Shown: piece after piece, positions 1 to 56,409 of the stretch
Position numbering within the stretch: the first letter of the stretch is position 1
How the letters are laid out: every line of letters starts with the position of its first letter
Translations under genes and position numbers: made by a program
The notes under the pieces: generated by a model
The model's input: the letters and a program-made list of their open reading frames with translations, nothing else
What the model was told of the DNA's origin: nothing
The model's database searches: none
Source: a virus
Lineage: Duplodnaviria > Heunggongvirae > Uroviricota > Caudoviricetes
DNA length: 56,409 nucleotides
Direction: 5' to 3' (one strand)
Virus record (IMG/VR): IMGVR_UViG_2617270940_000006

Positions 1-906
1 CTATATTTCCAGACACCTGTTATCACTTAACCCATTACTGGCCTGCTGCCGCAGATATTCCCGTGGCGAGCGATAACCCAGTGCACTATGCGGATGCCAT
101 TCGTTATAATGCTCGAACGCCTCTGCAAGGTTCTTTGCTGCCGTTAACCCGTCTGGTTTAGGCATGATACTGATGTAGTCACGCTTTATCGTTTTCACGA
201 AGCTCTCTGCTATGCCGTTACTCTCCGGACTCCGCACCGCCGTGTTCTTCGGTTCAAGCCCCAACATCCGGGCAAACTGCCGTGTTTCATTAGCCCGGTA
301 GCATGAACCATTATCCGTCAGCCACTCTACTGGAGACGCCGGAAGCTCGTTGCCGAAGCGGCGTTCCACCGCTCCCAGCATTACGTCCTGTACTGTTTCA
401 CTGTCGAAGCCGCCCGTAGTGACTGCCCAGTGCAGTGCCTCACGGTCACAGCAGTCCAGCGCGAACGTGACTCGCAGTTTTTCTCCGTTATCACAGCGGA
501 ACTCGAACCCGTCAGAGCACCATCGTTGATTGCTTTCTTTCACGGCCACTTTGCCAGTATGTGCCCGTTTCGATGGCGGTACAGCGGGTTTTCGCTCAAG
601 CAACAGCGCATTCTGGCGCATGATCCGGTAAACACGTTTGGCATTGATCGCAGGCATACCATCAAGTTCGGCCTGTCTGCGAAGCAGCGCCCATACCCGA
701 CGATAACCATACGTGGGCAGCTCTCCGATAACATGGTGTATACGGAGAAGCACATCCGTATCATCTGAGTGACGGCTGCGGCGACCATCTTTCCAGTCAT
801 CGGTTCGTCTGAGAATTACGTGCAACTGCGCACGCGACACCCGGAGACAACGGCTGACTAAGCTTACTCCCCATCCCCGGGCAATAAGGGCGCGTGCGCT
901 ATCCAC
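1..906 (-). CDS. insD: IS2 transposase OrfB (InsD)
   Basis: 301-aa ORF; transposase catalytic core with DDE-type residues; matches recalled IS2 InsD. Confidence 0.9.
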
Positions 907-1229
907 TTTTTTGCACGCCCGTATTCAACGGCTTCTTTAAGGAGTTCATTTTCCATCGTTTTTTTGCCGAGCAGGCGCTGGAGTTCTTTAATCTGCTTCA
1001 TGGCAGCAGCAAGTTCAGAGGCAGGAACGACCTGCTCTCCTGCGGCCACAGCAGTAAGACTTCCCTCCTGGTATTGCTTGCGCCAGAGAAATAACTGGCT
1101 GGCTGCCACACCGTGTTGCCGGGCAACAAGGGAGACCGTCATTCCCGGTTCAAAACTCTGCTGAACAATAGCGATCTTTTCCTGTGTAGTACGCCGTCTG
1201 CGTTTCTCCGGTCCTAAGACATCAATCAT
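864..1229 (-). CDS. insC: IS2 OrfA (InsC)
   Basis: ORF beginning [13 protein letters not shown], overlapping insD as in IS3-family frameshift arrangements; the ORF-track start at 1274 is an upstream extension. Confidence 0.8.
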
Positions 1230-1320
1230 CTGCTCTCCAATGACTAGTCTAAAAACTAGTATTAAGACTATCACTTATTTAAGTGATATTGGTTGTCTGG
1301 AGATTCAGGGGGCCAGTCTA

Positions 1321-1589
1321 GTCTGCGACGTGCCGGCATTGTCAAACCGGTAAAGGCTGTAAAAGCCGTTCCAGTAACAAAAGAAACCACAGGTGCTACA
1401 GTCACTGCAGGTATTGGCCTTGCACAAATTGCTGACGTTATGCCTCAAGTTTCTGCCGCAATGGATAAAGCGCAAGGCAATATCTCCAGTGGAGATACGG
1501 TACGCATCATCTTTGGCGTAGCTACCATTCTTGTGGCAGCATTCATTGCCTGGTCCCAGGTTCGCAAGCACCAGAAAGGATTAGTGTAA
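1321..1589 (+). pseudogene. 3' remnant of a gene interrupted by IS2; C-terminal hydrophobic segment
   Basis: The reading frame runs from inside the IS2 end into flanking DNA and has no plausible own start outside IS2. Predicted C-terminal TM helix (GVATILVAAFIAW). Confidence 0.3.
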
Positions 1590-1591
1590 GT

Positions 1592-1843
1592 ATGTTCGAC
1601 GGCCTGTTGTTCAAAATGAAATCCGCTTTGTTCACTCTGGCCGCCGTCATTCTAGTCCTTGTCGGCGCATACTCCTATGGCGGGTATATGGCCAGACGCA
1701 GTATGGAAGAGAAAGAACGGCGGGAAGATAACAAGCGTCTTCAAAGCACAGTGGAAGTGGTGAATGAGACGAACAGTGAAATACGTCAGAAAGATGCTTC
1801 TGCCATTCATCGTGAGCTGCATGATAAGTGGGTGCGTAATTAA
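1592..1843 (+). CDS. Rz-like i-spanin candidate
   Basis: 83 aa with an N-terminal TM segment followed by a charged coiled-coil-like region; a lipoprotein ORF overlaps its 3' end in another frame. Confidence 0.4.
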   Translation: MFDGLLFKMKSALFTLAAVILVLVGAYSYGGYMARRSMEEKERREDNKRLQSTVEVVNETNSEIRQKDASAIHRELHDKWVRN

Positions 1844-1979
1844 GCCACAGACCACCAGCGTGTTGTTCTGCGATGGCGCTGAACCTATTTATATCAGCAA
1901 TGACGATGTAATGACCGAAGAAACCGAACGCCAAATCCTTTTTCACAATACGATGGGAGAGAGAGTTTGCGGTTGGTGA
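1794..1979 (+). CDS. Rz1-like o-spanin lipoprotein candidate
   Basis: Starts within the preceding gene in a different frame; signal peptide with lipobox (MLLPFIVSCMISGC); short mature peptide. Confidence 0.4.
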   Translation: MLLPFIVSCMISGCVIKPQTTSVLFCDGAEPIYISNDDVMTEETERQILFHNTMGERVCGW

Positions 1980-2011
1980 TGTCGAAGTTCCCCTCAAATG
2001 AGGGGGACACA

Positions 2012-2533
2012 TTATTCTTCGAACAATTTTTCGATAGATTTTGTTGGATAGAACAAAGAACGATCGTTGTTACCAACCAGCTGGATAAAGCCCAAACTTT
2101 TATAAAACGCCCTAGCTTTATCGTTCAACGCCTCAACGAAAAGCCCATGAATGCCTACCGCAAGAGATGCATTGTACACAACACGCATTGCGTGAGTTAC
2201 AAGCATTGAGCCAAGCCCCTGACCTTGAAGAGATTTGTCCAAAGCCAGTCTGCCTAAAGTGATACTTGGGACATTCCGATAAGGCACTTTCTTTTGCTGA
2301 CTCTTTGAAGGTAAGGTTTCTTTCTCAAAGCAGCTGCCTGACAAAGTGTAATAACCTAATACCTTTGGTATTTCTTCTTTAGTGCAAAGCACATAAGCGC
2401 GAAGAATTTTTCCTTCATGCTGTCTTTTTAAGTGGTTGGTCAAAAATGCGTTTAGTGACTCTTCGCCGCAATCAAAACCGTTTAGATCATAATCGTTCTC
2501 TCCAGAGAAAATCTCGATCGTCGTATTGCTCAC
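2012..2533 (-). CDS. GNAT-family acetyltransferase toxin (TacT/AtaT-like)
   Basis: 173 aa with GNAT core motifs (QGQGLGS); directly downstream of a small DUF1778-type partner gene. Confidence 0.8.
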   Translation of the reverse strand: MSNTTIEIFSGENDYDLNGFDCGEESLNAFLTNHLKRQHEGKILRAYVLCTKEEIPKVLGYYTLSGSCFEKETLPSKSQQKKVPYRNVPSITLGRLALDKSLQGQGLGSMLVTHAMRVVYNASLAVGIHGLFVEALNDKARAFYKSLGFIQLVGNNDRSLFYPTKSIEKLFEE

Positions 2534-2540
2534 GAGTAAA

Positions 2541-2810
2541 TTACTCCATGCTTTTCAGACGATTGGCAGCTCGTTTCAGCTTGTCGTTCGGTGCCGGAGG
2601 ATTGCTTATAGCATCCATAACCAGATTCCAGGACTCTTCACTTAGAACCAGTCTACGGTGTTGCTCTATCACCTTCACGGCACGTTCGGATGCACTGCTA
2701 ACCATGAACTGGGTAATGCTCTGGTTAGACATTGCGGCAGCTTCCTCGATGATGCTTTTATCGTCATCGGTTAATCTCAAATCGATGCGCTGCTTTTTCA
2801 GTGCGGACAT
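2541..2810 (-). CDS. DUF1778/RHH-type antitoxin (TacA-like)
   Basis: 89-aa ORF 8 bp upstream of the GNAT toxin gene; typical antitoxin-first operon order. Confidence 0.75.
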   Translation of the reverse strand: MSALKKQRIDLRLTDDDKSIIEEAAAMSNQSITQFMVSSASERAVKVIEQHRRLVLSEESWNLVMDAISNPPAPNDKLKRAANRLKSME

Positions 2811-3129
2811 GTGTACCCCCTGATGGCCGGTGATGTAGGAAGGCCATCATTGCTCTCTATTTAAACTGAGTTTTCGACTCAAAGGTTATTTAACTGGGCT
2901 ATAGCCCATTGCGTATGTGTCATCAAATTGTGTACGGCAATTTACCGTACACGTAATATAGAGATGATTGTCACTTTTTTCAACAGACAAATGATAACAA
3001 TTACTAGCAATAGGCAATAACAACCTACTAAATAACCTTTACACCGCAGCCGTAGGCATTTAGGCTATATCGCATATAAGAAAACAAGTTGTTTCATACG
3101 ACAATAATTCACGCAAAGGAAACTCACCA

Positions 3130-3795
3130 ATGACCAAGATCATTGTGGTTGGCGGCACAAAAGGCGGCCCAGGCAAATCTACCGTTGCCCAGCAAATTGC
3201 GGTATGTCTCAAAGTTAAAAAGAAAAAGAAGGTTCACGTCACCGATATCGATATCCAGCGCACCACGACCAGCTGGTGTGAAGACCGTCGCCAGAACGAA
3301 GATCTTGAACTGATCCCGTTCGCTTATGTGCAGGACGACATCGTCAAACATCTTAAATCGCTTCAGGGGCGAACTGATTATGTAGTGGTAGATGCTGGTG
3401 GCTTTGACTCCGAAATTCAGCGTCTGGCGATGCTTATGGCTGATGTAATCATCATCCCGCTGCGCCCTAAACGTCGTGATTTGAAATCTCTGCGTGATAT
3501 CGACCCGATTATCGACAACGTTCGCAATGTGAACGAGAAAGTTAAGATCCGCGCGGTAATAAACCAGTGTCCGTCATTGCCTTCCCAGGTATCACGTATT
3601 CTAGCCGCGAAGGAAATTGTCGAAACTTTCGGCATCGAGGCTGCGCCGGTCAATCTGTACAACCGTAACGTTTATGACGATGCGGAAGAGGCAGGTCGTT
3701 CTATCTTTGAAATGACTGGCGCTGAACGCGATAAGAAGGCAGAAGCCGAGTTCGAAGAGTTTGTAGATTACATCTTGAGTCTGGAGGAAGAATAA
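3130..3795 (+). CDS. parA: ParA-family partition ATPase (small type)
   Basis: Deviant Walker A (GGTKGGPGKST); 221 aa; followed by a small overlapping partner gene. Confidence 0.85.
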   Translation: MTKIIVVGGTKGGPGKSTVAQQIAVCLKVKKKKKVHVTDIDIQRTTTSWCEDRRQNEDLELIPFAYVQDDIVKHLKSLQGRTDYVVVDAGGFDSEIQRLAMLMADVIIIPLRPKRRDLKSLRDIDPIIDNVRNVNEKVKIRAVINQCPSLPSQVSRILAAKEIVETFGIEAAPVNLYNRNVYDDAEEAGRSIFEMTGAERDKKAEAEFEEFVDYILSLEEE

Positions 3796-4154
3796 TGTCC
3801 ATGAGAATGGGAGACCTTGCAAAGCGCAATGAGCCTAAAGAACCGGCCAAAAGCAGCACTCCACTGCGCCAGCCAGTCAGACCGCAGGGGCGTCCGACTC
3901 GTGGCAAAGAGAAAATTAAAAGTCGCACAATGTCACTGGAGGACGAATACTTCGAACTGCTGGAAATGATGAAGTTCATCCCTCGTTTCGAGAAGTTCAC
4001 CCGTTCTGACGTGATTCGCGCCGCCATTTTCCATCTGGCAGAGAAGTCACCGCAGGAAATCGAGGACATCGTGAAACTTAACGAGGCGATCACAGCTGCC
4101 GATGTCACGATGCGTACCGATGAAATCAAACGAGAGTTGATGAAGAAAGGTTAA
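3795..4154 (+). CDS. Partition DNA-binding partner candidate (ParG/ParB-like)
   Basis: 119 aa; start overlaps the parA stop (TAATG); basic N-terminal tail and a short folded C-terminal domain. Confidence 0.45.
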   Translation: MSMRMGDLAKRNEPKEPAKSSTPLRQPVRPQGRPTRGKEKIKSRTMSLEDEYFELLEMMKFIPRFEKFTRSDVIRAAIFHLAEKSPQEIEDIVKLNEAITAADVTMRTDEIKRELMKKG

Positions 4155-4157
4155 AAA

Positions 4158-4192
4158 TTATGCATTGGCGCAATGTACGCGCCAATGCATAA
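4158..4192. terminator. Bidirectional hairpin between convergent genes
   Basis: 14-bp perfect stem (TTATGCATTGGCGC/GCGCCAATGCATAA) with a 7-nt loop, flanked by an A-run and a T-containing tail. Confidence 0.5.
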
Positions 4193-4206
4193 GTACAGTG
4201 TCAGCT

Positions 4207-4974
4207 TTATGCCGCGCTAACACTATGTTCATTCCTAACCACCCCAACCTTCACAAAAGGGCTGCCGTAGCTTGGTGGCTTCTTGATTAATTTGCCTACA
4301 TACAGTTTTCTAATATGCTCATCGGCTATTCTGCCAACAAATTCATAACGTTTTGTGTCGGGGCCAAGAGCTATATCCCTTGTAAAGTACTGCTGAGAAC
4401 CGGCTTTGACCCAGCATTCAATCTGATAAACTTCCATTATCAGGCCCCCATATGTAGCGTAGGCATATTTGAGATTCTCGTCTCTTGGAACCTTTGCCCA
4501 TACGCCACGCGTAGCTTCATATAATGCCAGAGCGGACATTCCTGACTTGTAGGTGCTGTTTAGCAGGAAGGCAAGACCGGCGTGCTCAGGAGCAATTTCA
4601 GTTTCCTCTTGCAGCACTAAGTGATGGTAGGCGTCCAGTGATATTCTGCCCATCATGGAACCACTTCCTCGTACCTTATTCGTAAGCTCTCCGACACCCA
4701 TAAGGTCGATGCATGTCGCCTCAACAAGTTTGGCTGTGGTTTCATCCATACCATGACGAAGAATATCTATGCCTAATTTTTTATTAGCCAAAAGTTCTTT
4801 GATCCGCATGGATTTGGGAGAGTCATCGGGATACTTGATGTGATCGAGACAACGAGTCGATTTGCCTTTTCCTATGTAAAACGGTCTTTTCATCTTGTCT
4901 TCTGTATCATAGAGACAGTAAACATAGTATTTAGCCTTATCCAATGATCTCGCGTATACCGATAAATCGTCCAT
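4207..4974 (-). CDS. GIY-YIG nuclease-domain protein (free-standing)
   Basis: N-terminal YVYCLYD...PFYIGKGKSTR matches the GIY-YIG motif; about 150-aa C-terminal region of unknown fold. Confidence 0.6.
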   Translation of the reverse strand: MDDLSVYARSLDKAKYYVYCLYDTEDKMKRPFYIGKGKSTRCLDHIKYPDDSPKSMRIKELLANKKLGIDILRHGMDETTAKLVEATCIDLMGVGELTNKVRGSGSMMGRISLDAYHHLVLQEETEIAPEHAGLAFLLNSTYKSGMSALALYEATRGVWAKVPRDENLKYAYATYGGLIMEVYQIECWVKAGSQQYFTRDIALGPDTKRYEFVGRIADEHIRKLYVGKLIKKPPSYGSPFVKVGVVRNEHSVSAA

Positions 4975-5256
4975 TATTGCATCTCTTAGCTACTGACTAA
5001 TGCGTTCTATTTTACACATAAGTTTTTAATCAATTTTACAGGCTCAAAGTGTAGAGCTTCTGGGTGTCTAAGACGACAAGTTATGCCTGTTTCTGTATAT
5101 AAATAATAAGTAACTTATTAAATATATACGGAAGCAGGTCTTTTAAAAGACACCCACCAGAACAACTCCCTTCCGTTTCCACTTCCCAAAAATATCTCCA
5201 GTCGCTATGATTCGCTCACTTAGATAAGTAAGTACATACCTATTAAAGGGAATCAT

Positions 5257-5982
5257 GTGAGCCAGATCTTCTTCAACACTATCGACAATGACCAGTACGA
5301 TTTCATGACAGAGTGGAATACCGCTGTTATGGACAAGTGGGTCGCTGAAAACATTGGTTTGTCGCGCTGTAAAGACGAGGCTGAACTCTTCGAGACGAAG
5401 TGGTTTGATTACCGCGACATGCACCCACTTATGGCCACATGCCTTTTCACTGAGGCATACAAGCGCCAGTACTCATACATCATGCTGTCGCATGGTCGTG
5501 AACACTATGAGACGGCTCCATTCACAACCGGTCTGAAGCGTGTGCCATATCAGGAGTTGTCGACGGTCAACAAAACGTCGCTCTGGAAAGCACGCCAGTT
5601 TGCTGACCGCTATTGCTGCTCATACGACTACTTTATCTCCACCGTTCTTTCCGCAGCTGCACGACGGCTGTGGGACAAATTACCGCGCCCCCAGCATCTC
5701 TGGCAGCCCGAGTTGATCGAGATATTCGAAGAGAAGTTAGCCAAACGCGCTGTAACCCGTCTGGATGACTCTCTGGTGAGTTTTAAGCATCTTGGAGACA
5801 TGCAGCGTGACCCGATTCAGGAACGCTATTTTGAGTGGATTCTGGAGCGTCTGCGTGGCATTACCCGAGATAAACGCATCCGTATCATCTTCTCCGCTGT
5901 CTGGTTGATGGAAATCGTGCCTGAGCGTGTGATTTACGCGCACTTCCCGGAAGAACTGGAAGAAGCACGGCGATTCTGTTGA
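5257..5982 (+). CDS. Hypothetical protein
   Basis: 241-aa ORF preceded by a class A palindromic motif; no recognisable domain. Confidence 0.5.
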   Translation: MSQIFFNTIDNDQYDFMTEWNTAVMDKWVAENIGLSRCKDEAELFETKWFDYRDMHPLMATCLFTEAYKRQYSYIMLSHGREHYETAPFTTGLKRVPYQELSTVNKTSLWKARQFADRYCCSYDYFISTVLSAAARRLWDKLPRPQHLWQPELIEIFEEKLAKRAVTRLDDSLVSFKHLGDMQRDPIQERYFEWILERLRGITRDKRIRIIFSAVWLMEIVPERVIYAHFPEELEEARRFC

Positions 5983-6042
5983 TCCCCTATCTGGCTTTTT
6001 TAGTATTAGAAAACAAATTGTTTAAGCACCAAAGGAAAGCAC

Positions 6043-7383
6043 ATGACCGAACTTTGCCACACAGGACGAGGGTTGTCTGAAGAGTTCGACGACGACTTCC
6101 AGAATCGACTCGCAGCCTACTTCTGTCGCGACCATGAATTTCTGACTCGCGCCGGTGATCTGGTTGCGCCAAACCAGTTCTCCAATGCGGCCAACGCCAT
6201 TCTGGTGAACATGGTGTCGGGCTACTACAGAATGTATAAGAGCGCACCATCATCATCAGCCATCCTCGACATGCTCAAACGCGCCAAACGCGATAAGACG
6301 ATCCGCGAAGAGCTGTTCCCTGACGTTGTTGAGGCGTTTAAGCGCATTCTCGCTGAGAAGCTGTCAGATACGGCGTACATGGTCGACCAGGTCGCGACAT
6401 TTGCTAAAAGCGTAGCGTTCGACGATGCGCTAATTAAAGCGGCTGAGATGAAAGAGAAGGGTGATTTCCAGGGCGCGATGGCAATCATGGCTAAGGTCCA
6501 GCAAATTGGCTCTAACGAAGCGACCGGCATTTACGATTACTTCGCAGAATCAGCGGAGCGTTACAAGGCCCGTGAGTACGAAGCGTCCGACGATTACGTG
6601 CCAAACAGCATCACTACCGGCCTCCCGCTGCTCGACAAGCTGCTTTACCAGAAAGGCTGGGCAAAGCGTGAAATGGTGCTGTTTATGGGCTTCGCTAAGT
6701 CTGGTAAATCGACGGCGATGGGGGAGTTTTCCATCAACGCCACGCTTGCCGGTTACAACGTCCTGTATCTGTCGCTGGAAGTTCACACCTCCATTCTGTC
6801 AGATCGCTTTGACGCCCGTCTGTCTGAGACCGAAATGTCCAGGCTGGTGGAACGTCGCGATGACGTCCATCGCAAACTGGCGGAGCTGGGTGCGACGAAA
6901 GGCGTGGGAAGTTTGTGGATTGTTGAACGACCGTCCGGAAGCATGTCGCCCGCAGATCTGGACCGTATGTTGGGCAGCATGAAAGCCAACGGTATGGTCC
7001 TCGATATGGTTGTGGTCGACTACGCTGACCTGATGCGTGCCAGCTACGACCTCCGCGACGACCGCGCTAACATTCGCAGCATCTACACTGACCTGCGTGC
7101 GCTGTACGACAAACACAACGTTGCCGGCATCACGGCATCGCAGACTAACAGAGAAGGTGGCGCTTCTGAGGTGGCTACAATGATGCACGCAGCGGACAAC
7201 ATCGAGAAGGTGCGTATCGCTGACCTCGTTATCACTATCAACAAAACGGAAGAAGAAGAAGCGAAAGGCGAAGCGCGTCTTTACTTCGCTGGTTCACGTA
7301 ACCAGAAAGGCGGCGTAAGCATCCGCGTTAAGCAGAACCTCGAACAAATGCGATTCATCGAACGCATTATGGACGTCCTCTAA
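6043..7383 (+). CDS. DnaB-like replicative helicase
   Basis: RecA-fold C-terminal domain with Walker A (GFAKSGKST) and Walker B (VVVDYADLM); conserved AAAGGAAAGCACATG start context. Confidence 0.8.
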   Translation: MTELCHTGRGLSEEFDDDFQNRLAAYFCRDHEFLTRAGDLVAPNQFSNAANAILVNMVSGYYRMYKSAPSSSAILDMLKRAKRDKTIREELFPDVVEAFKRILAEKLSDTAYMVDQVATFAKSVAFDDALIKAAEMKEKGDFQGAMAIMAKVQQIGSNEATGIYDYFAESAERYKAREYEASDDYVPNSITTGLPLLDKLLYQKGWAKREMVLFMGFAKSGKSTAMGEFSINATLAGYNVLYLSLEVHTSILSDRFDARLSETEMSRLVERRDDVHRKLAELGATKGVGSLWIVERPSGSMSPADLDRMLGSMKANGMVLDMVVVDYADLMRASYDLRDDRANIRSIYTDLRALYDKHNVAGITASQTNREGGASEVATMMHAADNIEKVRIADLVITINKTEEEEAKGEARLYFAGSRNQKGGVSIRVKQNLEQMRFIERIMDVL

Positions 7384-7470
7384 AAAAGAAGGCGTGGGGA
7401 AACACTCTCCACGCCTGTCTCCAGAAGAGAACAAATTTCTCTTTTGCCAAAACCACAAAAGAAAAAACAC

Positions 7471-8655
7471 ATGAGCCTTTATGGTATTCAAATACCGAGG
7501 CTTATCAAGATATTACCTGCAAAAAACAGGGGTAAGAACGTGAGCGACTTGAAAGAATTACTGACCGAGCTGGATTTTGAGCAATGGCTCGATATGGAAG
7601 GGATCATCTACCGTCATGGTGGAGTCAGTACTCGCGGACGAGAGGTCAACATTAAAGAGTGTCCGGTATGCGGCAGCTCAAACTGGAAGGTTTATTTCAA
7701 CCTGACCAGTGGTGTCGGCAAATGCTTTGCAGGTGATCATCCCGAAGAGATTCAGTTCAATAAGCTGGTCTTCCTAAAGCATTACAGCGGCAAATCCCGT
7801 CGCGATTTTGAAGAGTACGTCCAGAACGCGCTGATCTCACAAGGTTGGGCGCCGAAGAAGGAAGAGATCGTGCTGGCCAGCAAGGTTGAACTGGAAGGAC
7901 CGGTAGCTCTCCCGCGCCATTACGAACTCCCCATTGACGGTCGTCTTCCTGATTATCTGGTGGAGCGCCAGATTTCCCCGGAGCTGGCCAAATACTTTGA
8001 TCTGCGTTACTGCGTCGAAGGCAAGCACGCATACGTCGATCCGTACACAGACCAGGTCAAAGGACAGGTATTCGATATGCGAATACTGATACCGGTTTAC
8101 GATCTGGATGGCGTGATGAAGACCTTCCAGGGTCGTGACATTACCGGTGCAGCAGAACGCCGGTATCTGTTCCCCATGCAGCTGCCAGCATCGGGTAAAT
8201 TTCTCTACAACGGCCACAATGCAGTCGGCAAACAGACTGTAGTTGTCTGTGAGGGGGCGTTCGATGTTATGGGGGTTAAACGAGCTATTTTTGATGAAGA
8301 AACATTACGCGATTACGTGGAACCGATAGGAACGTTCGGGATGCATCTATCTGGTAACACCACTCAGGATGCAGAAGATCAGTTGGGCGCGTTCCTGACG
8401 CTCAAGGCGCGTGGATTACGTAATGTGATTATGATGTGGGATAGTGAAAAGCAAGCTATACGCAACACGATGGCCGCAGCCAGGCGACTGACCAGTATCG
8501 GTCTTAATGTCAAAGTAGCGTGTTTGGGCGAGGAAGGACTCGATCCCGGCGATGCGACACCGGGGCAGATTATCAAAGCCTACTATTGCGCAAAACCTTA
8601 TTCACGACAGCTTGAACTTTTAAGCAAGGTAAAAGGCATAGCTGCATTAGTTTGA
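7471..8655 (+). CDS. DnaG-like primase (zinc finger + TOPRIM)
   Basis: CPVCGSS...C zinc motif and a TOPRIM-like VVVCEGAFD segment; start chosen at the ATG with the conserved context, not the upstream track start. Confidence 0.8.
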   Translation: MSLYGIQIPRLIKILPAKNRGKNVSDLKELLTELDFEQWLDMEGIIYRHGGVSTRGREVNIKECPVCGSSNWKVYFNLTSGVGKCFAGDHPEEIQFNKLVFLKHYSGKSRRDFEEYVQNALISQGWAPKKEEIVLASKVELEGPVALPRHYELPIDGRLPDYLVERQISPELAKYFDLRYCVEGKHAYVDPYTDQVKGQVFDMRILIPVYDLDGVMKTFQGRDITGAAERRYLFPMQLPASGKFLYNGHNAVGKQTVVVCEGAFDVMGVKRAIFDEETLRDYVEPIGTFGMHLSGNTTQDAEDQLGAFLTLKARGLRNVIMMWDSEKQAIRNTMAAARRLTSIGLNVKVACLGEEGLDPGDATPGQIIKAYYCAKPYSRQLELLSKVKGIAALV

Positions 8656-8788
8656 ACCAGTATTATCAACGGCTCGGAAGTGTCTAAATTATCCGTGGCG
8701 ATTCATAACCTTGCGGCTGCTCACCCCATCAAGAAGCATCTTTAACGCGTCACGGGACAATTTGTTGTATTTGCGTACCATTAATTTA

Positions 8789-9166
8789 CTACGCCGTACC
8801 ATACAATCTACGTAACGTGGCAACGACAGTAGATACGGATACCTCTCCGGTCGCAGCCCCCACAGTAAGCTCTGCCAGTTCTGGTGAATCATATACCTGC
8901 ACACCGTTACGGCGCAGAAATAACAACGCACTGTTTAGCGCGGTACGCTTATTGGCATCATTGAATATATGCCCTCTCGCAGTAGCCACCAGGTAAGTTG
9001 CGGAGACTTCGAAAAGGTCGGTAATCTCTTCATATGCAACTCTGGCCTGGACTCTCCCGATAATAGCCTCAGCTCTTCCCGAATCTGACATGCCTGGCAG
9101 GCCGCCGTAGCGGCTTATATTCGCATCATGAATTGCAGTAAGCTCTTCCGGTGATATATGCCTCAT
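8789..9166 (-). CDS. doc: Doc toxin (Fic/Doc family)
   Basis: 125 aa with [12 protein letters not shown]; near-identical to my recollection of P1 Doc. Confidence 0.95.
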
Positions 9167-9387
9167 TATCGGTTAACCAGTTTCTTATTGGTGGTGTCCA
9201 GAGTGTCAAACAGGGATGCGAATTCAGCATCCAGCGCCGCTTTTTTGTAGGCTTCGAAAGTGGCCTTGCTGACAATTACAGCTGGCTCACGGCCTCTACG
9301 GGTGATTTCAACCTCTTCTCCGGCTTCAACATTGTTGAGCACTTCGGTAAGATTGCTGCGTGCGGTACGGAAGTTAATAGATTGCAT
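9166..9387 (-). CDS. phd: Phd antitoxin
   Basis: [10 protein letters not shown]... matches recalled P1 Phd; stop overlaps the doc start. Confidence 0.95.
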
Positions 9388-9571
9388 AAACACCTCGTGT
9401 ACTCAATATGTGTACGCAATTATAGAGCTTAATTGCCCACTACTCCATCATTTTATCCAGTGCGCCTTATACCTCCACTCTGAAGGACGGGGTTTTAGGG
9501 CGCTCTGGATAAAAACACACGTACTTTCTCTCCGAAAGTACGTGAAAAGTAGCGACTAACCACCATGCTCA

Positions 9572-10582
9572 TTAGTCGTAGGATACGGCAAATATCGCCT
9601 GGCCTTGAACTTCCCCAGGCTGTAAAGCTTCCTCTTTCACGCGAACGTATTTTGCGGTAATCGGGAAGATGTACTGTTCCTGAATAGCCGCCATTTTAGG
9701 TAATCTGTTCATCAGGGTATCGCCCAGCTTTAACGGTGTCGTTGCATTACCATTGTAAATCTGGAACCCTACACCCTTAGCACCATCGGACAATGTATTT
9801 TTCAATATTGTTCCACTATCATCCCACACACCACGCTCAACTTTAAAAGTCACTGGATTAGTCGTGACGTTATAGACACTATCGCAATTTAGGACCAGAT
9901 CTACAGAACCTGATTTTGAGTTATTGGCAGATAGCATCTCACTTATCGTTGTTTCTGGTATTCTTATTTCGTAAGTCGGTTGCGAGAAACGACAGGTTGT
10001 GGGTTTGTGTTTAACAGTAATGGTTAGTTTTTGTTCGTAAGCATCGCCTTTATTTAACAACCCCAATAAATTGCACAATATCCATGAAAAAATATTTGAA
10101 CTGCATTGATTATCAGATAAAAAGTTACCCGCTGGCTTTTTTAATTCGAATGAATCCCCCTCTACCGCTTCACCATGATCACTTCTATATGTAGTTGGTG
10201 GTATATATGAGGCCGTTAACTTCAGTTGTTTATTATTAATGGTATCAGCAACAGAATAGGTTTTAGGCGACAGAAGCGAACCACTCGTTTCTACAGGAAA
10301 TCCATCAGCCTCAAGCTTTAATTTAATAAAAATAGACTTATTGCTGGAGCCATCTTTCATTTCAACAATATAGTCATCTAACGTTGTTGCAAAATACATC
10401 TTATCCCCCCTCGAGTTACATTCATAAGATCCTTGCAGGTTGGGATTAAAACTTACTATTGTTGAATCCCTTGTTAAGTCCAGTGTAATTGGTTGAGTTG
10501 CTGTCCAAGTTCCCTTAGGGGTACATTTCGCCTGCCCAAAAAATGGAATAATCAACAAAAACAAAAACCAATATTTCTTCAT
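9572..10582 (-). CDS. Fimbrial minor subunit / tip adhesin candidate
   Basis: Signal peptide (MKKYWFLFLLIIPFFGQA); distal gene of the chaperone-usher operon; start set 11 bp after the usher stop. Confidence 0.55.
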   Translation of the reverse strand: MKKYWFLFLLIIPFFGQAKCTPKGTWTATQPITLDLTRDSTIVSFNPNLQGSYECNSRGDKMYFATTLDDYIVEMKDGSSNKSIFIKLKLEADGFPVETSGSLLSPKTYSVADTINNKQLKLTASYIPPTTYRSDHGEAVEGDSFELKKPAGNFLSDNQCSSNIFSWILCNLLGLLNKGDAYEQKLTITVKHKPTTCRFSQPTYEIRIPETTISEMLSANNSKSGSVDLVLNCDSVYNVTTNPVTFKVERGVWDDSGTILKNTLSDGAKGVGFQIYNGNATTPLKLGDTLMNRLPKMAAIQEQYIFPITAKYVRVKEEALQPGEVQGQAIFAVSYD

Positions 10583-10592
10583 AAAAAATCCT

Positions 10593-13085
10593 TTAACGAC
10601 AAATATAAACTTTATTCTCTTCGATAACTTTATCAAAGGTAATAGTACAGAATTGTTCCTGCTGTTTATTAACCGAGACGCGAATCGATGCGGGAACATC
10701 ATCAGTGCGAATAAATATCCGACTTCCCTGTCCTACCAAGCCCACATTCTTACCGCTTTCATCTTCAACTTCATAACCGAACGATAATGGAGAACCATCC
10801 GGGCGCTGAGCAAGGAAATACCAGGGTTTACGTTTGTCAGTATCAAACTGCGTCATCACAACGGCCCCACGATAAGGAGCGGTGCTTTTACGGTTGCCCA
10901 GTAGTGCCACATCGCTTTGACTGTCAGAAGTATCCAGCATCAACGTGTTTTTACGATACGGCGTCAGGCTGTCATAAATAGCGTAACCTCGGCTATCCGT
11001 GCTCAGGTAACGATACCCCTGTACCGCAGCCCCATCCAGCCCCGGAGCATGGACGATGGTAAATGTATCTGAAAGTCTGGGAGCCAGTGCTATCCCGTCT
11101 GACCACGCGACTAAACCACCTTGAATATTACCACTTATCTGTTGATATTTTTTCGACTGGCTATAGCTGCCACCAATGGTAGCCACTGGCGCACGCCAAA
11201 TCAGATTTCCACCTGCTGTTGCTTCGCTGTCCTGTTGTTGATGGCTAAAGTTAGCCCCGTAGCTGAACTGATCACGGTTCCCAGCTACACCACTGAGGCT
11301 GGTAGTATTTGACTGGTAGCCGTCTTTATCAAATGTGGTCGAGTTAGAGATAAATAAATCTCGTCGTTTTTCGGTGATATTATCACGCCACGAGAAGGGG
11401 ATTGAGAAAAATAAGTTAATGCGTCTGTCTTCGCTGTTATCCTCATCGTATGTCTGGCTAACCGACAAGGTATAACTTAGACGTTCCCATGAGTTCGTAT
11501 AGCTTAGTTGGTAATTTTTCCCTGTCCCGCTACGTTCCCAGTAATCTCGCCATTGACCGCTGATCGCCAGATACCCCCAATTTTCCGGTAATGACTGGTT
11601 GATATTTAAAGAAAAGCTATTCTTGCGACCAAAATCATACTGGTAGTAGTTGGCAATGTCATAGCCTGAGTTGTCTTCTCGATTGTATCTATTTTTGTTA
11701 TTTGCCCATACATGATCGTTAAAAGTACGATAACCCCGAGAGGAATAACGCCAGGCCGCCAGAGAAAATTGTGTTCCGCTCTGAGAGAGATATTTATTCC
11801 AGGCAATCTGATAACTTTGACCGTTAAACACATCACCGTTGTCTTGCTTGCTGTATGAATGGGTAAAATCAACCGATATAGCACCAATCGGTGTATTCCA
11901 TCCTGTTCCAAGAACAAACGATGAGTAATTATCAGATAACAGCGTGCCGCCATAACCTGTCAGCAAATTGTTGAAACCATGCTTATAGCTTCCCTGGATA
12001 AAATCAGATTGATTGCTGGCTCCTTCAATATGACTACGTCCGGCTGAAAATTCATATTTAGAAACGCCAGGTTGCAACATATTTGGCACCGATGAATAAG
12101 GCACCCGATAGTACGACGTTGAACCATCAGCTTCTTTGACGATAACTTCCAAATCTGCCCCACCATTAGAAAGTTGCAAATCATCAATGGCGAATGGGCC
12201 TGGCGGTACTTCTTTCTGGTAAACCACAAAACCATTTTGTTCTATGGTGACGAGTGCGTTACTCTGGGCAACGCCGCGTACCACAGGAGTAAAATTCTGT
12301 TTAGAGTTCGGTAACATCTGCATATCGCGCCAAAGGCGCACGCCGCGAAAACGCACGGAGTCAAAAACATCAGAACCAGTATACATTTCACCTGCGCGAA
12401 ACGTGCCGAGAATTTGTGGAATTCCACGTTCCAGATATAGCGTGTTACTCTTCCATTTACCGCTGTTTTCGTCGCTTTTCGTATAATTGGCATTTGAATG
12501 CAGCTGCCAGCCCAGGAGATTTAACCCACTGTTCAGATTTAGATAGCTACTTTTATCATCTCCGCCGTTTTTATAATCACTGTAATACTGACTGGCATAA
12601 TAAGATGTATATAATGCGTTAATCCCGCGATCCCATGCTTCAGGCGGAACATAGCCATGTTCATATTCCAGAACATAGGCTTGGGGCACGCTTAATTTTA
12701 GGTTAAAATGCCCAATATCATAGTCGACGCTGCCTCCCTGGACAGCATCCCGAAGTGGTACACATTCTACGCCTTTATCGATACTAATTCCTTCAGTGAG
12801 GATCCCAATTTGCTTTAATTGCTCCATGGATAAACATGTTGCATTAGGGTCATCTTTAATATCAATATCATAGTGGCCACGCCATTGATTATTCAGATAA
12901 ACATCCATAGCGTAGATACCCGGCATCGGCTTATCACTATCAATATGGTAGTTAGAAATTTTCTCCCCATTTAAACCACCAATCATAAAATTGGTATTAA
13001 ACGTTTCACCCTTAGCCCATGTATGCGAAGTCGCTAATACTGACAGAATAGCCAGTGTAATAGAATTAAACTTTGACATAACCAA
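10593..13085 (-). CDS. Fimbrial outer-membrane usher
   Basis: 830 aa with signal peptide; size and position between chaperone and adhesin are typical of usher proteins. Confidence 0.9.
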   Translation of the reverse strand: MVMSKFNSITLAILSVLATSHTWAKGETFNTNFMIGGLNGEKISNYHIDSDKPMPGIYAMDVYLNNQWRGHYDIDIKDDPNATCLSMEQLKQIGILTEGISIDKGVECVPLRDAVQGGSVDYDIGHFNLKLSVPQAYVLEYEHGYVPPEAWDRGINALYTSYYASQYYSDYKNGGDDKSSYLNLNSGLNLLGWQLHSNANYTKSDENSGKWKSNTLYLERGIPQILGTFRAGEMYTGSDVFDSVRFRGVRLWRDMQMLPNSKQNFTPVVRGVAQSNALVTIEQNGFVVYQKEVPPGPFAIDDLQLSNGGADLEVIVKEADGSTSYYRVPYSSVPNMLQPGVSKYEFSAGRSHIEGASNQSDFIQGSYKHGFNNLLTGYGGTLLSDNYSSFVLGTGWNTPIGAISVDFTHSYSKQDNGDVFNGQSYQIAWNKYLSQSGTQFSLAAWRYSSRGYRTFNDHVWANNKNRYNREDNSGYDIANYYQYDFGRKNSFSLNINQSLPENWGYLAISGQWRDYWERSGTGKNYQLSYTNSWERLSYTLSVSQTYDEDNSEDRRINLFFSIPFSWRDNITEKRRDLFISNSTTFDKDGYQSNTTSLSGVAGNRDQFSYGANFSHQQQDSEATAGGNLIWRAPVATIGGSYSQSKKYQQISGNIQGGLVAWSDGIALAPRLSDTFTIVHAPGLDGAAVQGYRYLSTDSRGYAIYDSLTPYRKNTLMLDTSDSQSDVALLGNRKSTAPYRGAVVMTQFDTDKRKPWYFLAQRPDGSPLSFGYEVEDESGKNVGLVGQGSRIFIRTDDVPASIRVSVNKQQEQFCTITFDKVIEENKVYICR

Positions 13086-13096
13086 TCCCTGATAAT

Positions 13097-13777
13097 CTAT
13101 TTGGCAGTTTTTATTTTTTCACTCAAATAGTTTCCATGATCATCAATCAGAGTAACATTGTAATAGTTAACAACGGATGTCGTTTTGACAGTCTGATCTG
13201 ACCAGGGTGCCAGCAGTAGTGTCTCCTTATTAATTTTCGCATTCCCGGTTAATTCAGGAATGGTTATCCAGTTCGCTGAATTATTTTTTATGTTAATGCC
13301 TCTATCAACGGGTCTGATATTAATCCGGGAAAAACTCTCTTTATCGACTCTTGTTATACCCTTTGGGCGATAAATAAATTTGATACGATTTTGCATCGCG
13401 AATTTAATCAGATTCTTGCCTTCGTATTTCTCACTATTAGGTGGAATATCCAGTACATTAAGGAAGAACAGACTTTCGCGATCTTTAGGTAGAGTGTTCG
13501 CCAGTTGTTTAATTTTCAGTTGCTGTCCTTCACCCTTACTAACATGAACTACCGGTGGAGTCAGCACAAAAGGTACACTAATCTTTTCCGGAGGAAGGCT
13601 GGCATCGCCATCATCAATCCACGACTGAACAAGAGCACTACGCTCACCTTCATTCATTAACTGAACTGCAATCTCTTTTTTCTGTTCCGGATAAATAACG
13701 CGAGTGCCGTAAATATAGACACCGCCCCACGCAGATGGGACCGTTACGGTTAGTAAGAAGGCTATTAATTTTTTCAT
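13097..13777 (-). CDS. Fimbrial periplasmic chaperone (PapD-like)
   Basis: Signal peptide plus characteristic chaperone length and operon position; start placed at MKKLIAFLL. Confidence 0.85.
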   Translation of the reverse strand: MKKLIAFLLTVTVPSAWGGVYIYGTRVIYPEQKKEIAVQLMNEGERSALVQSWIDDGDASLPPEKISVPFVLTPPVVHVSKGEGQQLKIKQLANTLPKDRESLFFLNVLDIPPNSEKYEGKNLIKFAMQNRIKFIYRPKGITRVDKESFSRINIRPVDRGINIKNNSANWITIPELTGNAKINKETLLLAPWSDQTVKTTSVVNYYNVTLIDDHGNYLSEKIKTAK

Positions 13778-13832
13778 GATAACAATCCTTGCGATTGAAA
13801 ATCGGCGACCGAAGCCGCCGATAAACATCATG

Positions 13833-14381
13833 TTAATCTGTTACAACGGTCATTGTTATCGCAGAACTAACTTCGCCAGTACCCACATCATCAGCTGCTT
13901 TTGCGTATTGCGCCGTAAAATGCAACTCATATTCACCATTAGTAGCTGGTGGTAACTTAATAGGACTATTACCAGAAATCCGGTTGCTAGAATCAGTACC
14001 TTTCCCCAAAAAAACAGCGAAACCGACACCGCTAGCATCACCAGTATTGCGAGTAACATTTGAACCCGTTCCTTCAAATTGGGTGCTGGAGAAGGTAATT
14101 CTTGGTTCTTTTTCTCCGGGACATTTAACTTTTAGTGGTAAAGATGTTGTATTTGAATAAGTGGTAACGGGGGAGCCAACTTCTACATTTTCAAATTGAT
14201 CACGACCAATTTCGCTCATCGAAATTGTTGTATTCTCACTACCGCTCAGGAACTGACATGTAGTCTCTGTGACTTTACCGTTAATAGTTAACTGACCCTC
14301 TGTACTCCCTTCTGCTGCAAATGATCCTGCGCTCATAAAAAGAGATGCTAATACAGTAGCCGCAATAACTGAACGTTTCAT
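13833..14381 (-). CDS. Major fimbrial subunit
   Basis: 182 aa, signal peptide, Cys pair, first gene of the operon. Confidence 0.8.
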   Translation of the reverse strand: MKRSVIAATVLASLFMSAGSFAAEGSTEGQLTINGKVTETTCQFLSGSENTTISMSEIGRDQFENVEVGSPVTTYSNTTSLPLKVKCPGEKEPRITFSSTQFEGTGSNVTRNTGDASGVGFAVFLGKGTDSSNRISGNSPIKLPPATNGEYELHFTAQYAKAADDVGTGEVSSAITMTVVTD

Positions 14382-14511
14382 AGACTAATCCTTAACTAAT
14401 TTGCTTTAACTAAAAAAGAGATCGCAATCTCTTGCTAATAAATTACTAAAAATAAAAATGATAGAGCAATATAAAAGAATATTTTTTATTTTAATCAAAA
14501 ACATTTCCATG

Positions 14512-15537
14512 TGGATTGGCCCCTATATTTCCAGACACTTTTTATCGCTTAACCCATTACTGGTTCGCCGCCGCAGATATTCCCGTGGAGAACGATATCC
14601 CAGTGCACTGTGCGGATGCCATTCGTTGTAATGTTCGAAGGCCTCCGCAAGGTTCTTTGCCGCTGTTAACCCGTCAGGTTTTGGCATGATACTGATGTAG
14701 TCGCGCTTCATCGTTTTCACGAAGCTCTCCGCCATTCCGTTGCTTTCTGGACTACGTACCGCCGTATGTTTTGGCTCCAGTCCTATCATTCTGGCGAACT
14801 GACGCGTCTGATGAGAACGGTAGGCTGAACCGTTGTCTGTCAGCCACTCAACGGGGGATGTCGGCAGCCTGTTACCGAAGCGACGCTCTACTGCACCCAG
14901 CATGACGTCCTGCACGGTTTCACTGTCATATCCACCGGTACTTGCTGCCCAGTGAAGTGCCTCGCGCTCGCAACAGTCCAGCGCGAACGTGATCCGCAGT
15001 TTTTCACCGTTATCACAGCTGAACCCGAAGCCGTCGGAGCACCACCGCTGGTTACTTTCTCCAACGGCCACTTTCCCTCTATGCGCCCGCTTCGAGGGCG
15101 GTATTGCCGGTTTACGCTCAAGCAGCAGCGCATTCTGACGCATGATGCGGTATACGCGTTTGGCATTGATCACCGCCATGTCGTCAGTTTCTGATTGTCT
15201 GCGCAGCAGTACCCATACACGACGATAACCATAGGTGGGCAGATCGTCGATAACGGTATGGATACGAGCCAGCGCTTCAGTATCATCAGGCTTGCGCTTG
15301 CACCGACGATCCTGCCAGCCCTTCGACCGACGGGCCATGGCATGCAGTTGCGCACGTGAGACCCGGAGGCAACGACTGACAAGGCTTATTCACCATCCTC
15401 CGGCAACAAGGGCACGTGCGCTATCCACTTTTTTTGTCGGCCATATTCAACGGCTTCTTTCAGCAGCTCGTTTTCCATGGTTTTTTTGCCCAGCAGGCGC
15501 TGTAACCAACTGTCTGGAGATTCATGGGGCTAGTCTA
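14512..15537 (-). mobile_element. IS2-like element with internal deletion of the OrfA region
   Basis: Ends TGGATTGGCCCCTATATTTCC and GTCTGGAGATTCATGGGGCTAGTCTA resemble IS2 ends. About 1026 bp versus about 1.3 kb for IS2. Flanked by a 5-bp direct repeat, CCATG, at 14507-14511 and 15538-15542. Confidence 0.85.
14523..15338 (-). CDS. IS2-group transposase OrfB (InsD-like, diverged)
   Basis: 271 aa, collinear with the IS2 InsD at 1-906 but clearly diverged; upstream OrfA is largely deleted. Confidence 0.85.
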
Positions 15538-15608
15538 CCATGTTTATGGAAACATAACATTAAAATTATTTCGTAGTTTATTTTTTAGTTTAAATTGTCA
15601 AATTCATC

Positions 15609-15640
15609 GGTAATGCTACCAACTTATTGATTTAGTGTAT
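15609..15640 (+). mobile_element. IS1 terminal inverted-repeat remnant
   Basis: GGTAATGCTACCAACTTATTGATTTAGTGTAT resembles the recalled IS1 end (GGTGATGCTGCCAACTTACTGATTTAGTGTATG) and abuts the IS3-family end. Confidence 0.55.
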
Positions 15641-16058
15641 TGAATCGCCACAGGTTTAATAGACACCTCAGAGTCATTTAAGATGACTTAAAGAGAGGTG
15701 CCCATGAGCGGTAAGCGTTATCCCGAAGAGTTTAAAATTGAAGCAGTCAAACAGGTTGTTGATCGCGGTTATTCTGTTGCCAGCGTTGCAACACGTCTCG
15801 ATATCACCACCCACAGCCTTTACTCCTGGATAAAGAAGTACGGTCCGGATTCTTCCACTAATAAAGAACAGTCAGATGCTCAGCGTCTCCAGAAAGAGCT
15901 GAAGCGGGTTACCGACGAACGGGACATATTAAAAAAAGCGCGGCGTACTTCGCAAAGCTGTCCGACTGAGGTACGCCTTTATCCGTGACAACACCCATTG
16001 CTGGCCTGTCCGACTGCTTTGTCGGGTGCTGGATGTGCATCCGAGTGGTTTTTACGCC
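15641..16058 (+). mobile_element. IS3-family element, left-end fragment
   Basis: Terminal repeat TGAATCGCCACAGGTTTAATAGACACC, OrfA, an A6G slippery site near 15930 and about 30 codons of OrfB in the -1 frame, then backbone sequence. Confidence 0.75.
15698..15988 (+). CDS. IS3-family transposase OrfA
   Basis: HTH-containing OrfA (YPEEFKIEAVKQV...LKKA) ending at a frameshift window. Confidence 0.8.
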   Translation: MPMSGKRYPEEFKIEAVKQVVDRGYSVASVATRLDITTHSLYSWIKKYGPDSSTNKEQSDAQRLQKELKRVTDERDILKKARRTSQSCPTEVRLYP

Positions 16059-16156
16059 TGGCTTCTTCGTATAGCAGACTATTGCGCTCGATATAATAAG
16101 TAGATACTTACTTATTTTTCTGAAAGAATACTTTCATCTGTTAGTCAGGAGTTGCT

Positions 16157-16969
16157 ATGAAAGAAGAATTTCAGAAGTTAGTCTGCGACATCATCGACAA
16201 ATCCGGCGTAGAAATTGATACAGAAGAGCGCCAGAAGATTATCGACGAGGCGATCCAAACTGCGCTGGAGCATATCGCCACGTCCGTGAGCGCCGCACCT
16301 CTTTCGGAAGGCTCGAAATACATGCAGGTCTGGGTTCGTTTTGGAGAGTCCCCGGAGTTGCCAGGTGTTAAGCAGAAACGCGCGGCACTTGTGGCGTTCT
16401 CTCGCGAGATGAAAGACGCAACGGTCGAAGTGAGTACCGGTGCATGGTACGACGGTCGCATTGTCTACACTAATCAGACTGTCTACACCAATCAGACTGT
16501 GTGCGATGAAGGTGAACGGTTTGAGGATATTGTCGACGCAACTCTTCGCACGCTCAAAGTCAGAGCTGGTGTGGCGGATGACCCGTCCATCGCGGCGTTC
16601 CTGAGTATTGTCGAACAGTCTGAAGTTACCGAGCGCGTAACAGATCTGACAACTCCACCTGGTTTGCTGGAATTGGTGGTCAGTGGCGATATCAAAAAAG
16701 CCGTTGAGCGCATTCGTGAGGTGGAATACGGCATTATCTGCGATATGTGCCGCAGCGACTTAGACCTGGTGCGCATCATTGTCGACGCGGGTCAGGCATG
16801 TGACGGAGTACTCGCCAGTTTTGCAGGGCAAGTGGCTCGTCTGGCCAACGAATTACCCATGATTAAACAAGAAGCCAAATCCTACGCCGTCCACCATGCC
16901 AACGATTTACTGGACCCATACCGGTTCGAAGCTGCTCAGGACAAAATGACTGGCTGGGCGACCTGGTAA
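16157..16969 (+). CDS. Hypothetical protein
   Basis: 270-aa ORF preceded by a class A motif and followed by a GC hairpin plus T-run at 16988-17008; contains an 18-bp tandem duplication. Confidence 0.5.
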   Translation: MKEEFQKLVCDIIDKSGVEIDTEERQKIIDEAIQTALEHIATSVSAAPLSEGSKYMQVWVRFGESPELPGVKQKRAALVAFSREMKDATVEVSTGAWYDGRIVYTNQTVYTNQTVCDEGERFEDIVDATLRTLKVRAGVADDPSIAAFLSIVEQSEVTERVTDLTTPPGLLELVVSGDIKKAVERIREVEYGIICDMCRSDLDLVRIIVDAGQACDGVLASFAGQVARLANELPMIKQEAKSYAVHHANDLLDPYRFEAAQDKMTGWATW

Positions 16970-17049
16970 GCCTCGATAAAACATTTAGCCCCTCGTGGGG
17001 CTTCTTTAAACTGCGATTAATAAGTAAGTACAAGATTACGGTTAGAAGC

Positions 17050-17526
17050 ATGTCCACAAGACCAGATTTGTCGAAAATCCCGTCTATCTCCGGAAACAAC
17101 GGTTATTCGCTGCGCTGCCCGGAAGTGAAGCTCAACGGCCATGAGGCTCATTGCAGCTATACAGTCTGCCAACACACGATCCTCGCCTATAAAGAAAAAC
17201 GTCTCCCGGCTACATCGTTCCAGTCCTGTGCTGCGGCTATTGCTGCTGGTAAATGTCAGGCACTGAAAATGATGGTCGAAGAGATCCGCAAAGGCGAACA
17301 GCTCTACTTCATCGATATGTCTTCACTTATCAAAGAAGTGGAAGAGCAAAACGACCATGCCAGAACGCCCCCCCGGAAGCGAAACTCCGCGACAATTGAC
17401 AGTCTTATTCATCGCACGAAGAAAACAGAACCTGCTAAATCCGAAACCAAGCCCACCGATTCACTGGCGCCGATCACTGACGTGTACGCGGCACTCATTG
17501 AAGAAGCAACCAAAGAAAACACATGA
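17050..17526 (+). CDS. Hypothetical Cys/His-containing protein
   Basis: 158-aa ORF with a CPEV...HEAHCSYTVCQH cluster; preceded by a class A motif. Confidence 0.45.
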   Translation: MSTRPDLSKIPSISGNNGYSLRCPEVKLNGHEAHCSYTVCQHTILAYKEKRLPATSFQSCAAAIAAGKCQALKMMVEEIRKGEQLYFIDMSSLIKEVEEQNDHARTPPRKRNSATIDSLIHRTKKTEPAKSETKPTDSLAPITDVYAALIEEATKENT

Positions 17527-17560
17527 AAACTCCCGAGCGACCGATGGAGGTTAAACACTA

Positions 17561-18883
17561 ATGGAAAAACTGATCGCCCTAAAGCACAAGCTGGATGCTA
17601 TTAAAACGATGGGAACCAACGCCAAGAAAGAGGCGCTGGCCAATCTGGATGAATTTGAACAGAGCATGGTCTCGCTAATGCTCAATCCATTCATTCGATT
17701 CGGTGTGAAGAAGTACAAAGTGGCCGAGCCACTCGATACTTCCGTACCCAGCGACCAGAAGGTAGTAGATCTGCTGGAGAAGCTGGCAGCGCGCGAACTG
17801 ACCGGGAACATCGCTATTGCTGCTGTCGAATCACTCGTTGCCTCGATGTGCGCTGACGGGCAGGACGTGTTTCGTCGCTTCCTGCTGAAAGATCCGAAAG
17901 CCGGTGTCGGCATCAGCCTGTGCAACAAGGTGTTCAAAAACCCAATTCCGAAGTTTGAGGTACAGCTGGCGTCTCCGTACAAGGAGAAAGGCGACAAATA
18001 CCCATTTAAACCAAATCCAAAGGCCAAGTGGCCAATGATCGGCAGTCTCAAACTCGATGGTCTCCGGGTTATCTGCGAAGTCATCGTGGACGAGGGTGAG
18101 GTCAATTTCCTGACGCGCACCGGCAATCCGATTACGTCACTCGATCACCTTAAACCAGCCATGCTGGAGCGGGGCAGAGTCTCCGGCTTCAATCACATCT
18201 TCTTCGATGGAGAGGGCACTGCAGGTACATTCAACCAGTCAGTGTCGGCGCTTCGTAAGAAGAACGTGAAAGCCATTGGTGCCGTTTACCACATTTTCGA
18301 TTTCTTCTTACCGGAGTGGCGTGCTCAAGCAAAAAGCAAAGAGTACCTGAAGACCGGTATGAAGCTGAAAGAGCGCCTGGCTATGCTGGTGGCGTTGTTC
18401 CGCAACACTTGCGTGGAAGATTATGCGCAAGATATCCACCTTCATCCGTTCTACATCATCCATAGCCACGAAGATTTCATCGAACGTTTCATGAAGCGAC
18501 TGGACGAGAATGAAGAGGGAGAGATGGGCAAAGATCCGGATTCAGTTTACGAGTTCAAACGTACCCGCAGCTGGTGGAAGCTGAAAGACGAGGATTCAGA
18601 AGACGGTGAAATCATCGACTTCGAGCCTGGCGATCCGGATTCTGGATTTGCGCATACGCTAGGCAAGATAGTGATTCGTCTGGAGAACGGCGTCATCGTT
18701 CGTGCCAGCGGTATCAAGCATAAATACCTGGATGAAATCTGGAACAATCAGGAGAAGTATCGTGGGCGCATCGTTGAGGTTCACTGCCATGAGAAAACGC
18801 CAGACGGTAGCTTACGCCACCCACGTCTGAAGTGGCCGAAATGTCTGCGAGATACCGAAGACCGTATTGGAGATAAAGACTGA
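17561..18883 (+). CDS. ATP-dependent DNA ligase
   Basis: Adenylation motif with the KxDG lysine (IGSLKLDGLRV); 440 aa. Confidence 0.85.
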   Translation: MEKLIALKHKLDAIKTMGTNAKKEALANLDEFEQSMVSLMLNPFIRFGVKKYKVAEPLDTSVPSDQKVVDLLEKLAARELTGNIAIAAVESLVASMCADGQDVFRRFLLKDPKAGVGISLCNKVFKNPIPKFEVQLASPYKEKGDKYPFKPNPKAKWPMIGSLKLDGLRVICEVIVDEGEVNFLTRTGNPITSLDHLKPAMLERGRVSGFNHIFFDGEGTAGTFNQSVSALRKKNVKAIGAVYHIFDFFLPEWRAQAKSKEYLKTGMKLKERLAMLVALFRNTCVEDYAQDIHLHPFYIIHSHEDFIERFMKRLDENEEGEMGKDPDSVYEFKRTRSWWKLKDEDSEDGEIIDFEPGDPDSGFAHTLGKIVIRLENGVIVRASGIKHKYLDEIWNNQEKYRGRIVEVHCHEKTPDGSLRHPRLKWPKCLRDTEDRIGDKD

Positions 18884-19042
18884 TGCTTGGCTGGATGTTT
18901 GTATTTTTAGTCGTCGGCATTGTTATCGGAAGTCTGGTTATGTCCAGCTGTATCCACGATTACGTAAAAGCCGGTGTCATGCAAAGGCGAGGTCGTATTT
19001 ATCGCATAGTAGATATCACGGACACACTGAAGGAGATTAAGG

Positions 19043-19255
19043 ATGATCATGTTAAGTAAACGAGAGAAGGAAACCCTGCGTGAAATCAGCAAGTGGAAGG
19101 AATTCTACGCCAACTGGAAGCCGAAGACCAGAGCCAAACTGGAGCGCATGAATCTTGTCGCTAACGTTTCGCCAAAGGGATGTGTGGAGAACTATCAACT
19201 CACTGAAAAAGGTTATTTGTTGTTGCAGCAATTGACTGAGGCGGGGGCATACTGA
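19043..19255 (+). CDS. Small hypothetical protein
   Basis: 70-aa ORF within a run of short coupled ORFs (18884-19709). Confidence 0.35.
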   Translation: MIMLSKREKETLREISKWKEFYANWKPKTRAKLERMNLVANVSPKGCVENYQLTEKGYLLLQQLTEAGAY

Positions 19256-19403
19256 TGATTCCATACATCATTTTATCATTCACTGGTGGCGTGGGCCTCG
19301 GCCTCGCAATCTGCCGCGCCCTGGTCCAGCAGGAACTGAAAACCAAAACACTTCGTGTTGGTAAGCGTGTGTATCGGGTTGTTCACGAGACGGGAGTGCG
19401 AAA

Positions 19404-19709
19404 ATGAGCAATTTGACTTCCTTCGACTGGTGGCTGGCAACCTACCTTGTTGCGGCCGGCTTCGGATTTGCCTTTTACGTTGGTCAGTTAATCGTAAAGC
19501 TACTGCTGATAAGATTCGCCAGCCATAAACGCATAGACGACGGTCTGTGGCGTCTGGGGTCCCTGTTAGAGACGCATTACGGCGAACTCAAGGAAAACGA
19601 AACTATCACTATTCAAGCGAAGCGTTTTACCGCCATCATCACGAGAACTCCGGAACAAAAGGGGAGCCTGATCAAAAAGATAGCAACTAAACGCATTACA
19701 GATAGATAA
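19404..19709 (+). CDS. Small membrane protein
   Basis: 101-aa ORF with an N-terminal TM helix; overlaps the preceding small ORF by ATGA. Confidence 0.4.
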   Translation: MSNLTSFDWWLATYLVAAGFGFAFYVGQLIVKLLLIRFASHKRIDDGLWRLGSLLETHYGELKENETITIQAKRFTAIITRTPEQKGSLIKKIATKRITDR

Positions 19710-20452
19710 GTATTTACTTACTTATCTAATATGTATAAGATCACTTTGTTTTCGTTGAGATGCGACTGTTTGAACGTTAAATATAACTGCAAACGAAGAT
19801 GCATACCTGGCAGTAGCCTAAGAAGCCAAACACCAGCGAGGTCAGTTTCCAGCCTCGTCACCAAAATGGGACACACTGAGCGAGTGTGATTGCAGAACGC
19901 AGAATAGGGCATATTGCACCATCCATGCCCTATTCAATGAAGTAACAGAATGGGCGGTTGGTTTCATCATTCCATTCACCCATCCCGGTTTCAGCTGACC
20001 GTCCATTCTGTTACGTCATTTCCATTACTTATGTCGTTTATACTTGGGTTAAAAGCGGCGACGTAACCCGGCTGACTTGGTTAGTCAGCACATAACGTTG
20101 AGATCACTGATTTTTCTTAAAATCATACAGGCGATTCCACATAGCTGTAGCGACTGATCAATATGTTGGGTTGAACATTAATCGGTTCAGTGATCTCAAC
20201 GTTGTGAAAGCAGGATTAATTAACCCTCTAGTGAAAACATTGTTGCCTTTATTGCCCCTGGCTTCACAACATGTATGATTCCATACATCCAATAAGATTG
20301 AAGAATCTAACGGCAATCAACCACCGAGAAAGATTCCAGATCTTCGCTCATATGAGCGAGCCACATACCTCGTCTGGCACTAACGTAAAGTGCAAGTTGC
20401 GGGAAAGTTTCTGGCTGCCTGGTTGTCCATAAGCTAGTACCGCCGCGAAAAT

Positions 20453-20524
20453 GATGGTGTAGCTCAGTGGTAGAGCGGTTGACTGTTAATCAACTGGTCG
20501 GTGGTTCGAGTCCACCCACCATCG
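20453..20524 (+). tRNA. tRNA-Asn (anticodon GTT)
   Basis: Hand-folded cloverleaf: 7-bp acceptor stem (GATGGTG/CACCATC), D-stem GCTC/GAGC, anticodon stem GTTGA/TCAAC with loop CTGTTAA, T-arm GGTGG-TTCGAGT-CCACC. Confidence 0.85.
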
Positions 20525-20681
20525 CCGACATAGCGCTGAACGGTTTGGATTCGCCACCACCGTCCGAACGAAAGACTCCGCAAATGTCGCCAGACCGTTC
20601 AGCGCTGTGATAGACACGGCAGACGTTTTTTTAACCATTGCTTCTAAGCATCGTAGCAACACTTTTTTCAGCGCAAAATCC

Positions 20682-20704
20682 AAAGGGGCTTCGGCCCCTT
20701 TTTG
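20682..20704 (+). terminator. Rho-independent terminator
   Basis: AAGGGGC-TTCG-GCCCCTT stem-loop followed by a T-run. Confidence 0.7.
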
Positions 20705-20781
20705 CTATCAAGTCGCATATGCAACCAACTTTTTTAGCTTATAGTTAAGTTCAGTAGTAGAATGCTACGCTTCGTCGAGAA

Positions 20782-21297
20782 ATGACGATTATGGAGTCTA
20801 TCGTGAAATTTAAAATCCAGCATTTGCAGGCAGCAGTGGCACTGGTTCTTGCCAGTATCCAGCCGCAACCCAAAGCGGTTGCGTGTCAGCCTACGATTGT
20901 AGAACGGGTTTATGAGATGGGCGCTAGAGTCAACAAAACCGACATCAGTGATCTTACAGCTGCTCTCAATGAATTGGCTAAAGAACTGCGTTCAAGCCGC
21001 GCTGAACTTGCTCGTTATGCTGACACTGACTTCTTTGCTGCTATCAAAGTAGCGGAAGAAATTAAGAATCAAACTATTCATGTAGCCGGTATCGCAGAAT
21101 CTTTTGTTTTGATGTTACCTGAAAAAGACGTCATCATGTCTTACGACAAAAACACTGTTGAGTTTGCGTTTTTTAAGGCTATTAAAATGGTCAGTATTGC
21201 GACCAAAAACTATCTCAATCTGATTGATCAGATTACACACACTTCTGTAGTGCGTGACTCTGGCGTCAACCTTTTAGCCATGAACCATTCTAGCTGA
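20782..21297 (+). CDS. Hypothetical protein
   Basis: 171-aa ORF; no recognisable motif. Confidence 0.45.
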   Translation: MTIMESIVKFKIQHLQAAVALVLASIQPQPKAVACQPTIVERVYEMGARVNKTDISDLTAALNELAKELRSSRAELARYADTDFFAAIKVAEEIKNQTIHVAGIAESFVLMLPEKDVIMSYDKNTVEFAFFKAIKMVSIATKNYLNLIDQITHTSVVRDSGVNLLAMNHSS

Positions 21298-21464
21298 ACT
21301 TTAGCGATCGTCATCTTCTTCATCATTCTTTTTCTTCTAACAAATCATTCTCATCAATCTGGCTCAGATGGCATTCCAAAGTTGGCGTTATTAGGCGCTT
21401 TTTACTATTTAGCGTTTAAGATGGTTTGTCTACATAATTTATTCAGAATTTACGTAAGCTATAT

Positions 21465-21499
21465 AAATGATTCCATACTTGTAAGGTATGGAATCATTT
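21465..21499. promoter_or_regulatory. Perfect 35-bp palindrome (14-7-14), candidate recombinase core site or operator
   Basis: AAATGATTCCATAC-TTGTAAG-GTATGGAATCATTT, about 100 bp upstream of the tyrosine recombinase gene. Confidence 0.45.
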
Positions 21500-21597
21500 T
21501 CAAAAACAGTCTATTTTACTGTTGATCATACAAAAACTGAGGCCTAACACACTGTTTATAAATACAGTAAAAACAGGCTTCACTCAGTGAGTGGACT

Positions 21598-22701
21598 ATG
21601 AAAAACACTTTTGATAAAGCACGCGCAGCAGAAAACACCTCTAGAGAAGCCATCGAGTATCTCGAACGCGCTTCCGGTTTGTCAGCAGTGTCGACCACCA
21701 ATTTCGACGGTGACATGTCGTTTTCTTCCGCATTCATGTTATTCACTCGCTTATCTTTGCTGATAACGAGACGTCGACCTGAAATAGCTGTTCATTGTAT
21801 TTTGATACATGTAATGCCGCATATCTGTGAAGTAAAAGTAAGTGACATTAGTAGGGTTTTAGTCAACCAGCTGGTGAACCCATTAATACTTGAGGGCAAG
21901 ATCGTCCAGGGCAGACGTGTGTTCTCGCTGATGAAGCAGTTTCTCAGTTGGTGTGCATTTCAGGGCTTAATTGATACATCCCCATTGAACGATATGTCGC
22001 TTAACAGAGTAGCCGGTGGCGCGAAGCCCACGCCGCGCGAGCGCAAACTGACCGACGCAGAGGTCTGGGTCTTTTGGAATGTATGGGACTACTTCAACGT
22101 ATGTGAGGGTACAAAGTGGGCGGCCAGATTATGCCTTGTAGCGGCCAGACGACCAGATGAAGTGCTCCGAGCTAAAAGATCAGAATTCAACCTCGAATAT
22201 AATTTATGGAATCAAGGAACGAGGAATAAATCGGCTCGCCAGCACTCGTTACCATTAAGCCCGCTAATGCGCAAATGTGTTGAGGAGCTGATCAAATACG
22301 GAAAAGGCAGCCAGTGGCTTGTTCCTTCAAACAAGAAACAGGGTGAGGATGTGCCAATGTCTAAGGTGGCCATATCACAGGCGTTGAGAAGGATTTTAGA
22401 ACGTCCAGAGTTGATGGAGCTTGAGCCATTTACCCCCCGAGATTTGCGTCGTACTGCGCGTAGTTACTTCCCCGCGTTAGGCATAAGTCAGGAGGTATCC
22501 CGCAAAATTATGAACCACAGTCTTGAGGGGATAGATCGAGTATACGATCGACACGATTATATAGACGAGATGCGAGACGCCTTAAACAGTTTTTCGGCGT
22601 ACATCGCATCAATCGTAGAGAAACAGGATTTAGAGGAGATAGATCATAAGTTCAAGGGAGATCGACTCGCTACTGAGCTAATCCGTGTAAATTTCTCATA
22701 G
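21598..22701 (+). CDS. Tyrosine site-specific recombinase
   Basis: C-terminal catalytic region with RD...LRRTARSYF and HSLEGIDRVYDRHDY, consistent with the R-H-R-Y signature. Confidence 0.8.
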   Translation: MKNTFDKARAAENTSREAIEYLERASGLSAVSTTNFDGDMSFSSAFMLFTRLSLLITRRRPEIAVHCILIHVMPHICEVKVSDISRVLVNQLVNPLILEGKIVQGRRVFSLMKQFLSWCAFQGLIDTSPLNDMSLNRVAGGAKPTPRERKLTDAEVWVFWNVWDYFNVCEGTKWAARLCLVAARRPDEVLRAKRSEFNLEYNLWNQGTRNKSARQHSLPLSPLMRKCVEELIKYGKGSQWLVPSNKKQGEDVPMSKVAISQALRRILERPELMELEPFTPRDLRRTARSYFPALGISQEVSRKIMNHSLEGIDRVYDRHDYIDEMRDALNSFSAYIASIVEKQDLEEIDHKFKGDRLATELIRVNFS

Positions 22702-23094
22702 CGACTTGATTGCCTCAACAACCCGCTCCGACGCACCACGTTGGTCACCGAAACGTCGACGGAAGGCTTCCAGAACTAGTTTTTCATCTTTAGTCAGAGG
22801 GGCTGTGCCTTCGTCGCGAAAAAACGCTAACAGCTCTGGATGACGCTCTTCCAGCACCATTAGCATCAATCGGACCGAATCGGCATCCAATGCTTTAGCC
22901 AACGCTCTGACCTTGTCGATCGGAAGCGGGATTTTGCCGCTCTTGATAAGTGAAAGATTGTTAGGGTTTTTATAGCCTGCTTCTTTCGCGATGGTCGCCT
23001 GGCTTTTCGGAGAAATCGCGATTAAAGCGTCAATGTAAGCAGCGTAGCGACCTACTTTAGCTTCTGTTGTTTCGTTGGTAGCCATAATTATCAA
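22696..23094 (-). CDS. HTH (XRE/Cro-CI-like) transcriptional regulator
   Basis: 132 aa; helix-turn-helix segment TIAKEAGYKNPNNLSLIKSG; convergent with the recombinase gene. Confidence 0.6.
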   Translation of the reverse strand: MIIMATNETTEAKVGRYAAYIDALIAISPKSQATIAKEAGYKNPNNLSLIKSGKIPLPIDKVRALAKALDADSVRLMLMVLEERHPELLAFFRDEGTAPLTKDEKLVLEAFRRRFGDQRGASERVVEAIKSL

Positions 23095-23665
23095 CCTGCG
23101 TGTTTTGATTTTATTTGGTAAGTGCTTACTGATATTACATCAAAGGTTAGTGTTGTAAAGACTTATCTATTTTTTTACGTAGGTTTACTGACCGCAAAAG
23201 GCTTCATTAATAGACAACTATCTAAAAAATAACTCATTTAAGAACTTAAAACTAAGTTGTGTTTGATATATAAGTATTCCGTATTGATACAATAGGTAGT
23301 AGTATTGCAAGGCATTTACGTGTTCAGTTGGATGATATGAAATGAAAAAAATAACTTCTAATTTGATCGCCCTTGAGGTCGGACATACGGTTTCAATTGA
23401 CGATGATGGGGCAGCAGCCATACTCACTGAACTGCCAACAAAGTCTTTGTTACTTGACATGAAAGACGCAACCGCATACATCTTTGAGCTAAAGGGCAAG
23501 TGCTTCACTCTCATCAATACCGGCTGCGGTTCAGTAGCCGTCCGCACAATTTAACCCCCCCTCCCATCCTCTCTAGCGCCTGTACGAACAGATTAGATGC
23601 CTGTTCGTACAGTGATAAATTACGCACATCAGAAAACAAATTGTTTTAACAACAAGGGAATTCTA

Positions 23666-25897
23666 ATGTCCAAAAAAACCACCAAAGCTGTACTGAAAGA
23701 GGTGCAGGATTTTCGCGACTGTGTAAAACGAGTTGTAGCGATGCTTTCAGGTAAACAGATACCTGTTGCAGAACGAGGCAATGAAGCATATGTCCGCTAT
23801 AACCGGCGCGGCGAACCAGTGCTGGTAAACATCCCATCTATACCGGACGACGCGTCGCCAACCCTCATGAACGCAGTGCGTGGTTTTCTCGACCATGAGG
23901 TGGCCCATATTCTCTTTACTGAACCGAAAGTCGCAATGCAGATGCACGAAAGAGGAAAGGCTCCGTCTACGGGGCTTTGGAATGCGCTGGAAGACGTTTT
24001 TATTGAACGCAGAATGGGGCAGGTCTTTAACGGAACCCGGCGTAATTTACTTGCAACACAGAGTCTGGTTATCGACAAATACTTCAGGAATAAAGTACCA
24101 GAAGCGGTTTTAGCCTGTCACGGAGACCAGCGTGAATTGTTTTTGAAATTCTTCCTTTGCCCGGTCGTCCGCGCCTGGGATGGACAAAGCCCCTTCATCG
24201 ATTTTATGGAAGAACACTGGCGCCTTATCGAGAGGCCGGTAGCCTTACTAAAGGAGCATGGTATAGACGTGGCCGTTCGCAATATGTCGAACACTGAGGA
24301 TTGCGTGAAGGTCGCTGCTGCTATAGCCCAAATCATGCAGGATATGAAAGACAAGCCAGAGGGCAAATTACCAGAACTTAAATCATCTGCCAGAAAGCCG
24401 TCGGAGAGCAAAGACGAGTCCGAGGAAACGCCAGAATCAGGTGACGAGCCGTCTCATGGTGACTCTGCATCTAAGCCTGCCAAAGGCGAAGGCGATGACA
24501 AGGAAGAACGAGAAGATGATGCATCAGAAGAGGAAGATTCTGGGGATTCCGATTTGCCTGATTCATTAGATAAGGACTTACCTACACACGTTAAAGATAT
24601 TAGTGATACAGAAAGTAAATATACAGAAGCAGGCCACGAAGAGTCAGGAGACACCCCAGAATCCGATGCTATCGGCATGAAATCAAGTGACTCTGACACC
24701 GATGATGATGGCGGTGAGGACTCCGATACTGATCGTGGGGAAACTGAAGAAGAAGACGTCGAAGGCAAAAAAAATAAAGATGGTGCGGAAGTGCCCAAAG
24801 ACAGTGAGTCTGGCTTTGTTCCTGCGCCGGATGAAATGACTCTGGAGGAGGCGCTAAAGGCGCTCGACGAGATGGAAGACGGAATCGGTGAAATGACCGA
24901 AGACGCACTGTCGGCCACCATCAGCAAAGAGCTTATGAGCGTCTCACCTTCTGATTATCGGCCATACGATCGATCATACGACTTTATCGGGTTGATTGAT
25001 GGAGCCGAAGAGCATGTGAAGCGCACCAGAAAGACGTTCGGTGCAATACCAATGCACTCACCAGTCGACCGCTACCGTATGGTGCCAGAAGGCAGAAAAC
25101 TCTTTGAACTGAAAATCGAAAAACATCTGTCTGCAGGCGTTTCTTCGACGCTGGCCAAAGACCTGGAGCGGGCCATCGCCAGCCGCAACCGAGTTCAGTT
25201 TATACCTGGTCAGAGGCGTGGGCGGATACATGGCGCAAGCCTGTATCGTCTGGCAATGAACGACGACCGAGTGTTCCGCAAGAAGGAAGACCATAGAGCG
25301 GTGAACGCGTGTGTCCAGCAGGTCATCGACTTGTCCGGCTCAATGGATGGCGTGAAGATTCAACTGGCCCTAGCCAGTGCCTATACCATTGCGGATGCTT
25401 TAGATCGTATCAATGTCCCCAACATCATCACCGGCTTTACCACGTTCGGTAGCCCAGATTATGAAACCAGGTCGAAGCGCGGGTTTACACGCTTCGAGGC
25501 GCTCATGCTGCCCATTATCAAAAACTGGAATGAGAAAGCAAACTCTCCAGAGATCCGTGCTCGCATGGGATGCGTATGTGAGACGTTCCCCCTGCTCAAT
25601 AACGTCGATGGTGAGAGTGTCGCGCAACTGGCTACCCTGTTTGCAGGGCGAATGGAGGACAAAAAGATCATGCTGGTTATGAGTGATGGGGAGCCATGTG
25701 CTACAGGTAGTGGATTCCATCAGCATTTACGAACCGTCACCAAAGAAATTGAGACCTTGAGCGACATCGAACTGATGGCTATCGGCATTCTGACCGACGA
25801 ACCACGGCGTTACTACAAAAATTACGCACTGGTTAACAGTGTTGAAGAGTTAGGGCCGTCAGTCGTCACTGAGTTATCTCGTATCATTCTTGGGTAA
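23666..25897 (+). CDS. VWA-domain protein (CobT-like) with long acidic linker
   Basis: MIDAS-type DxSxS motif (DLSGSMDG) in the C-terminal domain; about 180-aa D/E/S-rich low-complexity stretch; start placed at the ATG with the conserved context. Confidence 0.65.
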   Translation: MSKKTTKAVLKEVQDFRDCVKRVVAMLSGKQIPVAERGNEAYVRYNRRGEPVLVNIPSIPDDASPTLMNAVRGFLDHEVAHILFTEPKVAMQMHERGKAPSTGLWNALEDVFIERRMGQVFNGTRRNLLATQSLVIDKYFRNKVPEAVLACHGDQRELFLKFFLCPVVRAWDGQSPFIDFMEEHWRLIERPVALLKEHGIDVAVRNMSNTEDCVKVAAAIAQIMQDMKDKPEGKLPELKSSARKPSESKDESEETPESGDEPSHGDSASKPAKGEGDDKEEREDDASEEEDSGDSDLPDSLDKDLPTHVKDISDTESKYTEAGHEESGDTPESDAIGMKSSDSDTDDDGGEDSDTDRGETEEEDVEGKKNKDGAEVPKDSESGFVPAPDEMTLEEALKALDEMEDGIGEMTEDALSATISKELMSVSPSDYRPYDRSYDFIGLIDGAEEHVKRTRKTFGAIPMHSPVDRYRMVPEGRKLFELKIEKHLSAGVSSTLAKDLERAIASRNRVQFIPGQRRGRIHGASLYRLAMNDDRVFRKKEDHRAVNACVQQVIDLSGSMDGVKIQLALASAYTIADALDRINVPNIITGFTTFGSPDYETRSKRGFTRFEALMLPIIKNWNEKANSPEIRARMGCVCETFPLLNNVDGESVAQLATLFAGRMEDKKIMLVMSDGEPCATGSGFHQHLRTVTKEIETLSDIELMAIGILTDEPRRYYKNYALVNSVEELGPSVVTELSRIILG

Positions 25898-25992
25898 TAG
25901 TTTTACCCTTAAAAATAAGTAACTACTTACTATACAGCCTAATATATTTCTATAAGATATACCCCACAAACGACAAACAGTAAGGAAAAAAC

Positions 25993-27228
25993 ATGACCGC
26001 TACTGCACTACAGCAAGAAGAACATTTGCCGGAAGCCATCGTCTGCAAGTGGTGTGGCAAATCCTTTCATTACCTGAAATCCCATATCTCTATGGGCCGT
26101 TGCGAGAATATTCCTGAGTCTGCGAAGGGTCTGGACGTGGACGAAGTGGTGAAGATGTACACCTCTGCGTTTCCAGATGAACCAACGATCTCTCGCACGG
26201 CACTGGCCAAACTCAATGAGAAGCGTGCCGAAAAGCATTCAGGCGAAGGAAAAGTAGCGGAGATTAGCGCACATCCGGGCTACGCAGGAACGGTCGAATA
26301 CAAGACCGAACTGGTGGCCGCGCACGAGCTGCTTGGCGTAACGATCAAAGAGCTGGGAACGCCACGCGGAAAGCCACTACAGGTGACAGTCAACGTCAAC
26401 ACGCCATATCCGGAGTTCGTACCGGAAGCGAAGAAGAACTATGTGTATGGCGACTTCGACCTGATTAAAGACATCTTCATGATGCTGGAAATCGGAATCC
26501 CGGGTTATCTCTGGGGCCATGCAGGAACCGGTAAATCTTCTCTTCCTACGCAGCTATGTGCCCTGCTAAATCGACCACTGATCCGCGCCCAGCATACGGC
26601 GTCTATGGAGGAAGCGCACGTTACAGGCCAGATCCTCGCTCGCGATGGTTCCACCTATTTCGAACCGGGTTTACTAGCGCTGGCGATGAAAAATGGTTGG
26701 GTTTACCTCGCTGATGAATATGACTTCGCGTTCCCGCAGATTCTGGGTGTGTATCAGCCAGTTCTTGAAGGAGAGCCGCTGATCATCAAAGAGGCAACTG
26801 CGGACTGGCGCCGCATCACCCCGCATAAACGCTTTGCCTTCATTGGCACTGGCAACACTAACGGCTCTGGCGACGAAACAGGTCTCTATCAAGGCACAAA
26901 CATCCAGAACGCAGCGAACTTCTCGCGTTTTGGCATTGTTTCAAACGTGAAGTACATGAGTACGAAGGCAGAAGTCAACATGCTGGCTGAAGCAGGCGTC
27001 ATCCGCGAATACGCCGAGAAGATGGTGAAGTTCGCGAATCTTATCCGTGAAGGTTATGAAAAGCATCAGATTAGCCAGCCAATCGGGCCTCGTGAGCTGC
27101 TGCTGTCCGCCAAAATCGGAATGATGCGCGGTGATTTCTCTGCCGGCATCGAAAAGTCGTTTATCAATAAACTTCCATCCACGTCTGCACAGGCAGCGCG
27201 TGAAGTGGTTCAGAAGATCTTTGGTTAA
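25993..27228 (+). CDS. AAA+ ATPase (CobS/MoxR-like)
   Basis: Walker A GHAGTGKSS, Walker B VYLADEYDF; N-terminal Cys/His cluster. Confidence 0.7.
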   Translation: MTATALQQEEHLPEAIVCKWCGKSFHYLKSHISMGRCENIPESAKGLDVDEVVKMYTSAFPDEPTISRTALAKLNEKRAEKHSGEGKVAEISAHPGYAGTVEYKTELVAAHELLGVTIKELGTPRGKPLQVTVNVNTPYPEFVPEAKKNYVYGDFDLIKDIFMMLEIGIPGYLWGHAGTGKSSLPTQLCALLNRPLIRAQHTASMEEAHVTGQILARDGSTYFEPGLLALAMKNGWVYLADEYDFAFPQILGVYQPVLEGEPLIIKEATADWRRITPHKRFAFIGTGNTNGSGDETGLYQGTNIQNAANFSRFGIVSNVKYMSTKAEVNMLAEAGVIREYAEKMVKFANLIREGYEKHQISQPIGPRELLLSAKIGMMRGDFSAGIEKSFINKLPSTSAQAAREVVQKIFG

Positions 27229-27408
27229 TCGTGCGTAAAGGATGTTTCGGCTCTCTTATCGCAGCGTCTGAAACTGGCAGTGCTTGTTTGGCATGTCCGG
27301 ATAGACCCGAGTGCCACCAGTCAGCCAAAGAGGTTGCGATTTCGATGTATGGGAAGTTCGTTGGCTTCCCCAATGACAAAATCAAGAAAACCAGAAAGGT
27401 AAAAGCAC

Positions 27409-30400
27409 ATGAAGGCTCTGATGGTCAGAACTGACTTCTCCCTGGGAGAGTCAGCTCTAAAAGCAGAAAACGCGGTAAAAATCGCAAGAGACGCTGGCTA
27501 CACGGCTGTCATTTCCGCCGACAGCATGAATATTGCCAGTGTAATCCCTCTGCAACGTGCCGCTGGCGACGACATGTCGGTAATTTGTGGCGTTAAGCTG
27601 AATGTTGTCGACGATCCGACATACGAGCACCGCGCTCGCTTGGCGAAAGAGTCAGGAAGATGTATGGAATCATTAGTTCGTGATCGCAGCTACTGCTTCA
27701 CGGCACTGATAAAGAATGAACAAGGTTATCGCGACGTGTGCGAACTGATGACCTTAGCGAACAAGCGCGAGCAATTCTACTTTGTCCCGCGTCTGGCGCT
27801 TGAGCAGCTGACAGCCGCATATGCCAAAGGCAACATCATCCTGCTGACGTCCGACATTGGCAGTGTATTCCAGCGCCGGGACTTCGCAAAAATTATCGGG
27901 ACGCTGGTCACAGCTGGCGGTCGCGATAACTTCTACAGCGTGGTTTATCCGCACCCTACCCCATTCTACGACCAGATTAACGTCCGGGCGATGAAAGTGG
28001 CGAGCGCACTGAAAATAGAGCCAGTGGCGTTCTATCCCGCTTATTACGAAGCGATCGACGACGCTGACATTAAAGACATTGCGCACATGGTTACGAACAA
28101 CATCAAAATCGACCAGCCGCATCGTCTGCGCATCCCCCACCAGCGAGATAACGCTGTTAATGGTCGTCGCCATCTCCTTGAAGCGCTGAAAGCCTTCTCC
28201 GTTCGCATGGGCGTACCGGTAACAGCTGCAATGGCCTCAACAACGCAGGACACCATTATTGAAGCCTGCACATGGCGCTGGCATGAACTGCCACCAGCAC
28301 TGCCCAAGATGGCAGACGACGAGCCTGCAACGCTGATGAAGCTGGCTGTCGCGGGGCTACGCAAGCGTCTAACTACTAAAGAGTTTGGCTACACACCACC
28401 GGCTTCTGAGCACCGAGTGTATGTTGAGCGACTGAAGTACGAAATGGACACGCTGACCCGCCTGGGCTTCTGTGGCTACTTCCTGATGGTGCGCGACCTG
28501 ATGAATCACAGCCGTGAAACTGGCATTCCTGTCGGGCCAGGTCGTGGTTCCTCTGCCGGTTCTCTGGTGGCGTGGTGCATAGGCATAACCAACGTCGATC
28601 CTATCCGTCACGGTCTTCTGTTTGAGCGTTTCATCAACCCTGAACGTCTTGACTTACCGGATGCGGATCTGGACTTCAGCCAGGCACGTCGTCATGAGGT
28701 GATCGAGTATCTGAATGAACGCTATGGCGAAGATTACGTTGCCGGTATTCCAAACTTCACCTATCTGGGCGCCGCTTCTGCGCTGCGAGACACTGCGCGT
28801 ATTTACGGTGTCGACGCTGCGGATATGGCGGTATCCAAAGAGTTCAAGAATCTGGAAGACGATAGCCTATCTCTGGAAGAGCTGCGCGAACAACTGGCCA
28901 GCCTGGACAAATACACCACGAAAAACCCGGAAGCGTTCAAAGCGGCGTGTAAGCTACAAAGCCTGATGCGTGGTTTTGGCCGTCATGCAGCGGGGATGAT
29001 CGTCGCTGGCGTTCCACTGGTAGAGCGCACGCCCGTCGAGCTGCGTGGCAACGCTCGCTGTATTGCATTCGATAAACGTTACTGCGAGGCAATGGGGCTG
29101 ATTAAGCTGGACGTTCTCGGTCTGGCAACGCTCGATCTGCTGGATAGCGCGAAACGCTACATCAAAGAGAGTACCGGGGAAGACATCAATCTCGATGCTA
29201 TCCCACTGGACGATCGCAAAGTTCTGGATGGGTTCGCTGCAGGGTACACTCAGGGCGTATTCCAGCTGGAGTCCGGCCCCATGCGCAAGCTGCTTAAAGA
29301 TCTGGGCGGTGGCATTGAGCCAATGAGCTTCAAAACCGTTGTCGCCACGACCGCACTCTTCCGACCTGGCCCGATTCAATCAGGCATGTTGGACGACTAT
29401 GTCTCCGTGGCCAAAGGCTTCATGGCTCCACATTCAATTCATCCGCGTCTTGAGGAAGTCACCCGGGAGACTAATGGTGTTTTGCTCTATCAGGAACAAA
29501 TCATGCAAAGTTCCCGAGTACTTGCCGGGTTCTCTATGGCCGAAGCAGACGCTCTGCGTTCCGCTATCGGTAAAAAGAACATGGATAAGATGAAAGCGAT
29601 CGGCAGCGATTTTGTAGAACGAGCACAAGCAGGCTGGGTGACACTGTCACTCAAAAATGGAGGTACTGTAGAGGTTCACAAACACGCAAAACTGGATTGC
29701 TCAGACGGTAAGCGTAGAAGCTACAGCGAGGCTATTAGTGACGGCATAGACTACGTGGAGATCGTCTCTGAACAAGAAGGTCTCAGTAAGGAAAAAGCCC
29801 AAGAAATATGGGACGCCTTTGAGAAGTTCGGTGGATATGCCTTCAACAAATCACACAGCGTTGCTTATTCTTTAATCAGCTATCAGTCTATGTGGTTAAA
29901 GACACATTACCCTGCTGAGTTCTTCGCTGCTGCGCTCACCATTCTGGGCGAGGATAAGCACCAGGGCTTAGTTAAAGATGCGCTGACCTATGGCATTCGC
30001 GTATTGCCACCAGACGTTAACGTGTCATCTAACCGAATTGAGATCCGCACGCTGGAAGACGGCAGTCAGGTTCTGTATGCACCATTCTCTGCTGTGAAGG
30101 GCTGCTCTGAGAATGGTTGCCAGGCCATCATGAGAGCGCGTGAGAAAGTTGGCGGCAAATTCGAGTCACTTGAGCAATTTGAGGAAGCGGTCGAGAAGCG
30201 TGCATGTAACAGCCGGGTACGCGAATCACTGCAAAAAGTCGGTGCGTTCGCATCGATTGAGTCTGGCAGTCTGCCAGCGACAGATCCGGAACGGCTGCGC
30301 GACCAGGCAGAGTTGATGGGTAATCTGGTGATCGACGCTGTAAAAGCCTCTCGACCGTTCGAGATGACCCCTAAGCGCTCTGCTGAAGTAAATGTACTGA

Positions 30401-30915
30401 TGACGCGCATGGCGGCCGAAATGGGGCTGGGAGACGATCTAATCCGTCCAAGCATTGGTATTAAGCCAAAAATCATGGTTATTCTGGACAACGCGAACGG
30501 CAATGATGGGCGTACCGGCTACTTCATGGAGAACGGTTACGACGACTTTAAGGCGAAGTTGCTTACTGCCGGCGATCTGCGTATGGGCGATCTCTACGTC
30601 ACCGGCGTGTGTAAAAAGGTGAAGGACAAAGAGAAGGACTACACCAAAGACGAGATCGGTCAGTTCACCGACTTTATGCGTGAAGAGATCAATCTGGTGC
30701 GTCCGACCTATGTACTGACGTGTGGCAGCCGGGCGACGTCGCTCTTCAACAACAAGAGCAAACCATCCGACCTGGTTGGACGCAAAGAGTATCTGCCGGA
30801 GCTGGATGCGACCGTTTTCTACGGATTTAACCCGAATATCCTTTACTTCCGACCGGAAGAAGGAGAGCGACTGGAGGCCATTCTGACTGATATTGCGGAG
30901 ACGATAAATAAGTAA
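27409..30915 (+). CDS. DNA polymerase III alpha-like replicative polymerase
   Basis: 1168 aa; N-terminal PHP-like region and polymerase core (GPGRGSSAGSLVAW) typical of DnaE-family enzymes. Confidence 0.9.
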   Translation: MKALMVRTDFSLGESALKAENAVKIARDAGYTAVISADSMNIASVIPLQRAAGDDMSVICGVKLNVVDDPTYEHRARLAKESGRCMESLVRDRSYCFTALIKNEQGYRDVCELMTLANKREQFYFVPRLALEQLTAAYAKGNIILLTSDIGSVFQRRDFAKIIGTLVTAGGRDNFYSVVYPHPTPFYDQINVRAMKVASALKIEPVAFYPAYYEAIDDADIKDIAHMVTNNIKIDQPHRLRIPHQRDNAVNGRRHLLEALKAFSVRMGVPVTAAMASTTQDTIIEACTWRWHELPPALPKMADDEPATLMKLAVAGLRKRLTTKEFGYTPPASEHRVYVERLKYEMDTLTRLGFCGYFLMVRDLMNHSRETGIPVGPGRGSSAGSLVAWCIGITNVDPIRHGLLFERFINPERLDLPDADLDFSQARRHEVIEYLNERYGEDYVAGIPNFTYLGAASALRDTARIYGVDAADMAVSKEFKNLEDDSLSLEELREQLASLDKYTTKNPEAFKAACKLQSLMRGFGRHAAGMIVAGVPLVERTPVELRGNARCIAFDKRYCEAMGLIKLDVLGLATLDLLDSAKRYIKESTGEDINLDAIPLDDRKVLDGFAAGYTQGVFQLESGPMRKLLKDLGGGIEPMSFKTVVATTALFRPGPIQSGMLDDYVSVAKGFMAPHSIHPRLEEVTRETNGVLLYQEQIMQSSRVLAGFSMAEADALRSAIGKKNMDKMKAIGSDFVERAQAGWVTLSLKNGGTVEVHKHAKLDCSDGKRRSYSEAISDGIDYVEIVSEQEGLSKEKAQEIWDAFEKFGGYAFNKSHSVAYSLISYQSMWLKTHYPAEFFAAALTILGEDKHQGLVKDALTYGIRVLPPDVNVSSNRIEIRTLEDGSQVLYAPFSAVKGCSENGCQAIMRAREKVGGKFESLEQFEEAVEKRACNSRVRESLQKVGAFASIESGSLPATDPERLRDQAELMGNLVIDAVKASRPFEMTPKRSAEVNVLMTRMAAEMGLGDDLIRPSIGIKPKIMVILDNANGNDGRTGYFMENGYDDFKAKLLTAGDLRMGDLYVTGVCKKVKDKEKDYTKDEIGQFTDFMREEINLVRPTYVLTCGSRATSLFNNKSKPSDLVGRKEYLPELDATVFYGFNPNILYFRPEEGERLEAILTDIAETINK

Positions 30916-30920
30916 TAAAG

Positions 30921-30947
30921 AAAAACCCGCCATTTGGCGGGTTTTAT
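30921..30947. terminator. Bidirectional rho-independent terminator
   Basis: AAAAACCCGCC-ATTT-GGCGGGTTTT between convergent genes. Confidence 0.7.
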
Positions 30948-31504
30948 GCGCAAATTTTTTCGCAGTCTTGCGAGTGACTGAGTGAGCGAGTAACTCTCTC
31001 CACCTCATGGATGTCGCCCAACGATCTTATACGCAGGGCAAGATTCCACGTACTCAATGTGCGCGCGTTACGCACCAGTTCTTCCCGTGCTTTTTCGTCT
31101 TTGCTGTCAAGACGACCGCAGTCGTTCAACCATTTAGCGACTTCCGCCCAGTCCCAGAGTGGAGACTGACCGCTGATACGCTGAACAGGGCAAGGAAAAT
31201 CACCTTTGCCACGTAATCCGTCTTTAAGCAGAGTAATAGCCTGGCGCGTTAAGCCAGAGAGTTGAGCAATATCGCTCAAGCCTACCAGTGCTGAATCTAC
31301 CGATTCCACCACTGCGCCAATGCCTGCTGTTTCAATATCAAGGATTGCCGATTCGATTGCTTCATCTAAAGATTTAGCTTCTCGGTCAAATTCTACATAC
31401 ACTGAGTTTCCGTAGTAGCAAATGAGCGCATCATCGCAACCGTGGCTATACAGAGCATCTGCGACTACGCAGTACTGACTACAGGTTATCAGAATTATCC
31501 CCAT
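30944..31504 (-). CDS. Hypothetical DNA-binding protein (possible antitoxin-like fold)
   Basis: 186-aa minus-strand ORF inside a plus-strand module; N-terminal segment loosely HicB-like, central HTH-like segment. Weak assignment. Confidence 0.4.
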   Translation of the reverse strand: MGIILITCSQYCVVADALYSHGCDDALICYYGNSVYVEFDREAKSLDEAIESAILDIETAGIGAVVESVDSALVGLSDIAQLSGLTRQAITLLKDGLRGKGDFPCPVQRISGQSPLWDWAEVAKWLNDCGRLDSKDEKAREELVRNARTLSTWNLALRIRSLGDIHEVERVTRSLSHSQDCEKICA

Positions 31505-31613
31505 TTACATCAGCTTATCTACGTCAGCCCTCAAGTTCTTCAGCAAGCCAGCTCCACCGCCTGATTCCAACATGATAAAATTGATATACGAAAATAAGTA
31601 TATAGATAACATT

Positions 31614-32066
31614 ATGAGCACCGATATCTACGAAAAAATCATGTCCGATCTGGAGTTCGACCGCGACAATCTGGAGGAAGTCTGGCGTCAGCAACCGCGT
31701 CTGTTGATGGAGTATGGCTCTAAGCTGGCACGGGCAGAACGTGAGGTTGCAGATGCAAAACTCTCTCTCGACGCGATCGAGGCAAAAATCTATAACAACG
31801 AGCGTAAGAGCTTGAGTATGAATGGAATTAAGTTTAATGAATCCGTACTGGAAGCGAAGGTTAGAACCAACCCGCAATACCTCGCAAAGCGCCAGAAACT
31901 CGACGATGCTCGACACATTGCAGACCTGTACAAGCACGCTGTAGCCGCCTTCTCCCACCGCCGCGATATGATTGTCCAGGCGTCGAAGATGGCTATCGTA
32001 GAGATAGAGCGTCTGGGGGCCGAACGATTCCATTTACCCCGTCAATTTATGCTAGATAGTAAGTAA
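31614..32066 (+). CDS. Hypothetical coiled-coil protein
   Basis: About 150 aa, charged and helical; immediately upstream of the SSB gene. Confidence 0.4.
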   Translation: MSTDIYEKIMSDLEFDRDNLEEVWRQQPRLLMEYGSKLARAEREVADAKLSLDAIEAKIYNNERKSLSMNGIKFNESVLEAKVRTNPQYLAKRQKLDDARHIADLYKHAVAAFSHRRDMIVQASKMAIVEIERLGAERFHLPRQFMLDSK

Positions 32067-32164
32067 GTACTGATCTATCATTCTTCTCGCTCGAAAGAGC
32101 CACGAACAAACGAACGCCCAATGCGCATAGCGCCAATGGCCACAATCACAACAAGGAGAAATAC

Positions 32165-33181
32165 ATGTCTAAGTCATTACTTGATCTGCTTAACAAGACC
32201 CGTGGCGATATTGCTTCCAAACGTGGCAATAACATTGATTTGACCCGTCTGAAAGATGGCAATAACTATCTGCGCATTTTTCCGAACAAGGACGATCCGA
32301 ATGGCGTGTTCTTCCAGACTTTCGGTATGCACTACGTTAAGCATCAGAATGAGGAAGGCAAAGATGTAACCACCGCCTATATCTGCGAACAACACACCCA
32401 CGGCCACGCTTGCCAGCTGTGTGAGATGGTTATGGAAGGTCGCGCTCGCTTTAAGGGCAACAAAGCGATGGAAGAGCGCATTAATAGTATGCGTGCTACG
32501 CCGCGTTATCTGGTCAACGGTGTTCTGTCTGCGCGTGAAGACTTTGCGGACGCAGAGAAATGCCAGCTGATTGAGCTGCCGTCTACGGTCTTCGACGATA
32601 TCTGCAAAGTGATGTCCGAAGATATTGCGGACGATATTGGCAACCCACTGAGCAAAGAAGAAGGCTATGCGTTCCTGATTAAACGCACCGGTTCCGGTCG
32701 TGACACCAAGTACGACGTATCCCCGAAACGTAAAGTCTACAAAGGCGACATTCCTGAGAAGCTCTGGACTACCCAACACGATCTGATCGCATATGCGAAC
32801 CAGGCTGACGAAACTCGTTTGCTGTCCACGGCTCGCACTATGGGTCGTCTGATTGGTATTGCGGCTCCGGCAGCAACTATGTCCTCACCAGCCATTTCTT
32901 CCGCTGCAAAATCAGCCGCAGCTGGACTGCCAGGCTTTGGCTCTATCACTGGACATACGGAAGGCGCAGCAGCTGTCGCTACAGCACATACTCCGGCGCC
33001 AGAGTCCACCAGCCTGGTTGATGAAGAGATCCTGCGTGCAGCTGAAGCTGAGTTCAAACCGGAAGAAGCGAAAGCTCCGGAAGCCACCGAAGCCGCAAGT
33101 GCTTCAGCATCTGCTGCCGCTGCATCTGTACCAGCTGATGAAGGTCTCGATAACCTGCTGGCTGAACTGGACGCTCTGTAA
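32165..33181 (+). CDS. gp32-like single-stranded DNA-binding protein
   Basis: N-terminal basic region, His/Cys zinc cluster (HTHGHACQLC), acidic Ala-rich C-terminal tail; resembles T4 gp32 organisation from memory. Confidence 0.65.
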   Translation: MSKSLLDLLNKTRGDIASKRGNNIDLTRLKDGNNYLRIFPNKDDPNGVFFQTFGMHYVKHQNEEGKDVTTAYICEQHTHGHACQLCEMVMEGRARFKGNKAMEERINSMRATPRYLVNGVLSAREDFADAEKCQLIELPSTVFDDICKVMSEDIADDIGNPLSKEEGYAFLIKRTGSGRDTKYDVSPKRKVYKGDIPEKLWTTQHDLIAYANQADETRLLSTARTMGRLIGIAAPAATMSSPAISSAAKSAAAGLPGFGSITGHTEGAAAVATAHTPAPESTSLVDEEILRAAEAEFKPEEAKAPEATEAASASASAAAASVPADEGLDNLLAELDAL

Positions 33182-33198
33182 TCCCATAACGTGACCAG

Positions 33199-33227
33199 TA
33201 AGGCGTCTGCGGACGCCTTACTTTTTG
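33199..33227 (+). terminator. Rho-independent terminator
   Basis: TAAGGCGTC-TGCG-GACGCCTTA followed by CTTTTT. Confidence 0.65.
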
Positions 33228-33241
33228 GAAGGAGTGTACCG

Positions 33242-34186
33242 GTGAATTATCTCTTTGTGGACGGTAACAGCCTGGGCTATTACCACCAGCAATCCGACAA
33301 ATTACACAACGGCGAGATGGAAGTTCAGGCGGCTTTTGGCTTCGTGAAGAACGTTCGTCGTTACGCCTCAATTCTCCATGCCCGGCCAATGATCTTGTGG
33401 GATGGATTCAGCGACAAACGTCGCGACTTCTACCCGGAGTACAAAGCGAACCGCGACGACGACCCGGACATGAAGAAGATGAAAGAAGGCTTTGCCATCC
33501 AGAAGCCGTACATCTTGAAAATGATGACCGCGCTGGGCGTTAACCAACTCATTGCAAAGGACGCAGAAGCGGATGACCTGGCTGGAATGCTGGTCTCTCG
33601 TCTGGCTCCGCAGCCGACTGTTGACCATATCTATCTGCTAACGGGCGATGGCGACTGGCTCCAGCTTGTTCGTGAGAACGTGAGCTGGATAAGCCTGCGT
33701 GAAGACGCCAAGCACAAGCAGGTGAACTTCGAACAGTTCGCAGAGCTGACCGGTCTGCCGACCCCACGCGCGTTTCTGGAAGCGAAAGCGTTGCAGGGCG
33801 ATAACTCGGACAACATCAAAGGCGTAGGTGGCATTGGTGATGGTGGCGCGAAAGAGCTGCTTCATGAATGGGGAAGCGTGGCCGCAATGGTACGCGGCAT
33901 TAACGACGGTTCCATTGTCATCAACAAAGGTCGCTATAAGACGGCATTCAACAAGCTGGCAAAGAACGCCTTCAACGAGAAGACGGGCTGCCGGATGCTC
34001 GAAGCCTTTAAGCGCAACATGATGCTGATGAACCTTATCGACACAAAATTCCCACCCAGCGAAATCGAGTCGATTAAAGGCGCACGCGATATGAGCGCCT
34101 TTGAACAGATGTGTTACGAGCTGAATTTCCGTTCGTTTCTGGAAGATCTGGAAGTGTTTGTTCTGCCGTTTGAGAGGTATTGCTGA
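33242..34186 (+). CDS. 5'-3' exonuclease / flap endonuclease (RNase H-like)
   Basis: N-terminal VDGNSLGYY and acidic clusters typical of the 5' nuclease family; GTG start after an RBS downstream of the terminator. Confidence 0.8.
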   Translation: MNYLFVDGNSLGYYHQQSDKLHNGEMEVQAAFGFVKNVRRYASILHARPMILWDGFSDKRRDFYPEYKANRDDDPDMKKMKEGFAIQKPYILKMMTALGVNQLIAKDAEADDLAGMLVSRLAPQPTVDHIYLLTGDGDWLQLVRENVSWISLREDAKHKQVNFEQFAELTGLPTPRAFLEAKALQGDNSDNIKGVGGIGDGGAKELLHEWGSVAAMVRGINDGSIVINKGRYKTAFNKLAKNAFNEKTGCRMLEAFKRNMMLMNLIDTKFPPSEIESIKGARDMSAFEQMCYELNFRSFLEDLEVFVLPFERYC

Positions 34187-34452
34187 TGCTGAAATCCATC
34201 ATTAATGGCGGGGCAACTACGCCAACCATGCTGGCAAAGGAGATTGTTTTCTGCCACGGCGAGCACGCTGTGGTAGCGCTGCCGAACATTCTGGGCGCTG
34301 CTGGCATCTCTGCTACTGAGCGTGAGTTCGCGCTGGTCAGTGAGCAGGTCGTGAAGATCATCGCTCGCGTCGCCAAACACCTGAACCACGACGCAATCAA
34401 GTTTGACGAAGCCGCTGCTTCGAAGCGAATCAACGAATCAAAAGGAGCCTAA
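34180..34452 (+). CDS. Hypothetical small protein
   Basis: 90-aa ORF between the exonuclease and recombinase genes. Confidence 0.4.
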   Translation: MLMLKSIINGGATTPTMLAKEIVFCHGEHAVVALPNILGAAGISATEREFALVSEQVVKIIARVAKHLNHDAIKFDEAAASKRINESKGA

Positions 34453-34454
34453 TC

Positions 34455-36797
34455 ATGGCAAAAGGCAAATCCGCACTGGCACTGGCGCTGAAAAAGAAAA
34501 TCGGCAGCAATGACGAGATTCAGAAGGTCTCCCACTGGATTGACTCCGGTTTCCCTCCACTGAACAAAGCCATTTCCGGACGTTACGACGGTGGTTTTCC
34601 GTGTGGGCGTATCGTTGAAGTCTTCGGGCCACCAAGCGCGGGGAAATGTGTTACCGCAGACACCATGCTGCTGACGGAGCGTGGAATGGTAACAGTGAAA
34701 GAACTGTTTGAGATTGAGGGGCACAAAGCAACATGCACTACTCGCGATGTAGAGCATAACGTTGGACTCATCAATGAAAATGGCGTGATAGAGAAGACCT
34801 CACACCTGACATGGAACAACCGTCGCAAATTCAAGCGCATTAAGCTGGCATCAGGGGGTTACATCGAGGCTACGTTCCGTCACCCAATTCGTGTGGTTGA
34901 CGACTTAGGCAATATCGTCTGGCGGCATGCTGAAAAAATCAGTGTAGGCGACACGATTCCTTCAATGGTTGGCACACATCAATTCGGCGATCAGCACTTG
35001 GATGCCAATATCGCAAAACTGATGGGCTATTTAATTGCTGACGGATACGTGGCCTCTGAAAATTCTGTGCATTTTTCTAACACAGATCCATTCATCAAGG
35101 ATGAGTACTACCGCCTCATTTCGCTGGTATCAGACAAGATGCCAGTTACGAGAAAACATAACGGCTCGGAAGACCATGTGCTGTTTAGCAAAGAGGTGCG
35201 TTCGCTGCTTTTTAAAGAATATGGTCTGGAGTATGAGAAAGCTGCTGGCAAGCAGGTTCCGTTGAGTGTGCGTCGCGCCAATAGCGAGGCTCAAATTGCA
35301 TTCCTTCGCGGCTACTTTGAGCTGGAATGCCACGTCAATGATGGTCGCTGCATTGAGGTTGTGAGCGCGAGTGGGCTGCTGCTACAGCAAATTCGCCTCA
35401 TGCTCCTGAATCTGGGGATTGCGTCAACTATCTCTGAAAAACACGTCGCAGGTTATAAAAACATATATTACCGGCTGTCATTCAGTGGCTCTAACTACGA
35501 CCTTTTCCTGTCAACGATTGGGTTCGAGTCTCCGGCTCGTTTAGCAGTGGCAACCAAACGGGACATTAGTTTTGACCGCACTTATTTAGGCTACGTTCCG
35601 CACATCAGCGGCTTAGTGAAATCACTCTACGAGTCACTCACCAAGACCTCTCGTAAAGACTACGTTCTGGTAGATCACGTTATTGGCCGCGGCGATCGTG
35701 TCGGAATAGACAAACTGCGAGAAATCTATGTCTCCTTCATTGGCAGAAAGAATCGTTTTAACGAGCATCTGTTTGCACAACTGGCAGCGGTAATTGACTC
35801 TAACTTGTTCTACGACGAAGTCGTGGCTATTGAGGAAGGTGAAGCACCAACGTTCGACGTAGCGATGCCGGAAACACACTCTTTCTGGTCTAACGGGATT
35901 ATCAGCCACAACACATTCCTCGCGACGGCTGCGATGGTGTCAGCACAAAAACAGGATGGTCTGGCCGTATTCCTTGACCACGAAAACAGTTTCGACGTTG
36001 GTCTGGCGGTAGCGAACGGACTGAACGCCGACGAAGACGACGGTCAGTGGGTCTACAAACAGCCGGATACCTTCGAAGACTCCGTAGAGCTGATCGGCAC
36101 AATCCTCAAGCTGGTGCGCGACGAAGAGCTTATTCCGGAAACAGCCCCTATCTGCATCGTAGCCGACTCTCTGGCGTCGATGGTTCCAAACTCGAAGGCT
36201 GAGAAGTTCGACAAGATGGCAGAAGGCACTGCGAAGGACAAAGATCAGCTGAACATGAACGACAACACGGCGCTGGCGCGCGCGACAAGTGCGAACTTCC
36301 CTACTCTGGCGCTTTGGGCGCGTAAGTACAACGCGTGCATCATCTTCTTGAACCAGGTGCGTACCAAAATTGGTGTGATGTTTGGCGATCCGACTACGTC
36401 TCCGGGTGGCGACTCTCCGAAGTTCTACGCGTCGGTGCGCATCCGTCTGGGTGCATCCGTCATGAAGGATGGCAAAGAGAAGATCGGACAGGACGTTGGC
36501 GCCGAGTGCATTAAAAACAAAGTCGCGCCTCCGTTTGGCAAATGCTCATGGAAATTCTACTTCGACCCGACTCGCGGGCTGGACGTCGTCGAGTCTCTGG
36601 TTGAATACATGCTGGAGGAAGGATACCTGCCCAAGAGCGCCAGCGGGCGTGTGGAAATTGGCGAGAAGAAATACACCAAATCGCAGATCGTCGAGATGTA
36701 CCGCGAGAAGCCACTCCCGGAAATCATCGCAGCACTCCAGGCGATAGACGAACGGCGAGCGAAAGAGTCGTCACCAGCAGAGACAGAAGAAGCGTAA
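34455..36797 (+). CDS. RecA/UvsX-like recombinase interrupted by an intein
   Basis: The Walker A motif is split: GPPSAGK then Cys at codon 65, and it resumes as TFLATAAMV after ...SHN at codon 486. Removing codons 65-486 leaves a 358-aa RecA-size protein with a contiguous GPPSAGKT. Confidence 0.85.
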   Translation: MAKGKSALALALKKKIGSNDEIQKVSHWIDSGFPPLNKAISGRYDGGFPCGRIVEVFGPPSAGKCVTADTMLLTERGMVTVKELFEIEGHKATCTTRDVEHNVGLINENGVIEKTSHLTWNNRRKFKRIKLASGGYIEATFRHPIRVVDDLGNIVWRHAEKISVGDTIPSMVGTHQFGDQHLDANIAKLMGYLIADGYVASENSVHFSNTDPFIKDEYYRLISLVSDKMPVTRKHNGSEDHVLFSKEVRSLLFKEYGLEYEKAAGKQVPLSVRRANSEAQIAFLRGYFELECHVNDGRCIEVVSASGLLLQQIRLMLLNLGIASTISEKHVAGYKNIYYRLSFSGSNYDLFLSTIGFESPARLAVATKRDISFDRTYLGYVPHISGLVKSLYESLTKTSRKDYVLVDHVIGRGDRVGIDKLREIYVSFIGRKNRFNEHLFAQLAAVIDSNLFYDEVVAIEEGEAPTFDVAMPETHSFWSNGIISHNTFLATAAMVSAQKQDGLAVFLDHENSFDVGLAVANGLNADEDDGQWVYKQPDTFEDSVELIGTILKLVRDEELIPETAPICIVADSLASMVPNSKAEKFDKMAEGTAKDKDQLNMNDNTALARATSANFPTLALWARKYNACIIFLNQVRTKIGVMFGDPTTSPGGDSPKFYASVRIRLGASVMKDGKEKIGQDVGAECIKNKVAPPFGKCSWKFYFDPTRGLDVVESLVEYMLEEGYLPKSASGRVEIGEKKYTKSQIVEMYREKPLPEIIAALQAIDERRAKESSPAETEEA
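34647..35912 (+). other. Intein (422 aa) with LAGLIDADG homing-endonuclease domain
   Basis: Begins with Cys, ends with His-Asn, and is followed by Thr. Two LAGLIDADG-like blocks (LMGYLIADGYV, LRGYFELECHV). Confidence 0.8.
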
Positions 36798-36801
36798 TCA
36801 C

Positions 36802-36826
36802 AAGGCGTCCATTGGACGCCTTTTTA
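36802..36826 (+). terminator. Rho-independent terminator
   Basis: AAGGCGTCC-ATTG-GACGCC followed by TTTTT. Confidence 0.65.
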
Positions 36827-36887
36827 TACTTGAAAGTATATAAGTACTTACTTATCATTTCTACACCCAAACGACAAAAGGAAACAC

Positions 36888-37088
36888 ATGATTAAGGGTT
36901 ATCTCATGGCTGTTTCAGCAGTGGTATCAGTCTGCTTTATTTACGGTTTACTGGTTCCATCGCTTATATCAGCTAAAAGCGATCTGGCCTTCTTTATCGG
37001 ACTTGCCATCGCTTTAATCTTCCCGGTTGCCTTGTTAAAAGCTGGCCGCAGGTATATCAACTCACTCAATAAAACTAAGGAGAAGTAA
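36888..37088 (+). CDS. Small membrane protein
   Basis: 66 aa with two hydrophobic helices; conserved AAAGGAAACACATG start context. Confidence 0.4.
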   Translation: MIKGYLMAVSAVVSVCFIYGLLVPSLISAKSDLAFFIGLAIALIFPVALLKAGRRYINSLNKTKEK

Positions 37089-37091
37089 GTA

Positions 37092-37283
37092 ATGAAGAAA
37101 GGTTTACTGGCGGTGGCTTTGGCTGCTATTTGCACAATGGGTCTGACCGGCTGCGATCGCGTGGAACCGGGATACGTTGGCATTAAGGTAAACAAATTGG
37201 GTGAAGACAAAGGTATCGGTGAAGTTGTCGGCGTTGGCCGTCAGTGGACTGGTCTGAATACCGAGCTGTACACCTCTCTTTAA
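37092..37283 (+). pseudogene. Lipoprotein gene truncated at an IS remnant
   Basis: Lipobox LTGC; the sequence after it resembles the start of an SPFH/band-7 domain (EPGYVGIKV). The last codons and stop are supplied by IS-derived sequence. Confidence 0.4.
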
Positions 37284-37357
37284 GTCATCTTAAATGACTC
37301 TGAGGTGTCTGTTAAACCTGTGGCGATTCAGTCTATTAAACCTGTAGCGATTCACTT
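37262..37357 (-). mobile_element. IS3-family left-end remnant (inverted), with an extra 25-bp terminal-repeat copy
   Basis: The reverse complement of 37262-37331 matches 15641-15699; 37332-37357 repeats the terminal 25 bp. Confidence 0.7.
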
Positions 37358-37515
37358 TATGGTGTCATAAACTTAAATCTAGCGCCGGGTAGAACAAGTT
37401 AATCGAACGATGTAGCGGCCATTTAGGCGTTACAGAAAGAACAGAATTTTAAATTTATAGTGAAGCCGTTGCAGCAACTTTGTGGGGTGCAACCAACACT
37501 GAACAGGAAAAGAAA

Positions 37516-39945
37516 ATGGATCATAGTGTACATAACAAGCTCATCTCATTTATTTGGAACATTGCCGACGACTGTTTACGTGATGTGTACGTTCGCGGTA
37601 AGTACCGCGATGTGATTTTACCTATGGTGGTATTACGACGTTTAGATACGTTACTTGAACCCACCAAAGAAGCCGTGCTTGAAGAGGTCAAGTTCCAAAA
37701 AGAAGAGATGCAAGCCACGGAGCTTGATGATGAACCATTGAAGGCGGCTAGTGGTTATGTTTTTTACAATACATCTAAATGGACCCTGAAATCCCTGTTC
37801 AACACCGCAACGAATAACCAACAGATATTACTCGCCAACTTTGAAGAGTACCTGCTTGGCTTTAGCGATAATGTTAAAGAAATCATTGAATGCTTTAACC
37901 TCAAGTTGCAAATTCGTCACATGGCCTCAAAGCAAGTCCTTCTTGATGTCGTCGAAAAGTTTGTTTCCCCTTACATCAACTTAACTCATGAAACGGTCGA
38001 AGACCCAGATGGCAACAAGATGCCAGCCCTTACTAACCTGGGTATGGGGTACGTGTTCGAAGAGTTGATCCGTAAGTTCAACGAGGAGAATAACGAAGAA
38101 GCCGGTGAGCACTTTACACCTAGGGAAGTGATTGAGCTGATGACACACTTGGTTTTTGACCCAGTGAAAGAGCAGCTACCATTGACCATGACCGTTTACG
38201 ACCCTGCGTGTGGTAGCGGTGGTATGCTCACTGAATCTCAAAACTTCATTGAAGAGAAATACCCGAACGACAGCCGAGATATTTACCTTTACGGCAAAGA
38301 GATCAATGACGAGACCTACGCGATTTGTAAATCGGACATGATGATCAAAGGTAACAACCCTGAGAACATCAAGGTAGGCTCAACCTTGTCTACCGACGAG
38401 TTTGCGGCTTCTCGCTTTGACTTTATGTTGTCTAACCCGCCATACGGTAAGAGTTGGGCGTCTGAACAGAAGTACATTAAAGACGGCAGTGATGTGATTG
38501 ACCCGCGTTTTAAGGTTAGCCTGAAAGACTATTGGGGAAATCTCGAAGTGGTGGATGCCACGCCACGTTCGAGTGATGGCCAGCTGCTTTTCTTAATGGA
38601 GATGGTCAACAAGATGAAAGATCCGAGCGTAAGTCCATTAGGCAGCCGGATTGCCTCTGTTCATAACGGCTCATCGCTCTTTACCGGTGATGCGGGCAGT
38701 GGCGAAAGTAATATTCGTCGCTTCATCATTGAAAACGACATGCTAGATGCCATCGTTCAGTTACCTAATAACCTGTTCTATAACACTGGCATTACCACTT
38801 ACATTTGGGTGTTGAACAACAATAAACCTGAGGCGCGTAAAGGTAAGGTGCAATTAATTGATGCCAGCTTGCTCTACCGTAAGTTGCGCAAGAACTTAGG
38901 TAACAAAAACTGCGAATTTGCGCCTGAGCACATCACGGAAATTACCGATACTTACCTCGCGTGTAAGGATGTTGAAAGAGCACTGGATGCAAACAATGAT
39001 CCTGTTGGCATCGCCAGTAAGGTATTCAGCAATGACGATTTTGGCTACTACAAAGTCACTATAGAGCGCCCAGATCGCCGCAAAGCCAAGTTTACTCAAG
39101 ACGCAATAGCCCCACTGCGTTTTGATAAGCAACTTAGTGAAGTGATGGAGTACGTGTACGCAGAGCACGGCGAACGTGTTTACGAAAAAACTGGCTACGG
39201 GTCAGCTCAGAAAAAGAGCTTCTTAAAATCCATCGAGAAAGACATTCTTTCTTGGTGTGAAGATAACGACATCAGTCTCAATGCTAAGGCTAAGGCCAAA
39301 CTGCTTGATGTGAAACACTGGCTGGCGCTAAAAGCATTGCTTGAAACTGCACAAACGCTGATGGCTGACATCGGTAGCATTGAATTTGATGACTTCAATA
39401 GCTTTAAAACCCAAGTTGATAAATCGCTAAAAGCCCATGCTATTAAGCTTTCAGCACCTGAGAAAAATGCCATTCTTCACGCGGTGAGCTGGTATGACGA
39501 AACCGCCAAGAAAGTGGTTAAAAAGGTAGTTAAATTAACGGGTGATAAATTAAACGACCTGCTGGAGCGCTATGAGTGTGAAGTCGCTGACTTGCCAGAT
39601 TTTGGTTATTACCCCGTTCCTTCAGCAGAAGGCGGTAAAAAAGGCGAGTATATCACTTACGAGACCAATTCAGACCTGCGAGATACAGAATCTGTTCCAT
39701 TAAAGCAAAGCATTTACCAGTACTTCCTAGATGAAGTGAAGCCTCATGTCGATGAAGCATGGATAAACCTAGATACGGTAAAAATTGGCTATGAAATCAG
39801 CTTCAATAAGTATTTCTACCGTCATAAACCGCTGCGTAGTTTAGAAGAGGTCGCAACCGACATCATCAACCTAGAACAAAAAGCCGAAGGTCTCATTGCG
39901 CAGATATTGGGTGTTAAAGTGGCGGAAGCTCAGGGAGAAGCGTAA
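37516..39945 (+). CDS. hsdM: Type I restriction-modification methyltransferase subunit (HsdM), unusually long
   Basis: Motif I DPACGSGGML and motif IV NPPYG; about 810 aa from the ATG at 37516. Confidence 0.9.
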   Translation: MDHSVHNKLISFIWNIADDCLRDVYVRGKYRDVILPMVVLRRLDTLLEPTKEAVLEEVKFQKEEMQATELDDEPLKAASGYVFYNTSKWTLKSLFNTATNNQQILLANFEEYLLGFSDNVKEIIECFNLKLQIRHMASKQVLLDVVEKFVSPYINLTHETVEDPDGNKMPALTNLGMGYVFEELIRKFNEENNEEAGEHFTPREVIELMTHLVFDPVKEQLPLTMTVYDPACGSGGMLTESQNFIEEKYPNDSRDIYLYGKEINDETYAICKSDMMIKGNNPENIKVGSTLSTDEFAASRFDFMLSNPPYGKSWASEQKYIKDGSDVIDPRFKVSLKDYWGNLEVVDATPRSSDGQLLFLMEMVNKMKDPSVSPLGSRIASVHNGSSLFTGDAGSGESNIRRFIIENDMLDAIVQLPNNLFYNTGITTYIWVLNNNKPEARKGKVQLIDASLLYRKLRKNLGNKNCEFAPEHITEITDTYLACKDVERALDANNDPVGIASKVFSNDDFGYYKVTIERPDRRKAKFTQDAIAPLRFDKQLSEVMEYVYAEHGERVYEKTGYGSAQKKSFLKSIEKDILSWCEDNDISLNAKAKAKLLDVKHWLALKALLETAQTLMADIGSIEFDDFNSFKTQVDKSLKAHAIKLSAPEKNAILHAVSWYDETAKKVVKKVVKLTGDKLNDLLERYECEVADLPDFGYYPVPSAEGGKKGEYITYETNSDLRDTESVPLKQSIYQYFLDEVKPHVDEAWINLDTVKIGYEISFNKYFYRHKPLRSLEEVATDIINLEQKAEGLIAQILGVKVAEAQGEA

Positions 39946-41267
39946 TGGAGCGTTTAGCATTGATGCCGAAATATGAGGATTATGTAGATTCTGGAGTTGA
40001 ATGGTTAGGGGATTTACCGAGCCATTGGGACGCAGTAAAAATGAAGTTTCTTTTCAAAGATACGTCGATGAAAAACAAGCCTAACGAAACTTTATTATCT
40101 GTTACACAAAGTCAAGGTGTTGTTCCCAGAGAGTGGGTAGAAAACAGAATGGTTATGCCATCTGGCAATCTAGAAAGCTTCAAGTTCATTGCAAAAGGTG
40201 ACTTTGCTATAAGCCTTCGTTCCTTTGAAGGTGGTTTGGAGTATTGTCATCATGATGGAATCATAAGCCCTGCTTATACGGTGTTAAAAACTAAGAAAGA
40301 TTATCTACTTGCAGGATATTACAAATATTTGTTTAAAAGTCAGACTTTTATTTCAGAGTTACAAACATCGATTGTAGGGATTCGTGAAGGAAAAAACATC
40401 AGTTATGAGGAGTTGCAATATTCACTTCTTCCTATTCCGGCTGAAGAAGAACAAACCCGTATCGCCAACTTCCTCGACAAGAAAACCGCTCTAATCGACG
40501 AAGCGATTTCGATCAAAGAGCAGCAAATTAGCCTGCTGAAAGAGCGTAAGCAGATCATCATCCAACAGGCGGTGACCCAAGGGCTTGATCCCAATGTGCC
40601 AATGAAAGACTCCGGTGTGGATTGGATTGGAGATATTCCAGAGCATTGGGAAGTTGTGCCTCTAAAAAGGTTGGCGGTCTTGAGCCCTTCTGTGAAAGTT
40701 TCAAATAGAAAGTCCAAAGAATTAGTTACTTTCTTAGCGATGGAAAAGGTTTCAACAGATGGATTTATTGATCAAGATACATTAATGCCTATATGTGATG
40801 TGAGCCAAGGTTTTACGGTTTTTAACCGGGGGGATGTGATTGTTGCAAAAATTACACCTTGCTTTGAAAATGGGAAATCTGCTTGGCTTAACAATCTTCA
40901 AACTGAGTTTGGATACGGCTCAACCGAGTTTCACGTTTTAAGATGTGGTCAGAGAATTATAGGAAGTTTTCTCTACTTAATCGTTAGTTCGCCCCTTTTT
41001 CTTAATGCCGGTGAGGCTATGATGACTGGTTCAGCTGGTCAGAAGCGCGTGCCTAGTTCATTTATCCAAAACTTTCCTACCGCAATTCCCGGAGTTGCAG
41101 AGCAAGAAAAAATAGTATCAAAGGTAAAAGAGCTGTTTTCACAGATTGATGTTGTTGTGGCTTCTACGGTAAATCAAATCGAAAAGCTCAAAGAATACAA
41201 AACCACCCTGATCAACAGCGCCGTGACAGGAAAAATAAAAATCACCCCGGAAATGGTTGAGCAATAG
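39945..41267 (+). CDS. hsdS: Type I restriction-modification specificity subunit (HsdS)
   Basis: 440 aa with two repeated target-recognition-like halves and conserved central/C-terminal helices; start overlaps the hsdM stop. Confidence 0.8.
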   Translation: MERLALMPKYEDYVDSGVEWLGDLPSHWDAVKMKFLFKDTSMKNKPNETLLSVTQSQGVVPREWVENRMVMPSGNLESFKFIAKGDFAISLRSFEGGLEYCHHDGIISPAYTVLKTKKDYLLAGYYKYLFKSQTFISELQTSIVGIREGKNISYEELQYSLLPIPAEEEQTRIANFLDKKTALIDEAISIKEQQISLLKERKQIIIQQAVTQGLDPNVPMKDSGVDWIGDIPEHWEVVPLKRLAVLSPSVKVSNRKSKELVTFLAMEKVSTDGFIDQDTLMPICDVSQGFTVFNRGDVIVAKITPCFENGKSAWLNNLQTEFGYGSTEFHVLRCGQRIIGSFLYLIVSSPLFLNAGEAMMTGSAGQKRVPSSFIQNFPTAIPGVAEQEKIVSKVKELFSQIDVVVASTVNQIEKLKEYKTTLINSAVTGKIKITPEMVEQ

Positions 41268-41276
41268 GACGCGAAT

Positions 41277-42440
41277 ATGTTCACGGTAAATCATCAGGCC
41301 AATAGGATTAGTCCGGTTAAGACTAAGAGATTCAGTGAGTTGGGCTTTACTGAGCGCAAAAATCTTCAGGAATGGTTGGCACACGAGCCTTCCGCACTGG
41401 GTGAAGAGCTGCTGATTATTCAAAAAGAGTTCGATGGCTTTGATGACACCCGTGAACGCTTAGATTTACTGGCACTGGATAAAGATGGCAACTTGGTCAT
41501 TATTGAAAACAAGCTGGACGACAGTGGCCGCGATGTGGTGTGGCAGGCGCTTAAATATGCCTCTTACTGTGCCAGTTTAACCAAAGCGCAAATCGTTGAA
41601 ATTTACCAGCAGTACTTAGACCGCTATGAGCATGTAACAGGAGAGGTTGACTTGTTTAATACCCCTGCAAGTGCCTCTGCTAGAATATGTGAGTTTTTGG
41701 ATGCGCCCGATCTCGATGAGTTAAAGCTCAACCTGGGTAACAGCCAGCGCATTATGTTAGTTGCGGCAAACTTTCGCAAAGAAGTGACCTGCACCGCGCT
41801 GTGGTTATTGGGTCAAGGCATTAGCATTGCCTGCTTCAAAATCACGCCTTATTCACTGGGTGAACAGCTACTGATTAATATTGACCAGATCATTCCAACG
41901 CCAGAAGCGAAAGAGTTGATGATCGGCATTAATGCCAAGGAAGCGGAAGAAAAAACCACCGAAGTGGTACTAAAAAACCGCCATACCGTGCGTCGCAAGT
42001 ACTGGGAGCGTGCCTTAGAGGCGTTTCAGAAAAGCGCTTGCCAACTCTATAACAACATTAGCCCAAGCAAAGATCATTGGTTATCAGCAGGCTCAGGGCT
42101 AAGTGGATGTCCGTATAACCTGATATTTCTGCAAAAAGAGCTTCGAGTAGAGCTTTGGATCAGCCGTGGGGTTACCGAAGAGAATAAATACCTTTTTGAT
42201 TTGTTGAGTCAGTCCAAACAAGACATTGAGCATACTTTTGGTGCAGAACTTGAGTGGATGAGGCTGGATGAGAAGAAATCTTGCCGTATCCAGTTTTCGA
42301 CCAAAGCTGACGGGTTTAACAAAGAGACTTGGCCCCAAGCGGTTGCGTGGCACTTAGAGCAGATGACAAAGTTAGAAAAAGCCTTGAAAGGACCGCTGCA
42401 AAAAGCGGCTGAAGCAATGAAACAGAAGAATTTTGATTAA
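41277..42440 (+). CDS. PD-(D/E)xK-like protein embedded between hsdS and hsdR
   Basis: 387 aa; N-terminal D...ENK arrangement (DLLALDKDGNLVIIENK) suggests a restriction-endonuclease-like fold; function unknown. Confidence 0.5.
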   Translation: MFTVNHQANRISPVKTKRFSELGFTERKNLQEWLAHEPSALGEELLIIQKEFDGFDDTRERLDLLALDKDGNLVIIENKLDDSGRDVVWQALKYASYCASLTKAQIVEIYQQYLDRYEHVTGEVDLFNTPASASARICEFLDAPDLDELKLNLGNSQRIMLVAANFRKEVTCTALWLLGQGISIACFKITPYSLGEQLLINIDQIIPTPEAKELMIGINAKEAEEKTTEVVLKNRHTVRRKYWERALEAFQKSACQLYNNISPSKDHWLSAGSGLSGCPYNLIFLQKELRVELWISRGVTEENKYLFDLLSQSKQDIEHTFGAELEWMRLDEKKSCRIQFSTKADGFNKETWPQAVAWHLEQMTKLEKALKGPLQKAAEAMKQKNFD

Positions 42441-42454
42441 GGGAATTTACAATT

Positions 42455-46173
<3,719 letters not shown>

Positions 46174-46353
46174 CCACTTCATCTACACTCGCGGCATTGG
46201 AAGCAAAGATATGGTCGTCTGGCACCTGATGCACATTGATAAGGCTATCAACCACACGCTGGAGAAGTTCTTTCCACCAGCCTGAACACAATGATTGTGC
46301 GCCTTATAGCGCCCATTAAGATAGATAAGTACTTACCAACAAGGAGAAAACAC

Positions 46354-46629
46354 ATGAAGACTTTGGTTCGCATTTCATCTAGTACCGACTATGACGTTTA
46401 CCCGTTGTTCATGATCAAGTGCGACGGGCTGAACGATGAAGAAATTCAATCGGCAATTGAACGCAATCTAGTTGAATACACAGGAATGGATGCGGATTCT
46501 ATTTATATCGATGATGACGGTGTTTGTTGGCACAACGGTAGCTGCTGGTACGTCGACGACACAATGCTGGTAAGCGATGAAGACGCGGCCCATCTTGAGC
46601 GCATTTTGGGTATCAGCACTTTTGAGTGA
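46354..46629 (+). CDS. Hypothetical protein
   Basis: 92 aa from the ATG with the conserved start context; first gene of a short coupled operon. Confidence 0.4.
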   Translation: MKTLVRISSSTDYDVYPLFMIKCDGLNDEEIQSAIERNLVEYTGMDADSIYIDDDGVCWHNGSCWYVDDTMLVSDEDAAHLERILGISTFE

Positions 46630-46844
46630 TATTTACAGCAAAAATATATAAGTTAGCATTTACCTATCATGAAAATTTTATTAGATATCACGTTACTTAT
46701 TATCTCGATAGCCTTTGTGCTCGACTGCATCTTCACAGGGGCAATCCGTAAAGCGCTGGCGCCTGTTAATGATGTGATGATCAATGCGCTGGCCGTAGTA
46801 CTGGTCTTCGACTCAGCATTAGGCGTTTTCAAAGGAGTCGTGGC

Positions 46845-47180
46845 ATGAAGAAAACAGCCCTGGTACTGGCGCTGCTCACTCTCCCCGTCTTTGCGGACAC
46901 ACATGTCTATGAGTGCGAAATGTTTGTGGTCGAAGCGAAAAACGGCCTGATCCGCAACGTCGTTAAAGCTAATTACGGCGCGATGGTTGTGGACCGTGGC
47001 GAACAGTTTTATGTGGTACGCGATGATCGCGTCCTGTCTTCCCCGTTTCTCACTAAACGTAACGGCGAACTATCTGGCGTAGGTAAAGATAGGTTCGTTT
47101 ACAACAAATCGGGTGATGTATACGGCGTTCACGCGAAGAACGACAGCTACCTTTTCGATGACTGCAAGGAGATTAGTTGA
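46845..47180 (+). CDS. Secreted hypothetical protein
   Basis: Signal peptide (MKKTALVLALLTLPVFA); coupled by ATGA to an upstream 59-codon membrane ORF at 46669-46848. Confidence 0.45.
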   Translation: MKKTALVLALLTLPVFADTHVYECEMFVVEAKNGLIRNVVKANYGAMVVDRGEQFYVVRDDRVLSSPFLTKRNGELSGVGKDRFVYNKSGDVYGVHAKNDSYLFDDCKEIS

Positions 47181-47392
47181 TGGCGGTTACACTGACAGGT
47201 CTGGAAATCGAAAAAACAAGCGGCTACTGGCGTGCCAAAGGGTTCAAGCAGTCCGGCGTACTGGAACGACTGGAACGTGAAGATGGGTATATTGTCCACC
47301 AGCGACGTGAATGGCACATGTACGATCCGGAAACAGGTAAGCTCGCAACGAAGGCCGGGACACTCTGGGGTCTGCTGAAGAAAATCCACTGA
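47177..47392 (+). CDS. Hypothetical small protein
   Basis: 71-aa ORF coupled to the preceding gene. Confidence 0.35.
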   Translation: MMAVTLTGLEIEKTSGYWRAKGFKQSGVLERLEREDGYIVHQRREWHMYDPETGKLATKAGTLWGLLKKIH

Positions 47393-47398
47393 TAACAC

Positions 47399-47998
47399 TA
47401 TCCACTGCGGTGAGTAGCCAGTTCACCGCGTGTGAATCCGGCTCATAACCACTGTAGCGAGTAGAACACCCTTCAGGTATGCCCCCCAACCACTGTAGTG
47501 AGCAAACCCTCTGCCACGATATCAACTATCCACTGTAGTGAGTAAATTGGTGATTATCGGGGTCGCTATACACTGTAGTGAGTAAACAGGCGTTCACTGA
47601 CTACAAACAACCACTATAGAGAGTGATGGAATGCCCCCTCCAGCGGATATCCACTATGGAGAGTAAATCTTCGCTGTTTTAAACGGATATCCACTCACTA
47701 CAGTGGATAGAGGTCAAGTCAGCCAATTCTGCTCTTCACAGTGGATAGTCAACAATGAGGAGAGCGACGATAACCGCTGTAGAGAGTAGACTTAACAGAG
47801 ATACCCAGTGACCGCTAACCTCTCAGCCCTTGTTTTATCTATGTTTGCAACCACTAACATTTACTTCGCGATTTGTGCGCACTGCCTACAGTGGTTATTC
47901 TTCGGTTTCTTTTACTCACTACAGTGGATATTGCATTTCCGATAAACAAAAAGGCTCACTACAGTGGATAGTGAGCCTTTTTACTCTCTACAGTGGTT
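47399..47998. repeat. Iteron array downstream of repA (incA-like copy-control locus)
   Basis: About 14 copies of a 19-bp-class repeat with core CCACTGTAGTGAGTA, in both orientations. Confidence 0.8.
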
Positions 47999-48001
47999 GG
48001 G

Positions 48002-49057
48002 CTATTTGCGAGCCTTTGCCTTGCGCAGCTCTTCGAGAATCGCCAGTTCTTCCTTGCTCAACATGACCATTTCCCCGTCTTTTTCTTCAGGGGCAACATC
48101 GATAATGTCCTCCGGATCATCACCTGGCAAGATATCTTCTGGCTCTTCAGGCGTGGCCATAGATGGCGGCAGTGCCGAACGTAACTTCGGCCGTCTATAG
48201 TGGATGACGAAGTAGACCGAGCTGCCGCGTTTCACTTCAGTGTAATCGAGATAGCCGATCTCTCGCAGCTGCTCCATCGCCTTCCTGACTGTCGCATTCT
48301 GGGTAATGGTGCGGCTGGTTAAGTTAAGTCTGGCGCGTAAGCGAGCCAATGAGATTGGCGCCGGGTCTGGTGGCAAACTTTCAATGAAGGTGTAGAGCGC
48401 CTGCGCGGATTCTTTTCTGGAGAGTTCGTTGATGGCCCGAAGTTGCAAAAGCACCTTTTTGTCGAACTGGTAAAGTTCGAAAATCTTAGGATCGGCCTTC
48501 AGTTCGACCGTGTCATTCTTGGTACTGTACTTTGCCGTCTGCACAAGGTGCGTAACGTAATACTCTTCAGAGCCTTTGCTGCGGAATGAGATGGTGTTTG
48601 TGGCGATACGACTTAGAGAGCTGTCCAGGCGCTTACGTAACTTCGCGGACGATCTGGCTGTTGGTATGCCACAAAGTCTGACGAACTCGACGAACGGCAA
48701 CGTGACGGTGTCACCAACAACCTTGTGCTTGGCGAACGCGTGGATGATGCCCACCCATGTTTTGAAATCGTTATCCATATCAAGACGAAGACCAGCAATC
48801 CTTATATCCTCGTACCCTTCGGCTTTGGCCAGAGACAGCTGTTTGAGTTCAGCGGAGGCGTCCATAGAGACCATTTGCCCCTTTCTACCCCTGGATGTCG
48901 ATTTCAGCGTCGGAACGAAGAGACCAAGACGCATCAGAGCAACAGGCTGAACTGTGTTGTTGGTGTTAGGAACTAACGTAACAACTTCGCCGGTCTTTTT
49001 GTCTGTTTCGGAAAATGCTTCGCTTATCGCAATGTTTTTATTGTCGTTTACGCTCAT
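48002..49057 (-). CDS. repA: RepA replication initiator (P1 RepA-like)
   Basis: [19 protein letters not shown] and later blocks match recalled P1 RepA; flanked by iterons on both sides; about 65-aa acidic C-terminal extension. Confidence 0.9.
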
Positions 49058-49100
49058 TCCAAATGTCTCTTTTTATTCGACGGCTTGGGTGCCTTTACTG

Positions 49101-49339
49101 ATTACAGTGGATAGTAGCACCCATCACAGTGGTTATCCTACCGCCTACAGCGGTTTTTCTACTCTCCATAGTGGTTGATTTACTCTCTATAGTGGTTGTT
49201 CTTCTCACTATAGTGGATATCGATAACCTCTAAAGCCATGTGGCACAACGGTTTGCAGGGGCCGGGGATCTCTTTGGGTCTTTGTGGTTCTCTTTGGTTC
49301 TAACAGGGATCTGAATTACTGGATCGGGCCTGTGTATAA
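49101..49339. promoter_or_regulatory. Origin-like module: 6 iterons, GATC cluster, DnaA-box-like site
   Basis: Iterons (core CTACAGTGGTTAT) at about 21-bp spacing over 49101-49225; GATC at 49267, 49308 and 49322; TTATACACA on the complementary strand at 49331-49339. Confidence 0.75.
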
Positions 49340-49500
49340 AAATCAGATAATTACAAAATCAGGCATCACTCCCCTTCTGGGGATAATGTGTGATCGAAAT
49401 AAACACGCCGCAACGCAAAATTTACAATATTTCCAAGAATATCAGTCATCTGCCGCAGAAAAACAGGCTCGGAGTTATCCAGTTAAAACATTGTCTCCTA

Positions 49501-49714
49501 CTCACTACAGTGGATACCGACTACTCTCCAGAGAGGTTGTTTTGCTCTTCATAGCGGTTATTATGCTCTCTACAGTGGTTATTTTGCTCCCTATAGTGGA
49601 TAGTAACCCCTTCTCAAGCCAGTAACCGCAAGCGCTGGAGACGATCGGGGATCTCTTTTGATCTTCTGTAGGATCTCTCTGGGGATCTAAATATTGGATC
49701 GGGCCTGTGAATAA
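49501..49714. repeat. Second iteron / GATC / DnaA-box module
   Basis: About 5 iterons over 49501-49608; six GATC sites over 49643-49700; TTATTCACA on the complementary strand at 49706-49714. Confidence 0.65.
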
Positions 49715-49799
49715 AGTGAATAAGTAAACAGGCATTTGCAAACTCCGGTGCGCCTTATCCGTTATCGTTGCCCCGGACAAAATTATTTGAACAAGAATT

Positions 49800-50444
49800 A
49801 TGGATCTTAAACGCACGCGCTGGGTTCGCCGTCTTGAAGATGGCTCCTACACCATTGAATCAAACACTAGTCTGAACAAACAGAAGTTGCTCTGCGACCT
49901 TTGCGGCATTGCTTCGAAATGCCCGATTAACGAAACCCGGCTTAAACTCCACGACGCCGGTGCGCATTTCCACCTAAACAGCTGCATACGTTACGTGCCA
50001 CTACTAGCATTTCGTAAACCGATCATCGGATTGGATGCTCCCTACTTCAACACACTGCGCTCTGGTGTCACTTGGCGAGATCGTGTCGAACCTGGCAAAC
50101 TCGTTTGTCTGGTTGAAGCTGATACCGGAAATGTCATCCGGTTCGGGAGAGTTGATAAGGTCTACTCAGGCCCAGTGGATGAAATGCTGCGGAAACACAG
50201 CCGATTTAACCATCTCTGCATGGGCGGAGAGAAGATTGAGAAGGTTGGCGAAGTAATTCGCAAATCTTACGGACACTTTCTGAATGATAACAGCCTTCTG
50301 ACAGCCATTTACATTCGCCATGTCGATCGGGAGTTCGACACGGAGTATCACAGTGCTGAAGAGTTGAATCTTGTAGACCCTCGTCCAAAAGCTGGGGTAA
50401 TAGACATCAGCAGAGCGCGTCAGAAGCCCTCAGAGACGTTTTAA
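49800..50444 (+). CDS. Hypothetical protein
   Basis: 214-aa ORF; no recognisable motif. Confidence 0.45.
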   Translation: MDLKRTRWVRRLEDGSYTIESNTSLNKQKLLCDLCGIASKCPINETRLKLHDAGAHFHLNSCIRYVPLLAFRKPIIGLDAPYFNTLRSGVTWRDRVEPGKLVCLVEADTGNVIRFGRVDKVYSGPVDEMLRKHSRFNHLCMGGEKIEKVGEVIRKSYGHFLNDNSLLTAIYIRHVDREFDTEYHSAEELNLVDPRPKAGVIDISRARQKPSETF

Positions 50445-50840
50445 AGGCAAACTCATGCTTTTTACCGGGCATAAAATATGGTGTCTTAGAAAGACACTGA
50501 GAGCTTTAGGGATTAATGCATGAGTGAATTTTATTCAAGAGCAGAAACTGTGGCCGACGGATGCGTTTGAAGACGACGCACGCAAACGCCGTAGATGTCA
50601 TCTCACAACTTCACCGTCCGTTCTCCTTTTTCATTTCTTGTCATCAGTAAATGACTGCTCTCATAAAATTGCTTGTGACGTTTAGAAATCGTTGCTGCCC
50701 TATCTGATAGGTATTTACTTACTTATTTTTTTGTCATTATCATGTGCCTTTATATTCTTTTGTATGCCGTGTTGTCTGGGTTGTACGCCTCTTATGCACG
50801 CTTAGAATTTGTATCAAAATAACCACAAAGGAAAAGACAC

Positions 50841-51926
50841 ATGACATTGCCATACGGGGTAATATCAGATCCCCATTATCATCGTTGGGATGCTTTTGCG
50901 ACAACAAACGCTGACGGGCTTAACTCTCGGCTGGAGATCCAACTGGACGCTACGAAGGAGGCGGCCAAAGCGATGAAAGCTGCTGGCTGTAAGCACATGC
51001 TGGTAGCTGGTGATACCTTCCATGTTCGCGGTGCTATATCACCTTCCGTTCTGCATTTCGTGACCGAAACTTACGAGTGGATCATCAAAGAGTTGGGTCT
51101 CAAGGTGGTAATGCTGGCTGGCAACCACGACCTCGAAACCAACGATTCCGTATACAGCGCCAATGCAGCAGCCTCTCTGCGCTCAATCGGTGTGGAAATC
51201 GTCTGCGGCAAACGTCCTCATTCCATCAAAATGGGCGACGTAACCGTCCATCTGATTAGCTGGCGTAATAACCACGCAGAACTTATCAGCGATCTCAAAA
51301 CGCTGCGTTCCGGGCTGGATGGTGACAACCATGATGTTGTTGTACATACCTCAATCAACAAAGCGATCCCCACCATGCCCGATGTCGGCATCGACGCACA
51401 GGAACTGAAAGATATCGGCTTCCGTTTATTGTTGTCCGGGCACTACCACAACCACAAAGAAGTGCTGCCTGGAGTGGTAAGTATCGGGGCGCTGACACAC
51501 CAGAATTGGGGGGATGTTGGTTCACTGGCCGGCTTCATGATCGTCAAACCGGACGGCTCATTCACTCACCACGAAACCTCGGCACCTAAATTCGTGAACC
51601 TTGAGGACGATGTAGATGACGATCAGATTCGCGGCAACTACGTGCGCTTCCGTGCCGTTGTTGAGAGCGATGAAGAAGGCATCAAACTTCAGAACGTCCT
51701 GAAAACAATGGGCGCGAAGGGTGTCGTCTGCAACTTCATTCGCAAGGCATCGATGATGGAAGGCGCTGCCAGTACTGCGGAAACCAGCAAAATTGACAGC
51801 CTGGGAGAGTCCGTTGCGGCGTACTGCAAGATCGTTCACGACACTGACGGTGGCTTCGACCTGAGCAAACTGGACATACTGTGTCAGGAGATCTTGACCG
51901 AAGCAGAGAGTGCGGAGGCTGTGTGA
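50841..51926 (+). CDS. SbcD/Mre11-like nuclease
   Basis: Calcineurin-like phosphoesterase motifs DPHYH, GDTFH, GNHD; conserved start context. Confidence 0.8.
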   Translation: MTLPYGVISDPHYHRWDAFATTNADGLNSRLEIQLDATKEAAKAMKAAGCKHMLVAGDTFHVRGAISPSVLHFVTETYEWIIKELGLKVVMLAGNHDLETNDSVYSANAAASLRSIGVEIVCGKRPHSIKMGDVTVHLISWRNNHAELISDLKTLRSGLDGDNHDVVVHTSINKAIPTMPDVGIDAQELKDIGFRLLLSGHYHNHKEVLPGVVSIGALTHQNWGDVGSLAGFMIVKPDGSFTHHETSAPKFVNLEDDVDDDQIRGNYVRFRAVVESDEEGIKLQNVLKTMGAKGVVCNFIRKASMMEGAASTAETSKIDSLGESVAAYCKIVHDTDGGFDLSKLDILCQEILTEAESAEAV

Positions 51927-52155
51927 GGCAACGTTATTATGGGAGCTTTCGAGATTTTGCCATCGTGATGAAAAAACTTCAAAAAGGCCAGACGGTTATG
52001 TTTCACAAGCCATACCCTTCAGGAGGAAATCCCGTAGCGTTTTATCTTGGAAGGCTAACCAGAAAAGGCTTATTGAATCGCAGATCCTTCCCCGCGCATA
52101 CGGAGTTCAGATTGAAAGATGGTCAAAAGTTAACACACGATATCAGAGGTGTTAT

Positions 52156-54072
52156 ATGAAGTTTTTAAAGCTCCAGGTTGAAAATTTTATGGCAATCGCC
52201 AGCGCAGAAGTCGAGTTAGACCAGCGTGGACTGGTGCTGATCCAGGGTGTGAACAGTGGCGATACGTCTGCTGCCAGCAATGGCGCCGGGAAATCCACTC
52301 TGATGAATAGCTTAATGTGGTGTCTGTATGGTGAGACTGCACATGGCGTCAAAGGCGATGACGTGCTGTCGACGGGCCATGAGAAGAACTGCCGTGTGAT
52401 GGTTACAGTTGAAGACGAAGGTAAGAAATACGCGATCATTCGCCATCGTAAACACAAAGAGTTCAAGAACCGACTAATCGTCCGTGGTGAAGACGGTGAT
52501 ATGACCAAAGGCAAGGACACGCTGACACAGACGTTCGTAGAACGTCTGATTGGGGCATCGAAAGAGGTGTTCATGGCGTCCATCTACGCCAGTCAGGAAG
52601 CGATGCCAGATCTGCCCGGTATGTCCGACAAGAGCCTCAAAACCATCGTTGAAGAAGCTGCTGGCGTCGACCGATTGACGCGAGCCTATGCCATTGCCCG
52701 CGAGCGTGCTAATGCAGCTGCCGCACGTATGGACGTTACCAAATCCAAAATGGACGCCTGTCTCACGCTTATCGAGACTGCACAGTCAGAGATTGAGGCG
52801 GCCAAAGCGTCCTCTGAAAGCTGGGAGCGCGATCGCGGCGAGCGTCTGGACAAGGCCCGAGCCGATTTGGCTGGCGCGGAGGTAACACTGTCTGAAGTCG
52901 AGATGGAAATTCGCTCGCTGCCGGAACAGATCCGTGATACGGAAAACGCGATTGCTGGCGAACGCAGCAAGCTGGCCTCCAAAGAAGAGCATGACGCCAA
53001 ACTGCTGAAGGTGCGCAGTGCTATTACTGAGATCCGCTCAAGCATCCGTACTTCAGAAGCGGCACAGAACGAGTCGATAAACCGTGCTCGCTCGTTTAAA
53101 ACCAAAGCTGAAGAGGTCAGCACAAAGATCGGGGCACCCTGCATTACGTGCGGAAAGCCCTACTGCGAAGAAGATTTATCCACGGTGAAGGAGAGCTTCA
53201 TTGAACAAGCGCGCAATGAGATCGGCCTTGCGCAGACATCAGCAGCGGCAGTGGCTCAACACAAGGCTCGTCTTGAGAAAGCGCTCGGTATCGAGTCTGC
53301 ACTGGTCGCAGCCACACCCGACGTCTCAGAAATCATCTCCACAATAGAACGCCTGACCAATGAGCTAAGTGCGCTGCGTCATCGCGAACGTGAAGTTGTG
53401 GCCGTCGAAGCGATGGTTGCGCGGGCGCGTACTGAAGTGAATCGCATCATGGCGGAAGCAAACCCATTTCTGGCCGTTATTAAGCGCCATGAAGACAACC
53501 TGGCTGCCAATAAATCTAATCATGCAGTACTTAAAAATGAGTTAAAGAGCATTCAGGAACAGGCTCTGTTGCTGGAGAAGGCCCGCCAGGTTTACTCCCC
53601 AGCAGGCGTGCGTTCACACATCCTGACCTCCGTTACGCCTTTCCTGAACATCAGGACTGCGGAGTATCTCAACACGCTGTCGGACGGCAATATCGTTGCC
53701 GAATGGTCGACAATGGAGACAACGAAGAAAGGTGAGTATCGCGACAAATTCAATATCAGCGTAATCAAAACAGGCTCCAGCAAATCCTTCCAGACTTTGT
53801 CTGGTGGTGAGAAGCGTAAGGTACGTATTGCGTGCTCTCTGGCTTTGCAGGATCTGGTTGCCAGTCGCGCCAGTAAGAATATCGAGCTATTTATCGGTGA
53901 TGAAATTGACGACGCGCTCGACACAGCCGGTCTGGAGCGTCTCATGGGGATTCTGGAAGCCAAAGCGCGTGAACGTGGCACAGTGATGATCATCTCCCAC
54001 AAAGAGATGAAATCGTGGTTCCGGGAAATTATCACTGTCGAAGTTAAAGAGGGGCGCAGCTATGTCGTTTAA
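52156..54072 (+). CDS. SbcC/Rad50-like ATPase
   Basis: Walker A (GAGKST), central coiled coil with CxxC zinc hook (CITCGKPYC), signature LSGGEKRK, Walker B (LFIGDEIDDALD). Start set at MKFLKLQ with an RBS. Confidence 0.85.
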   Translation: MKFLKLQVENFMAIASAEVELDQRGLVLIQGVNSGDTSAASNGAGKSTLMNSLMWCLYGETAHGVKGDDVLSTGHEKNCRVMVTVEDEGKKYAIIRHRKHKEFKNRLIVRGEDGDMTKGKDTLTQTFVERLIGASKEVFMASIYASQEAMPDLPGMSDKSLKTIVEEAAGVDRLTRAYAIARERANAAAARMDVTKSKMDACLTLIETAQSEIEAAKASSESWERDRGERLDKARADLAGAEVTLSEVEMEIRSLPEQIRDTENAIAGERSKLASKEEHDAKLLKVRSAITEIRSSIRTSEAAQNESINRARSFKTKAEEVSTKIGAPCITCGKPYCEEDLSTVKESFIEQARNEIGLAQTSAAAVAQHKARLEKALGIESALVAATPDVSEIISTIERLTNELSALRHREREVVAVEAMVARARTEVNRIMAEANPFLAVIKRHEDNLAANKSNHAVLKNELKSIQEQALLLEKARQVYSPAGVRSHILTSVTPFLNIRTAEYLNTLSDGNIVAEWSTMETTKKGEYRDKFNISVIKTGSSKSFQTLSGGEKRKVRIACSLALQDLVASRASKNIELFIGDEIDDALDTAGLERLMGILEAKARERGTVMIISHKEMKSWFREIITVEVKEGRSYVV

Positions 54073-54808
54073 CTTGAGCCGCACGCAGTTTTTGCAGATG
54101 TTTGCCGTGATGCAGTCTATAAAGCTGATAAACAACCATACAGCAAAAGTAACTCCGCCTGCACTTTTGTGGAAAAACGTAAACATCAGCGATGACCAGT
54201 TCTCGGTATTAACCAATCTATTGTCATCGACTCCTTTGATGCCGAGCTTGGCTAATCTGCCGTCAGGAAGCACTGCGCCGATCCTTATTAATCCATTTAC
54301 GGAAGGTGGATATCTCCCACATTCTGGGCCGGGGTTCGTTGTGATTCCTGAAACCGGAACGCTGAACATCCAAGAAAATGCACTCTTCAATGCAATGGAG
54401 ACGCACATCAGCACCGCATTCACTAATCTGATTCGACACGCTAACGCACGCGCGGATCACGTTGCAATGCCGGGTGCTGCCTTCGCCAGCTTCTCTGTTG
54501 ACTATGACCGGCACGCGCCAATTTCAAAGCGGGCGAAACTCTGCTTTTACGAGGAGGGATGTGAAGTAGCGATTATTGAAGTTCTTCTCCCCCATGTATT
54601 CAGCGCGAATGAAACGGCTGCACACCATCTGATCGACATCATGCGGCATTTCATCGGCCAGAGCATGATCGATGCAGACATTGCTGCAGGCGTTCTAACC
54701 AACGATAGCATTCACGTTGTTAGCGACATTCCGAAGCCGCCAACTCGAGAGCCGGAAAAGACACTTGAACAGAAACTAATGGAATGCCCAACCTGGGCTA
54801 CGTGGTAA
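54062..54808 (+). CDS. Hypothetical protein
   Basis: 248-aa ORF whose start overlaps the sbcC-like stop. Confidence 0.45.
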   Translation: MSFNLSRTQFLQMFAVMQSIKLINNHTAKVTPPALLWKNVNISDDQFSVLTNLLSSTPLMPSLANLPSGSTAPILINPFTEGGYLPHSGPGFVVIPETGTLNIQENALFNAMETHISTAFTNLIRHANARADHVAMPGAAFASFSVDYDRHAPISKRAKLCFYEEGCEVAIIEVLLPHVFSANETAAHHLIDIMRHFIGQSMIDADIAAGVLTNDSIHVVSDIPKPPTREPEKTLEQKLMECPTWATW

Positions 54809-54819
54809 GGAGACCAAAA

Positions 54820-55560
54820 GTGAGAGGAAGAGCGACAAAATTAAGAAAAGATGCGAAACCTATCAATCCCGACGATTTCGACGGAAATTTCATTAGAGAG
54901 TTGGAGCCAATATTTGATTCAAGGGGGCGTAAGCGCCGAATTGTTGAGCTTGAATGCTTTATCTGCGGTCATCGATTCTCTGCAAACCTTGAGAACGCGA
55001 AGCGAGTCAGACAGAAGACCTGCTCAAACAAATGTGCCGGAATATATCGCCAGAACGCAGAATATAAAGTCATGGAAAACCCTCTGTACTGGACTTGGTC
55101 AAGTATGAAGGCGCGTTGTAACAATCCAAATCGGGCAAGATACGAAAAGTATGGTGGACGGGGAATATCTTACGCCACCGAGTTCGAGGATTTTGATAAT
55201 TTTTACAGGTATGTTTCCGTACTTGAGAGCTATCCGTTTTCCGATACGGAGAGAGTTGTAGAGGGGGTTACGCTTGATCGCATCGACTCCAGCAAGGGAT
55301 ATGAACCAGGGAATCTGAGGTGGGCTGACAAGCACGTCCAGAGTGCAAATAAACAAGGGAAAGTGGATGGTAGTACGTCGAAGTTTACTGGCGTTCATTA
55401 CTGCAAAACGAACAAGGTTTGGGTTGCTAGAGTTGTGTGGAAAGGAGAGTGTGTCTTCTTGTATCAATGTCACGATGAATTGGAGGCTTACTTAGCGCGT
55501 AAGCGATTTATCGAAGAGCACAATCTACCGCATTTTGTTGAAATGGAGGTCACAGAGTGA
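54820..55560 (+). CDS. DNA-binding protein with zinc-ribbon and AP2-like domains
   Basis: CxxC...C segment, WSSMKARCNNPN...YGGRGI block and C-terminal AP2-like segment (GVHYCKTNKVWVARV); GTG start after AAGGAG. An upstream ATG at 54784 is an alternative start. Confidence 0.4.
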   Translation: MRGRATKLRKDAKPINPDDFDGNFIRELEPIFDSRGRKRRIVELECFICGHRFSANLENAKRVRQKTCSNKCAGIYRQNAEYKVMENPLYWTWSSMKARCNNPNRARYEKYGGRGISYATEFEDFDNFYRYVSVLESYPFSDTERVVEGVTLDRIDSSKGYEPGNLRWADKHVQSANKQGKVDGSTSKFTGVHYCKTNKVWVARVVWKGECVFLYQCHDELEAYLARKRFIEEHNLPHFVEMEVTE

Positions 55561-55988
55561 AAAAAGTAATCAAAGTTGCAGGTCTCGATCCATCTCTGTC
55601 AAATTTTGGCGTTGCCATCGGAGAAATAGAACTGGATTCAGGTGCATTGCAGGTCAATAAGTTGCATCTCATTGAGACGAAAGCTGGTGATACGAAAAAG
55701 CAAGTTCGCGTTAACAGTGACGATATGCGGCGGTTGAACGAGATTTGGCGTGGTATTAAGCCACTGATTGACCAAGTTCATTTAGTGTTCTGTGAACTGC
55801 CAGTAGGCAGTCAATCTGCTAGAGCGATGGTTTCTTATGGTGGTTGTCTTGGCGTACTGGCGTGTGTGGATAAGCCACTGATACAGGTCACGCCAAACGA
55901 GATTAAGTACTATGTCGGGAATAAGCTGACTACGTCGAAAGAAGAGATCATTCAGTGGGCTACGCAGGTAATGACTCCAACTTATTGA
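55557..55988 (+). pseudogene. RuvC-like Holliday-junction resolvase, 3' end replaced by IS1
   Basis: N-terminal GLDPSLSNFGVAIGE and internal blocks collinear with the RuvC family; the last 7 codons and stop lie inside the IS1 terminal repeat. Confidence 0.6.
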
Positions 55989-56409
55989 TAGTGTTTTATG
56001 TTCAGATAATGCCCGATGACTTTGTCATGCAGCTCCACCGATTTTGAGAACGACAGCGACTTCCGTCCCAGCCGTGCCAGGTGCTGCCTCAGATTCAGGT
56101 TATGCCGCTCAATTCGCTGCGTATATCGCTTGCTGATTACGTGCAGCTTTCCCTTCAGGCGGGATTCATACAGCGGCCAGCCATCCGTCATCCATATCAC
56201 CACGTCAAAGGGTGACAGCAGGCTCATAAGACGCCCCAGCGTCGCCATCGTGCGTTCACCGAATACGTGCGCAACAACCGTCTTCCGGAGCCTGTCATAC
56301 GCGTAAAACAGCCAGCGCTGGCGCGATTTAGCCCCGACGTATCCCCACTGTTCGTCCATTTCCGCGCAGACGATGACGTCACTGCCCGGCTGTATGCGCG
56401 AGGTTACCG
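55967..56409 (-). mobile_element. IS1, partial (continues beyond the window)
   Basis: GGTAATGACTCCAACTTATTGATAGTGTTTTATG matches the recalled IS1 end; InsB reading frame present. Confidence 0.95.
55982..56359 (-). CDS. insB: IS1 transposase InsB reading frame
   Basis: [88 protein letters not shown] matches recalled IS1 InsB. Confidence 0.9.

Follow-up and report, generated by a model that had tools for sequence, protein, structure and literature searches.

The window analysed here (56,409 nt) is the entire draft contig JNPB01000087.1 of Escherichia coli 2-052-05_S4_C3 (GCA_000703445.1), and both of its ends are insertion sequence (IS) junctions inside phage genes. At the left end, a copy of IS2 abuts the 3′ remnant of an endolysin gene, which is followed by a pair of overlapping genes for spanin-like proteins and a terminator-like hairpin. 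At the right end, the gene of a RuvC-like Holliday-junction resolvase is cut by IS1 after codon 137. The coordinates of these features are collected in Table 1; they bear out an earlier note on this DNA, which had placed IS2 directly upstream of a spanin-like pair.

Table 1. Features at the two ends of the window, with coordinates and supporting matches.
Feature	Coordinates	Strand	Details
IS2 isoform (IS3 family)	1..1320	-	1320 of 1331 nt; gap-free, 95.8% identity to K-12 IS2A
IS2 orfB (InsD-like, 301 aa, DDE/rve)	1..906	-	Pfam HTH_21, rve, rve_3; 906 nt, as K-12 insD1
IS2 orfA (InsC-like, 121 aa, HTH)	864..1229	-	366 nt, the length of K-12 insC1
Endolysin 3′ remnant (pseudogene fragment)	1321..1589	+	nt 425-693, codons 142-230 plus stop; collinear with WP_024172707
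GTCTG	1321..1325		putative copy of the target duplication, if IS2 arrived by simple insertion; second copy beyond the contig
Rz-like inner-membrane spanin (83 aa)	1592..1843	+	phrog_1026 'Rz-like spanin', 4.2e-22; N-terminal membrane helix
Rz1-like outer-membrane lipoprotein spanin (71 aa)	1764..1979	+	phrog_1275, 2.9e-25; lipobox ISGC, Cys24
Terminator-like hairpin	1987..2008	+	9-bp stem, 6 GC pairs; -22.7 kcal/mol, z = -3.7
RuvC-like Holliday-junction resolvase gene, 5′ part	55557..55967	+	codons 1-137 of 189; phrog_159, 1.7e-53
IS1	55968..56409	-	442 nt, terminal inverted repeat to contig end; begins GGTAATGACTCCAAC

An IS2 isoform that looks intact occupies the first 1320 nt of the window, on the minus strand. 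These nucleotides were aligned with the reverse complement of K-12 IS2A (NC_000913.3, 381260-382590), of which they cover IS2 positions 1-1320. The two copies have the same length register without indels, orfA and orfB of equal sizes and an identical left terminal repeat, and the window copy lies within a gene, as does the K-12 copy in yaiX; it differs from IS2A by a divergence of 4.2%, which makes it an isoform. Other IS2 copies of E. coli, thousands in number and many of them annotated as IS3 family transposase, are 99.6-99.9% identical to it. Both reading frames of the element are open, consecutive and overlapping; the orfA frame is open from 864 to 1274, and its ATG at 1229 begins a protein starting MIDVLGPEK. 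The left inverted repeat is complete and ends at 1320, and the right inverted repeat lacks its outermost 11 nt (TGGATTTGCCC) because the contig starts there. In K-12, IS2A is bordered on both sides by a 5-bp direct duplication (ATTAC).

IS-free relatives are collinear with the window exactly from position 1321, which is nt 425 of a 693-nt gene. The break between IS2 and the gene falls between nt 424 and 425, in codon 142 of 230, and this boundary is unambiguous because base 1320, the last base of IS2, is an A in the window and a G in the relatives. From 1321 onwards, pYUXYEH3934-1 is 100% identical, and pCUVET18-789.1 and many other 106-113-kb IncFIB records labelled as plasmids are 99-99.7% identical. 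The SSU5-like phages Cyrano and CMS-2020a show 86-87% identity to the window, and a further relative, a contig of a MAG labelled Bacillota (L007), also carries the gene without interruption. A search of complete plasmids and E. coli genomes for the same IS2 junction returned no record with a query coverage of 80% or more, and viral contigs scanned for an exact match to it gave none.

The uninterrupted allele encodes a protein of 230 aa (WP_024172707), which bears the label 'membrane protein' in its record. [quoted passage not shown] Trp79, Tyr95 and Glu131 of the Enc34 enzyme correspond to W75, Y86 and E121, the last being the glutamate of a RHENG motif that is conserved in the IS-free allele. 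A membrane helix at aa 199-223, recognized as a hydrophobic window, is followed by the basic tail RKHQKGLV. Among endolysins, Enc34 ORF39 and the homologous M4Lys are unusual in joining a PHA02564 muramidase domain at the N-terminus to a membrane domain at the C-terminus, and their degradation of peptidoglycan has been shown experimentally (PMC8943055, PMC7143992). The IS-free allele resembles Enc34 ORF39 and M4Lys of Salmonella phage BSPM4 in aligning across the entire catalytic domain and in its C-terminal hydrophobic helix and basic tail; as in Enc34, the gene has that of a small membrane protein on one side and overlapped Rz and Rz1 genes on the other. By homology, the interrupted gene is an endolysin of the Enc34/M4Lys type, with an N-terminal PHA02564 muramidase domain, a C-terminal membrane anchor and a predicted lytic activity. 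The earlier note had set reconstruction from an IS-free relative as its check, and the reconstructed gene proves to be lysis-related, homologous to the endolysins of Enc34 and M4Lys.

In contrast to Enc34 and M4Lys, only the C-terminal 89 codons of the gene are kept in the window, adjoining IS2. W75, Y86 and E121 are all encoded 5′ of codon 142 and are absent from the window; the N-terminal PHA02564 catalytic domain with its conserved glutamate, present in the IS-free allele, is missing, and the 5′ part of the gene was found nowhere in the window. The membrane helix and the basic tail are both retained. The window copy is a remnant consisting of linker and anchor, not a functional endolysin. 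The claim that the open reading frame ending at 1589 has no start outside IS2 holds for the homologous frame, since a TTG at 1293, within IS2, is the sole start from which all of the homologous stretch would be read; taken literally it fails, as there are internal ATGs at 1440 and 1461. The 98-aa reading frame with the TTG start had no exact match in the protein collection. The GenBank reading frame begins at 1461, and its product (KDV80157.1, 42 aa, 'putative transmembrane domain protein') corresponds to the tail end of the disrupted Enc34-type endolysin.

The two genes downstream of the remnant have intact reading frames and form a two-component spanin pair, for which a C-terminal interaction of the partners and disruption of the outer membrane are predicted. 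In the Rz protein, which is conserved in Cyrano and in L007, a hydrophobic window (aa 4-34) is combined with a periplasmic domain that is charged. In the signal peptide of Rz1, the lipobox is accompanied by a basic n-region and a hydrophobic core. Its gene lies in the +1 frame, overlaps the final 80 nt of Rz and extends beyond it. Cyrano (about 86% DNA identity) and L007 (about 83%) both preserve the Rz1 reading frame together with the lipobox, which argues that Rz1 is a real gene; it is unannotated in most records, annotated too short in Cyrano and absent from the large protein collection. The earlier note had described the pair both as overlapped and as having the lipobox reading frame embedded; the first description stands, and an embedded, lambda-like layout is ruled out because Rz1 ends 136 nt past the end of Rz, which makes the pair overlapped and P2-like. 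As in the overlapped spanins P2 LysB/LysC and Enc34 ORF40/41, an inner-membrane protein with an N-terminal helix is combined with a +1-frame lipoprotein gene that starts inside its partner and ends beyond it, and the pair directly follows the endolysin. The proteins of the window differ from these spanins in that both are short and Rz is without cysteine, and their spanin function is a predicted one.

The gene order in the relatives is tail fibre genes, a gene for a 107-aa protein, endolysin, Rz and Rz1. The 107-aa protein has a C-terminal membrane helix, belongs to phrog_5093 (function unknown) and is a holin candidate; in phage Cyrano, the four genes are annotated as Holin, Endolysin, Rz and Rz1. 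The lysis cassette that had been suspected to be disrupted thus consists of holin-like gene, endolysin, Rz and Rz1, and the interrupted gene is its endolysin. The strong hairpin that follows Rz1 marks the end of the operon; facing it is a GNAT/DUF1778 toxin-antitoxin pair, with the GNAT toxin gene (2012-2533, minus strand) convergent to Rz1. No outward-facing promoter-like site was found between IS2 and Rz, and the idea that IS2 drives transcription of the remnant or the spanins was rejected on this ground.

The remainder of the window is collinear with pCUVET18-789.1 (NZ_CP115313.1) from position 47,777 backwards through the origin to 107,249. This half carries repA, parA with its partner and two toxin-antitoxin pairs (GNAT/DUF1778 and Phd/Doc), together with genes for a helicase, a primase, DnaE, a ligase, a type I restriction-modification system and a fimbrial operon. 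Each of the other 48 reference genes in this half has its full length, among them repA, parA with its partner and both toxin-antitoxin pairs. The structural, packaging and lysis-proximal half of the relatives (~59 kb) lies outside the window, in which neither the holin nor any structural or packaging gene was found. Judged by gene content and by a backbone collinear with known members, the window is the half of an SSU5-like phage-plasmid that serves replication and maintenance. The IS1 copy at its right end starts exactly at the terminal repeat (55968) and matches IS1 copies in two relatives (L012 and L015); its junction had no match among the complete plasmids and E. coli genomes searched.

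The catalytic and the anchoring part of the endolysin no longer share one reading frame. Very probably, IS2 in the endolysin gene of this SSU5-like phage-plasmid separates the catalytic from the anchor domain, and the element has lost its own endolysin. In the mechanism proposed here, the IS2 copy between nt 424 and 425 would part the muramidase domain from the membrane domain, leaving no single polypeptide with both. Full-length M4Lys lyses E. coli, whereas its isolated catalytic domain breaks down purified peptidoglycan without lysing cells, even together with the neighbouring lysis protein, and its membrane domain alone is bacteriostatic only and causes no lysis (PMC7143992). Because each half of M4Lys fails to lyse, neither part of the endolysin would be expected to lyse cells alone, and we infer that the element has lost autonomous lysis. 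Late transcription would then reach the intact Rz and Rz1 genes poorly, and their expression from the late promoter is probably low, because 1.3 kb of antisense IS2 without an outward promoter-like site lies in between. The predicted polarity on Rz/Rz1 has the absence of consensus promoters as its sole basis.

The element would thereby spread mainly or only as a plasmid. Such plasmid-only propagation, raised in the earlier note, is plausible; co-resident prophages could nevertheless provide lysis in trans. Persistence as a plasmid would be possible because the genes for replication, partition and addiction are intact. The cut in the resolvase gene is a second hit and adds to the likelihood that the element is phage-defective.

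The same endolysin gene is disrupted elsewhere. At least five independent disruptions of its 693 nt are visible in public data, at nt ~350, 425, ~512, 609 and ~637. Besides the window, they comprise, in a metagenome contig, an IS903-like element near nt 350; a deletion reaching from the large terminase gene to an endpoint at nt ~512, seen in one relative (L008) and in five plasmids of PLSDB; at nt 609, an IS2-like element of opposite orientation in four relatives (L012, L014, L015 and L018), which are 230-250-kb plasmids and a chromosome; and, near nt 637, an element of the IS91 family. As a rule the gene is conserved, also in pHCM2 of S. Typhi.

Two accounts of how the window came to end in IS2 are about equally likely and would look alike from this contig, which begins inside the element. 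There is an even chance that IS2 made a simple insertion into an otherwise complete phage-plasmid and that the 5′ part of the endolysin gene, the holin gene and the ~59-kb half are located on other contigs beyond IS2. When IS2 transposes, a simple insertion is the most common result, and contigs from short-read assemblers normally break in multicopy repeats; the window is a whole draft contig with both ends in multicopy IS elements. The other genes are intact and 99% identical to those of full-size relatives, which suggests recent events. This account predicts a sequence ending in GAAGAAGGTCTG, joined to the right end of IS2 (TGGATTTGCCCC), with a duplication of GTCTG. Against it stands that the junction occurs in no complete plasmid or genome searched, and that the predicted N-terminal endolysin::IS2 read-through product (171 aa; fragments of 141-156 aa) has no exact entry in the protein collection. 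Such misses in an exact look-up are weak evidence, partial genes at contig ends being rarely recorded.

The second account, which we hold to be a real possibility though short of even, is that the window is a 55-kb half left between IS2 and IS1 after a deletion or cointegration, with the structural genes gone and the remainder a plain plasmid segment. It is consistent with the window being exactly the plasmid-like half, bounded by two different insertion sequences that cut phage genes. Comparable rearrangements exist in relatives: non-phage DNA lies upstream of the IS2-like element at nt 609, the deletion from the large terminase gene ends in the same gene, and in pYUXYEH3934-1 a tail fibre gene is truncated by IS26. 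However, the account is without direct evidence from this genome, two simple insertions would give identical-looking ends, and the endolysin gene is truncated in just 9 of the 195 PLSDB records that carry it. Whether by simple insertion, deletion or cointegration, the endolysin is knocked out.

It is unlikely that lysis is nevertheless retained, either by an N-terminal fragment (aa 1-143 plus 28 aa of IS2 read-through) that is soluble and passes via the holin or by resident prophages, and that the element is still spread as a phage. All mapped catalytic residues precede the break, and a fragment of aa 1-143, which would keep them, might act if the holin holes are large. Other inducible prophages are usually present in E. 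coli strains as well. M4Lys deprived of its membrane domain does degrade purified peptidoglycan, but cells were not lysed by it, even when the neighbouring lysis protein was included (PMC7143992). Moreover, the crystallised domain loses its last ~8 residues through the break, the 5′ fragment itself is putative, and a second phage gene, that of the RuvC-like resolvase, is also cut. The idea that an IS2 copy from elsewhere was misjoined to the phage-plasmid during assembly, with the gene really intact, is highly improbable: IS2 is multicopy and a draft contig that runs 1320 nt into a repeat is unusual, but the join lies in mid-gene and coincides with the outermost base of the IS2 inverted repeat, a position to be expected if the element transposed but not if the assembly were chimeric, and the IS1 end is equally precise.

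Loss of the element's own endolysin would fit a known pattern. Defective derivatives of phage-plasmids, such as P1-like plasmids without lysis or tail genes, have been described (Pfeifer and Rocha 2024, PMC10879196), and a non-inducible SSU5-like element has been reported (PMC9600943). Like the defective P1-like plasmids, the element in the window has kept its replication, partition and addiction genes and has a lytic-cycle gene inactivated; it differs from them in belonging to the SSU5/pHCM2 group and not to the P1 group. The disruption of a lysis gene of a prophage or phage-plasmid by an insertion sequence is a routine and already known way in which such elements become defective.

The finding is useful as annotation: KDV80157.1 is an endolysin tail, the Rz1 gene is unannotated, and the contig is not to be listed among functional phage-plasmids. 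Together with the other truncated alleles, it adds a small data point on the decay of SSU5-like phage-plasmids into plasmids. That the endolysin is a recurrent first casualty on the way from an SSU5-like phage-plasmid to a plain plasmid, with this contig as a freshly caught intermediate that is otherwise still intact within the window, is a tentative and rather doubtful proposal; if it is true, the recurrent hits in the endolysin gene would point to selection against self-lysis in widespread enterobacterial elements.

The 693-nt endolysin gene has been broken independently in other lineages, namely in the metagenome contig L009, in five further sequences (L008 and L012/L014/L015/L018), and in the PLSDB plasmid matches H88 and H134-H136. 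The interruptions lie at four places in the gene and comprise three insertion elements and one deletion, at whose endpoint the gene is joined to a short remnant (140 nt) of tail-fibre sequence and to the gene for the large terminase. A truncated copy was present in 9 of the 195 PLSDB records that carry the gene. Downstream, Rz1 is not annotated in the RefSeq plasmids or in the source contig, and the record of the SSU5-like phage Cyrano (L002) calls it from an internal GTG 3' of the lipobox, which yields a product of 39 aa. The 71-aa Rz1 product was not found in a collection of 15 billion proteins. An SSU5-like lysis cassette with partition genes also occurs on a 10.5-kb contig (L007, JAEWTL010000041.1) placed in a metagenome-assembled genome labelled Bacillota, where it is probably a binning contaminant.

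Positions of features in the window and in related sequences
Feature	Sequence and position	Strand	Position in endolysin gene	Call or match
Rz1	window 1764-1979
Rz1 as called in Cyrano	L002 5539-5658
tRNA-Lys, 81 nt	window 3118-3198	minus		ARAGORN
Complete chaperone-usher fimbrial operon (YehD-like subunit, chaperone, usher, adhesin-like protein)	window 9575-14381
tRNA-Asn	window 20453-20526	plus		ARAGORN
DnaE-like polymerase	window 27409-30912
Unaligned DnaE-like stretch	window 29604-29809
Type I specificity subunit	window 39945-41264
HNH homing endonuclease, 258 aa, intact ORF	window 54784-55560			phrog_374, 2e-36
RuvC-like resolvase gene and IS1	window 55557-56409
IS903-like element	L009 1-200		about nt 350
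Deletion endpoint	L008 9800-10010		about nt 512
IS2-like element	L012/L014/L015/L018 about 2600-3920		nt 609
IS91-family element			about nt 637

The type I restriction-modification locus is a specificity swap: its specificity subunit is only 65% identical to that of the relative, which is otherwise 98-99% identical, and the adjoining R and M subunits exceed 99% identity. Compared with the relative, the DnaE-like polymerase reaches 93.9% identity and includes a local mosaic segment, a stretch of ~200 bp left unaligned by megablast. The phage-plasmid backbone also houses a complete fimbrial operon. The tRNA-Lys call overlaps the start of parA on the opposite strand and looks doubtful.

The close relative pCUVET18-789.1 lacks 418 bp of the HNH homing-endonuclease ORF (window 54820-55237). 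At the second contig end, IS1 begins at 55968, precisely with its terminal repeat. It breaks, after codon 137 of 189, a gene for a RuvC-like Holliday-junction resolvase (phage protein family phrog_159, 1.7e-53), which makes two IS strikes on phage genes within one element.

Follow-up and report, generated by a model that had tools for sequence, protein, structure and literature searches.

A 56-kb segment of a probable Escherichia coli phage-plasmid of the SSU5_pHCM2 group with insertion sequences in two backbone genes

The literature on the SSU5_pHCM2 group of phage-plasmids describes an IncFIB replicon and cargo of the PD-T4-3 and restriction-modification (R-M) types, and it reports the gain and loss of insertion sequences (ISs) as well as non-inducible members. 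The family, its cargo types and its IS-driven variation are already published, and the element treated here is ordinary in kind. The window, by which the whole analysed stretch of 56,409 nucleotides is meant, was compared with the Salmonella phage SSU5 and the plasmid pHCM2, and it is collinear with both: 55% of bases are aligned to SSU5 as a single syntenic series (91.3% identity), and 57% are aligned to pHCM2 at 90.6% identity. The counterpart in SSU5 is the region of 28.3-67.6 kb, gene-for-gene collinear at ~91% nucleotide identity, and full-length homologues without stops were found by tblastn for 39 SSU5 proteins (65-100% amino acid identity). The parts that are not aligned to SSU5 or pHCM2 are all cargo or mobile elements. 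The window is the non-structural half of the element and spans the last part of the lysis cassette up to the genes for double-strand-break-repair nucleases.

The best backbone matches were SSU5, pHCM2 and a set of about 12-19 E. coli plasmids that are nearly identical to the window, all of these near-identical records being plasmids of the SSU5_pHCM2 group; an unrelated plasmid or a chromosome lacking phage structural genes was not among the best matches. The first-pass annotation, which had proposed a mosaic of the SSU5/pHCM2 type, was borne out by this whole-sequence comparison. Identities of 99-100% to the window are seen in S56 plasmid B and pYUXYEH3934-1, two E. coli plasmids that have been sequenced. 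The latter is 100% identical to the window across positions 25001-55967 (~31 kb); it is an IncFIB hybrid of 188 kb in which a deletion between IS26 copies has removed the tail module. The former, a complete 113-kb element with 98.5-99.5% identity, is the nearer of the two in the left half, and it has the same cargo and the whole structural module. This module (terminase-portal-capsid-tail) is full in the ordinary-sized relatives. Judging from these comparisons, it is very probable that the window represents ~56 kb of an E. coli phage-plasmid of the SSU5_pHCM2 group with the maintenance and replication scheme that is outlined below.

The families of the genes were called from Pfam, PHROGs and PADLOC matches to open reading frames, and for every component listed in the first-pass annotation there is an open reading frame whose family match is significant. 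The initiator gene repA (48002-49057, minus strand; Pfam Rep3_N and Rep3_C) belongs to the Rep3 family, IncFIB(pHCM2) type, and its product shows amino acid identities of 46% to P1 RepA (over 269 aa, E 8e-76) and 94% to SSU5_069. A pattern search with the iteron 16-mer CTCACTACAGTGGATA, allowing up to three mismatches, gave 18 copies against 0.31 expected in the window, and all 18 lie within 47399-49602, flanking repA on both sides. Thirteen copies in both orientations, delimited by the pattern search and repeat families, compose a field downstream of repA (47399-47999), which is the analogue of P1 incA. The origin region (49098-49715; repeat families D1, D2, D8 and D10) is a tandem pair of modules that have diverged, one at 49098-49345 and the other at 49501-49715, and each of them contains 21-bp-spaced iterons (TRF period 21), a GATC cluster (three sites in 49267-49322 and six in 49643-49697, respectively) and a DnaA-like box adjoining the iterons (at 49331 and 49706). 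This region is kept in SSU5 and pHCM2.

The partition region (3130-4154) encodes a small ParA-like Walker ATPase (3130-3795, plus strand; Pfam AAA_31/MipZ/CbiA) and a small partner protein (3864-4151, plus strand), which are 98% identical in amino acids to SSU5_033 and SSU5_034. Since tblastx detected no similarity to P1 ParAB in these genes, partition of the P1 type was rejected; a P1 Cre/lox match was likewise not found in the window by tblastx. The addiction module (8696-9454, minus strand) is P1-derived and consists of the promoter region of phd, phd itself (9166-9390, minus strand; 94.6% amino acid identity to P1 Phd), doc (8789-9166, minus strand; 92% to P1 Doc) and a stub of P1 pdcA, a fragment that is also annotated in a relative. 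The phd-doc locus has 91.2% nucleotide identity over 717 nt to P1 88009-88725, is absent from SSU5 and pHCM2, and is cargo. The 'P1-type maintenance' of the earlier reading therefore applies to phd-doc and to RepA together with its iterons, but to neither partition nor Cre/lox. A second toxin-antitoxin pair (Pfam E 3.5e-26), also absent from SSU5 and pHCM2, is composed of a GNAT (TacT-like) toxin (2012-2533, minus strand; Acetyltransf_1) and a TacA/DUF1778 antitoxin (2541-2810, minus strand; TacA1).

The replication and recombination genes lie on the plus strand. A DnaB-like replicative helicase (6043-7383; Pfam DnaB_C, PHROG 19) and a DnaG/Toprim-type primase (7444/7540-8655; Toprim_2, PHROG 47) have 99% and 95% amino acid identity to SSU5_039 and SSU5_040, respectively. 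Homologues of SSU5_042 to SSU5_048 follow at 16157-19709 (82-98% amino acid identity, without stops), a stretch in which an ATP-dependent DNA ligase is encoded (17561-18883; DNA_ligase_A_M). A CobT-like vWA protein (23597-25897; CobT_C, E 1e-108) and an AAA_5/MoxR-like ATPase (25993-27228; AAA_5) correspond to SSU5_049 and SSU5_050. The DNA polymerase (27409-30915; Pfam PHP, DNA_pol3_alpha, finger and HHH_6) is intact, with 93% amino acid identity to SSU5_052; the Pol III alpha-like label given earlier was confirmed, and this bacterial DnaE type is unlike a T4-type replisome. Downstream are a gp32-family SSB (32165-33181; PF08804, E 9e-72) and a FEN-type 5'-3' exonuclease (33191/33242-34186; 5_3_exonuc_N and 5_3_exonuc) that is nearest to T5 FEN (best PDB match 1exn, E 7e-17).

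The recombinase (34455-36797; Pfam RecA, LAGLIDADG_3 and Intein_splicing) contains a 422-aa LAGLIDADG intein at 34647-35912, located in the Walker A loop (P-loop), GPPSAGK|T. The features C1, TxxH, terminal HN and +1 Thr were recognized by alignment to the intein-less SSU5_060. This protein had been labelled UvsX-like, but it is much nearer to bacterial RecA (PDB, E~1e-35) than to T4 UvsX (1.8e-5), and the UvsX type was rejected on this ground in favor of the RecA type. The nuclease subunits SbcD (50841-51926; Metallophos, PHROG 100) and SbcC (52156-54072; AAA_23 and SMC_N, PHROG 77) are intact and have 98% and 96% amino acid identity to SSU5_073 and SSU5_075. The T4 flavor of the window is thus confined to the gp32-family SSB and the gp46/47-type SbcCD pair; the polymerase, the recombinase and the 5' nuclease fall outside the 'T4-type replisome' that had been proposed. 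A free-standing HNH endonuclease gene (54784-55560; PHROG 374, E 2e-36) is placed between the homologues of SSU5_076 and SSU5_077, and the whole-sequence alignments, which have gaps at 54820-55673, show that it is absent from SSU5 and pHCM2.

The hsd island, fimbriae and GNAT toxin pair that had been noted as cargo were all confirmed by Pfam and PADLOC. A gene for anti-phage defence of the PD-T4-3 type (4207-4974, minus strand; PADLOC PD-T4-3 E 1.3e-23, Pfam LEM-3 GIY-YIG), which encodes a GIY-YIG nuclease, is absent from SSU5 and pHCM2. A Yeh-like chaperone-usher fimbrial operon (9572-14381, minus strand) encodes a major subunit (13833-14381; Pfam Fimbrial), a chaperone (13097-13831; PapD_N), an usher (10593-13085; Usher, E 1e-183) and a tip or adhesin subunit (9572-10702). 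Its amino acid identities to K-12 YehB, YehC and YehD are 62%, 54% and 29%, respectively, while similarity of the adhesin to K-12 YehA was not detectable. The island at 37092-46180 (plus strand), delimited by Pfam, PADLOC and truncated SSU5 homologues, replaces the backbone from the 3' part of SSU5_062 through the 5' part of SSU5_064. It consists of an SPFH gene stub (37092-37274), followed by a type I R-M system: hsdM (37480-39945; N6_Mtase/HsdM_N, PADLOC MTase_I E 2e-268), hsdS (39945-41267; Methylase_S, Specificity_I), a DUF4268/PDC-S11 gene (41277-42440; Pfam DUF4268, PADLOC PDC-S11 E 5e-181) and hsdR (42455-45472; HSDR_N/ResIII, REase_I). A tRNA-Asn (GTT) gene (20453-20526, plus strand; ARAGORN, Rfam 76 bits), 90% identical to P1 tRNA-Asn, is followed directly on its 3' side by a flexible islet (20570-23537, plus strand) that carries an ORF of 171 aa, a tyrosine integrase gene (21598-22701, plus strand; Phage_integrase) and a small regulator (22696-23094, minus strand). 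SSU5 lacks the islet, pHCM2 has it at 82%, and in pYUXYEH3934-1 the same locus is the site of a 27-kb resistance island.

The gene set, together with what is known of P1, iteron plasmids and SSU5, suggests the following life cycle. The prophage state would be a low-copy plasmid, controlled by an iteron-regulated, Rep3/P1-RepA-like initiator at a Dam/DnaA-type origin, segregated by the small ParA-type system and secured through post-segregational killing by Phd-Doc and TacA/GNAT. Upon induction, the element would employ its own replisome of DnaE-type polymerase, DnaB-like helicase, DnaG-type primase, gp32-family SSB, ligase and FEN, and recombination-dependent concatemers would be processed by the intein-containing RecA, SbcCD and a RuvC-like resolvase. 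From the cargo the host may gain Yeh-like fimbriae and, through the type I R-M system with PDC-S11 and through PD-T4-3, protection against phages.

Four IS elements or remnants exist in the window, and the earlier remark that ISs hit backbone genes applies to two of them; the other two are situated at old cargo borders. One of the latter is a scar at the border of the fimbrial island (14512-16092, minus strand), in which a degraded IS2-like element (14512-15537; 80% identity to IS2, without IS2 positions 28-340) is followed by a second IS fragment, frameshifted or partial pseudogenes according to the annotation of S56 plasmid B. The other is an IS3-family transposase (rve) fragment at the end of the R-M island (45487-46173, plus strand). 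Both mark old cargo borders and are common to relatives that keep all structural genes.

At the left edge, an IS2 of the IS3 family (1-1320, minus strand) matches K-12 IS2A positions 1320->1 at 95.8% identity and is complete up to the window start, which leaves out its final 11 bp; its orfA (864-1274) and orfB (1-906) are intact (Pfam HTH_Tnp_1 and rve). The junction is clean at 1320/1321 and splits an endolysin homologue at codon ~141 of 230. The 3' remnant (1321-1589, plus strand; codons ~142-230) matches aa 140-230 of SSU5_027 at 85% in tblastn, and the catalytic N-terminal part is outside the window. The gene is probably an endolysin gene, as indicated by the PHROG profile (PHROG 873 'endolysin', E 1.7e-85, for a full-length relative), the RefSeq annotation of SSU5 and the position between a holin-like gene and Rz/Rz1; no Pfam domain was found in it. 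PGAP names the protein 'membrane protein'. Both pYUXYEH3934-1 and S56 plasmid B have an intact copy of the gene. Rz/Rz1-like spanin genes, homologous to SSU5_028 and SSU5_029, end the lysis cassette (1592-1976, plus strand; PHROG 1026, E 4e-22). At the right edge, the gene for a RuvC-like Holliday-junction resolvase homologous to SSU5_077 (55557-55966, plus strand) is cut after codon 137 of 189 by an IS1 (55967-56409, plus strand; positions 1-443, 99.8% identity to IS1 of P1) that runs off the window end. Correspondingly, tblastn covers aa 1-137 only, and a full-length relative matches PHROG 159 (E 1.7e-53). A short-read contig of 100% identity from SRR1186759, an independent read set, stops at the same IS1 junction; 5,426 complete E. 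coli genomes and PLSDB contain neither the IS2 nor the IS1 junction.

Because of the IS2 in the endolysin homologue and the IS1 that cuts short the resolvase gene, and because the closest relative, pYUXYEH3934-1, has lost tail genes, we lean slightly toward an element that can live on as a plasmid but whose lysis or packaging is impaired, making it a phage that is defective already or is becoming so. The loss of tail genes to IS26 in that relative indicates that decay occurs in the lineage. A lytic defect is plausible and unproven: the window covers neither the structural and packaging genes, the holin gene and the 5' part of the endolysin gene, nor the sequence past IS2 and IS1. The RuvC-like resolvase may be dispensable, and the IS ends at the window edges could represent IS-mediated rearrangements instead of simple insertions.

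It is possible, if rather doubtful, that the segment serves as a mere plasmid backbone with defence and adhesion cargo, as part of a larger cointegrate formed by ISs, or in a remnant that has turned into a plasmid as pYUXYEH3934-1 has, with its structural genes partly deleted. The 31-kb identity to a hybrid minus its tail module, the ISs at both edges and the described decay of phage-plasmids into plasmids are consistent with this; however, the window has neither the 27-kb resistance island nor the IS26 copies of pYUXYEH3934-1, its left half is nearer to the complete S56 plasmid B, and no fusion to another replicon is seen in it. A fully competent temperate phage-plasmid is unlikely. Here, both insertions would be tolerated, an intact SSU5-type virion module would exist elsewhere on the replicon, lysis would proceed via another muralytic function or a co-resident prophage, and the resolvase would be dispensable. 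The remaining backbone genes in the window are indeed all intact, S56 plasmid B retains the whole structural module with the same cargo, and several SSU5_pHCM2 elements with resistance islands are reported to be still packaged upon induction. Nevertheless, in the sole endolysin homologue of the lysis cassette IS2 separates the membrane-anchor portion from the 141 N-terminal, catalytic codons, a polar effect on the downstream Rz/Rz1 genes is expected, and a second lysin was not seen within the window. An unrelated plasmid or chromosomal island with phage-like replication genes, for which nothing speaks other than that the window itself has no structural genes, is extremely improbable and effectively refuted by the unbroken SSU5 and pHCM2 synteny at ~91% nucleotide identity, the group membership of all near-identical records and the structural module in relatives.

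By its nucleotide identity and gene order, the window is assigned to the SSU5_pHCM2 phage-plasmid group, the group of the Salmonella phage SSU5 and the S. Typhi plasmid pHCM2. With SSU5 (NC_018843), local blastn gave one collinear series (SSU5 positions 28,316–67,604), with 55% of the window aligned and a mean identity of 91.3%. With pHCM2 (NC_003385), the series was likewise single and collinear: 57% of the window was covered at 90.6% identity. When megablast was run against phages, SSU5 was the best match (78% of window 16000–37000 at 92.9% identity). Moreover, 39 SSU5 genes have full-length, stop-free homologues in the window, with amino acid identities of 65–100%, mostly above 90%. The RepA protein is 94% identical to SSU5_069 (the suffix is the SSU5 gene number) and the relatives are typed IncFIB; the replicon is thus of the IncFIB(pHCM2) type. 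In the literature, the group is placed within the SSU5 supergroup, its replicons measure approximately 94–126 kb, and plasmid tools type them as IncFIB. The SSU5/pHCM2-type identity claimed by the first-pass annotation was therefore upheld by the whole-window comparison, and every component that it had named was found by the ORF listing and the Pfam, PHROGs and PADLOC profile searches, from which the gene identities were taken.

The gene order common to SSU5, pHCM2 and the window is as follows: the lysis cassette (its 3′ end at 1321–1976), a partition pair formed by a small ParA-like ATPase and its partner (3130–4154), a DnaB-like helicase and a Toprim primase (6043–8655; Pfam and PHROGs), an ATP-dependent ligase (17561–18883), tRNA-Asn (20453–20526; ARAGORN and Rfam), a CobT-like vWA protein with an AAA_5 ATPase (23597–27228), a DnaE-type polymerase (27409–30915), a gp32-family SSB (32165–33181), a FEN-type 5′ nuclease (33191–34186), a RecA-family recombinase (34455–36797, intein included), a Rep3-family repA with iterons on both flanks (48002–49057, minus strand), SbcD and SbcC (50841–54072), and a RuvC-like gene (truncated; 55557–55966). 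The SSU5 genes missing from the window are SSU5_031/032, 035–037, 041, 053, 055, 063 and 071/072, and the copies of SSU5_027, 062, 064 and 077 are truncated relative to those of SSU5. The pair SSU5_071/072 (a GNAT acetyltransferase and its neighbour) is cleanly gone between the repA region and sbcD (50585–50610). A different GNAT, a TacT-like toxin, lies near parA in the window.

Two sequenced E. coli plasmids belong to the sublineage of the window, with identities of 98.5–100%. One is pYUXYEH3934-1 (NZ_CP110979, 188 kb), which is 100% identical across window 25001–55967. The other is S56 plasmid B (NZ_CP010244, 113 kb), which is 99.5% and 98.5% identical to the two halves of the window. At a coverage of at least 80% of window queries of 15–25 kb, 12–19 PLSDB records and 17 complete genomes were retrieved. 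The SSU5-type (siphovirus) structural and packaging module is complete in S56 plasmid B (terminase, portal, capsid, tape measure and tail fibres) and is accompanied by holin, endolysin and Rz genes. The best matches are thus not to an unrelated element devoid of structural genes, because this near-identical plasmid carries the same cargo and the whole module. Cargo here denotes the segments that align to neither SSU5 nor pHCM2, and backbone the collinear remainder. Shared by the window and both plasmids are the fimbriae, phd-doc with a pdcA stub, TacA/GNAT, the PD-T4-3-type GIY-YIG gene, the intein, the hsd island and the IS scars. On the other hand, neither plasmid has an IS2 in the endolysin gene or an IS1 in the RuvC-like gene. 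In addition, the tail module of pYUXYEH3934-1 is deleted, and this plasmid carries an IS26 resistance island of 27 kb as well as a second IncFIB replicon.

The replisome, which had been described as T4-type, is T4-like only in part. What the window has in common with T4 is the gp32-family SSB and a gp46/47-analogous SbcCD-type nuclease. The SSB matched the full PF08804 profile (E 9e-72) and gave no phmmer match to solved structures at E 0.01 or below; it is therefore regarded as a distant member of the gp32 family. SbcC-like and SbcD-like proteins were assigned to PHROG 77 (E 5e-166) and PHROG 100 (E 1e-95), respectively, an assignment that reaches the gp46/47 type at the family level only. 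The polymerase does not fit the description: T4 polymerase is the family B gp43, whereas that of the window is of the DnaE/Pol III alpha type by its Pfam domains (PHP, DNA_pol3_alpha, finger and HHH_6). Nor does the recombinase, called UvsX-like in the first-pass annotation. With the intein removed, its extein matched bacterial RecA structures at E values of 1e-35 to 1e-30 and T4 UvsX (3io5) at only 1.8e-5, and its Pfam family is RecA (PF00154); the label was accordingly replaced by RecA-type. As for the other replication proteins, the helicase is DnaB-like, the primase is DnaG/Toprim-like, and the 5′ nuclease most resembles T5 FEN and the corresponding domain of Pol I.

The intein in the RecA-family recombinase consists of 422 residues (34647–35912, plus strand) and has canonical class 1 features: an N-terminal Cys, a block B TxxH, a C-terminal His-Asn and a +1 Thr (C65...TFRH...SHN486/T487, the slash marking the junction). 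It contains two LAGLIDADG motifs, LMGYLIADGYV and FLRGYFELECHV, and was recognized by the Pfam families Intein_splicing and LAGLIDADG_3. The insertion point is the Walker A loop (GPPSAGK/T), and the same GK/T position also hosts inteins in archaeal RadA. Exactly these 422 residues are absent from SSU5_060, and the intein is also absent from pHCM2. Because it is canonical and exactly absent in SSU5_060, we regard it as a selfish insertion rather than a lesion; it should splice out. Among the E. coli relatives, its presence is polymorphic.

The intein is one of three homing-endonuclease-type inserts relative to SSU5 and pHCM2, the others being a GIY-YIG gene (4207–4974, minus strand) and an HNH endonuclease gene (54784–55560, plus strand). 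The dispersal of such genes across the replication region is a trait shared with T4. However, the GIY-YIG gene could serve in defence instead of being selfish, since it matched the PADLOC model of the anti-phage system PD-T4-3 (E 1.3e-23). According to the literature, PD-T4-3 and R-M systems occur in the E. coli SSU5-type elements, and pilus genes belong to the shell genome of the supergroup.

The P1-type description of the maintenance functions fits the replicon and one addiction module, the latter being acquired cargo and not group backbone. Window RepA and P1 RepA share 46% amino acid identity over 269 residues (E 8e-76). A pattern search with the iteron core CTCACTACAGTGGATA, allowing up to three mismatches, found 18 occurrences in the window against 0.31 expected, and the iteron fields (47399–47999 and 49098–49602) lie on both sides of repA. 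Thirteen iterons are downstream of repA in both orientations, as in P1 incA, and the remaining ones are upstream with a 21-bp spacing, as in P1 incC; the iteron sequence itself differs from that of P1. The upstream region contains two tandem, diverged origin-like modules (49098–49345 and 49501–49715). In each, iterons spaced 21 bp apart are accompanied by a DnaA-like box and a cluster of GATC sites (3 in the first module, 6 in the second). This duplication is conserved in SSU5 and pHCM2, and the two-module region resembles the annotated P1 oriR.

The phd-doc module (8789–9390, minus strand) is 91.2% identical to that of P1 over 717 nt, with amino acid identities of 94.6% for Phd and 92% for Doc. 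The match spans the phd promoter region and a pdcA stub, i.e., the first codons of P1 pdcA (window 8696–9454). It was also found that the P1 record notes, for this phd-doc segment, 98% identity to the sequence upstream of the EcoDXXI hsd locus of a conjugative plasmid, and we therefore regard phd-doc as a travelling cassette. The tRNA-Asn is 90% identical to that of P1. The rest of the P1-type description did not hold: when the window was compared with P1 by tblastx, the matches were confined to phd-doc, tRNA-Asn, repA and IS1, and no homologue of the P1-type ParA/ParB/parS, Cre-lox or RepL/oriL was found. The ParA-like protein of the window, a 221-residue Walker ATPase, is unrelated to P1 ParA.

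Eight segments align to neither SSU5 nor pHCM2: IS2 at 1–1320, TacA/GNAT at about 1962–3034 (the toxin-antitoxin pair itself at 2012–2810, minus strand), GIY-YIG at about 4153–5085, phd-doc with the fimbrial operon and IS debris at about 8616–16095, the intein, the hsd island with an IS fragment at 37276–46180, HNH at about 54820–55673, and IS1 from 55967 to the end (56409). In the hsd island, HsdM, HsdS and HsdR of a type I R-M system are encoded in one operon with uninterrupted frames (37480–45472; Pfam, and the PADLOC models MTase_I, Specificity_I and REase_I). The DUF4268 gene between hsdS and hsdR (41277–42440) matched the PADLOC candidate PDC-S11 (E 5e-181). HsdM is unusually long (821 residues), and no Pfam domain was assigned to its C-terminal part of approximately 320 residues. 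The island truncated two backbone genes, SSU5_062 (SPFH) and SSU5_064, and relatives with the identical truncation keep complete virion modules.

The fimbrial operon (9572–14381, minus strand) comprises four genes of a chaperone-usher system, which from its protein similarities is classified as a divergent Yeh-type system. Amino acid identity to the K-12 proteins is 62% for the usher (YehB), 54% for the chaperone (YehC) and 29% for the major subunit (YehD), and the adhesin has no detectable similarity to K-12 YehA.

A further flexible locus directly follows tRNA-Asn. The tyrosine integrase islet there (20570–23537) is absent in SSU5 and occurs in pHCM2 at 82% identity, and its locus is the site of the 27-kb IS26 multiresistance island in pYUXYEH3934-1. 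In the literature, this locus, which lies between the ligase and PhoH genes, is reported as the single insertion site of antibiotic resistance genes in the group. Both islet borders were read for att-like direct repeats and none was convincing, so that the islet is not claimed to be an integrative element; its integrase may instead be a multimer resolvase.

The first-pass annotation had also counted several IS hits into backbone genes. Two of these are real and recent. The left element, an IS3-family IS2 (1–1320; ORF listing and profile searches), is 95.8% identical to K-12 IS2A, and both of its ORFs are intact; its last 11 bp lie beyond the window edge. Its end abuts position 1321, which corresponds to about codon 142 of the 230-codon SSU5_027 homologue, a gene intact in the relatives. 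The full-length SSU5_027-type protein matched PHROG 873 'endolysin' (E 1.7e-85), and roughly the first 125 residues are also similar to transglycosylase-type domains found in tail proteins. The gene is located with a holin-like gene on one side and Rz/Rz1 on the other, and the window retains only the C-terminal membrane-anchor part of this endolysin homologue. The right element (55967–56409) is an IS1, 99.8% identical to P1 IS1 over positions 1–443. The gene that it cuts, after codon 137 of 189, is the SSU5_077 homologue, whose protein type matched PHROG 159 'RuvC-like Holliday junction resolvase' (E 1.7e-53).

The remaining two IS remnants are old scars at cargo borders. One (14512–16092) is an IS2-like element, degraded and internally deleted, followed by a second fragment, and the other (45487–46173) is an N-terminally truncated IS3-family transposase. 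The idea of a recent insertion into backbone genes was rejected for both, since they are degraded, lie at cargo borders and are common to relatives keeping all structural genes; in S56 plasmid B they are annotated as pseudogenes.

The two recent junctions were then looked for in other sequences. The IS2/endolysin junction was found neither in the 5,426 complete E. coli genomes and PLSDB nor, as exact 30-mers, in IMG/VR and the GTDB species genomes, and the exact-protein look-up of the IS2-truncated endolysin ORF gave no match. The IS1/RuvC-like junction was likewise not found in the complete E. coli genomes. However, the look-up of the IS1-truncated resolvase gave one match, a short-read contig from SRR1186759 (Logan contig 199, L015). 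This contig (9,922 bp) is 100% identical to window 46071–55992, and breaks at the IS3-family fragment and 25 bp into IS1. The sample of SRR1186759 thus contains the same element with the same IS1 insertion, which is therefore a real one and not confined to a single assembly.

These two gene disruptions make a defect in lysis or packaging plausible, and one of the disrupted genes, the endolysin homologue, should be required for lysis. Because the window contains neither the virion and holin genes nor the endolysin gene's 5′ half nor the flanks beyond the two IS elements, lytic incompetence of this copy can only be inferred, and we lean towards it with modest confidence. Decay does occur in this lineage: resistance DNA and F-type plasmid DNA, together approximately 67 kb and lying between IS26 copies, have taken the place of the tail terminator to tail fibre genes in pYUXYEH3934-1. 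Non-inducible and defective members of the SSU5_pHCM2 group have also been reported in the literature.

A tentative further reading is that this copy is a phage-plasmid turning into a plain plasmid, in which the recent, lineage-private IS2 and IS1 hits would have abolished phage release while the complete, autonomous replisome, the replicon, the addiction modules and the defence and fimbrial cargo would still be under selection. If this reading were true, the copy would be a natural intermediate for studying phage-plasmid domestication. If IS2 and IS1 block the lytic cycle, it would be one more case of decay from phage-plasmid to plasmid; such decay bears on whether the resistance, defence and adhesion genes of these elements can be passed on by infection or are inherited vertically alone.

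The first-pass annotation thus correctly recognized a known type of element, one that is 99–100% identical to deposited E. coli plasmids. Since the group, its classes of cargo and the variation driven by IS elements are already in the literature, the current understanding is unchanged; what is added is the backbone/cargo map, the correction of the labels 'UvsX', 'T4-type' and 'P1-type', and the identification of the RecA intein and the two gene disruptions. The practical value lies in the correct annotation of such elements. The usual labels ('IncFIB plasmid', 'porphyrin biosynthesis protein', 'LAGLIDADG homing endonuclease' and 'membrane protein') mask a phage-plasmid that has a lysis cassette, a replisome of its own and a RecA interrupted by an intein.

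Three minor observations on the annotation can be added. One is that the CobT-like gene and the gene for the AAA_5 (MoxR/CobS-like) ATPase carry the annotation 'porphyrin biosynthesis protein'; both belong to the conserved backbone of the group, where they lie between tRNA-Asn and the polymerase gene. Another is that an 81-nt tRNA-Lys called by ARAGORN (3118–3198, minus strand) overlaps the parA start codon and is likely a false positive, Rfam supporting only tRNA-Asn. The last is that the PGAP label 'LAGLIDADG family homing endonuclease' is given to the whole intein-containing gene, so that the recombinase goes unrecognized.

Follow-up and report, generated by a model that had tools for sequence, protein, structure and literature searches.

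The system PD-T4-3 reportedly comes from the work of Vassallo et al. 2022. Renamed CMoRE, it is now described as a single-protein type IV restriction enzyme (Liu et al. 2026, PMC12923530), in which the N-terminal GIYxY-YIG domain cuts DNA and the C-terminal domain binds 5hmC. The enzyme degrades 5hmC and glucosyl-5hmC (5ghmC) DNA but spares C and 5mC DNA, cuts at CN11/N9G, is active as a tetramer (dimer of dimers), and blocks the phages T2, T4 and T6 about 10^5-fold in a non-abortive manner (PMC12923530). An acidic autoinhibitory loop is found between helices 2 and 3 in "most" members of the family, and the "4A" mutation of the four acidic loop residues of CMoRE renders the enzyme toxic (PMC12923530). 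Four structures have been deposited (PDB 9U7U, 9U7Z, 9U75 and 9U8D), and the paper that describes them reports no structural homologues for the sensor domain (PMC12923530). A Capnocytophaga homologue, PD-T4-3Capno, 48% identical to PD-T4-3, is a modification-dependent nuclease in E. coli and also cuts the DNA of Mu, which carries carbamoylmethyl-adenine (Rodriguez-Rodriguez et al. 2025, PMC12366544). Besides, only two defence systems were active in a native clinical isolate of E. coli, one of them being PD-T4-3, and SSU5-group phage-plasmids of E. coli and Shigella sonnei were found to contain PD-T4-3 in an independent screen with DefenseFinder. The biochemistry and structure of the family having been published in 2025-2026, and DefenseFinder already flagging PD-T4-3 in such elements, no new mechanism is proposed here. 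What appears to be new, judging from the sequence, is a divergent copy of a PD-T4-3/CMoRE subfamily lodged in a slot for which we found no description.

The DNA analysed here, called the window below, is a stretch of 56,409 nucleotides that matches at 100% identity the E. coli plasmid pYUXYEH3934-1 (NZ_CP110979.1, 188.5 kb, IncFIB). Its par-rep region matches Salmonella phage SSU5 and the Escherichia phages PhiR41_1, CMS-2020a and Cyrano, as well as non-mobilizable plasmids of Escherichia, Klebsiella, Salmonella and Enterobacter, which number in the hundreds and measure about 110 kb; the backbone is thus that of an SSU5-like phage-plasmid, fused in this case into a larger multiresistance plasmid. 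In the list of open reading frames of the window, an ORF of 255 aa with an ATG start occupies 4207-4974 on the minus strand; the RefSeq CDS WP_001711193.1 of NZ_CP110979.1, labelled "hypothetical protein", has the same sequence. An initial annotation had seen there a free-standing GIY-YIG gene on the opposite strand at the partition/replication junction, antisense to its neighbours, and the ORF and the surrounding genes agree with this description, all the flanking genes lying on the plus strand (Table 1). The small partition gene, kept in all the relatives compared, is presumed to encode the centromere-binding partner of ParA. The same annotation spoke of an "AT-rich pocket". The GC content is indeed lower in the nuclease gene (44.5%) and in the intergenic region upstream of it (35.1%) than in the neighbours (48.5-54%) and the window (47.8%), but the bias is only mild, and about half of the AT-rich intergenic sequence, at 5086-5256, is conserved backbone outside the insert. 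A search of NCBIfam with the nuclease protein gave no match and PHROGs returned only phrog_5356, a family of unknown function. As an Rfam scan of 3000-9600 (E<=1) gave no match, the intergenic regions contain no known RNA.

Table 1. Features of the partition-replication junction in the window, and content of the corresponding slot in related elements.
Feature	Position	Strand	Remarks
ParA ATPase	3130-3795	+	left of the nuclease gene
Small partition-operon gene, 119 aa	3795-4154	+	after parA; PHROG 5111, function unknown
Variable cassette, 933 bp	4153-5085	-	terminator, nuclease gene and 111 bp of upstream control region
Intrinsic terminator hairpin	4158-4192	-	perfect stem of 14-15 bp; T-run on the minus strand only
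C-terminal domain, ~aa 110-245	4240-4647	-	homologous to the modification-sensing domain of CMoRE
GIYxY-YIG nuclease domain	4660-4941	-	Y17, Y19, Y33-I-G; R41, E85, N99; acidic loop Y48-P-D-D-S52
5' control region of the cassette	4975-5085	-	weak Shine-Dalgarno AAGAGA and two repeat copies
Right backbone flank, AT-rich palindrome (26 + 26 nt)	5086-5138	.	conserved; alignment of 7 elements, self-reverse matches
phrog_2500 gene, conserved	5257-5982	+	right of the nuclease gene
DnaB-like helicase	6043-7383	+	right of the nuclease gene
Primase	7444-8655	+	right of the nuclease gene
Slot of SSU5		+	three genes, the last encoding a DUF2971 protein
Slot of Cyrano			DUF2971 protein
Slot of K. pneumoniae p205880-NR1			KAP-family NTPase of 572 aa
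Slot of an S. sonnei plasmid			degraded copy of the KAP-family NTPase
Slot of K. pneumoniae FDAARGOS_629			two unknown genes

The N-terminal GIY-YIG motif was called clear in the initial annotation, and so it is: residues 32-104 score 30.1 bits (E 5.5e-7) against Pfam PF22945 (LEM-3_GIY-YIG), whose curated cut-off is 27 bits. The motif is made of Y17-V-Y19 and F32-Y33-I34-G35. The third tyrosine is present, Y17-V-Y19 and Y33-I-G35 aligning to Y17, Y19 and Y31 of CMoRE and being invariant in 38 homologues. The catalytic Arg and Glu are found in R41 and E85, which align to R39 and E93 of CMoRE and are, like N99, invariant in the alignment (38/38 homologues). As for the interface residues of CMoRE, R80 and V92 correspond to R73 and V84, again invariant among the 38, while L96 is replaced by C88; this Cys88 and Cys42, both invariant in the homologues, are specific to the subfamily. 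The acidic loop (YPDDS, for AADDDD/VDDDE in CMoRE) lacks 5 residues by comparison, with 2 of the 4 acidic positions retained; the loops of the relatives are rich in D, E and S and equally short. Altogether 58 columns are invariant across the 38 homologues, a strong purifying conservation that runs along the full length of the protein.

The C-terminal half had been described as uncharacterised, which holds for Pfam and NCBIfam but not beyond, as it is homologous to the sensor domain of CMoRE, whose structure was published in 2026. The sole PADLOC match is PD-T4-3 (PDLC04031, 1.3e-23), aa 11-231 aligning with positions 11-238 of the 256 of the model, so that 221 of the 255 aa are covered; when 38 diverse members of the family were submitted to PADLOC, all 38 matched PD-T4-3 only, the best at 4e-30. 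Among all PDB chains, phmmer retrieved nothing other than CMoRE (9U7U and 9U75; E 2e-15, aa 12-230 against 17-243), and BLASTP aligned the protein with a canonical E. coli copy of PD-T4-3 over 236 aa at 33% identity (E 2e-20). An AlphaFold model built on an alignment of 38 sequences (pLDDT 81.5, pTM 0.76) had the four CMoRE entries as its top four Foldseek matches, with E values of 4e-12 to 1e-10. The product of 4207-4974 is thus most likely a divergent but full-length relative of PD-T4-3/CMoRE, as far as homology can tell. The predicted model further suggests for the C-terminal domain a PUA-like reader fold (EVE/YTH/ASCH-like). We infer that the PD-T4-3 reported by DefenseFinder in SSU5-group elements would be this very gene; the presence among the matches of the S. 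sonnei partial protein P0040, 100% identical, supports this identification.

The LEM-3-like nature of the Pfam match and the vicinity of replication genes might call to mind a structure-specific GIY-YIG nuclease of housekeeping or repair type (UvrC/Slx1/LEM-3-like), serving the replication or the recombination of the phage-plasmid. However, the homology with CMoRE spans both domains and is far stronger than with any repair enzyme; the gene is transcribed separately and antisense, and it is dispensable, most SSU5-like elements being devoid of it and some of the slots being empty. A repair function is therefore extremely improbable.

A more plausible departure from a simple CMoRE-like behaviour, still unlikely in our opinion, would be a family member whose specificity has been altered or lost, which would target another DNA modification or rival mobile elements or would simply be decaying. 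The shortened acidic loop, the invariant cysteines 42 and 88 of the subfamily and the low identity to the tested enzymes (26-33% for any of them, so that the substrate specificity may differ) go in this direction, as does the ability of a PD-T4-3 homologue to cut Mu DNA too (PMC12366544). Decay, on the other hand, agrees poorly with the 58 columns invariant in 38 homologues and with a gene at least 99% identical in 135 plasmids, and a changed target would still mean the same mechanism.

The organisation of the locus is that of a single-component system of the PD-T4-3 type, with one gene and its own terminator in the cassette, and with solitary relatives. The hairpin at the 3' end of the gene, previously noted as strong and bidirectional, is certainly strong (folding energy of -28.5 kcal/mol, z -5.05, on the minus strand; -24.8 kcal/mol, z -2.66, on the plus strand) but it is not symmetrical: a T-run follows the stem on the minus strand only, where the sequence is TTTTTAACCT, the plus-strand tail being GTACAGTG. 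This indicates that the hairpin is the intrinsic terminator of the nuclease gene itself. It is missing from the relatives with an empty slot or another cargo, and thus belongs to the cassette. The loop of the hairpin (4172-4178) reads AATGTAC here and GTACATT in PhiR41_1 and NZ_CP062814 (our loci L003 and L012), the stems being identical; to go by these letters, the terminator palindrome is flipped inside a cassette otherwise 98-99% identical. On the 5' side of the gene, the minus strand carries the repeat TGTAAAAT(A/T)GA twice, at 5006-5016 and 5030-5040 in plus-strand coordinates, and both copies include a -10-like TAAAAT. A scan of the minus strand for the sigma-70 consensus revealed no canonical site ahead of the gene, and we infer that the promoter would lie at these -10-like repeats of the control region.

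The limits of the cassette are given by the relatives. Homology to SSU5, Cyrano and the S. sonnei and K. pneumoniae elements stops at about 4152, where the small partition gene ends with its stop codon, and resumes at 5086 with the palindrome, which is conserved in each of the SSU5-like backbones compared. This palindrome could be an operator or an origin element for the replication genes; after it, up to about 5256, come the stretch TCCCTTCCGTTTCCACTTCC, also conserved, and a promoter-like site (5183-5211). A search for repeats around the cassette found neither terminal inverted repeats nor a target-site duplication, and a mobility of the transposon type was rejected on these grounds. Nevertheless the cassette has moved: over 4207-5085, which covers the gene and its 5' region, identity to PhiR41_1 and NZ_CP062814 is 97-99%, while parA, the phrog_2500 gene, the helicase and the primase on its flanks reach only 80-86% identity in the same comparison, which implies a transfer between diverged backbones at the same position. 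The small partition gene is 91-93% identical, against 84% for parA.

The presence/absence polymorphism that the initial annotation had proposed to look for does exist at this position, the slot containing the nuclease gene, a different cargo or nothing. The flanks of the slot were recovered in 803 records of a plasmid collection. The nuclease gene, at 99% protein identity or more, is present in 135 plasmids, a DUF2971 homologue in 236 records, and the slot is truly empty in 8 of the 803, the stop codon being separated from the palindrome by some 30 bp. NZ_CP113488.1 is an example of such an empty slot (1745-1900 of our locus L013). Most SSU5-like elements are thus without the nuclease gene, and most of the relatives that lack the cassette carry another cargo (Table 1). 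The DUF2971 proteins match PDC-S31 of PADLOC (3e-41) and the KAP NTPase matches PDC-S49 (1.5e-24), both of which are candidate families. By contrast the two-gene cargo of K. pneumoniae (244 and 136 aa) and SSU5_035/036 matched nothing in PADLOC or Pfam, so that the label of defence does not extend to all occupants of the slot. These pairs (SSU5_035 and SSU5_036, at 2624-3668 of our locus L002, and the K. pneumoniae pair, at 1476-2613 of L010) associate a protein of about 214-244 aa with one of 136 aa, and it is possible that they represent unrecognised defence or anti-defence cargo. In S. sonnei CP022461 (L009, 1485-3187), the gene resembling the KAP NTPase/PDC-S49 is unannotated and split in two ORFs; it appears to be a decaying cargo.

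A polymorphic slot, with a few truly empty sites (8/803) and a cassette that passed between lineages to the same position, could also be the signature of a homing endonuclease, and this was the first choice of the initial annotation: a free-standing, Seg-like enzyme would cut the slot devoid of cassette, and repair would copy the cassette in. The location of a GIY-YIG nuclease—a generic trait of the superfamily—between conserved genes of a phage-like element fits with homing, and the higher identity of the small partition gene (91-93%, against 84% for parA) could be read as a co-conversion tract. However, homologous recombination in the conserved flanks, as occurs at defence hotspots, explains this pattern equally well, the identity break on the right-hand side is abrupt at the palindrome, and the slot without the cassette mostly contains other cargo and seldom an empty target. 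The protein itself does not look like a Seg enzyme either. A tblastn search of 50,697 phage records (E<=1e-3) retrieved only SSU5-like elements and CMoRE-like genes of jumbo phages, with no T4-like Seg, and the protein has no Pfam match to NUMOD, HTH or zinc-finger modules at E<=0.1, its C-terminal half being homologous to the CMoRE sensor.

The distribution of the family bears on the same question. A word-index search gave 288 relatives; the best 120 of the 288 are 50-79% identical, about 246 aa long, and belong to Salmonella, Providencia, Pluralibacter, Shewanella, Zobellella and metagenomes. A profile search among 1.84 billion representatives gave 3,101 members at E<=1e-3 and 1,316 at E<=1e-10, mostly two-domain proteins of 240-265 aa. 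Four relatives were inspected in their contigs: they are solitary, in four unrelated chromosomal loci, one of them adjoining two RelA/SpoT-domain genes and transposases; a canonical CMoRE copy, on a prophage-like plasmid of E. coli, adjoins a type II RM system. Solitary relatives at 50-79% identity scattered over different chromosomal loci, in Providencia, Shewanella and others, are not expected for a site-specific homing enzyme and rather fit a cellular defence gene. Distant homologues in jumbo phages that are annotated as homing nucleases could still be quoted in favour of homing. Every test able to separate homing from defence nevertheless points to defence, and the proposal of a Seg-type homing endonuclease, not supported in view of the phage search, the CMoRE-type C-terminus, the scattered chromosomal relatives and the candidate-defence occupants of the slot, now seems to us very unlikely.

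The jumbo-phage genes deserve a word of their own. Serratia phage Moabite gp009 (2968-3732 of our locus L021) and ten or more other jumbo phages of Serratia, Pectobacterium and Klebsiella encode full-length homologues (about 28% identity, 85-88% coverage), which are annotated as GIY-YIG or homing endonucleases. They may be CMoRE-like nucleases directed against competing phages with modified DNA.

The initial annotation had kept a defence role as a fallback, and the homology with PD-T4-3/CMoRE together with the candidate-defence occupants of the slot brings this role to the front. We consider it probable that 4207-4974 encodes a modification-dependent (type IV) restriction nuclease of the PD-T4-3/CMoRE family, forming an accessory defence cassette that would protect the host of the phage-plasmid from phages with hypermodified DNA. 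The ORF, the homology and fold match over the full length, the motifs, the boundaries of the cassette and the polymorphism of the slot are seen directly in the sequences and the model. The functional side of the proposal is transposed from homologues at about 30-33% identity, and covers nuclease activity, target modification, expression and anti-phage phenotype. A promoter of its own would drive the nuclease gene, in the direction opposite to the par and rep operons, from which its own terminator would insulate it. The C-terminal domain of the protein would bind hypermodified DNA (T-even phages have 5-hydroxymethyl- or glucosyl-hydroxymethyl-cytosine, and other modifications might be recognised too), and the N-terminal GIYxY-YIG domain, as a dimer or a tetramer, would cut at a fixed distance from the modified base. 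The unmodified DNA of the host and of the phage-plasmid would be spared, making the immunity direct and not abortive, and the short acidic loop over the active site might act as a safety catch. Some features would count against this proposal: the identity of only 26-33% to any tested enzyme, the contact of CMoRE with 5hmC by a main-chain atom (Y127), for which the sequence can give no confirmation, the loop shorter by 5 residues with 2 of 4 acidic residues kept, the replacement of L96 by Cys and the lack of a canonical promoter in our scan, to which may be added that the alternative cargos of the slot match candidate PADLOC families only.

Going further, our literature search, partial in its coverage, returned no obvious earlier description of a defence hotspot at the par-rep position of SSU5. 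This position may be a previously undescribed hotspot for the exchange of defence cassettes, bounded on one side by the palindrome; the subfamily may read DNA modifications other than those read by CMoRE; and the sensor of the family may be a cryptic PUA-like reader (EVE/YTH/ASCH). That all three should hold together is, at this stage, rather doubtful.

Other parts of the element were noted in passing. The start of the window cuts into an IS2-type InsC/InsD transposase pair (1-1274), and parA is preceded by a TacT/TacA-like pair, a GNAT-family toxin and a DUF1778 antitoxin (2012-2810). Right after the stop codon of the primase gene lies a stretch of 46 bp (8655-8700) that unrelated plasmids, well over a thousand in number, share at 96-100% identity; its copies often lie beside transposase genes of the IS3 family, and it is probably the remnant of an insertion sequence. 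A Doc/Phd toxin-antitoxin pair (8789-9393) directly follows the primase gene, and a complete chaperone-usher fimbrial operon, YehD-like, extends from 9572 to about 14400, both inside the backbone. SSU5 has a different gene at the matching point, and the doc/phd and fimbrial genes may have entered the backbone at the 46-bp stretch. The multiresistance region (about 24000-39100; 27465-42562 of the record) contains three IS26, fosA3, blaCTX-M-14, dfrA14 with intI1, qnrS1 and tet(A), and sits among phage-plasmid genes, with a DNA ligase upstream and phoH, an integrase and dnaE downstream.

These data propose a probable function, deduced from homology, for a gene that at least 135 sequenced phage-plasmids of Escherichia carry under the label "hypothetical protein". 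SSU5-like phage-plasmids are common in clinical E. coli and Shigella, and those with the cassette are predicted to arm their hosts against T-even-type phages, which would bear on phage therapy and on the ecology of phage-plasmids. The analysis also marks a defined slot where defence cargo would be swapped between lineages.

How does this locus finally compare with the known systems? From the T4 Seg proteins and I-TevI, the present protein is set apart by the lack of detectable sequence similarity and of a linker, zinc-finger, NUMOD or HTH module, by a C-terminal domain homologous to a modified-base sensor, and by relatives that are mainly chromosomal. Type IV restriction enzymes such as VcaM4I and McrB-N associate a PUA-like reader (EVE/YTH/ASCH/SRA) with a nuclease; here the nuclease is GIY-YIG, not HNH or PD-(D/E)xK, and the likeness of the readers is weak, coming from a predicted model without sequence support. 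As in the known defence hotspots, a fixed site in a conserved backbone receives unrelated defence cassettes, swapped by recombination; unlike them, the element is an SSU5-like phage-plasmid, the slot separates the par module from the rep module and most of the alternative cargos are candidate systems only. PD-T4-3Capno is a member of the same family as our protein and indicates that divergent members are still modification-dependent nucleases. Compared with CMoRE itself, the protein belongs to a distinct subfamily (relatives 50-79% identical, of about 246 aa), is only 26-33% identical, has a 9-aa C-terminal tail, a lid loop 5 residues shorter with 2 of the 4 acidic residues, and an invariant Cys in place of L96. 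With CMoRE it nevertheless shares the essential: one gene of about 250 aa carried by mobile elements, with the same catalytic Arg and Glu and a homologous C-terminal sensor.

Follow-up and report, generated by a model that had tools for sequence, protein, structure and literature searches.

What does the palindromic motif (ATAAGTA...TACTTAT) that recurs upstream of backbone genes do in this stretch of DNA? The stretch analyzed, hereafter the window, is 56,409 nt long, with 85% coding and 15% non-coding sequence, and is an SSU5/pHCM2-type phage-plasmid of E. coli. A sequence-only reading had proposed that at least nine copies serve either one element-encoded regulator, as its common promoter/operator, or a phage-specific transcription factor that recognises them. 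We named the motif motif A; no published description of it was found in the literature.

The copies carrying TAAGTA or TACTTA are variants of a single 20-bp palindrome, idealised as the half-sites ATARGTAAGT and ACTTACYTAT. About 11 bp, or one helical turn, separate the centres of its conserved arms, TARGTAA and TTACYTA. All nine named copies are present, each a few bases from the position first given, and TAAGTACTTA at 36841-36850 is indeed a perfect palindrome. Anchored at the A of ATAAGTA/ATAGGTA, they lie at 5224, 16096, 17020, 19706, 25915, 32059, 36840, 46325 and 50707, share ATARGTAnnTAC without exception, and in this register agree with the palindrome ATAAGTAAGTACTTACTTAT at 14-18 of its 20 positions. 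For two of them a register 4 bp upstream is better (36840 becomes 36836, 17/20; 46325 becomes 46321, 15/20).

Enrichment over a shuffled background is clear. TAAGTA occurs 44 times, against 19.1 ± 4.5 expected from 100 dinucleotide-preserving shuffles, none of which reached 44. The window holds 5, 9 and 15 matches to ATAAGTAAGTACTTACTTAT with at most three, four and five mismatches, respectively, where 200 Markov-1 simulations gave 0, 0 and 0.15. With the degenerate consensus ATARGTAAGTACTTACYTAT, 13 loci match at up to five mismatches, adding 23114, 46648, 5099 (weak) and 24566 (weak and intragenic) to the original nine. The nine sites are thus real, but the scope first proposed was too small, as there are 13 loci in the window and about 25 genome-wide, the latter including late structural genes. 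The fimbrial, type I R-M and IS cargo of the window contains zero motif A loci.

The intergenic siting of the copies was borne out: 12 of the 13 loci lie in the non-coding 15% or at its edge, overlapping a gene end by at most 8 bases (binomial tail ~2e-9). The gap of 20-130 bp had to be revised, as the next plus-strand start codon follows the palindrome after 1-114 nt, in many cases after only 10-13 nt (5224, 17020 and 46321). Most sites precede a plus-strand gene as described, but the 19706 site is followed by ~730 nt without an annotated gene and then tRNA-Asn, and 23114 precedes a minus-strand gene.

The individual sites are placed as follows. At 5224..5243, ATAAGTAAGTACATACCTAT has one mismatch to the degenerate consensus, lies 13 nt before the 241-aa gene that heads the dnaB/primase block, and has orthologues in S56 plasmid B, Cyrano, SSU5 and pJN2-26. 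A sigma-70 promoter predicted by consensus match (TTCCCA-17-TATGAT, 5183..5211, plus strand) puts this palindrome at about +6..+25, downstream of the -10, whose hexamer TATGAT/TATCAT is kept in 4/4 relatives. ATAAGTAGATACTTACTTAT (16096..16115), also with orthologous sites, is found 41 nt before a 270-aa gene, and its first two bases are overlapped by TATAAT at 16092-16097. Only the left half is good in ATAAGTAAGTACAAGATTAC (17020..17039), which lies just 3' of a hairpin (16987-17002) and 10 nt before a 158-aa gene and DNA ligase; Cyrano retains this half-site form at 35607. ATAAGTATTTACTTACTTAT (19706..19725), with orthologues in 4/4 relatives, stands where the ligase operon ends, before the tRNA-Asn region. 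ATAAGTAACTACTTACTATA (25915..25934) lies directly 3' of a hairpin and 58 nt before a CobS-like ATPase gene, GTAAGTAAGTACTGATCTAT (32059..32078) lies 86 nt before a gp32-like SSB gene and overlaps a promoter-like TAGATA-17-TATCAT at 32053-32081, and ATAGGTATTTACTTACTTAT (50707..50726) lies 114 nt before an SbcD-like gene; orthologous sites exist for all three.

In the right part of the window, GTATATAAGTACTTACTTAT (36836..36855) occupies the 17-bp spacer of a near-consensus predicted sigma-70 promoter (TTGAAA-17-TATCAT, 10/12 matches, 36830..36858, plus strand) that immediately follows a terminator (36802-36822), a design common to S56 plasmid B, Cyrano and SSU5. ATAGATAAGTACTTACCAAC (46321..46340) lies 13 nt before a 91-aa gene with the Shine-Dalgarno AAGGAG immediately 3', and its first two bases are overlapped by a -10-like TAAGAT (TAATAT in SSU5). 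ATAAGTTAGCATTTACCTAT (46648..46667) ends 1 nt before an ATG and contains the -10 of a predicted promoter, TTTACA-16-TAGCAT (46632-46659), kept in four genomes. Whether the weak site within the CobT-like gene (24566..24585, four mismatches) belongs to motif A is uncertain; its position is kept in S56 plasmid B, SSU5 and pJN2-26. The weak sequence at 5099..5118 (five mismatches), at the centre of a long inverted repeat (5086-5138), is probably not a member. This inverted repeat belongs to a three-copy repeat family.

To analyze conservation, we compared E. coli S56 plasmid B, Cyrano, SSU5 and Klebsiella pJN2-26; SSU5-like elements bearing motif A occur in E. coli, Salmonella and Klebsiella. The complete relatives have 22-26 sites each, which fall into 25 groups at orthologous junctions, including those before structural and lysis genes. 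Across the 25 groups from these four elements, arm columns are 83-100% invariant, against 33-60% for the flanks. In Cyrano, 26 of 27 sites are intergenic in a genome that is 87% coding. Even a relative with only ~40% protein identity carries TTAAGTAAGTACTTACTTAA in comparable short gaps between structural genes, one of which resembles the terminase/portal junction by ORF order.

The symmetry of the motif and its register relative to promoters tell how it may be read. At the symmetric positions 4 and 17, the pairs G-C, A-T, A-C and G-T are similarly frequent, so the half-sites vary independently, and RNA folding was better than shuffles for 4 of nine window sites and no better for the other 5. 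The absence of covariation and the few stable folds speak against an RNA hairpin or a polymerase promoter and for a dimeric DNA-binding protein as the reader of motif A. The palindrome lies at -29..-10 of the 36830 promoter, at -18..+2 of the 46632 promoter, and at -8..+12 both at 46321 and at the promoter of a repressor gene described below. The registers are variable, all fall within the polymerase footprint, and several would be impossible for an activator, so an operator fits better. Every promoter in this argument is a consensus match, and a window scan gives no more sigma-70-like sites than shuffles do; many motif A sites have poor -35 hexamers.

The best candidate for the binder is a 129-aa XRE-type helix-turn-helix protein encoded at 22696..23085 on the minus strand. 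It is the orthologue of the Cyrano 'putative repressor' CYRAN_45 and matches PHROG 8 'transcriptional regulator'. AlphaFold predicts a five-helix HTH domain (residues 11-80, block-mean pLDDT 79-90) whose fold resembles C.AhdI, 434 repressor, SinR and Stl; no Pfam HTH model scored above threshold for this protein, and an S24 peptidase domain is absent from it. The recognition helix YKNxNxLSLIKSGK is invariant in alleles that are 60-100% identical, all of which share motif A. Its gene has a predicted minus-strand promoter (TTTACA-16-TAATAT with an upstream TG as extended -10, 23132..23159), and a motif A variant with the core GGTAAGTGCTTAC (23114..23133) lies over the predicted start site. In 80/80 related viral loci from five allele groups, the core (A/G)GTAAG(C/T)ACTTACC directly follows TTTACA-N14-TGtTAATAT. 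In the Cyrano lysogen the repressor is expressed ~10x above background. SSU5 lacks int, the XRE repressor and the adjacent 70-aa gene, and keeps 22 good sites; the sites are therefore not demonstrably repressor-dependent. The other DNA-binding proteins found in all four elements, namely a FljA-like PF03614 protein, an 88-aa, a 70-aa and a Cra-like protein, are candidates as well.

Between the two original alternatives, a common operator of an element-encoded regulator is favored by the dyad symmetry, the independent half-sites, the strict intergenic placement, the conservation at orthologous junctions and the copy over the start site of the repressor's own promoter. A phage-specific transcription-factor site in the sense of a promoter element found no support, given a symmetric motif in several registers relative to -10/-35 and start codons and no phage RNA polymerase or sigma factor found in the window. 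We therefore propose, with a probability of roughly 0.55, that motif A is the operator of a dimeric element-encoded regulator that would silence viral genes in the plasmid state. With arm centres one helical turn apart, a symmetric dimer could read both arms from a single DNA face. About 25 such operators would sit in short gaps before the lytic blocks, which serve replication, recombination, nucleotide metabolism, head, tail and lysis functions, and would overlap either the core promoter or bases 1-25 of the transcript. Bound in the plasmid (lysogenic) state, they would occlude RNA polymerase or block its passage, so that the viral programme stays silent and insulated from the constitutive plasmid genes between the lytic blocks. 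The occupant would most likely be the 129-aa XRE repressor, and the weaker operator across its own start site may provide negative autoregulation. No convincing promoter was seen in the terminase/portal gap and at some other sites, so occlusion cannot account for those sites by itself, and a roadblock role is assumed.

Expression in Cyrano (LB vs macrophages, supplementary table of PMC9928086) is consistent with this proposal for two sites. CYRAN_56, the orthologue of the gene after the 36836 site, is at the read-count floor in LB and shows in macrophages a step-up of 3.6 log2 over the preceding gene; CYRAN_60, after the 46648 site, is likewise at the floor in LB and steps up by 3.65 log2. Both have near-consensus promoters under motif A that are silent in the lysogen and inducible. 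First genes after sites showed a median rise of +1.35 log2 versus +0.77 elsewhere (one-sided Mann-Whitney p = 0.006), while the step-up test over all sites was not significant (p = 0.58). For most genes, these data do not separate 'repressed' from 'not activated'.

We considered that motif A might instead be bound by an activator of middle and late transcription of the P1 Lpa or Mu C kind, which would replace a missing -35, and regard this as unlikely. The binder would be a protein present in all elements including the lytic SSU5, such as the FljA-like PF03614 or another small DNA-binding protein. The weak -35 hexamers at most sites agree with this, and about half of the sites can be read with a TATnAT from palindrome positions 18-20, which centres the palindrome near -20; the activator palindrome of P1 late promoters is also centred near -20. 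Sites also stand before late structural and lysis genes, usually outside the direct control of classical lysogeny repressors, and persist in SSU5 despite the missing XRE repressor. Where the palindrome covers a predicted start site, which is the case for the repressor gene, the activator would repress instead, giving a neat bistable switch. However, the register varies, and at 5224 a conserved -10 precedes the palindrome. At 46321 and 46648 only 1-13 nt separate the palindrome from the Shine-Dalgarno or ATG, which makes a start site 10 nt past it impossible, and about a third of the sites have the same problem. Since the flank preferences mirror each other (A-rich upstream, T-rich downstream), the opposite strand shows the apparent TATnAT as well. 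The largest step-ups occur at sites with near-consensus -35/-10 hexamers, which should need no activator yet are lysogen-silent. Moreover, the Rhizobium phages lack the FljA-like protein, yet at least one of them, RHEph10, shows an analogous network of palindromes. Dispersed centromere or silencing sites for a partition-family protein, coupling segregation to transcriptional control, appear quite improbable. KorB of RK2 and SopB with the four scattered centromeres of N15 illustrate how partition proteins can use palindromes dispersed over promoter regions, and this plasmid element encodes a ParA system and two ParB/Srx-like proteins, the operon of which is preceded by a motif A site (Cyrano 105107). 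However, upstream of parA there is no motif A copy but a different palindrome, motif B; in the Cyrano lysogen, read counts are at the floor for ParB1 and at background for ParB2, so neither would be available in the plasmid state; and the Pseudomonas phage nickie has both ParB homologues and no palindrome network.

An RNA-level role, in which a 5'-UTR hairpin serves a nuclease or a translational repressor, seems very improbable to us. Sites do lie on the sense side of co-oriented genes, just 5' of their Shine-Dalgarno sequences or start codons, and some fold well (19706, -10.8 kcal/mol). PF03614 was founded on FljA, a protein that binds the leader of the fliC mRNA, which makes an RNA-binding role conceivable for its homologue, a family present in all SSU5-like elements. 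Against this, A-C at symmetric positions is as common as Watson-Crick pairs, the majority of folds do not exceed shuffles, two of the nine sites have no right arm, and nothing similar is found in the E. coli fliC leader. Transcripts from the 36830 promoter would not include the 36836 palindrome, which lies between the -35 and -10 hexamers of that promoter, after a terminator. Least credible, and close to negligible, is a promoter read by a phage-encoded RNA polymerase or sigma factor, or else a target for host regulation, e.g., by a NarL-type protein. The promoter-like position before many genes would suit it, RHEph10 has a sigma-70-family protein, and the arm TACYTAT resembles the NarL heptamer consensus TACYYMT. 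However, a search of the window proteins and of the annotations of all four relatives found no polymerase or sigma factor, and perfect dyad symmetry is no feature of polymerase promoters, which would then fire both ways. Motif A is confined to the phage-plasmid backbone, and the heptamer arrangement is unlike the 7-2-7 NarL site.

The proposed operator has parallels outside SSU5-like elements. Rhizobium phage RHEph10, a syntenic distant relative, carries a dispersed palindrome, CAGTMAATATTGAYTG, of which we know of no description; 11 of its 13 sites in 40 kb are in short intergenic gaps, 12-130 nt before genes. As in the window element, an XRE homologue (39% identical) is encoded in the same neighbourhood, whereas the motif sequence and the recognition helix differ and a sigma-70-family protein is encoded between cobS and dnaE. 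In nickie, a syntenic relative, neither the XRE repressor nor a genome-wide palindrome was found, and the phyletic correlation between repressor and palindrome covers three lineages only.

Among known systems, P1 is likewise a phage-plasmid of ~100 kb whose lytic genes are split over many transcription units, with a C1 operator that recurs more than 15 times before units and a repressor gene that is itself controlled. Its operators, however, are asymmetric 17-mers bound by an unrelated C1, whereas motif A is a symmetric 20-mer with a small XRE-type HTH candidate; and P1 late genes have the separate Lpa switch, whereas sites here also precede head, tail and lysis genes. The Cro-C1 (XRE) proteins of lambdoid, 434 and P22 type share the five-helix HTH fold (predicted here), a dyad operator whose half-sites are spaced by one helical turn, and an operator over the repressor's own promoter; they use two clustered operator regions by the repressor gene instead of ~25 single operators genome-wide. 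In the KorB/KorA regulon of IncP RK2, one palindromic operator recurs about a dozen times in promoter regions and coordinates the backbone genes, but the KorB operator is 13 bp long and KorB itself belongs to the ParB-family CTPases, and the ParB-like proteins here are unexpressed in the plasmid state and occur in a motif-less relative. LexA SOS boxes are also 20-bp palindromes with conserved arms around a variable centre, variable promoter positions, many scattered units and a weaker autoregulatory box. Their sequence and protein are different, and a genuine LexA box, separate from motif A, lies upstream of int at 21552-21567.

The sequence-only reading had listed nine copies of a TAAGTA/TACTTA palindrome upstream of genes. 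All nine were found, each a few bases from the position given, and TAAGTA is enriched, with 44 occurrences compared with 19.1 ± 4.5 in shuffled sequences. When aligned on the left arm, the nine copies share ATARGTAnnTAC and are variants of one perfect 20-bp palindrome, ATAAGTAAGT followed by ACTTACTTAT (in full, ATAGGTAAGTACTTACCTAT; general form, ATARGTAAGTACTTACYTAT), which we named motif A. Matches with up to three, four, and five mismatches to the palindrome numbered 5, 9, and 15, respectively, against 0, 0, and 0.15 in 200 Markov-1 simulations; the shuffles and simulations rule out chance or base composition as the source of the motif. The degenerate consensus, with up to five mismatches allowed, gave 13 loci in the window, and in this 85% coding DNA 12 of them are non-coding or overlap a gene end by no more than 8 bases. 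Two members were added, at 23114-23133 before a minus-strand regulator gene and at 46648-46667, together with two weak or doubtful ones, at 5099 in the center of a different repeat and at 24566 within the CobT-like gene. The next start codon lies 1 to 114 nt from the end of the palindrome, and at several sites only 1 to 13 nt. Motif A is a real, non-random, and conserved feature, regulatory in character.

The 56.4-kb window is a portion of an Escherichia coli phage-plasmid of the SSU5/pHCM2 type. It shows 99% identity to S56 plasmid B (NZ_CP010244.1) over most of its length, 100% identity to NZ_CP110979.1 across 23-43 kb, about 92% identity to Salmonella phage SSU5, and about 80-83% identity to Escherichia phage Cyrano and to Klebsiella phage-plasmids. 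The backbone genes, nearly all on the plus strand, encode ParA, DnaB, primase, ligase, DnaE, a gp32-like SSB, RepA, an integrase, CobT/CobS-like proteins, an exonuclease, an intein-containing RecA-like protein, and SbcCD. Three cargo insertions interrupt the backbone: an IS (1-1320), a minus-strand fimbrial operon (9572-15338), and a type I restriction-modification system with a transposase fragment behind it (37516-46173). Since no motif A site lies inside any of the three, the motif separates backbone from cargo and could serve as a compact signature for recognizing the SSU5-type backbone. This is of practical interest. Phage-plasmids of this type, which often carry resistance genes, are frequent in E. 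coli, Salmonella, Klebsiella, Enterobacter, and Citrobacter. Upstream of about 19.5 kb, the closest record, NZ_CP110979.1, instead has a resistance island (CTX-M-14, fosA3, qnrS1, dfrA14, and tet(A)) adjoining the backbone. As for individual backbone genes, the RecA-like recombinase gene (34455-36797) has 780 codons and is annotated as a LAGLIDADG homing endonuclease, and its SSU5 orthologue has 358 codons, consistent with an intein inserted in the gene of the window element and of Cyrano. ARAGORN called a tRNA-Asn gene at 20453-20526 (+), corresponding to tRNA genes in SSU5 and Cyrano, and a tRNA-Lys at 3118-3198 (−), which overlaps the start of parA and is probably a false positive.

To follow motif A beyond the window, we compared complete relatives. 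When up to five mismatches to the strict palindrome are allowed, S56 plasmid B has 26 sites and Cyrano 22; with up to four mismatches to the degenerate consensus, SSU5 and Klebsiella pJN2-26 have 22 each, several of those in pJN2-26 being perfect 20-mers. Each of these genomes carries 22-26 dispersed sites, in front of lytic units as in a regulon of the P1 C1 type. The sites form 25 orthologous groups, and the genes downstream include those for replication and nucleotide metabolism and the late genes for portal, scaffold, tail tube, tail tip, tail fiber, and holin. When orthologous regions are aligned, the arms (columns 2-8 and 14-19) show no variation in 83-100% of the groups, compared with 58-71% for the center and 33-60% for the ten bases on either side, the pattern of a phylogenetic footprint. 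In a metagenomic relative whose proteins are only about 40% identical, TTAAGTAAGTACTTACTTAA occurs in similar short gaps between structural genes, one of which resembles, by ORF order, the terminase/portal gap of 30 bp. Similar sequences also occur elsewhere. The exact 18-mer TARGTAAGTACTTACYTA was found as single occurrences in more than 120 unrelated bacterial contigs of a 596-Gb collection, many from Acidobacteriota and Opitutia metagenome bins, and these hits were set aside as uninformative. Three unrelated viral contigs (L027 2893-2960, L070 7163-7230, and L073 7530-7596) have the palindromes GTAAGTAAGTACTTACTTAT and TCAGTCAGCACTTACTGAT, about 47 bp apart, directly 5' of an operon in which an antirepressor-like gene comes after a small HTH gene. 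The proteins of these contigs showed no detectable similarity to phage-plasmid proteins, and the operon was dropped as a guide to the binder of motif A.

We then asked what kind of molecule reads motif A. The motif is symmetric, its arm centers are about 11 bp (one helical turn) apart, and its half-sites vary independently: at the symmetric positions 4 and 17, every one of the four genomes shows the combinations G-C, A-T, A-C, and G-T at appreciable frequency, A-C being as frequent as the Watson-Crick pairs, and no covariation was found at symmetric positions. RNA folds of four of the nine window copies beat shuffled controls; the other five were no better, and two copies lack the right arm. 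Because the combinations are independent and the RNA folds are weak, selection acts on half-site sequence and not on pairing, and a structured RNA such as a 5'-UTR hairpin, which would show compensatory changes and a stable fold common to the copies, was set aside. This arm geometry is what a symmetric dimer reading duplex DNA would be predicted to leave as its signature. A terminator-like hairpin lies directly before the sites at 17020, 25915, 36836, and 46321, and at some late-region sites a hairpin comes after the motif.

The position of the palindrome relative to promoters was informative. These promoters are predictions, sigma-70-like sites in the whole scan being no more numerous than in shuffles, and at the terminase/portal gap and some other sites we saw no convincing promoter. 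Sigma-70 consensus hexamers that the relatives share overlap the palindrome at differing registers. In the window, the palindrome fills the spacer (−29 to −10) of the predicted promoter TTGAAA-17-TATCAT at 36830-36858, a design that recurs in relatives within the end of the portal gene. It holds the −10 element (−18 to +2) of TTTACA-16-TAGCAT at 46632-46659, and its first two bases overlap the predicted −10 elements TAAGAT/TAATAT at 46321 and TAATAT of the regulator gene at 23114 (about −8 to +12 in both). At TTCCCA-17-TATGAT (5183-5211), it lies at about +6 to +25. With the start codon only 1 to 13 nt away at several sites, there is no space for a promoter 3' of the palindrome. The predicted registers, all inside the RNA polymerase footprint, have the look of repressor operators; an activator or a promoter element would require a single register, and from −29 to −10 through +6 to +25 there is no fixed distance to the −10 element and start site of the P1 Lpa type.

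The sequence-only reading had left the choice between a shared promoter or operator and the site of a phage-specific transcription factor. The operator half of that proposal holds up well: we put at about 0.85 the probability that a dimeric DNA-binding protein encoded by the element uses motif A as its operator. The promoter-element half does not, as the motif is palindromic and occurs in several registers. A phage-specific polymerase or sigma factor would use a promoter without palindromic symmetry, and no gene for either was found in the window or in annotated relatives. Scanning ten hypothetical proteins of the window against Pfam and PHROG returned nothing relevant either, and a T7-type or sigma-specific promoter was rejected. 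An RNA element, a polymerase promoter, or a host-factor site are poorly supported readings of motif A.

Expression data bear on how the binder acts. The LF82 study provides read counts for each Cyrano gene (PMC9928086, supplementary table), with a median of 9.8 and a floor of 4.99 in LB lysogens. In this table, nearly all genes that come first after a motif site have 5-12 counts, and motif-less plasmid, toxin-antitoxin, and moron genes reach 50-7000. The best predicted promoters belong to the two sites that precede CYRAN_56 and CYRAN_60. In LB both genes stay at the floor, and at 6 h in macrophages each stands 3.6 log2 above the preceding gene; CYRAN_12 shows a step-up of 2.5 log2 over its preceding gene in macrophages. 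From medium to macrophage, first-after-site genes rose by a median of 1.35 log2 versus 0.77 for other silent genes (one-sided Mann-Whitney, p = 0.006), but the step-up tested across all motif sites was not significant (p = 0.58). Since near-consensus promoters are silent in the lysogen and yet inducible, we argue for active repression at the CYRAN_56 and CYRAN_60 sites; the data at most other sites fit repression and lack of activation alike. On balance, the binder of motif A probably acts as a repressor.

A possible alternative reading makes the same sites those of an activator of lytic genes which, in addition, turns the repressor promoter off. It would account for the weak −35 elements and for sites preceding late genes, but neither the variable register nor the sites lying right against start codons fit it. 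An unlikely one is a partition protein resembling KorB or N15 SopB. Such a ParB would be present in the plasmid state and co-occur with the motif, and we found otherwise. In the lysogen, ParB1 counts are at the floor and those of ParB2 do not exceed background, parA has no motif A site, and the syntenic Pseudomonas phage nickie encodes both ParB homologues and has no motif network; the lysogen expression and nickie thus weaken the ParB/KorB reading. We also considered an FljA-like protein of 173 aa (PF03614, "repressor of phase-1 flagellin"), which is encoded in all 12 SSU5-like phage records inspected; its gene lies outside the window (S56 plasmid B 104677-105201, L009 31978-32502; Cyrano 100780-101301) and is expressed at twice background in the lysogen. 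An mRNA-leader target, which the family suggests, was rejected, as nothing similar occurs in the leader of E. coli fliC. The region upstream of the gene is unconserved and has no motif A site, and the protein, missing from Rhizobium relatives, was reduced to a minor candidate for the binder.

For the operator reading, the strongest binder candidate is a 129-aa protein encoded at 22696-23085 (−) beside the integrase gene. Its Cyrano orthologue, CYRAN_45, carries the annotation putative repressor, and in the lysogen its expression is about ten-fold above background. It matches PHROG 8 and has no Pfam family above threshold and no C1 family match. Its AlphaFold model predicts with confidence a five-helix XRE-type HTH fold, similar to that of controller proteins (block-mean pLDDT of 79-90, residues 11-80), with C.AhdI, C.BclI, ClgR, SinR, 434 repressor, and Stl as the best structural matches (target TM-scores of 0.7-0.8), so that the element appears to encode a regulator of this fold. 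Nearly all detectable homologues lie on Enterobacteriaceae contigs that are about 100-116 kb long. Among related viral loci, whose allele groups range in identity from 100% to as low as 60%, the repressor promoter TTTACA-N14-TGtTAATAT is in 80 of 80 cases followed immediately by (A/G)GTAAG(C/T)ACTTACC, which would place the operator core over the repressor start site. By position, then, a putative operator overlaps the regulator's own promoter. This copy (23114-23133) departs from the consensus in its outer bases, a deviation that is frequent in autoregulatory operators. The recognition helix YKNxNxLSLIKSGK is invariant among these alleles, all of which share the motif.

Relatives that lack or have changed the candidate were also compared. 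SSU5, which was obtained as a plaque-forming phage, has no integrase, no candidate repressor, and no adjacent 70-aa gene, yet it has kept 22 sites. In nickie we found no homologue of the candidate, no FljA-like protein, and no genome-wide palindrome; the search for an analogous motif there gave only an early-region sigma-70-like box, TAAACGCTTGCAAA. The syntenic Rhizobium phage RHEph10 (NC_034248.1 15229-55447, L176) has no FljA-like gene and encodes a 39%-identical repressor homologue in the same neighborhood, with a different recognition helix, WTQSNMVTMIKKG. It carries a dispersed intergenic palindrome of its own, CAGTMAATATTGAYTG, at 13 sites in 40 kb, 11 of which lie 12-130 nt before genes. 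A different palindrome in the same positional role, accompanied by a diverged repressor, suggests an old co-evolving regulator-operator pair, one that could be used to study specificity change. These lines of evidence agree, though they are correlative and come from few lineages, and we give roughly even odds that this XRE protein is the binder. RHEph10 also encodes a replication protein of the RepC type and has, between cobS and dnaE, a gene of the sigma-70 family.

The closest functional analogue is the P1 C1 regulon, in which, as with motif A, many dispersed operators precede lytic units. The P1 operator differs in being an asymmetric 17-bp sequence, compared with a symmetric 20-mer here, and the P1 C1 protein is unrelated to the candidate repressor. 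Cro/C1 (XRE) repressors with dyad operators represent the same type of protein and operator, whereas here about 25 single operators are spread over 100 kb and reach the head, tail, and lysis genes. Scattered units are also coordinated by a single palindrome in the LexA regulon and in the KorB system of RK2, two more analogues. Full-text literature searches returned nothing on motif A, SSU5-like regulation, or the choice between the plasmid and lytic states, and a 2026 preprint on a phage-plasmid concerns a different, unrelated family. This choice is now open to direct experiments, given the 20-bp operator, its roughly 25 mapped sites, and a specific candidate for the repressor, and lysis-lysogeny control in a clinically common phage-plasmid family, undescribed so far, becomes directly testable.

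A second palindrome, motif B (GAAAACAANTTGTTTTC), occurs in the window at 3080-3096, 6009-6025, and 23632-23648, 17-33 nt before parA, dnaB, and the CobT-like gene (3 matches versus 0.48 expected). In Cyrano, 16 of the 20 matches are intergenic, lying 9-71 nt before TerS, ParA, DnaB, CobT, NrdB, TciA, and many small genes in the 85-98 kb region, which is without motif A. Its orientation flips between orthologous sites. Motif B may be the operator of a second regulator or, by analogy with N15, may represent dispersed centromere-like sites of a system of ParA and a 119-aa protein. We speculated, as an unlikely extension, that the two interleaved families mark almost every transcription unit and form a genome-wide operator grammar, shared by SSU5-like phage-plasmids and, in diverged form, by the Rhizobium relatives. 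The small XRE repressor on motif A would then act less as a classical promoter repressor than through some 25 roadblock insulators, walling off each lytic block, the interior of the head-tail operon included, from the constitutively transcribed plasmid, toxin-antitoxin, and cargo genes between them. If so, a 100-kb virus could bear expressed accessory genes anywhere without lytic leakage.

Other repeats and signals were noted. A long inverted repeat, CCTGTTTCTGTATAT...ATATACGGAAGCAGG, at 5086-5138 has an A+T-rich center resembling half of motif A. Relatives have three copies per genome, one of which, in the linear records of Cyrano and SSU5, bridges the two ends immediately 5' of the small terminase gene, and a single arm lies inside the CobT-like gene at about 24619-24633 (−); packaging, replication, and partition are possible functions. 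A strong LexA-box-like sequence, ACTGTTTATAAATACAGTA, at 21551-21569 ends about 30 nt before the integrase start codon and is kept upstream of int in Cyrano (41046) and pJN2-26 (88948). As the integrase gene runs toward the repressor gene and into its 3' end, SOS-induced int transcription might disturb repressor expression. Ciprofloxacin has been reported to induce Cyrano 39-fold. Finally, the 12-mer ATGATTCCATAC has five copies (21467-21497; 19255, 20275, and 27662(−)), two of which form a perfect inverted repeat just 5' of the LexA box and int. S56 plasmid B, Cyrano, and pJN2-26 have a copy at each of these five positions, and the int-less SSU5 at only two; these copies may be recombinase binding sites.

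Follow-up and report, generated by a model that had tools for sequence, protein, structure and literature searches.

The window, the whole 56,409-nt stretch of DNA that was analysed (IMG/VR record IMGVR_UViG_2617270940_000006), takes in only the replication and DNA-metabolism half of its host replicon. On its minus strand we identified four complete ORFs, all intact and aligning over their full length to homologues, in the order major pilin, chaperone, usher and two-domain tip adhesin. The major pilin subunit (14381..13833; 182 aa, with a signal peptide and AGGA 7 nt before the ATG) is assigned to the NCBIfam equivalog ‘fimbrial protein YehD’ (197 bits, cutoff 136), and is labelled yehD throughout the sister records. 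The periplasmic chaperone (13777..13097; 226 aa; PapD_N, E 4.5e-40) corresponds to the equivalog PRK15218 (388 bits versus 372), and the outer-membrane usher (13079..10593; 828 aa; Usher, E 9.8e-184, plus PapC_N and PapC_C) to NCBIfam PRK15217 (1456 bits, cutoff 933). With family profiles above cutoff, the four-gene chaperone-usher operon of the initial annotation is confirmed. The tip adhesin (10582..9572; 336 aa) has an N-terminal Yeh/Yhl-type receptor-binding domain, with no sequence similarity detectable to solved structures, followed by a C-terminal pilin domain (Fimbrial). A terminator-like hairpin and T run (9518..9544, minus strand), 28 bp past the adhesin stop codon, lie within the segment common to all operon types; homology to the second type described below begins at 9509.

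These data show an intact minimal γ4 chaperone-usher pilus operon of the Yeh/Yhl/Stc group. The four-gene order is shared with E. coli Yeh (K-12 yehDCBA; ‘yehABCD’ in UPEC usage), Yhl (‘Yeh-like’) and Salmonella Stc, and the minimal γ4 architecture is that of Yeh and Yhl (PMC12778044, PMC7098969). Amino acid identity to K-12 Yeh is 62% for the usher (YehB), 55% for the chaperone and 34% for the pilin, and falls to 28%, over the pilin domain only, for the adhesin. The closest chromosomal relatives occur in cryptic Escherichia clades (usher 88–90%) and in Salmonella diarizonae and Citrobacter (77–80%). In the matches listed across 5319 E. coli genomes, the chromosomal yehB ushers are 67–68% identical in nucleotides, and the other usher matches of at least 80% are copies of the operon in the window (type 1). 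Judged by these identities, the operon forms a lineage separate from chromosomal Yeh and chromosomal Yhl alike. Yhl is nearly restricted to phylogroup E (PMC12778044). Yeh is a fixed chromosomal locus, whereas the operon studied here is mobile, with copies on phage-plasmids as well as in tRNA-Phe or tRNA-Ser islands.

The operon had been described by eye as more AT-rich than the backbone, and the GC check agrees: 42.0% versus 48.3% in the rest of the window, the lowest value among all 4.8-kb segments (next 43.2%; mean 48.0, sd 2.6). The gap is real, modest and typical of the family (K-12 yehDCBA, 42.5%).

The cargo block and its boundaries

We show that the operon and a pdcA'-doc-phd addiction cassette derived from phage P1 are fused in one cargo of 6.9 kb (8706-15640). 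This cargo occupies a variable backbone slot in an E. coli phage-plasmid of the SSU5/pHCM2-like kind and is bordered on each side by a truncated copy of the same IS3-family element (‘IS-X’), the termini of the two copies facing inwards. In backbone relatives the slot, between the primase gene and the gene upstream of the ligase gene, holds other genes, and only 23 of the 451 PLSDB plasmids having the same backbone carry the operon; its description as cargo is thus well founded. GC content does not match the backbone, nor do all relatives carry the operon at this site without an IS.

Placement between phd-doc and an IS cluster is likewise correct, as phd-doc (8789-9393) follows directly downstream. 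The cassette, on the minus strand, comprises the phd antitoxin gene (9166..9387; Pfam PhdYeFM_antitox; RefSeq annotation of the identical plasmid locus), the doc toxin gene of the P1-type addiction module (8789..9166; Pfam Fic/DOC) and a 5' fragment of pdcA, the P1 gene adjoining doc (8706..8788; ‘PdcA protein, incomplete’ in chromosomal sister loci). Positions 8708-9424 are ~91% identical in nucleotides to pdcA-doc-phd of P1/P7.

The longest inverted repeat of the region, 38 nt, pairs 8668-8705 with 15641-15678. The right boundary is formed by the left end and orfA fragment of IS-X (15641..16062, plus strand, ~422 bp; Pfam HTH_Tnp_1), in agreement with the left end of the full IS-X copy on pVTB432v-2, and backbone homology picks up again at ~16053-16063. 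Just inside this boundary lies a 33-bp IS1 terminal-repeat remnant (15608..15640) with a 91–93% match to the IS1 ends in three other loci (L002, L006, L007). The left boundary is an IS-X right-end (inverted repeat) remnant (8656..8705, plus strand), whose positions 8661-8705 match the right end of the near full-length IS-X of pVTB432v-2 (L041 3056-3100) at 100% identity. Homology to the backbone of a relative (L004) stops at 8665; the segment 8656-8665 (ACCAGTATTA) therefore belongs to the backbone too, as microhomology at a deletion joint. This remnant on the far side of the cargo had been overlooked in the initial annotation.

Taken as a whole, the locus is mobile cargo of an ordinary, previously annotated kind, since Pfeifer et al. 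(2021, PMC7969092) placed pilus-assembly genes (PapC/PapD) in the shell genome of SSU5-supergroup phage-plasmids. That report mentions them in one line without anatomy; the operon type, the exact IS boundaries, the fusion to P1 phd-doc and the island sister copies are now defined. The ligase-region backbone of the window also occurs on Yersinia pestis plasmids. In Y. pestis, pMT1 carries the caf1 F1-capsule chaperone-usher operon. As pMT1 is an SSU5-supergroup replicon (10.1101/2025.09.12.675607), caf1 is likewise chaperone-usher adhesive-surface cargo on an SSU5/pHCM2-type replicon, although of a different clade (FGL-type chaperone) and with its own regulator.

The IS2-like element and the upstream region

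Upstream of the operon lies a defective IS2-like element (14512..15537, minus strand) transcribed in the same direction, its right end facing the operon. Between the ATG (14381) and the start of the right inverted repeat (14512) lie exactly 130 bp, so the distance given initially was exact; the element, however, is not a full IS but an internal-deletion derivative of 1026 bp (IS2, 1331 bp). Both inverted repeats are kept. A deletion of ~305 bp takes in orfA, and orfB is short of its first ~31 codons; what is left of it matches ‘IS2 transposase TnpB’ at positions 32-301 of 301. Because the deletion takes orfA and the frameshift region, the element cannot move unaided. It has in common with IS2 the terminal inverted repeats, a target duplication of 5 bp (here CCATG, at 14507-14511 and again at 15538-15542) and the TnpB match, but nucleotide identity of 79–80% makes it a separate element rather than an IS2 isoform. 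It is labelled an IS3-family transposase pseudogene in RefSeq, and a genuine IS2 is found elsewhere on the same contig (window 1-1320).

The retained proximal upstream region (14382..14511, minus strand) has 21.5% GC and a −10-like TATATT at 14473..14468. AT-rich DNA continues across the target duplication into a distal remnant (15543..15607, minus strand), split from the operon by the IS and absent from the chromosomal island copies; with the adjoining IS1 remnant (15543-15640) its GC content is 22%. The IS was therefore inserted into the upstream region, as had been claimed, but did not cut the core of it. A Yeh-family conserved block, TTTAAATCAATAAAACAA..GTTTACATTGCGG, was found upstream of yehD in K-12 and in nine IS-free homologues, and the retained 130 bp hold its diverged counterpart, with the IS2-like element at the distal edge of the block. 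Comparison with IS-free homologues thus reveals a shared block, far more diverged in the window than in any other family member, which could mean that native regulation was lost rather than retained. A consensus scan of the block in one IS-free homologue (L012) returned no site of at least 9/12. We found no IS-free copy of the type-1 operon: an IS bounds or interrupts every E. coli copy fetched.

Sister copies and history

The operon with its IS is present at 97.6–99.8% identity in 23 plasmids and 26 complete genomes, and the same layout recurs in four IMG/VR loci and nine phage-plasmid draft contigs, one of them the window's own. The exact architecture of the window is fixed in every phage-plasmid copy found. 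From 8706 to the IS junction the block is 93–97% identical to tRNA-Phe genomic islands of ~60 E. coli chromosomes, the location of the fetched type-1 chromosomal copies; these islands carry a genuine IS2 whose distance from the operon is 4 bp less than that of the IS in the window. Plasmid and island versions each keep a piece that the other lacks, from which we infer a common ancestor. The order of events is shown to be truncation of the upstream region by IS1 at −195, then insertion of the IS2-like element at −130, then loss of its orfA region. Both versions still swap sequence by homologous recombination, as in pYPE3-114k, a recombinant of the two. A second operon type (type 2), 85% identical, is carried by P1-like phage-plasmids and by other SSU5-like ones. 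Both IS elements and homologous recombination have visibly mobilised the operon.

Expression and spread of the operon

The best explanation of the locus as a whole, to which we give a probability of roughly 0.6, is a mobile Yeh-like operon with a native core promoter and IS-altered regulation. Transcription would start from a core promoter within the retained 130 bp, predicted solely from its conservation. The IS would have replaced all sequence distal to about −45 of that promoter, and regulation would have changed for that reason, most plausibly through weaker H-NS-type silencing from AT-rich upstream DNA; the element itself would neither abolish expression nor bring its own promoter. The pilus would be built through the usual donor-strand-exchange pathway and would display the Yeh/Yhl-type receptor-binding domain. 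In favour of this reading, dN/dS between operon types is 0.09–0.11 for usher and chaperone, a sign of strong purifying selection. In K-12, yehDCBA is cryptic, repressed by H-NS and activated by SlyA (PMC5797941).

A phage-like vehicle for colonisation traits, as proposed initially, is plausible but not the whole account: most matches to the 5' part are chromosomal and no deposited phage genome carries the operon. It is possible, though on balance doubtful, that most spread of the block is due to IS transposition, integration of genomic islands and homologous recombination, with its occurrence on phage-plasmids incidental and the replicons perhaps no longer forming infectious particles. The 5' part with the proximal upstream region (13500-14511) occurs in complete E. 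coli genomes at 63 chromosomal and 39 plasmid places, both operon types counted, and a database search found the operon in no deposited phage genome. The same direction is indicated by the island/plasmid recombinant, by type-2 operons 99.3–99.5% identical on P1-like replicons, SSU5-like replicons and a chromosome with IS1 at or near their boundaries, and by several carrier plasmids that are enlarged cointegrates of 133–324 kb instead of the usual ~110 kb. Against this, identical architecture recurs on ~106–115-kb plasmids recovered from humans, poultry, pigs, dogs, cats, frogs, sediment and wastewater, which the replicon's own spread explains most simply, and two of these plasmids were entered as viral genomes in IMG/VR.

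Rather unlikely, in our estimate, is a silent hitch-hiker: an operon not expressed from the replicon and kept through linkage to phd-doc and a successful phage-plasmid lineage, with the IS elements as neutral scars of recombination and assembly. In the laboratory, operons of the Yeh family behave as cryptic (PMC5797941); in the lineage of the window the conserved upstream block has degenerated, and each type-1 copy has the operon physically fused to the addiction module. Within the IS-bearing lineage, usher and chaperone show few substitutions, mostly non-synonymous (Sd 0–2 versus Nd 4–9), which fits relaxed constraint, although the counts are too small and such recent comparisons biased upwards. 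Decay is seen in a type-2 copy (ETEC1703, frameshifted chaperone) and in a chromosomal copy (L048) that bears the same dead IS and has a truncated usher and adhesin, the only exception to intactness seen among type-1 copies. Evidence against silence is that the window, like every annotated type-1 copy from plasmids and islands fetched from RefSeq/PLSDB, has all four genes intact. The exact pilin sequence, moreover, is present in the assembly collection in 244 blocks. The major pilin varies by 16 non-synonymous changes to one synonymous and an in-frame 27-nt indel, and in some islands the adhesin allele is only 67% identical with an usher ~99% identical; variability of the pilin and of the adhesin receptor-binding region is the pattern of exposed, selected surface proteins.

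The hybrid promoter suggested initially, which would join a −35 from the IS2-like right end to a −10 from flanking AT-rich DNA and give constitutive, H-NS-independent transcription as in IS2-activated ampC or IS1-activated afa, is improbable. In its favour, the right end is oriented towards the operon, IS3-family right ends carry the −35 of the circle-junction promoter with hybrid promoters documented (PMC12095673, PMC8764528), IS2-type elements sit at nearly the same place and orientation in two lineages, and TCCACA-16 nt-TAAAAT spans the junction on the operon strand (14515..14488), but this lone site scores only 9/12, promoter-like sites are not enriched over shuffled sequence (12 versus 14.2 expected), the sequence opposite the canonical IS2 −35 (TGGAAA, 16 bp from the end), ATGGAA/CATGGA, does not qualify as a −10, the island copies read GAAATC instead of TAAAAT and have a wholly native best site (TTGAAA-16-TATATT), and a reporter assay detected no promoter activity from a 150-bp IS2 right end (PMC12095673).

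Altered regulation from a native promoter can be set beside other insertions. Among copies of the operon are found the IS2-like element at −130, IS2 at −126, the IS1 remnant at −195, IS1 ~93 bp upstream (strain PM4) and a 109-bp IS5-end miniature element at −57 (pP59A-2); the target is AT-rich DNA, probably bound by H-NS. Operons under H-NS silencing, bgl among them, can be activated by an IS insertion. In E. coli ST131 the regulatory region of the afa/dr fimbriae is an IS insertion hotspot (PMC8764528), and here too several different IS lie within ~100 bp upstream of one fimbrial operon. In the afa case the consequences for transcription, for dependence on H-NS/IHF and for adhesion have been measured, whereas the present operon is known from sequence; its IS insertion is fixed across the whole lineage, and the afa/dr insertions are polymorphic.

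The fimbrial operon and its affiliation

The window corresponds to the 56,409-bp draft contig JNPB01000087.1 of the E. coli assembly GCA_000703445.1. The four-gene fimbrial operon beside phd-doc reported in the initial annotation was confirmed: all four ORFs are complete and align over their full length with homologues, family models score above their cutoffs, and phd-doc lies directly downstream. The minus-strand genes encode a major pilin (14381..13833), which reaches 197 bits with the NCBIfam equivalog ‘fimbrial protein YehD’ (cutoff 136) and for which a Pfam Fimbrial match was absent at E 1e-3; a PapD-like periplasmic chaperone (13777..13097; PF00345, E 4.5e-40; NCBIfam PRK15218 equivalog, 388 bits against 372); an outer-membrane usher (13079..10593; PapC_N, Usher with E 9.8e-184, and PapC_C; PRK15217, 1456 bits against 933) and an adhesin of 336 aa (10582..9572), in which the Pfam Fimbrial match is confined to the C-terminal half. 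A terminator-like hairpin on the same strand (9544..9518) is located 3' of the adhesin gene. The PapD-like chaperone, three-domain usher, YehD-type pilin (in K-12 naming) and two-domain adhesin place the locus among classical chaperone-usher operons, and the order major subunit-chaperone-usher-adhesin is the minimal four-gene layout described for gamma4 Yeh and Yhl pili (PMC12778044, PMC7098969).

A single-sequence AlphaFold model of the adhesin was unusable (pLDDT 35), and a model built from a 28-sequence alignment (pLDDT 82, pTM 0.70) was used instead. Its top Foldseek ranks were occupied by the full-length two-domain adhesins FimH, FocH, CsuE and LpfD, a ranking that points to the fourth protein as a predicted two-domain tip adhesin with a Yeh/Yhl-type receptor-binding domain. 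Against PDB sequences, the adhesin profile gave no match, and the sole match of the pilin, to an oddly named chain, was marginal (E 0.0023) and was disregarded.

The best family model for the usher is the YehB-type PRK15217; this match, the 62% identity to YehB and the yehD-type block upstream of the operon (see below) indirectly favour a gamma4 placement of the usher. Amino acid identity to the K-12 Yeh proteins amounts to 62% for the usher (YehB), 55% for the chaperone and 34% for the pilin, and the adhesin is alignable over the pilin domain only. Among the matches listed from 5319 E. coli genomes, chromosomal ushers at the yehB locus were 67-68% identical at the nucleotide level; the best listed usher matches in O157 strains, the home of Yhl, reached only 67.5-67.7%. 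These values, together with genomic contexts that differ from those of the Yeh and Yhl loci, rule out an assignment to Yeh or Yhl proper, and by sequence the operon appears to represent a third lineage of the Yeh/Yhl group, which is neither of the two. Its closest chromosomal relatives are found in Escherichia sp. E1V33 and E. whittamii (88-90% usher amino acid identity), followed by Salmonella diarizonae and Citrobacter (77-80%). The adhesin had homologues in E. coli, E. marmotae, Citrobacter, Pseudenterobacter and Salmonella alone, the Salmonella records being salamae, diarizonae and other S. enterica.

The impression that the operon is more AT-rich than the backbone held upon measurement, with a GC content of 42.0% against 48.3% in the remainder of the window; this is the lowest value among all 4.8-kb windows, ca. 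2.3 s.d. under the mean. Low GC is the norm of the Yeh family (42.5% in yehDCBA of K-12). We therefore rejected recent foreign origin as its explanation, since the entire family, including the K-12 chromosomal operon, is equally low.

Between the operon type of the window (type-1) and a second, related type (type-2), dN/dS is 0.09-0.11 for the usher and chaperone; within the IS-bearing type, the 0-2 synonymous changes are too few to separate relaxed from purifying selection. The variability of the pilin and of the receptor-binding part of the adhesin, a pattern usual for exposed and selected surface proteins, weakly suggests expression in nature. Dietary pectin is bound by YehD, which also has a part in colonisation of the gut, and YhlD binds colonic mucosa (PMC12778044). 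If expressed, the operon would place a gut adhesin related to YehD/YhlD on a phage-plasmid found in E. coli of human, livestock, pet and wastewater origin, and colonisation traits would join resistance genes among the known kinds of phage-plasmid cargo.

Cargo boundaries and distribution of the operon

Backbone relatives match the window up to position 8665 and again from about 16053-16063. The same place is taken in them by a 350-aa hypothetical protein, or by a TPR protein and a small ORF; the primase and the gene upstream of the ligase therefore enclose a variable slot. Only 23 of the 451 PLSDB plasmids with the ligase-region backbone (219 of them from Escherichia) possess the operon, in agreement with its earlier description as cargo. 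Neither a backbone-like GC content nor an IS-free operon at this position in all relatives was seen.

The longest inverted repeat of the region pairs 8668-8705 with 15641-15678. At its right end, a near full-length IS3-family element in plasmid pVTB432v-2 (hereafter IS-X) matches 8661-8705 with 100% identity, and its left end corresponds to the window from 15641 onwards. Both termini, the right one at 8705 and the left one at 15641, face the passenger DNA; thus, the cargo (8706-15640) is bounded exactly by inward-facing IS-X termini. Two copies of one IS with termini inward is the arrangement of a composite transposon. Both copies have lost their outer ends, the left deletion joint having 10-11 bp of microhomology with the backbone, and we regard the cargo as a relic of a composite structure. 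Its first part (8708-9424) is ca. 91% identical to pdcA'-doc-phd of phage P1. An Rfam search of 8600-16200 returned nothing at E <= 0.1, and a tRNA search found none within the cargo. An inverted repeat with 26-nt arms (9451-9514; 81% complementary) is present in the stretch that separates the phd promoter region from the fimbrial terminator, and 53 bp around it match, at 85-89%, DNA without annotation in records of Klebsiella, Proteus and E. albertii. This repeat at the P1/fimbrial joint is possibly a small mobile element or repeat.

Another copy of the IS-X left end (60 bp, 98%) is located in inverted orientation at 37271-37330, near position 36956, the point at which backbone homology with the sister phage-plasmid pYLPD4a stops and that plasmid has a type-2 fimbrial operon of its own. 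The region looks like a second IS-marked cargo slot.

The interval 9400-16100, IS included, occurs in 23 PLSDB plasmids at 97.6-99.8% identity and in 26 complete E. coli genomes. The carrier plasmids are mostly 106-115 kb in size, IncFIB or rep_cluster_488 and non-mobilizable, and come from sources that include humans, poultry, pigs, cattle, dogs, cats, frogs, sediment and wastewater. The same layout recurs in four IMG/VR loci and in nine draft contigs of phage-plasmids, the window's own contig included. The operon was not found in any deposited phage genome. A chromosomal copy on a 4.7-Mb contig of GCA_016820435.1 combines a pilin of the window type with the dead IS2-like element found here, and its usher (769 aa) and adhesin (278 aa) are truncated; beside it lies a full IS-X, interrupted by another IS and opposite in orientation relative to the cargo.

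The block from 8706 to the IS junction is also 93-97% identical to chromosomal islands with a tyrosine integrase at tRNA-Phe genes, copies of which exist in about 60 E. coli chromosomes. Derivation of the islands from the phage-plasmid copy, or the reverse, was rejected: the islands have 26 bp more of pdcA and the plasmid version has 65 bp more of the fimbrial upstream region. Since each version possesses a piece missing from the other, both appear to descend from an unsampled common ancestor. Plasmid pYPE3-114k (NZ_CP041451.1) has an island-type junction and genuine IS2 for ca. 120 bp, followed by the window-type IS, and this recombinant directly documents exchange of sequence between the chromosomal islands and the phage-plasmid.

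The type-2 operon is 81-85% identical to that of the window and 99.3-99.5% identical across three contexts: P1-like phage-plasmids (in the interval between tail-fibre assembly genes and holin), an SSU5-like phage-plasmid, where it lies beside repA at a different site, and a chromosome. IS1 copies or end remnants are located at or near its boundaries. Its presence on both P1-like and SSU5-like replicons indicates that Yeh-like operons have been repeatedly picked up by phage-plasmids. Type-2 has kept ca. 315 bp of native upstream DNA and is 91% identical to the chromosomal locus of Escherichia sp. E1V33. In this closest chromosomal relative (positions 4735-12306 of the extracted locus, L012), the operon is placed between cas6f and a type I-F CRISPR array (60-bp period, 11798-12306) and is followed by 3.4 tandem 182-bp repeats with tRNA-Ser 3' fragments (10593-11204), a setting which makes the fimbrial locus an insertion there too.

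Pili-assembly genes were noted in the SSU5 supergroup in 2021 (PMC7969092), and every gene of the operon locus is annotated in RefSeq. New are the recognition of the operon as a third lineage of the Yeh/Yhl group, its precise mosaic anatomy, the origin shared with tRNA-Phe islands and the clustering of independent IS just distal to the promoter block. As now known, the locus is an ordinary, well-annotated case of mosaic IS-bounded cargo, modest in interest unless expression and IS-dependent de-silencing are demonstrated.

The IS2-like element and the upstream region

The placement of an IS2-like element 130 bp upstream of the major subunit gene proved exact, its end at 14512 being precisely 130 bp from the pilin ATG. 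The element (14512-15537) measures 1026 bp against 1331 bp for genuine IS2. Like IS2, it has inverted repeats at both ends (TGGATTGGCCCCTATATTTCCAGACA... and ...TCTGGAGATTCATGGGGCTAGTCTA, alignable with the IS2 ends), and a perfect direct repeat of 5 bp, CCATG (14507-14511 and 15538-15542), the length of the IS2 target duplication, adjoins it on either side. Unlike IS2, it lacks orfA: ca. 305 bp are deleted, including orfA and the start of orfB, so that the autonomous orfA-orfB arrangement with programmed frameshift is absent. The orfB remnant matches positions 32-301 of 301 of the NCBIfam IS2 TnpB model with 536 bits, under the cutoff of 597, and RefSeq annotates the element as a pseudogene. 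With 79-80% identity to two genuine IS2 copies (980-1024 aligned bases), it falls below the ca. 95% nucleotide identity of an IS2 isoform. A genuine IS2, 11 bp short at its start, opens the contig (1-1320) and IS1 closes it (55966-56409); the contig ends inside these elements, and the assembly was therefore broken at repeats. This IS2 is ca. 80% identical to the dead element, to which it might supply transposase in trans.

Excision of the IS2-like element in silico joins two AT-rich stretches (ca. 22% GC) into a 195-bp upstream region that ends at a 33-bp IS1 terminal remnant (15608-15640). IS1 therefore truncated the upstream region first, and the IS2-like element transposed into it afterwards. 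We aligned the reconstructed region with nine IS-free homologues and with K-12 yehD. All share a conserved block some 75-115 bp ahead of the ATG, TTTAAATCAATAAAACAA..GTTTACATTGCGG, and its counterpart in the window, TTGATTAAAATAAAAAATATTCTTTTATATTGCTC, is wholly within the retained 130 bp, the IS junction coinciding with its distal edge. Every IS-free homologue has the hexamer TACATT unchanged in this block, with TTTAAA 18 bp upstream; the window has TATATT instead (14473..14468), which is nearer the -10 consensus. Judging from this conservation, the block is likely the core promoter of the operon. The earlier statement that the IS cuts the upstream regulatory region thus stands in part: the element was inserted there, as the CCATG duplication and the rejoined AT-rich DNA document, but the counterpart of the conserved block is retained, in diverged form. 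The proposed promoter comparison likewise revealed a block shared with IS-free homologues, but an IS-free copy of the type-1 operon itself was not found. All 23 PLSDB matches to the reconstructed empty site were split by the IS, no IS-free copy was found in 5426 complete E. coli genomes, junctions being read from copies among the matches, or in IMG/VR and the assembly collection, and the exact empty-site pattern gave 0 matches in metagenome contigs.

A hybrid promoter at the junction, one of the two outcomes initially considered, was poorly borne out. The junction-spanning site TCCACA-16-TAAAAT (14515..14488; TAAAAT at 14493..14488) matches only 9 of 12 consensus positions, and it is absent from sister copies, where the best site, TTGAAA-16-TATATT, is wholly native. 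Promoter-like sites are not enriched over shuffled sequence (12 found against 14.2 expected), and consensus scans detected no site conserved across homologues. The IS2 right end contains a canonical -35, for which a usable -10 was not found in the flank when checked by eye; in a published reporter screen, a 150-bp IS2 right end was without promoter activity (PMC12095673). As to silencing, yehDCBA of K-12 is cryptic, H-NS-repressed and SlyA-activated (PMC5797941), and in the afa fimbrial regulatory region both expression and H-NS dependence shift upon IS insertion (PMC8764528). These observations are most economically read as follows: the element would leave the core promoter in place and replace distal AT-rich DNA, and this replacement would alter silencing, with no promoter created.

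Insertion of IS elements upstream of fimbrial operons is a known theme, and the upstream region of this mobile lineage has received IS2-like, IS2, IS1 and IS5-type miniature elements. All fetched island copies with a full-length IS have a genuine, intact IS2, the end of which is 4 bp closer to the operon; in the one examined, LD27-1, it lacks a target duplication. A single insertion shared by plasmids and islands was rejected, as the two IS are ca. 80% identical, their positions differ by 4 bp, and a target duplication is confined to the plasmid copy. In strain PM4, IS1 is nearer the operon than the island IS2. Independent IS insertions cluster just distal to the conserved promoter block. Plasmid pP59A-2 (CP044300.1) has an extra 109-bp insert ca. 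57 bp upstream of the pilin gene (-57), which begins with an IS5-type end, GGAAGGTGCGAATAAG, and has a duplicated CTAA on its flanks; it is a miniature IS5-family element. IS-free homologues, the IS2-like element at -130, IS2 at -126, IS1 nearer to the gene and the IS5-type miniature at -57 together constitute a natural series in which a rewiring of H-NS-silenced fimbrial promoters by IS insertions could be studied. It is conceivable, although rather improbable (roughly one chance in seven), that the DNA just upstream of the promoter block is a recurrent, selected IS target, where stripping of H-NS-silencing DNA turns on a cryptic adhesin and lysogens gain gut adhesion, a lysogenic conversion by pili, with the fused phd-doc enforcing retention.

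The phage-plasmid backbone

The gene order helicase-primase-[slot]-hypothetical-ligase is common to plasmids of E. coli, Salmonella (106.7 kb, the size of pHCM2), Enterobacter, Citrobacter and Y. pestis, and by this synteny the backbone is SSU5/pHCM2-like. PHROG matches include phage DNA polymerase, helicase, SbcC and cobT-like genes. The 56-kb window covers the replication and DNA-metabolism half of the replicon only; IMG/VR lists two full-length sister plasmids among its viral genomes.

In the backbone ORF beside the cargo (16157-16969), six codons are perfectly duplicated in tandem (VYTNQT VYTNQT), and the length of its homologues varies between plasmids. Two tRNA genes, tRNA-Lys (ttt) at 3118-3198 and tRNA-Asn (gtt) at 20453-20526, belong to the backbone. 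A 780-aa protein (34455-36797) combines a UvsX-like recombinase match with extra sequence; its pYLPD4a homologue bears the annotation LAGLIDADG homing endonuclease, and this points to an intein.
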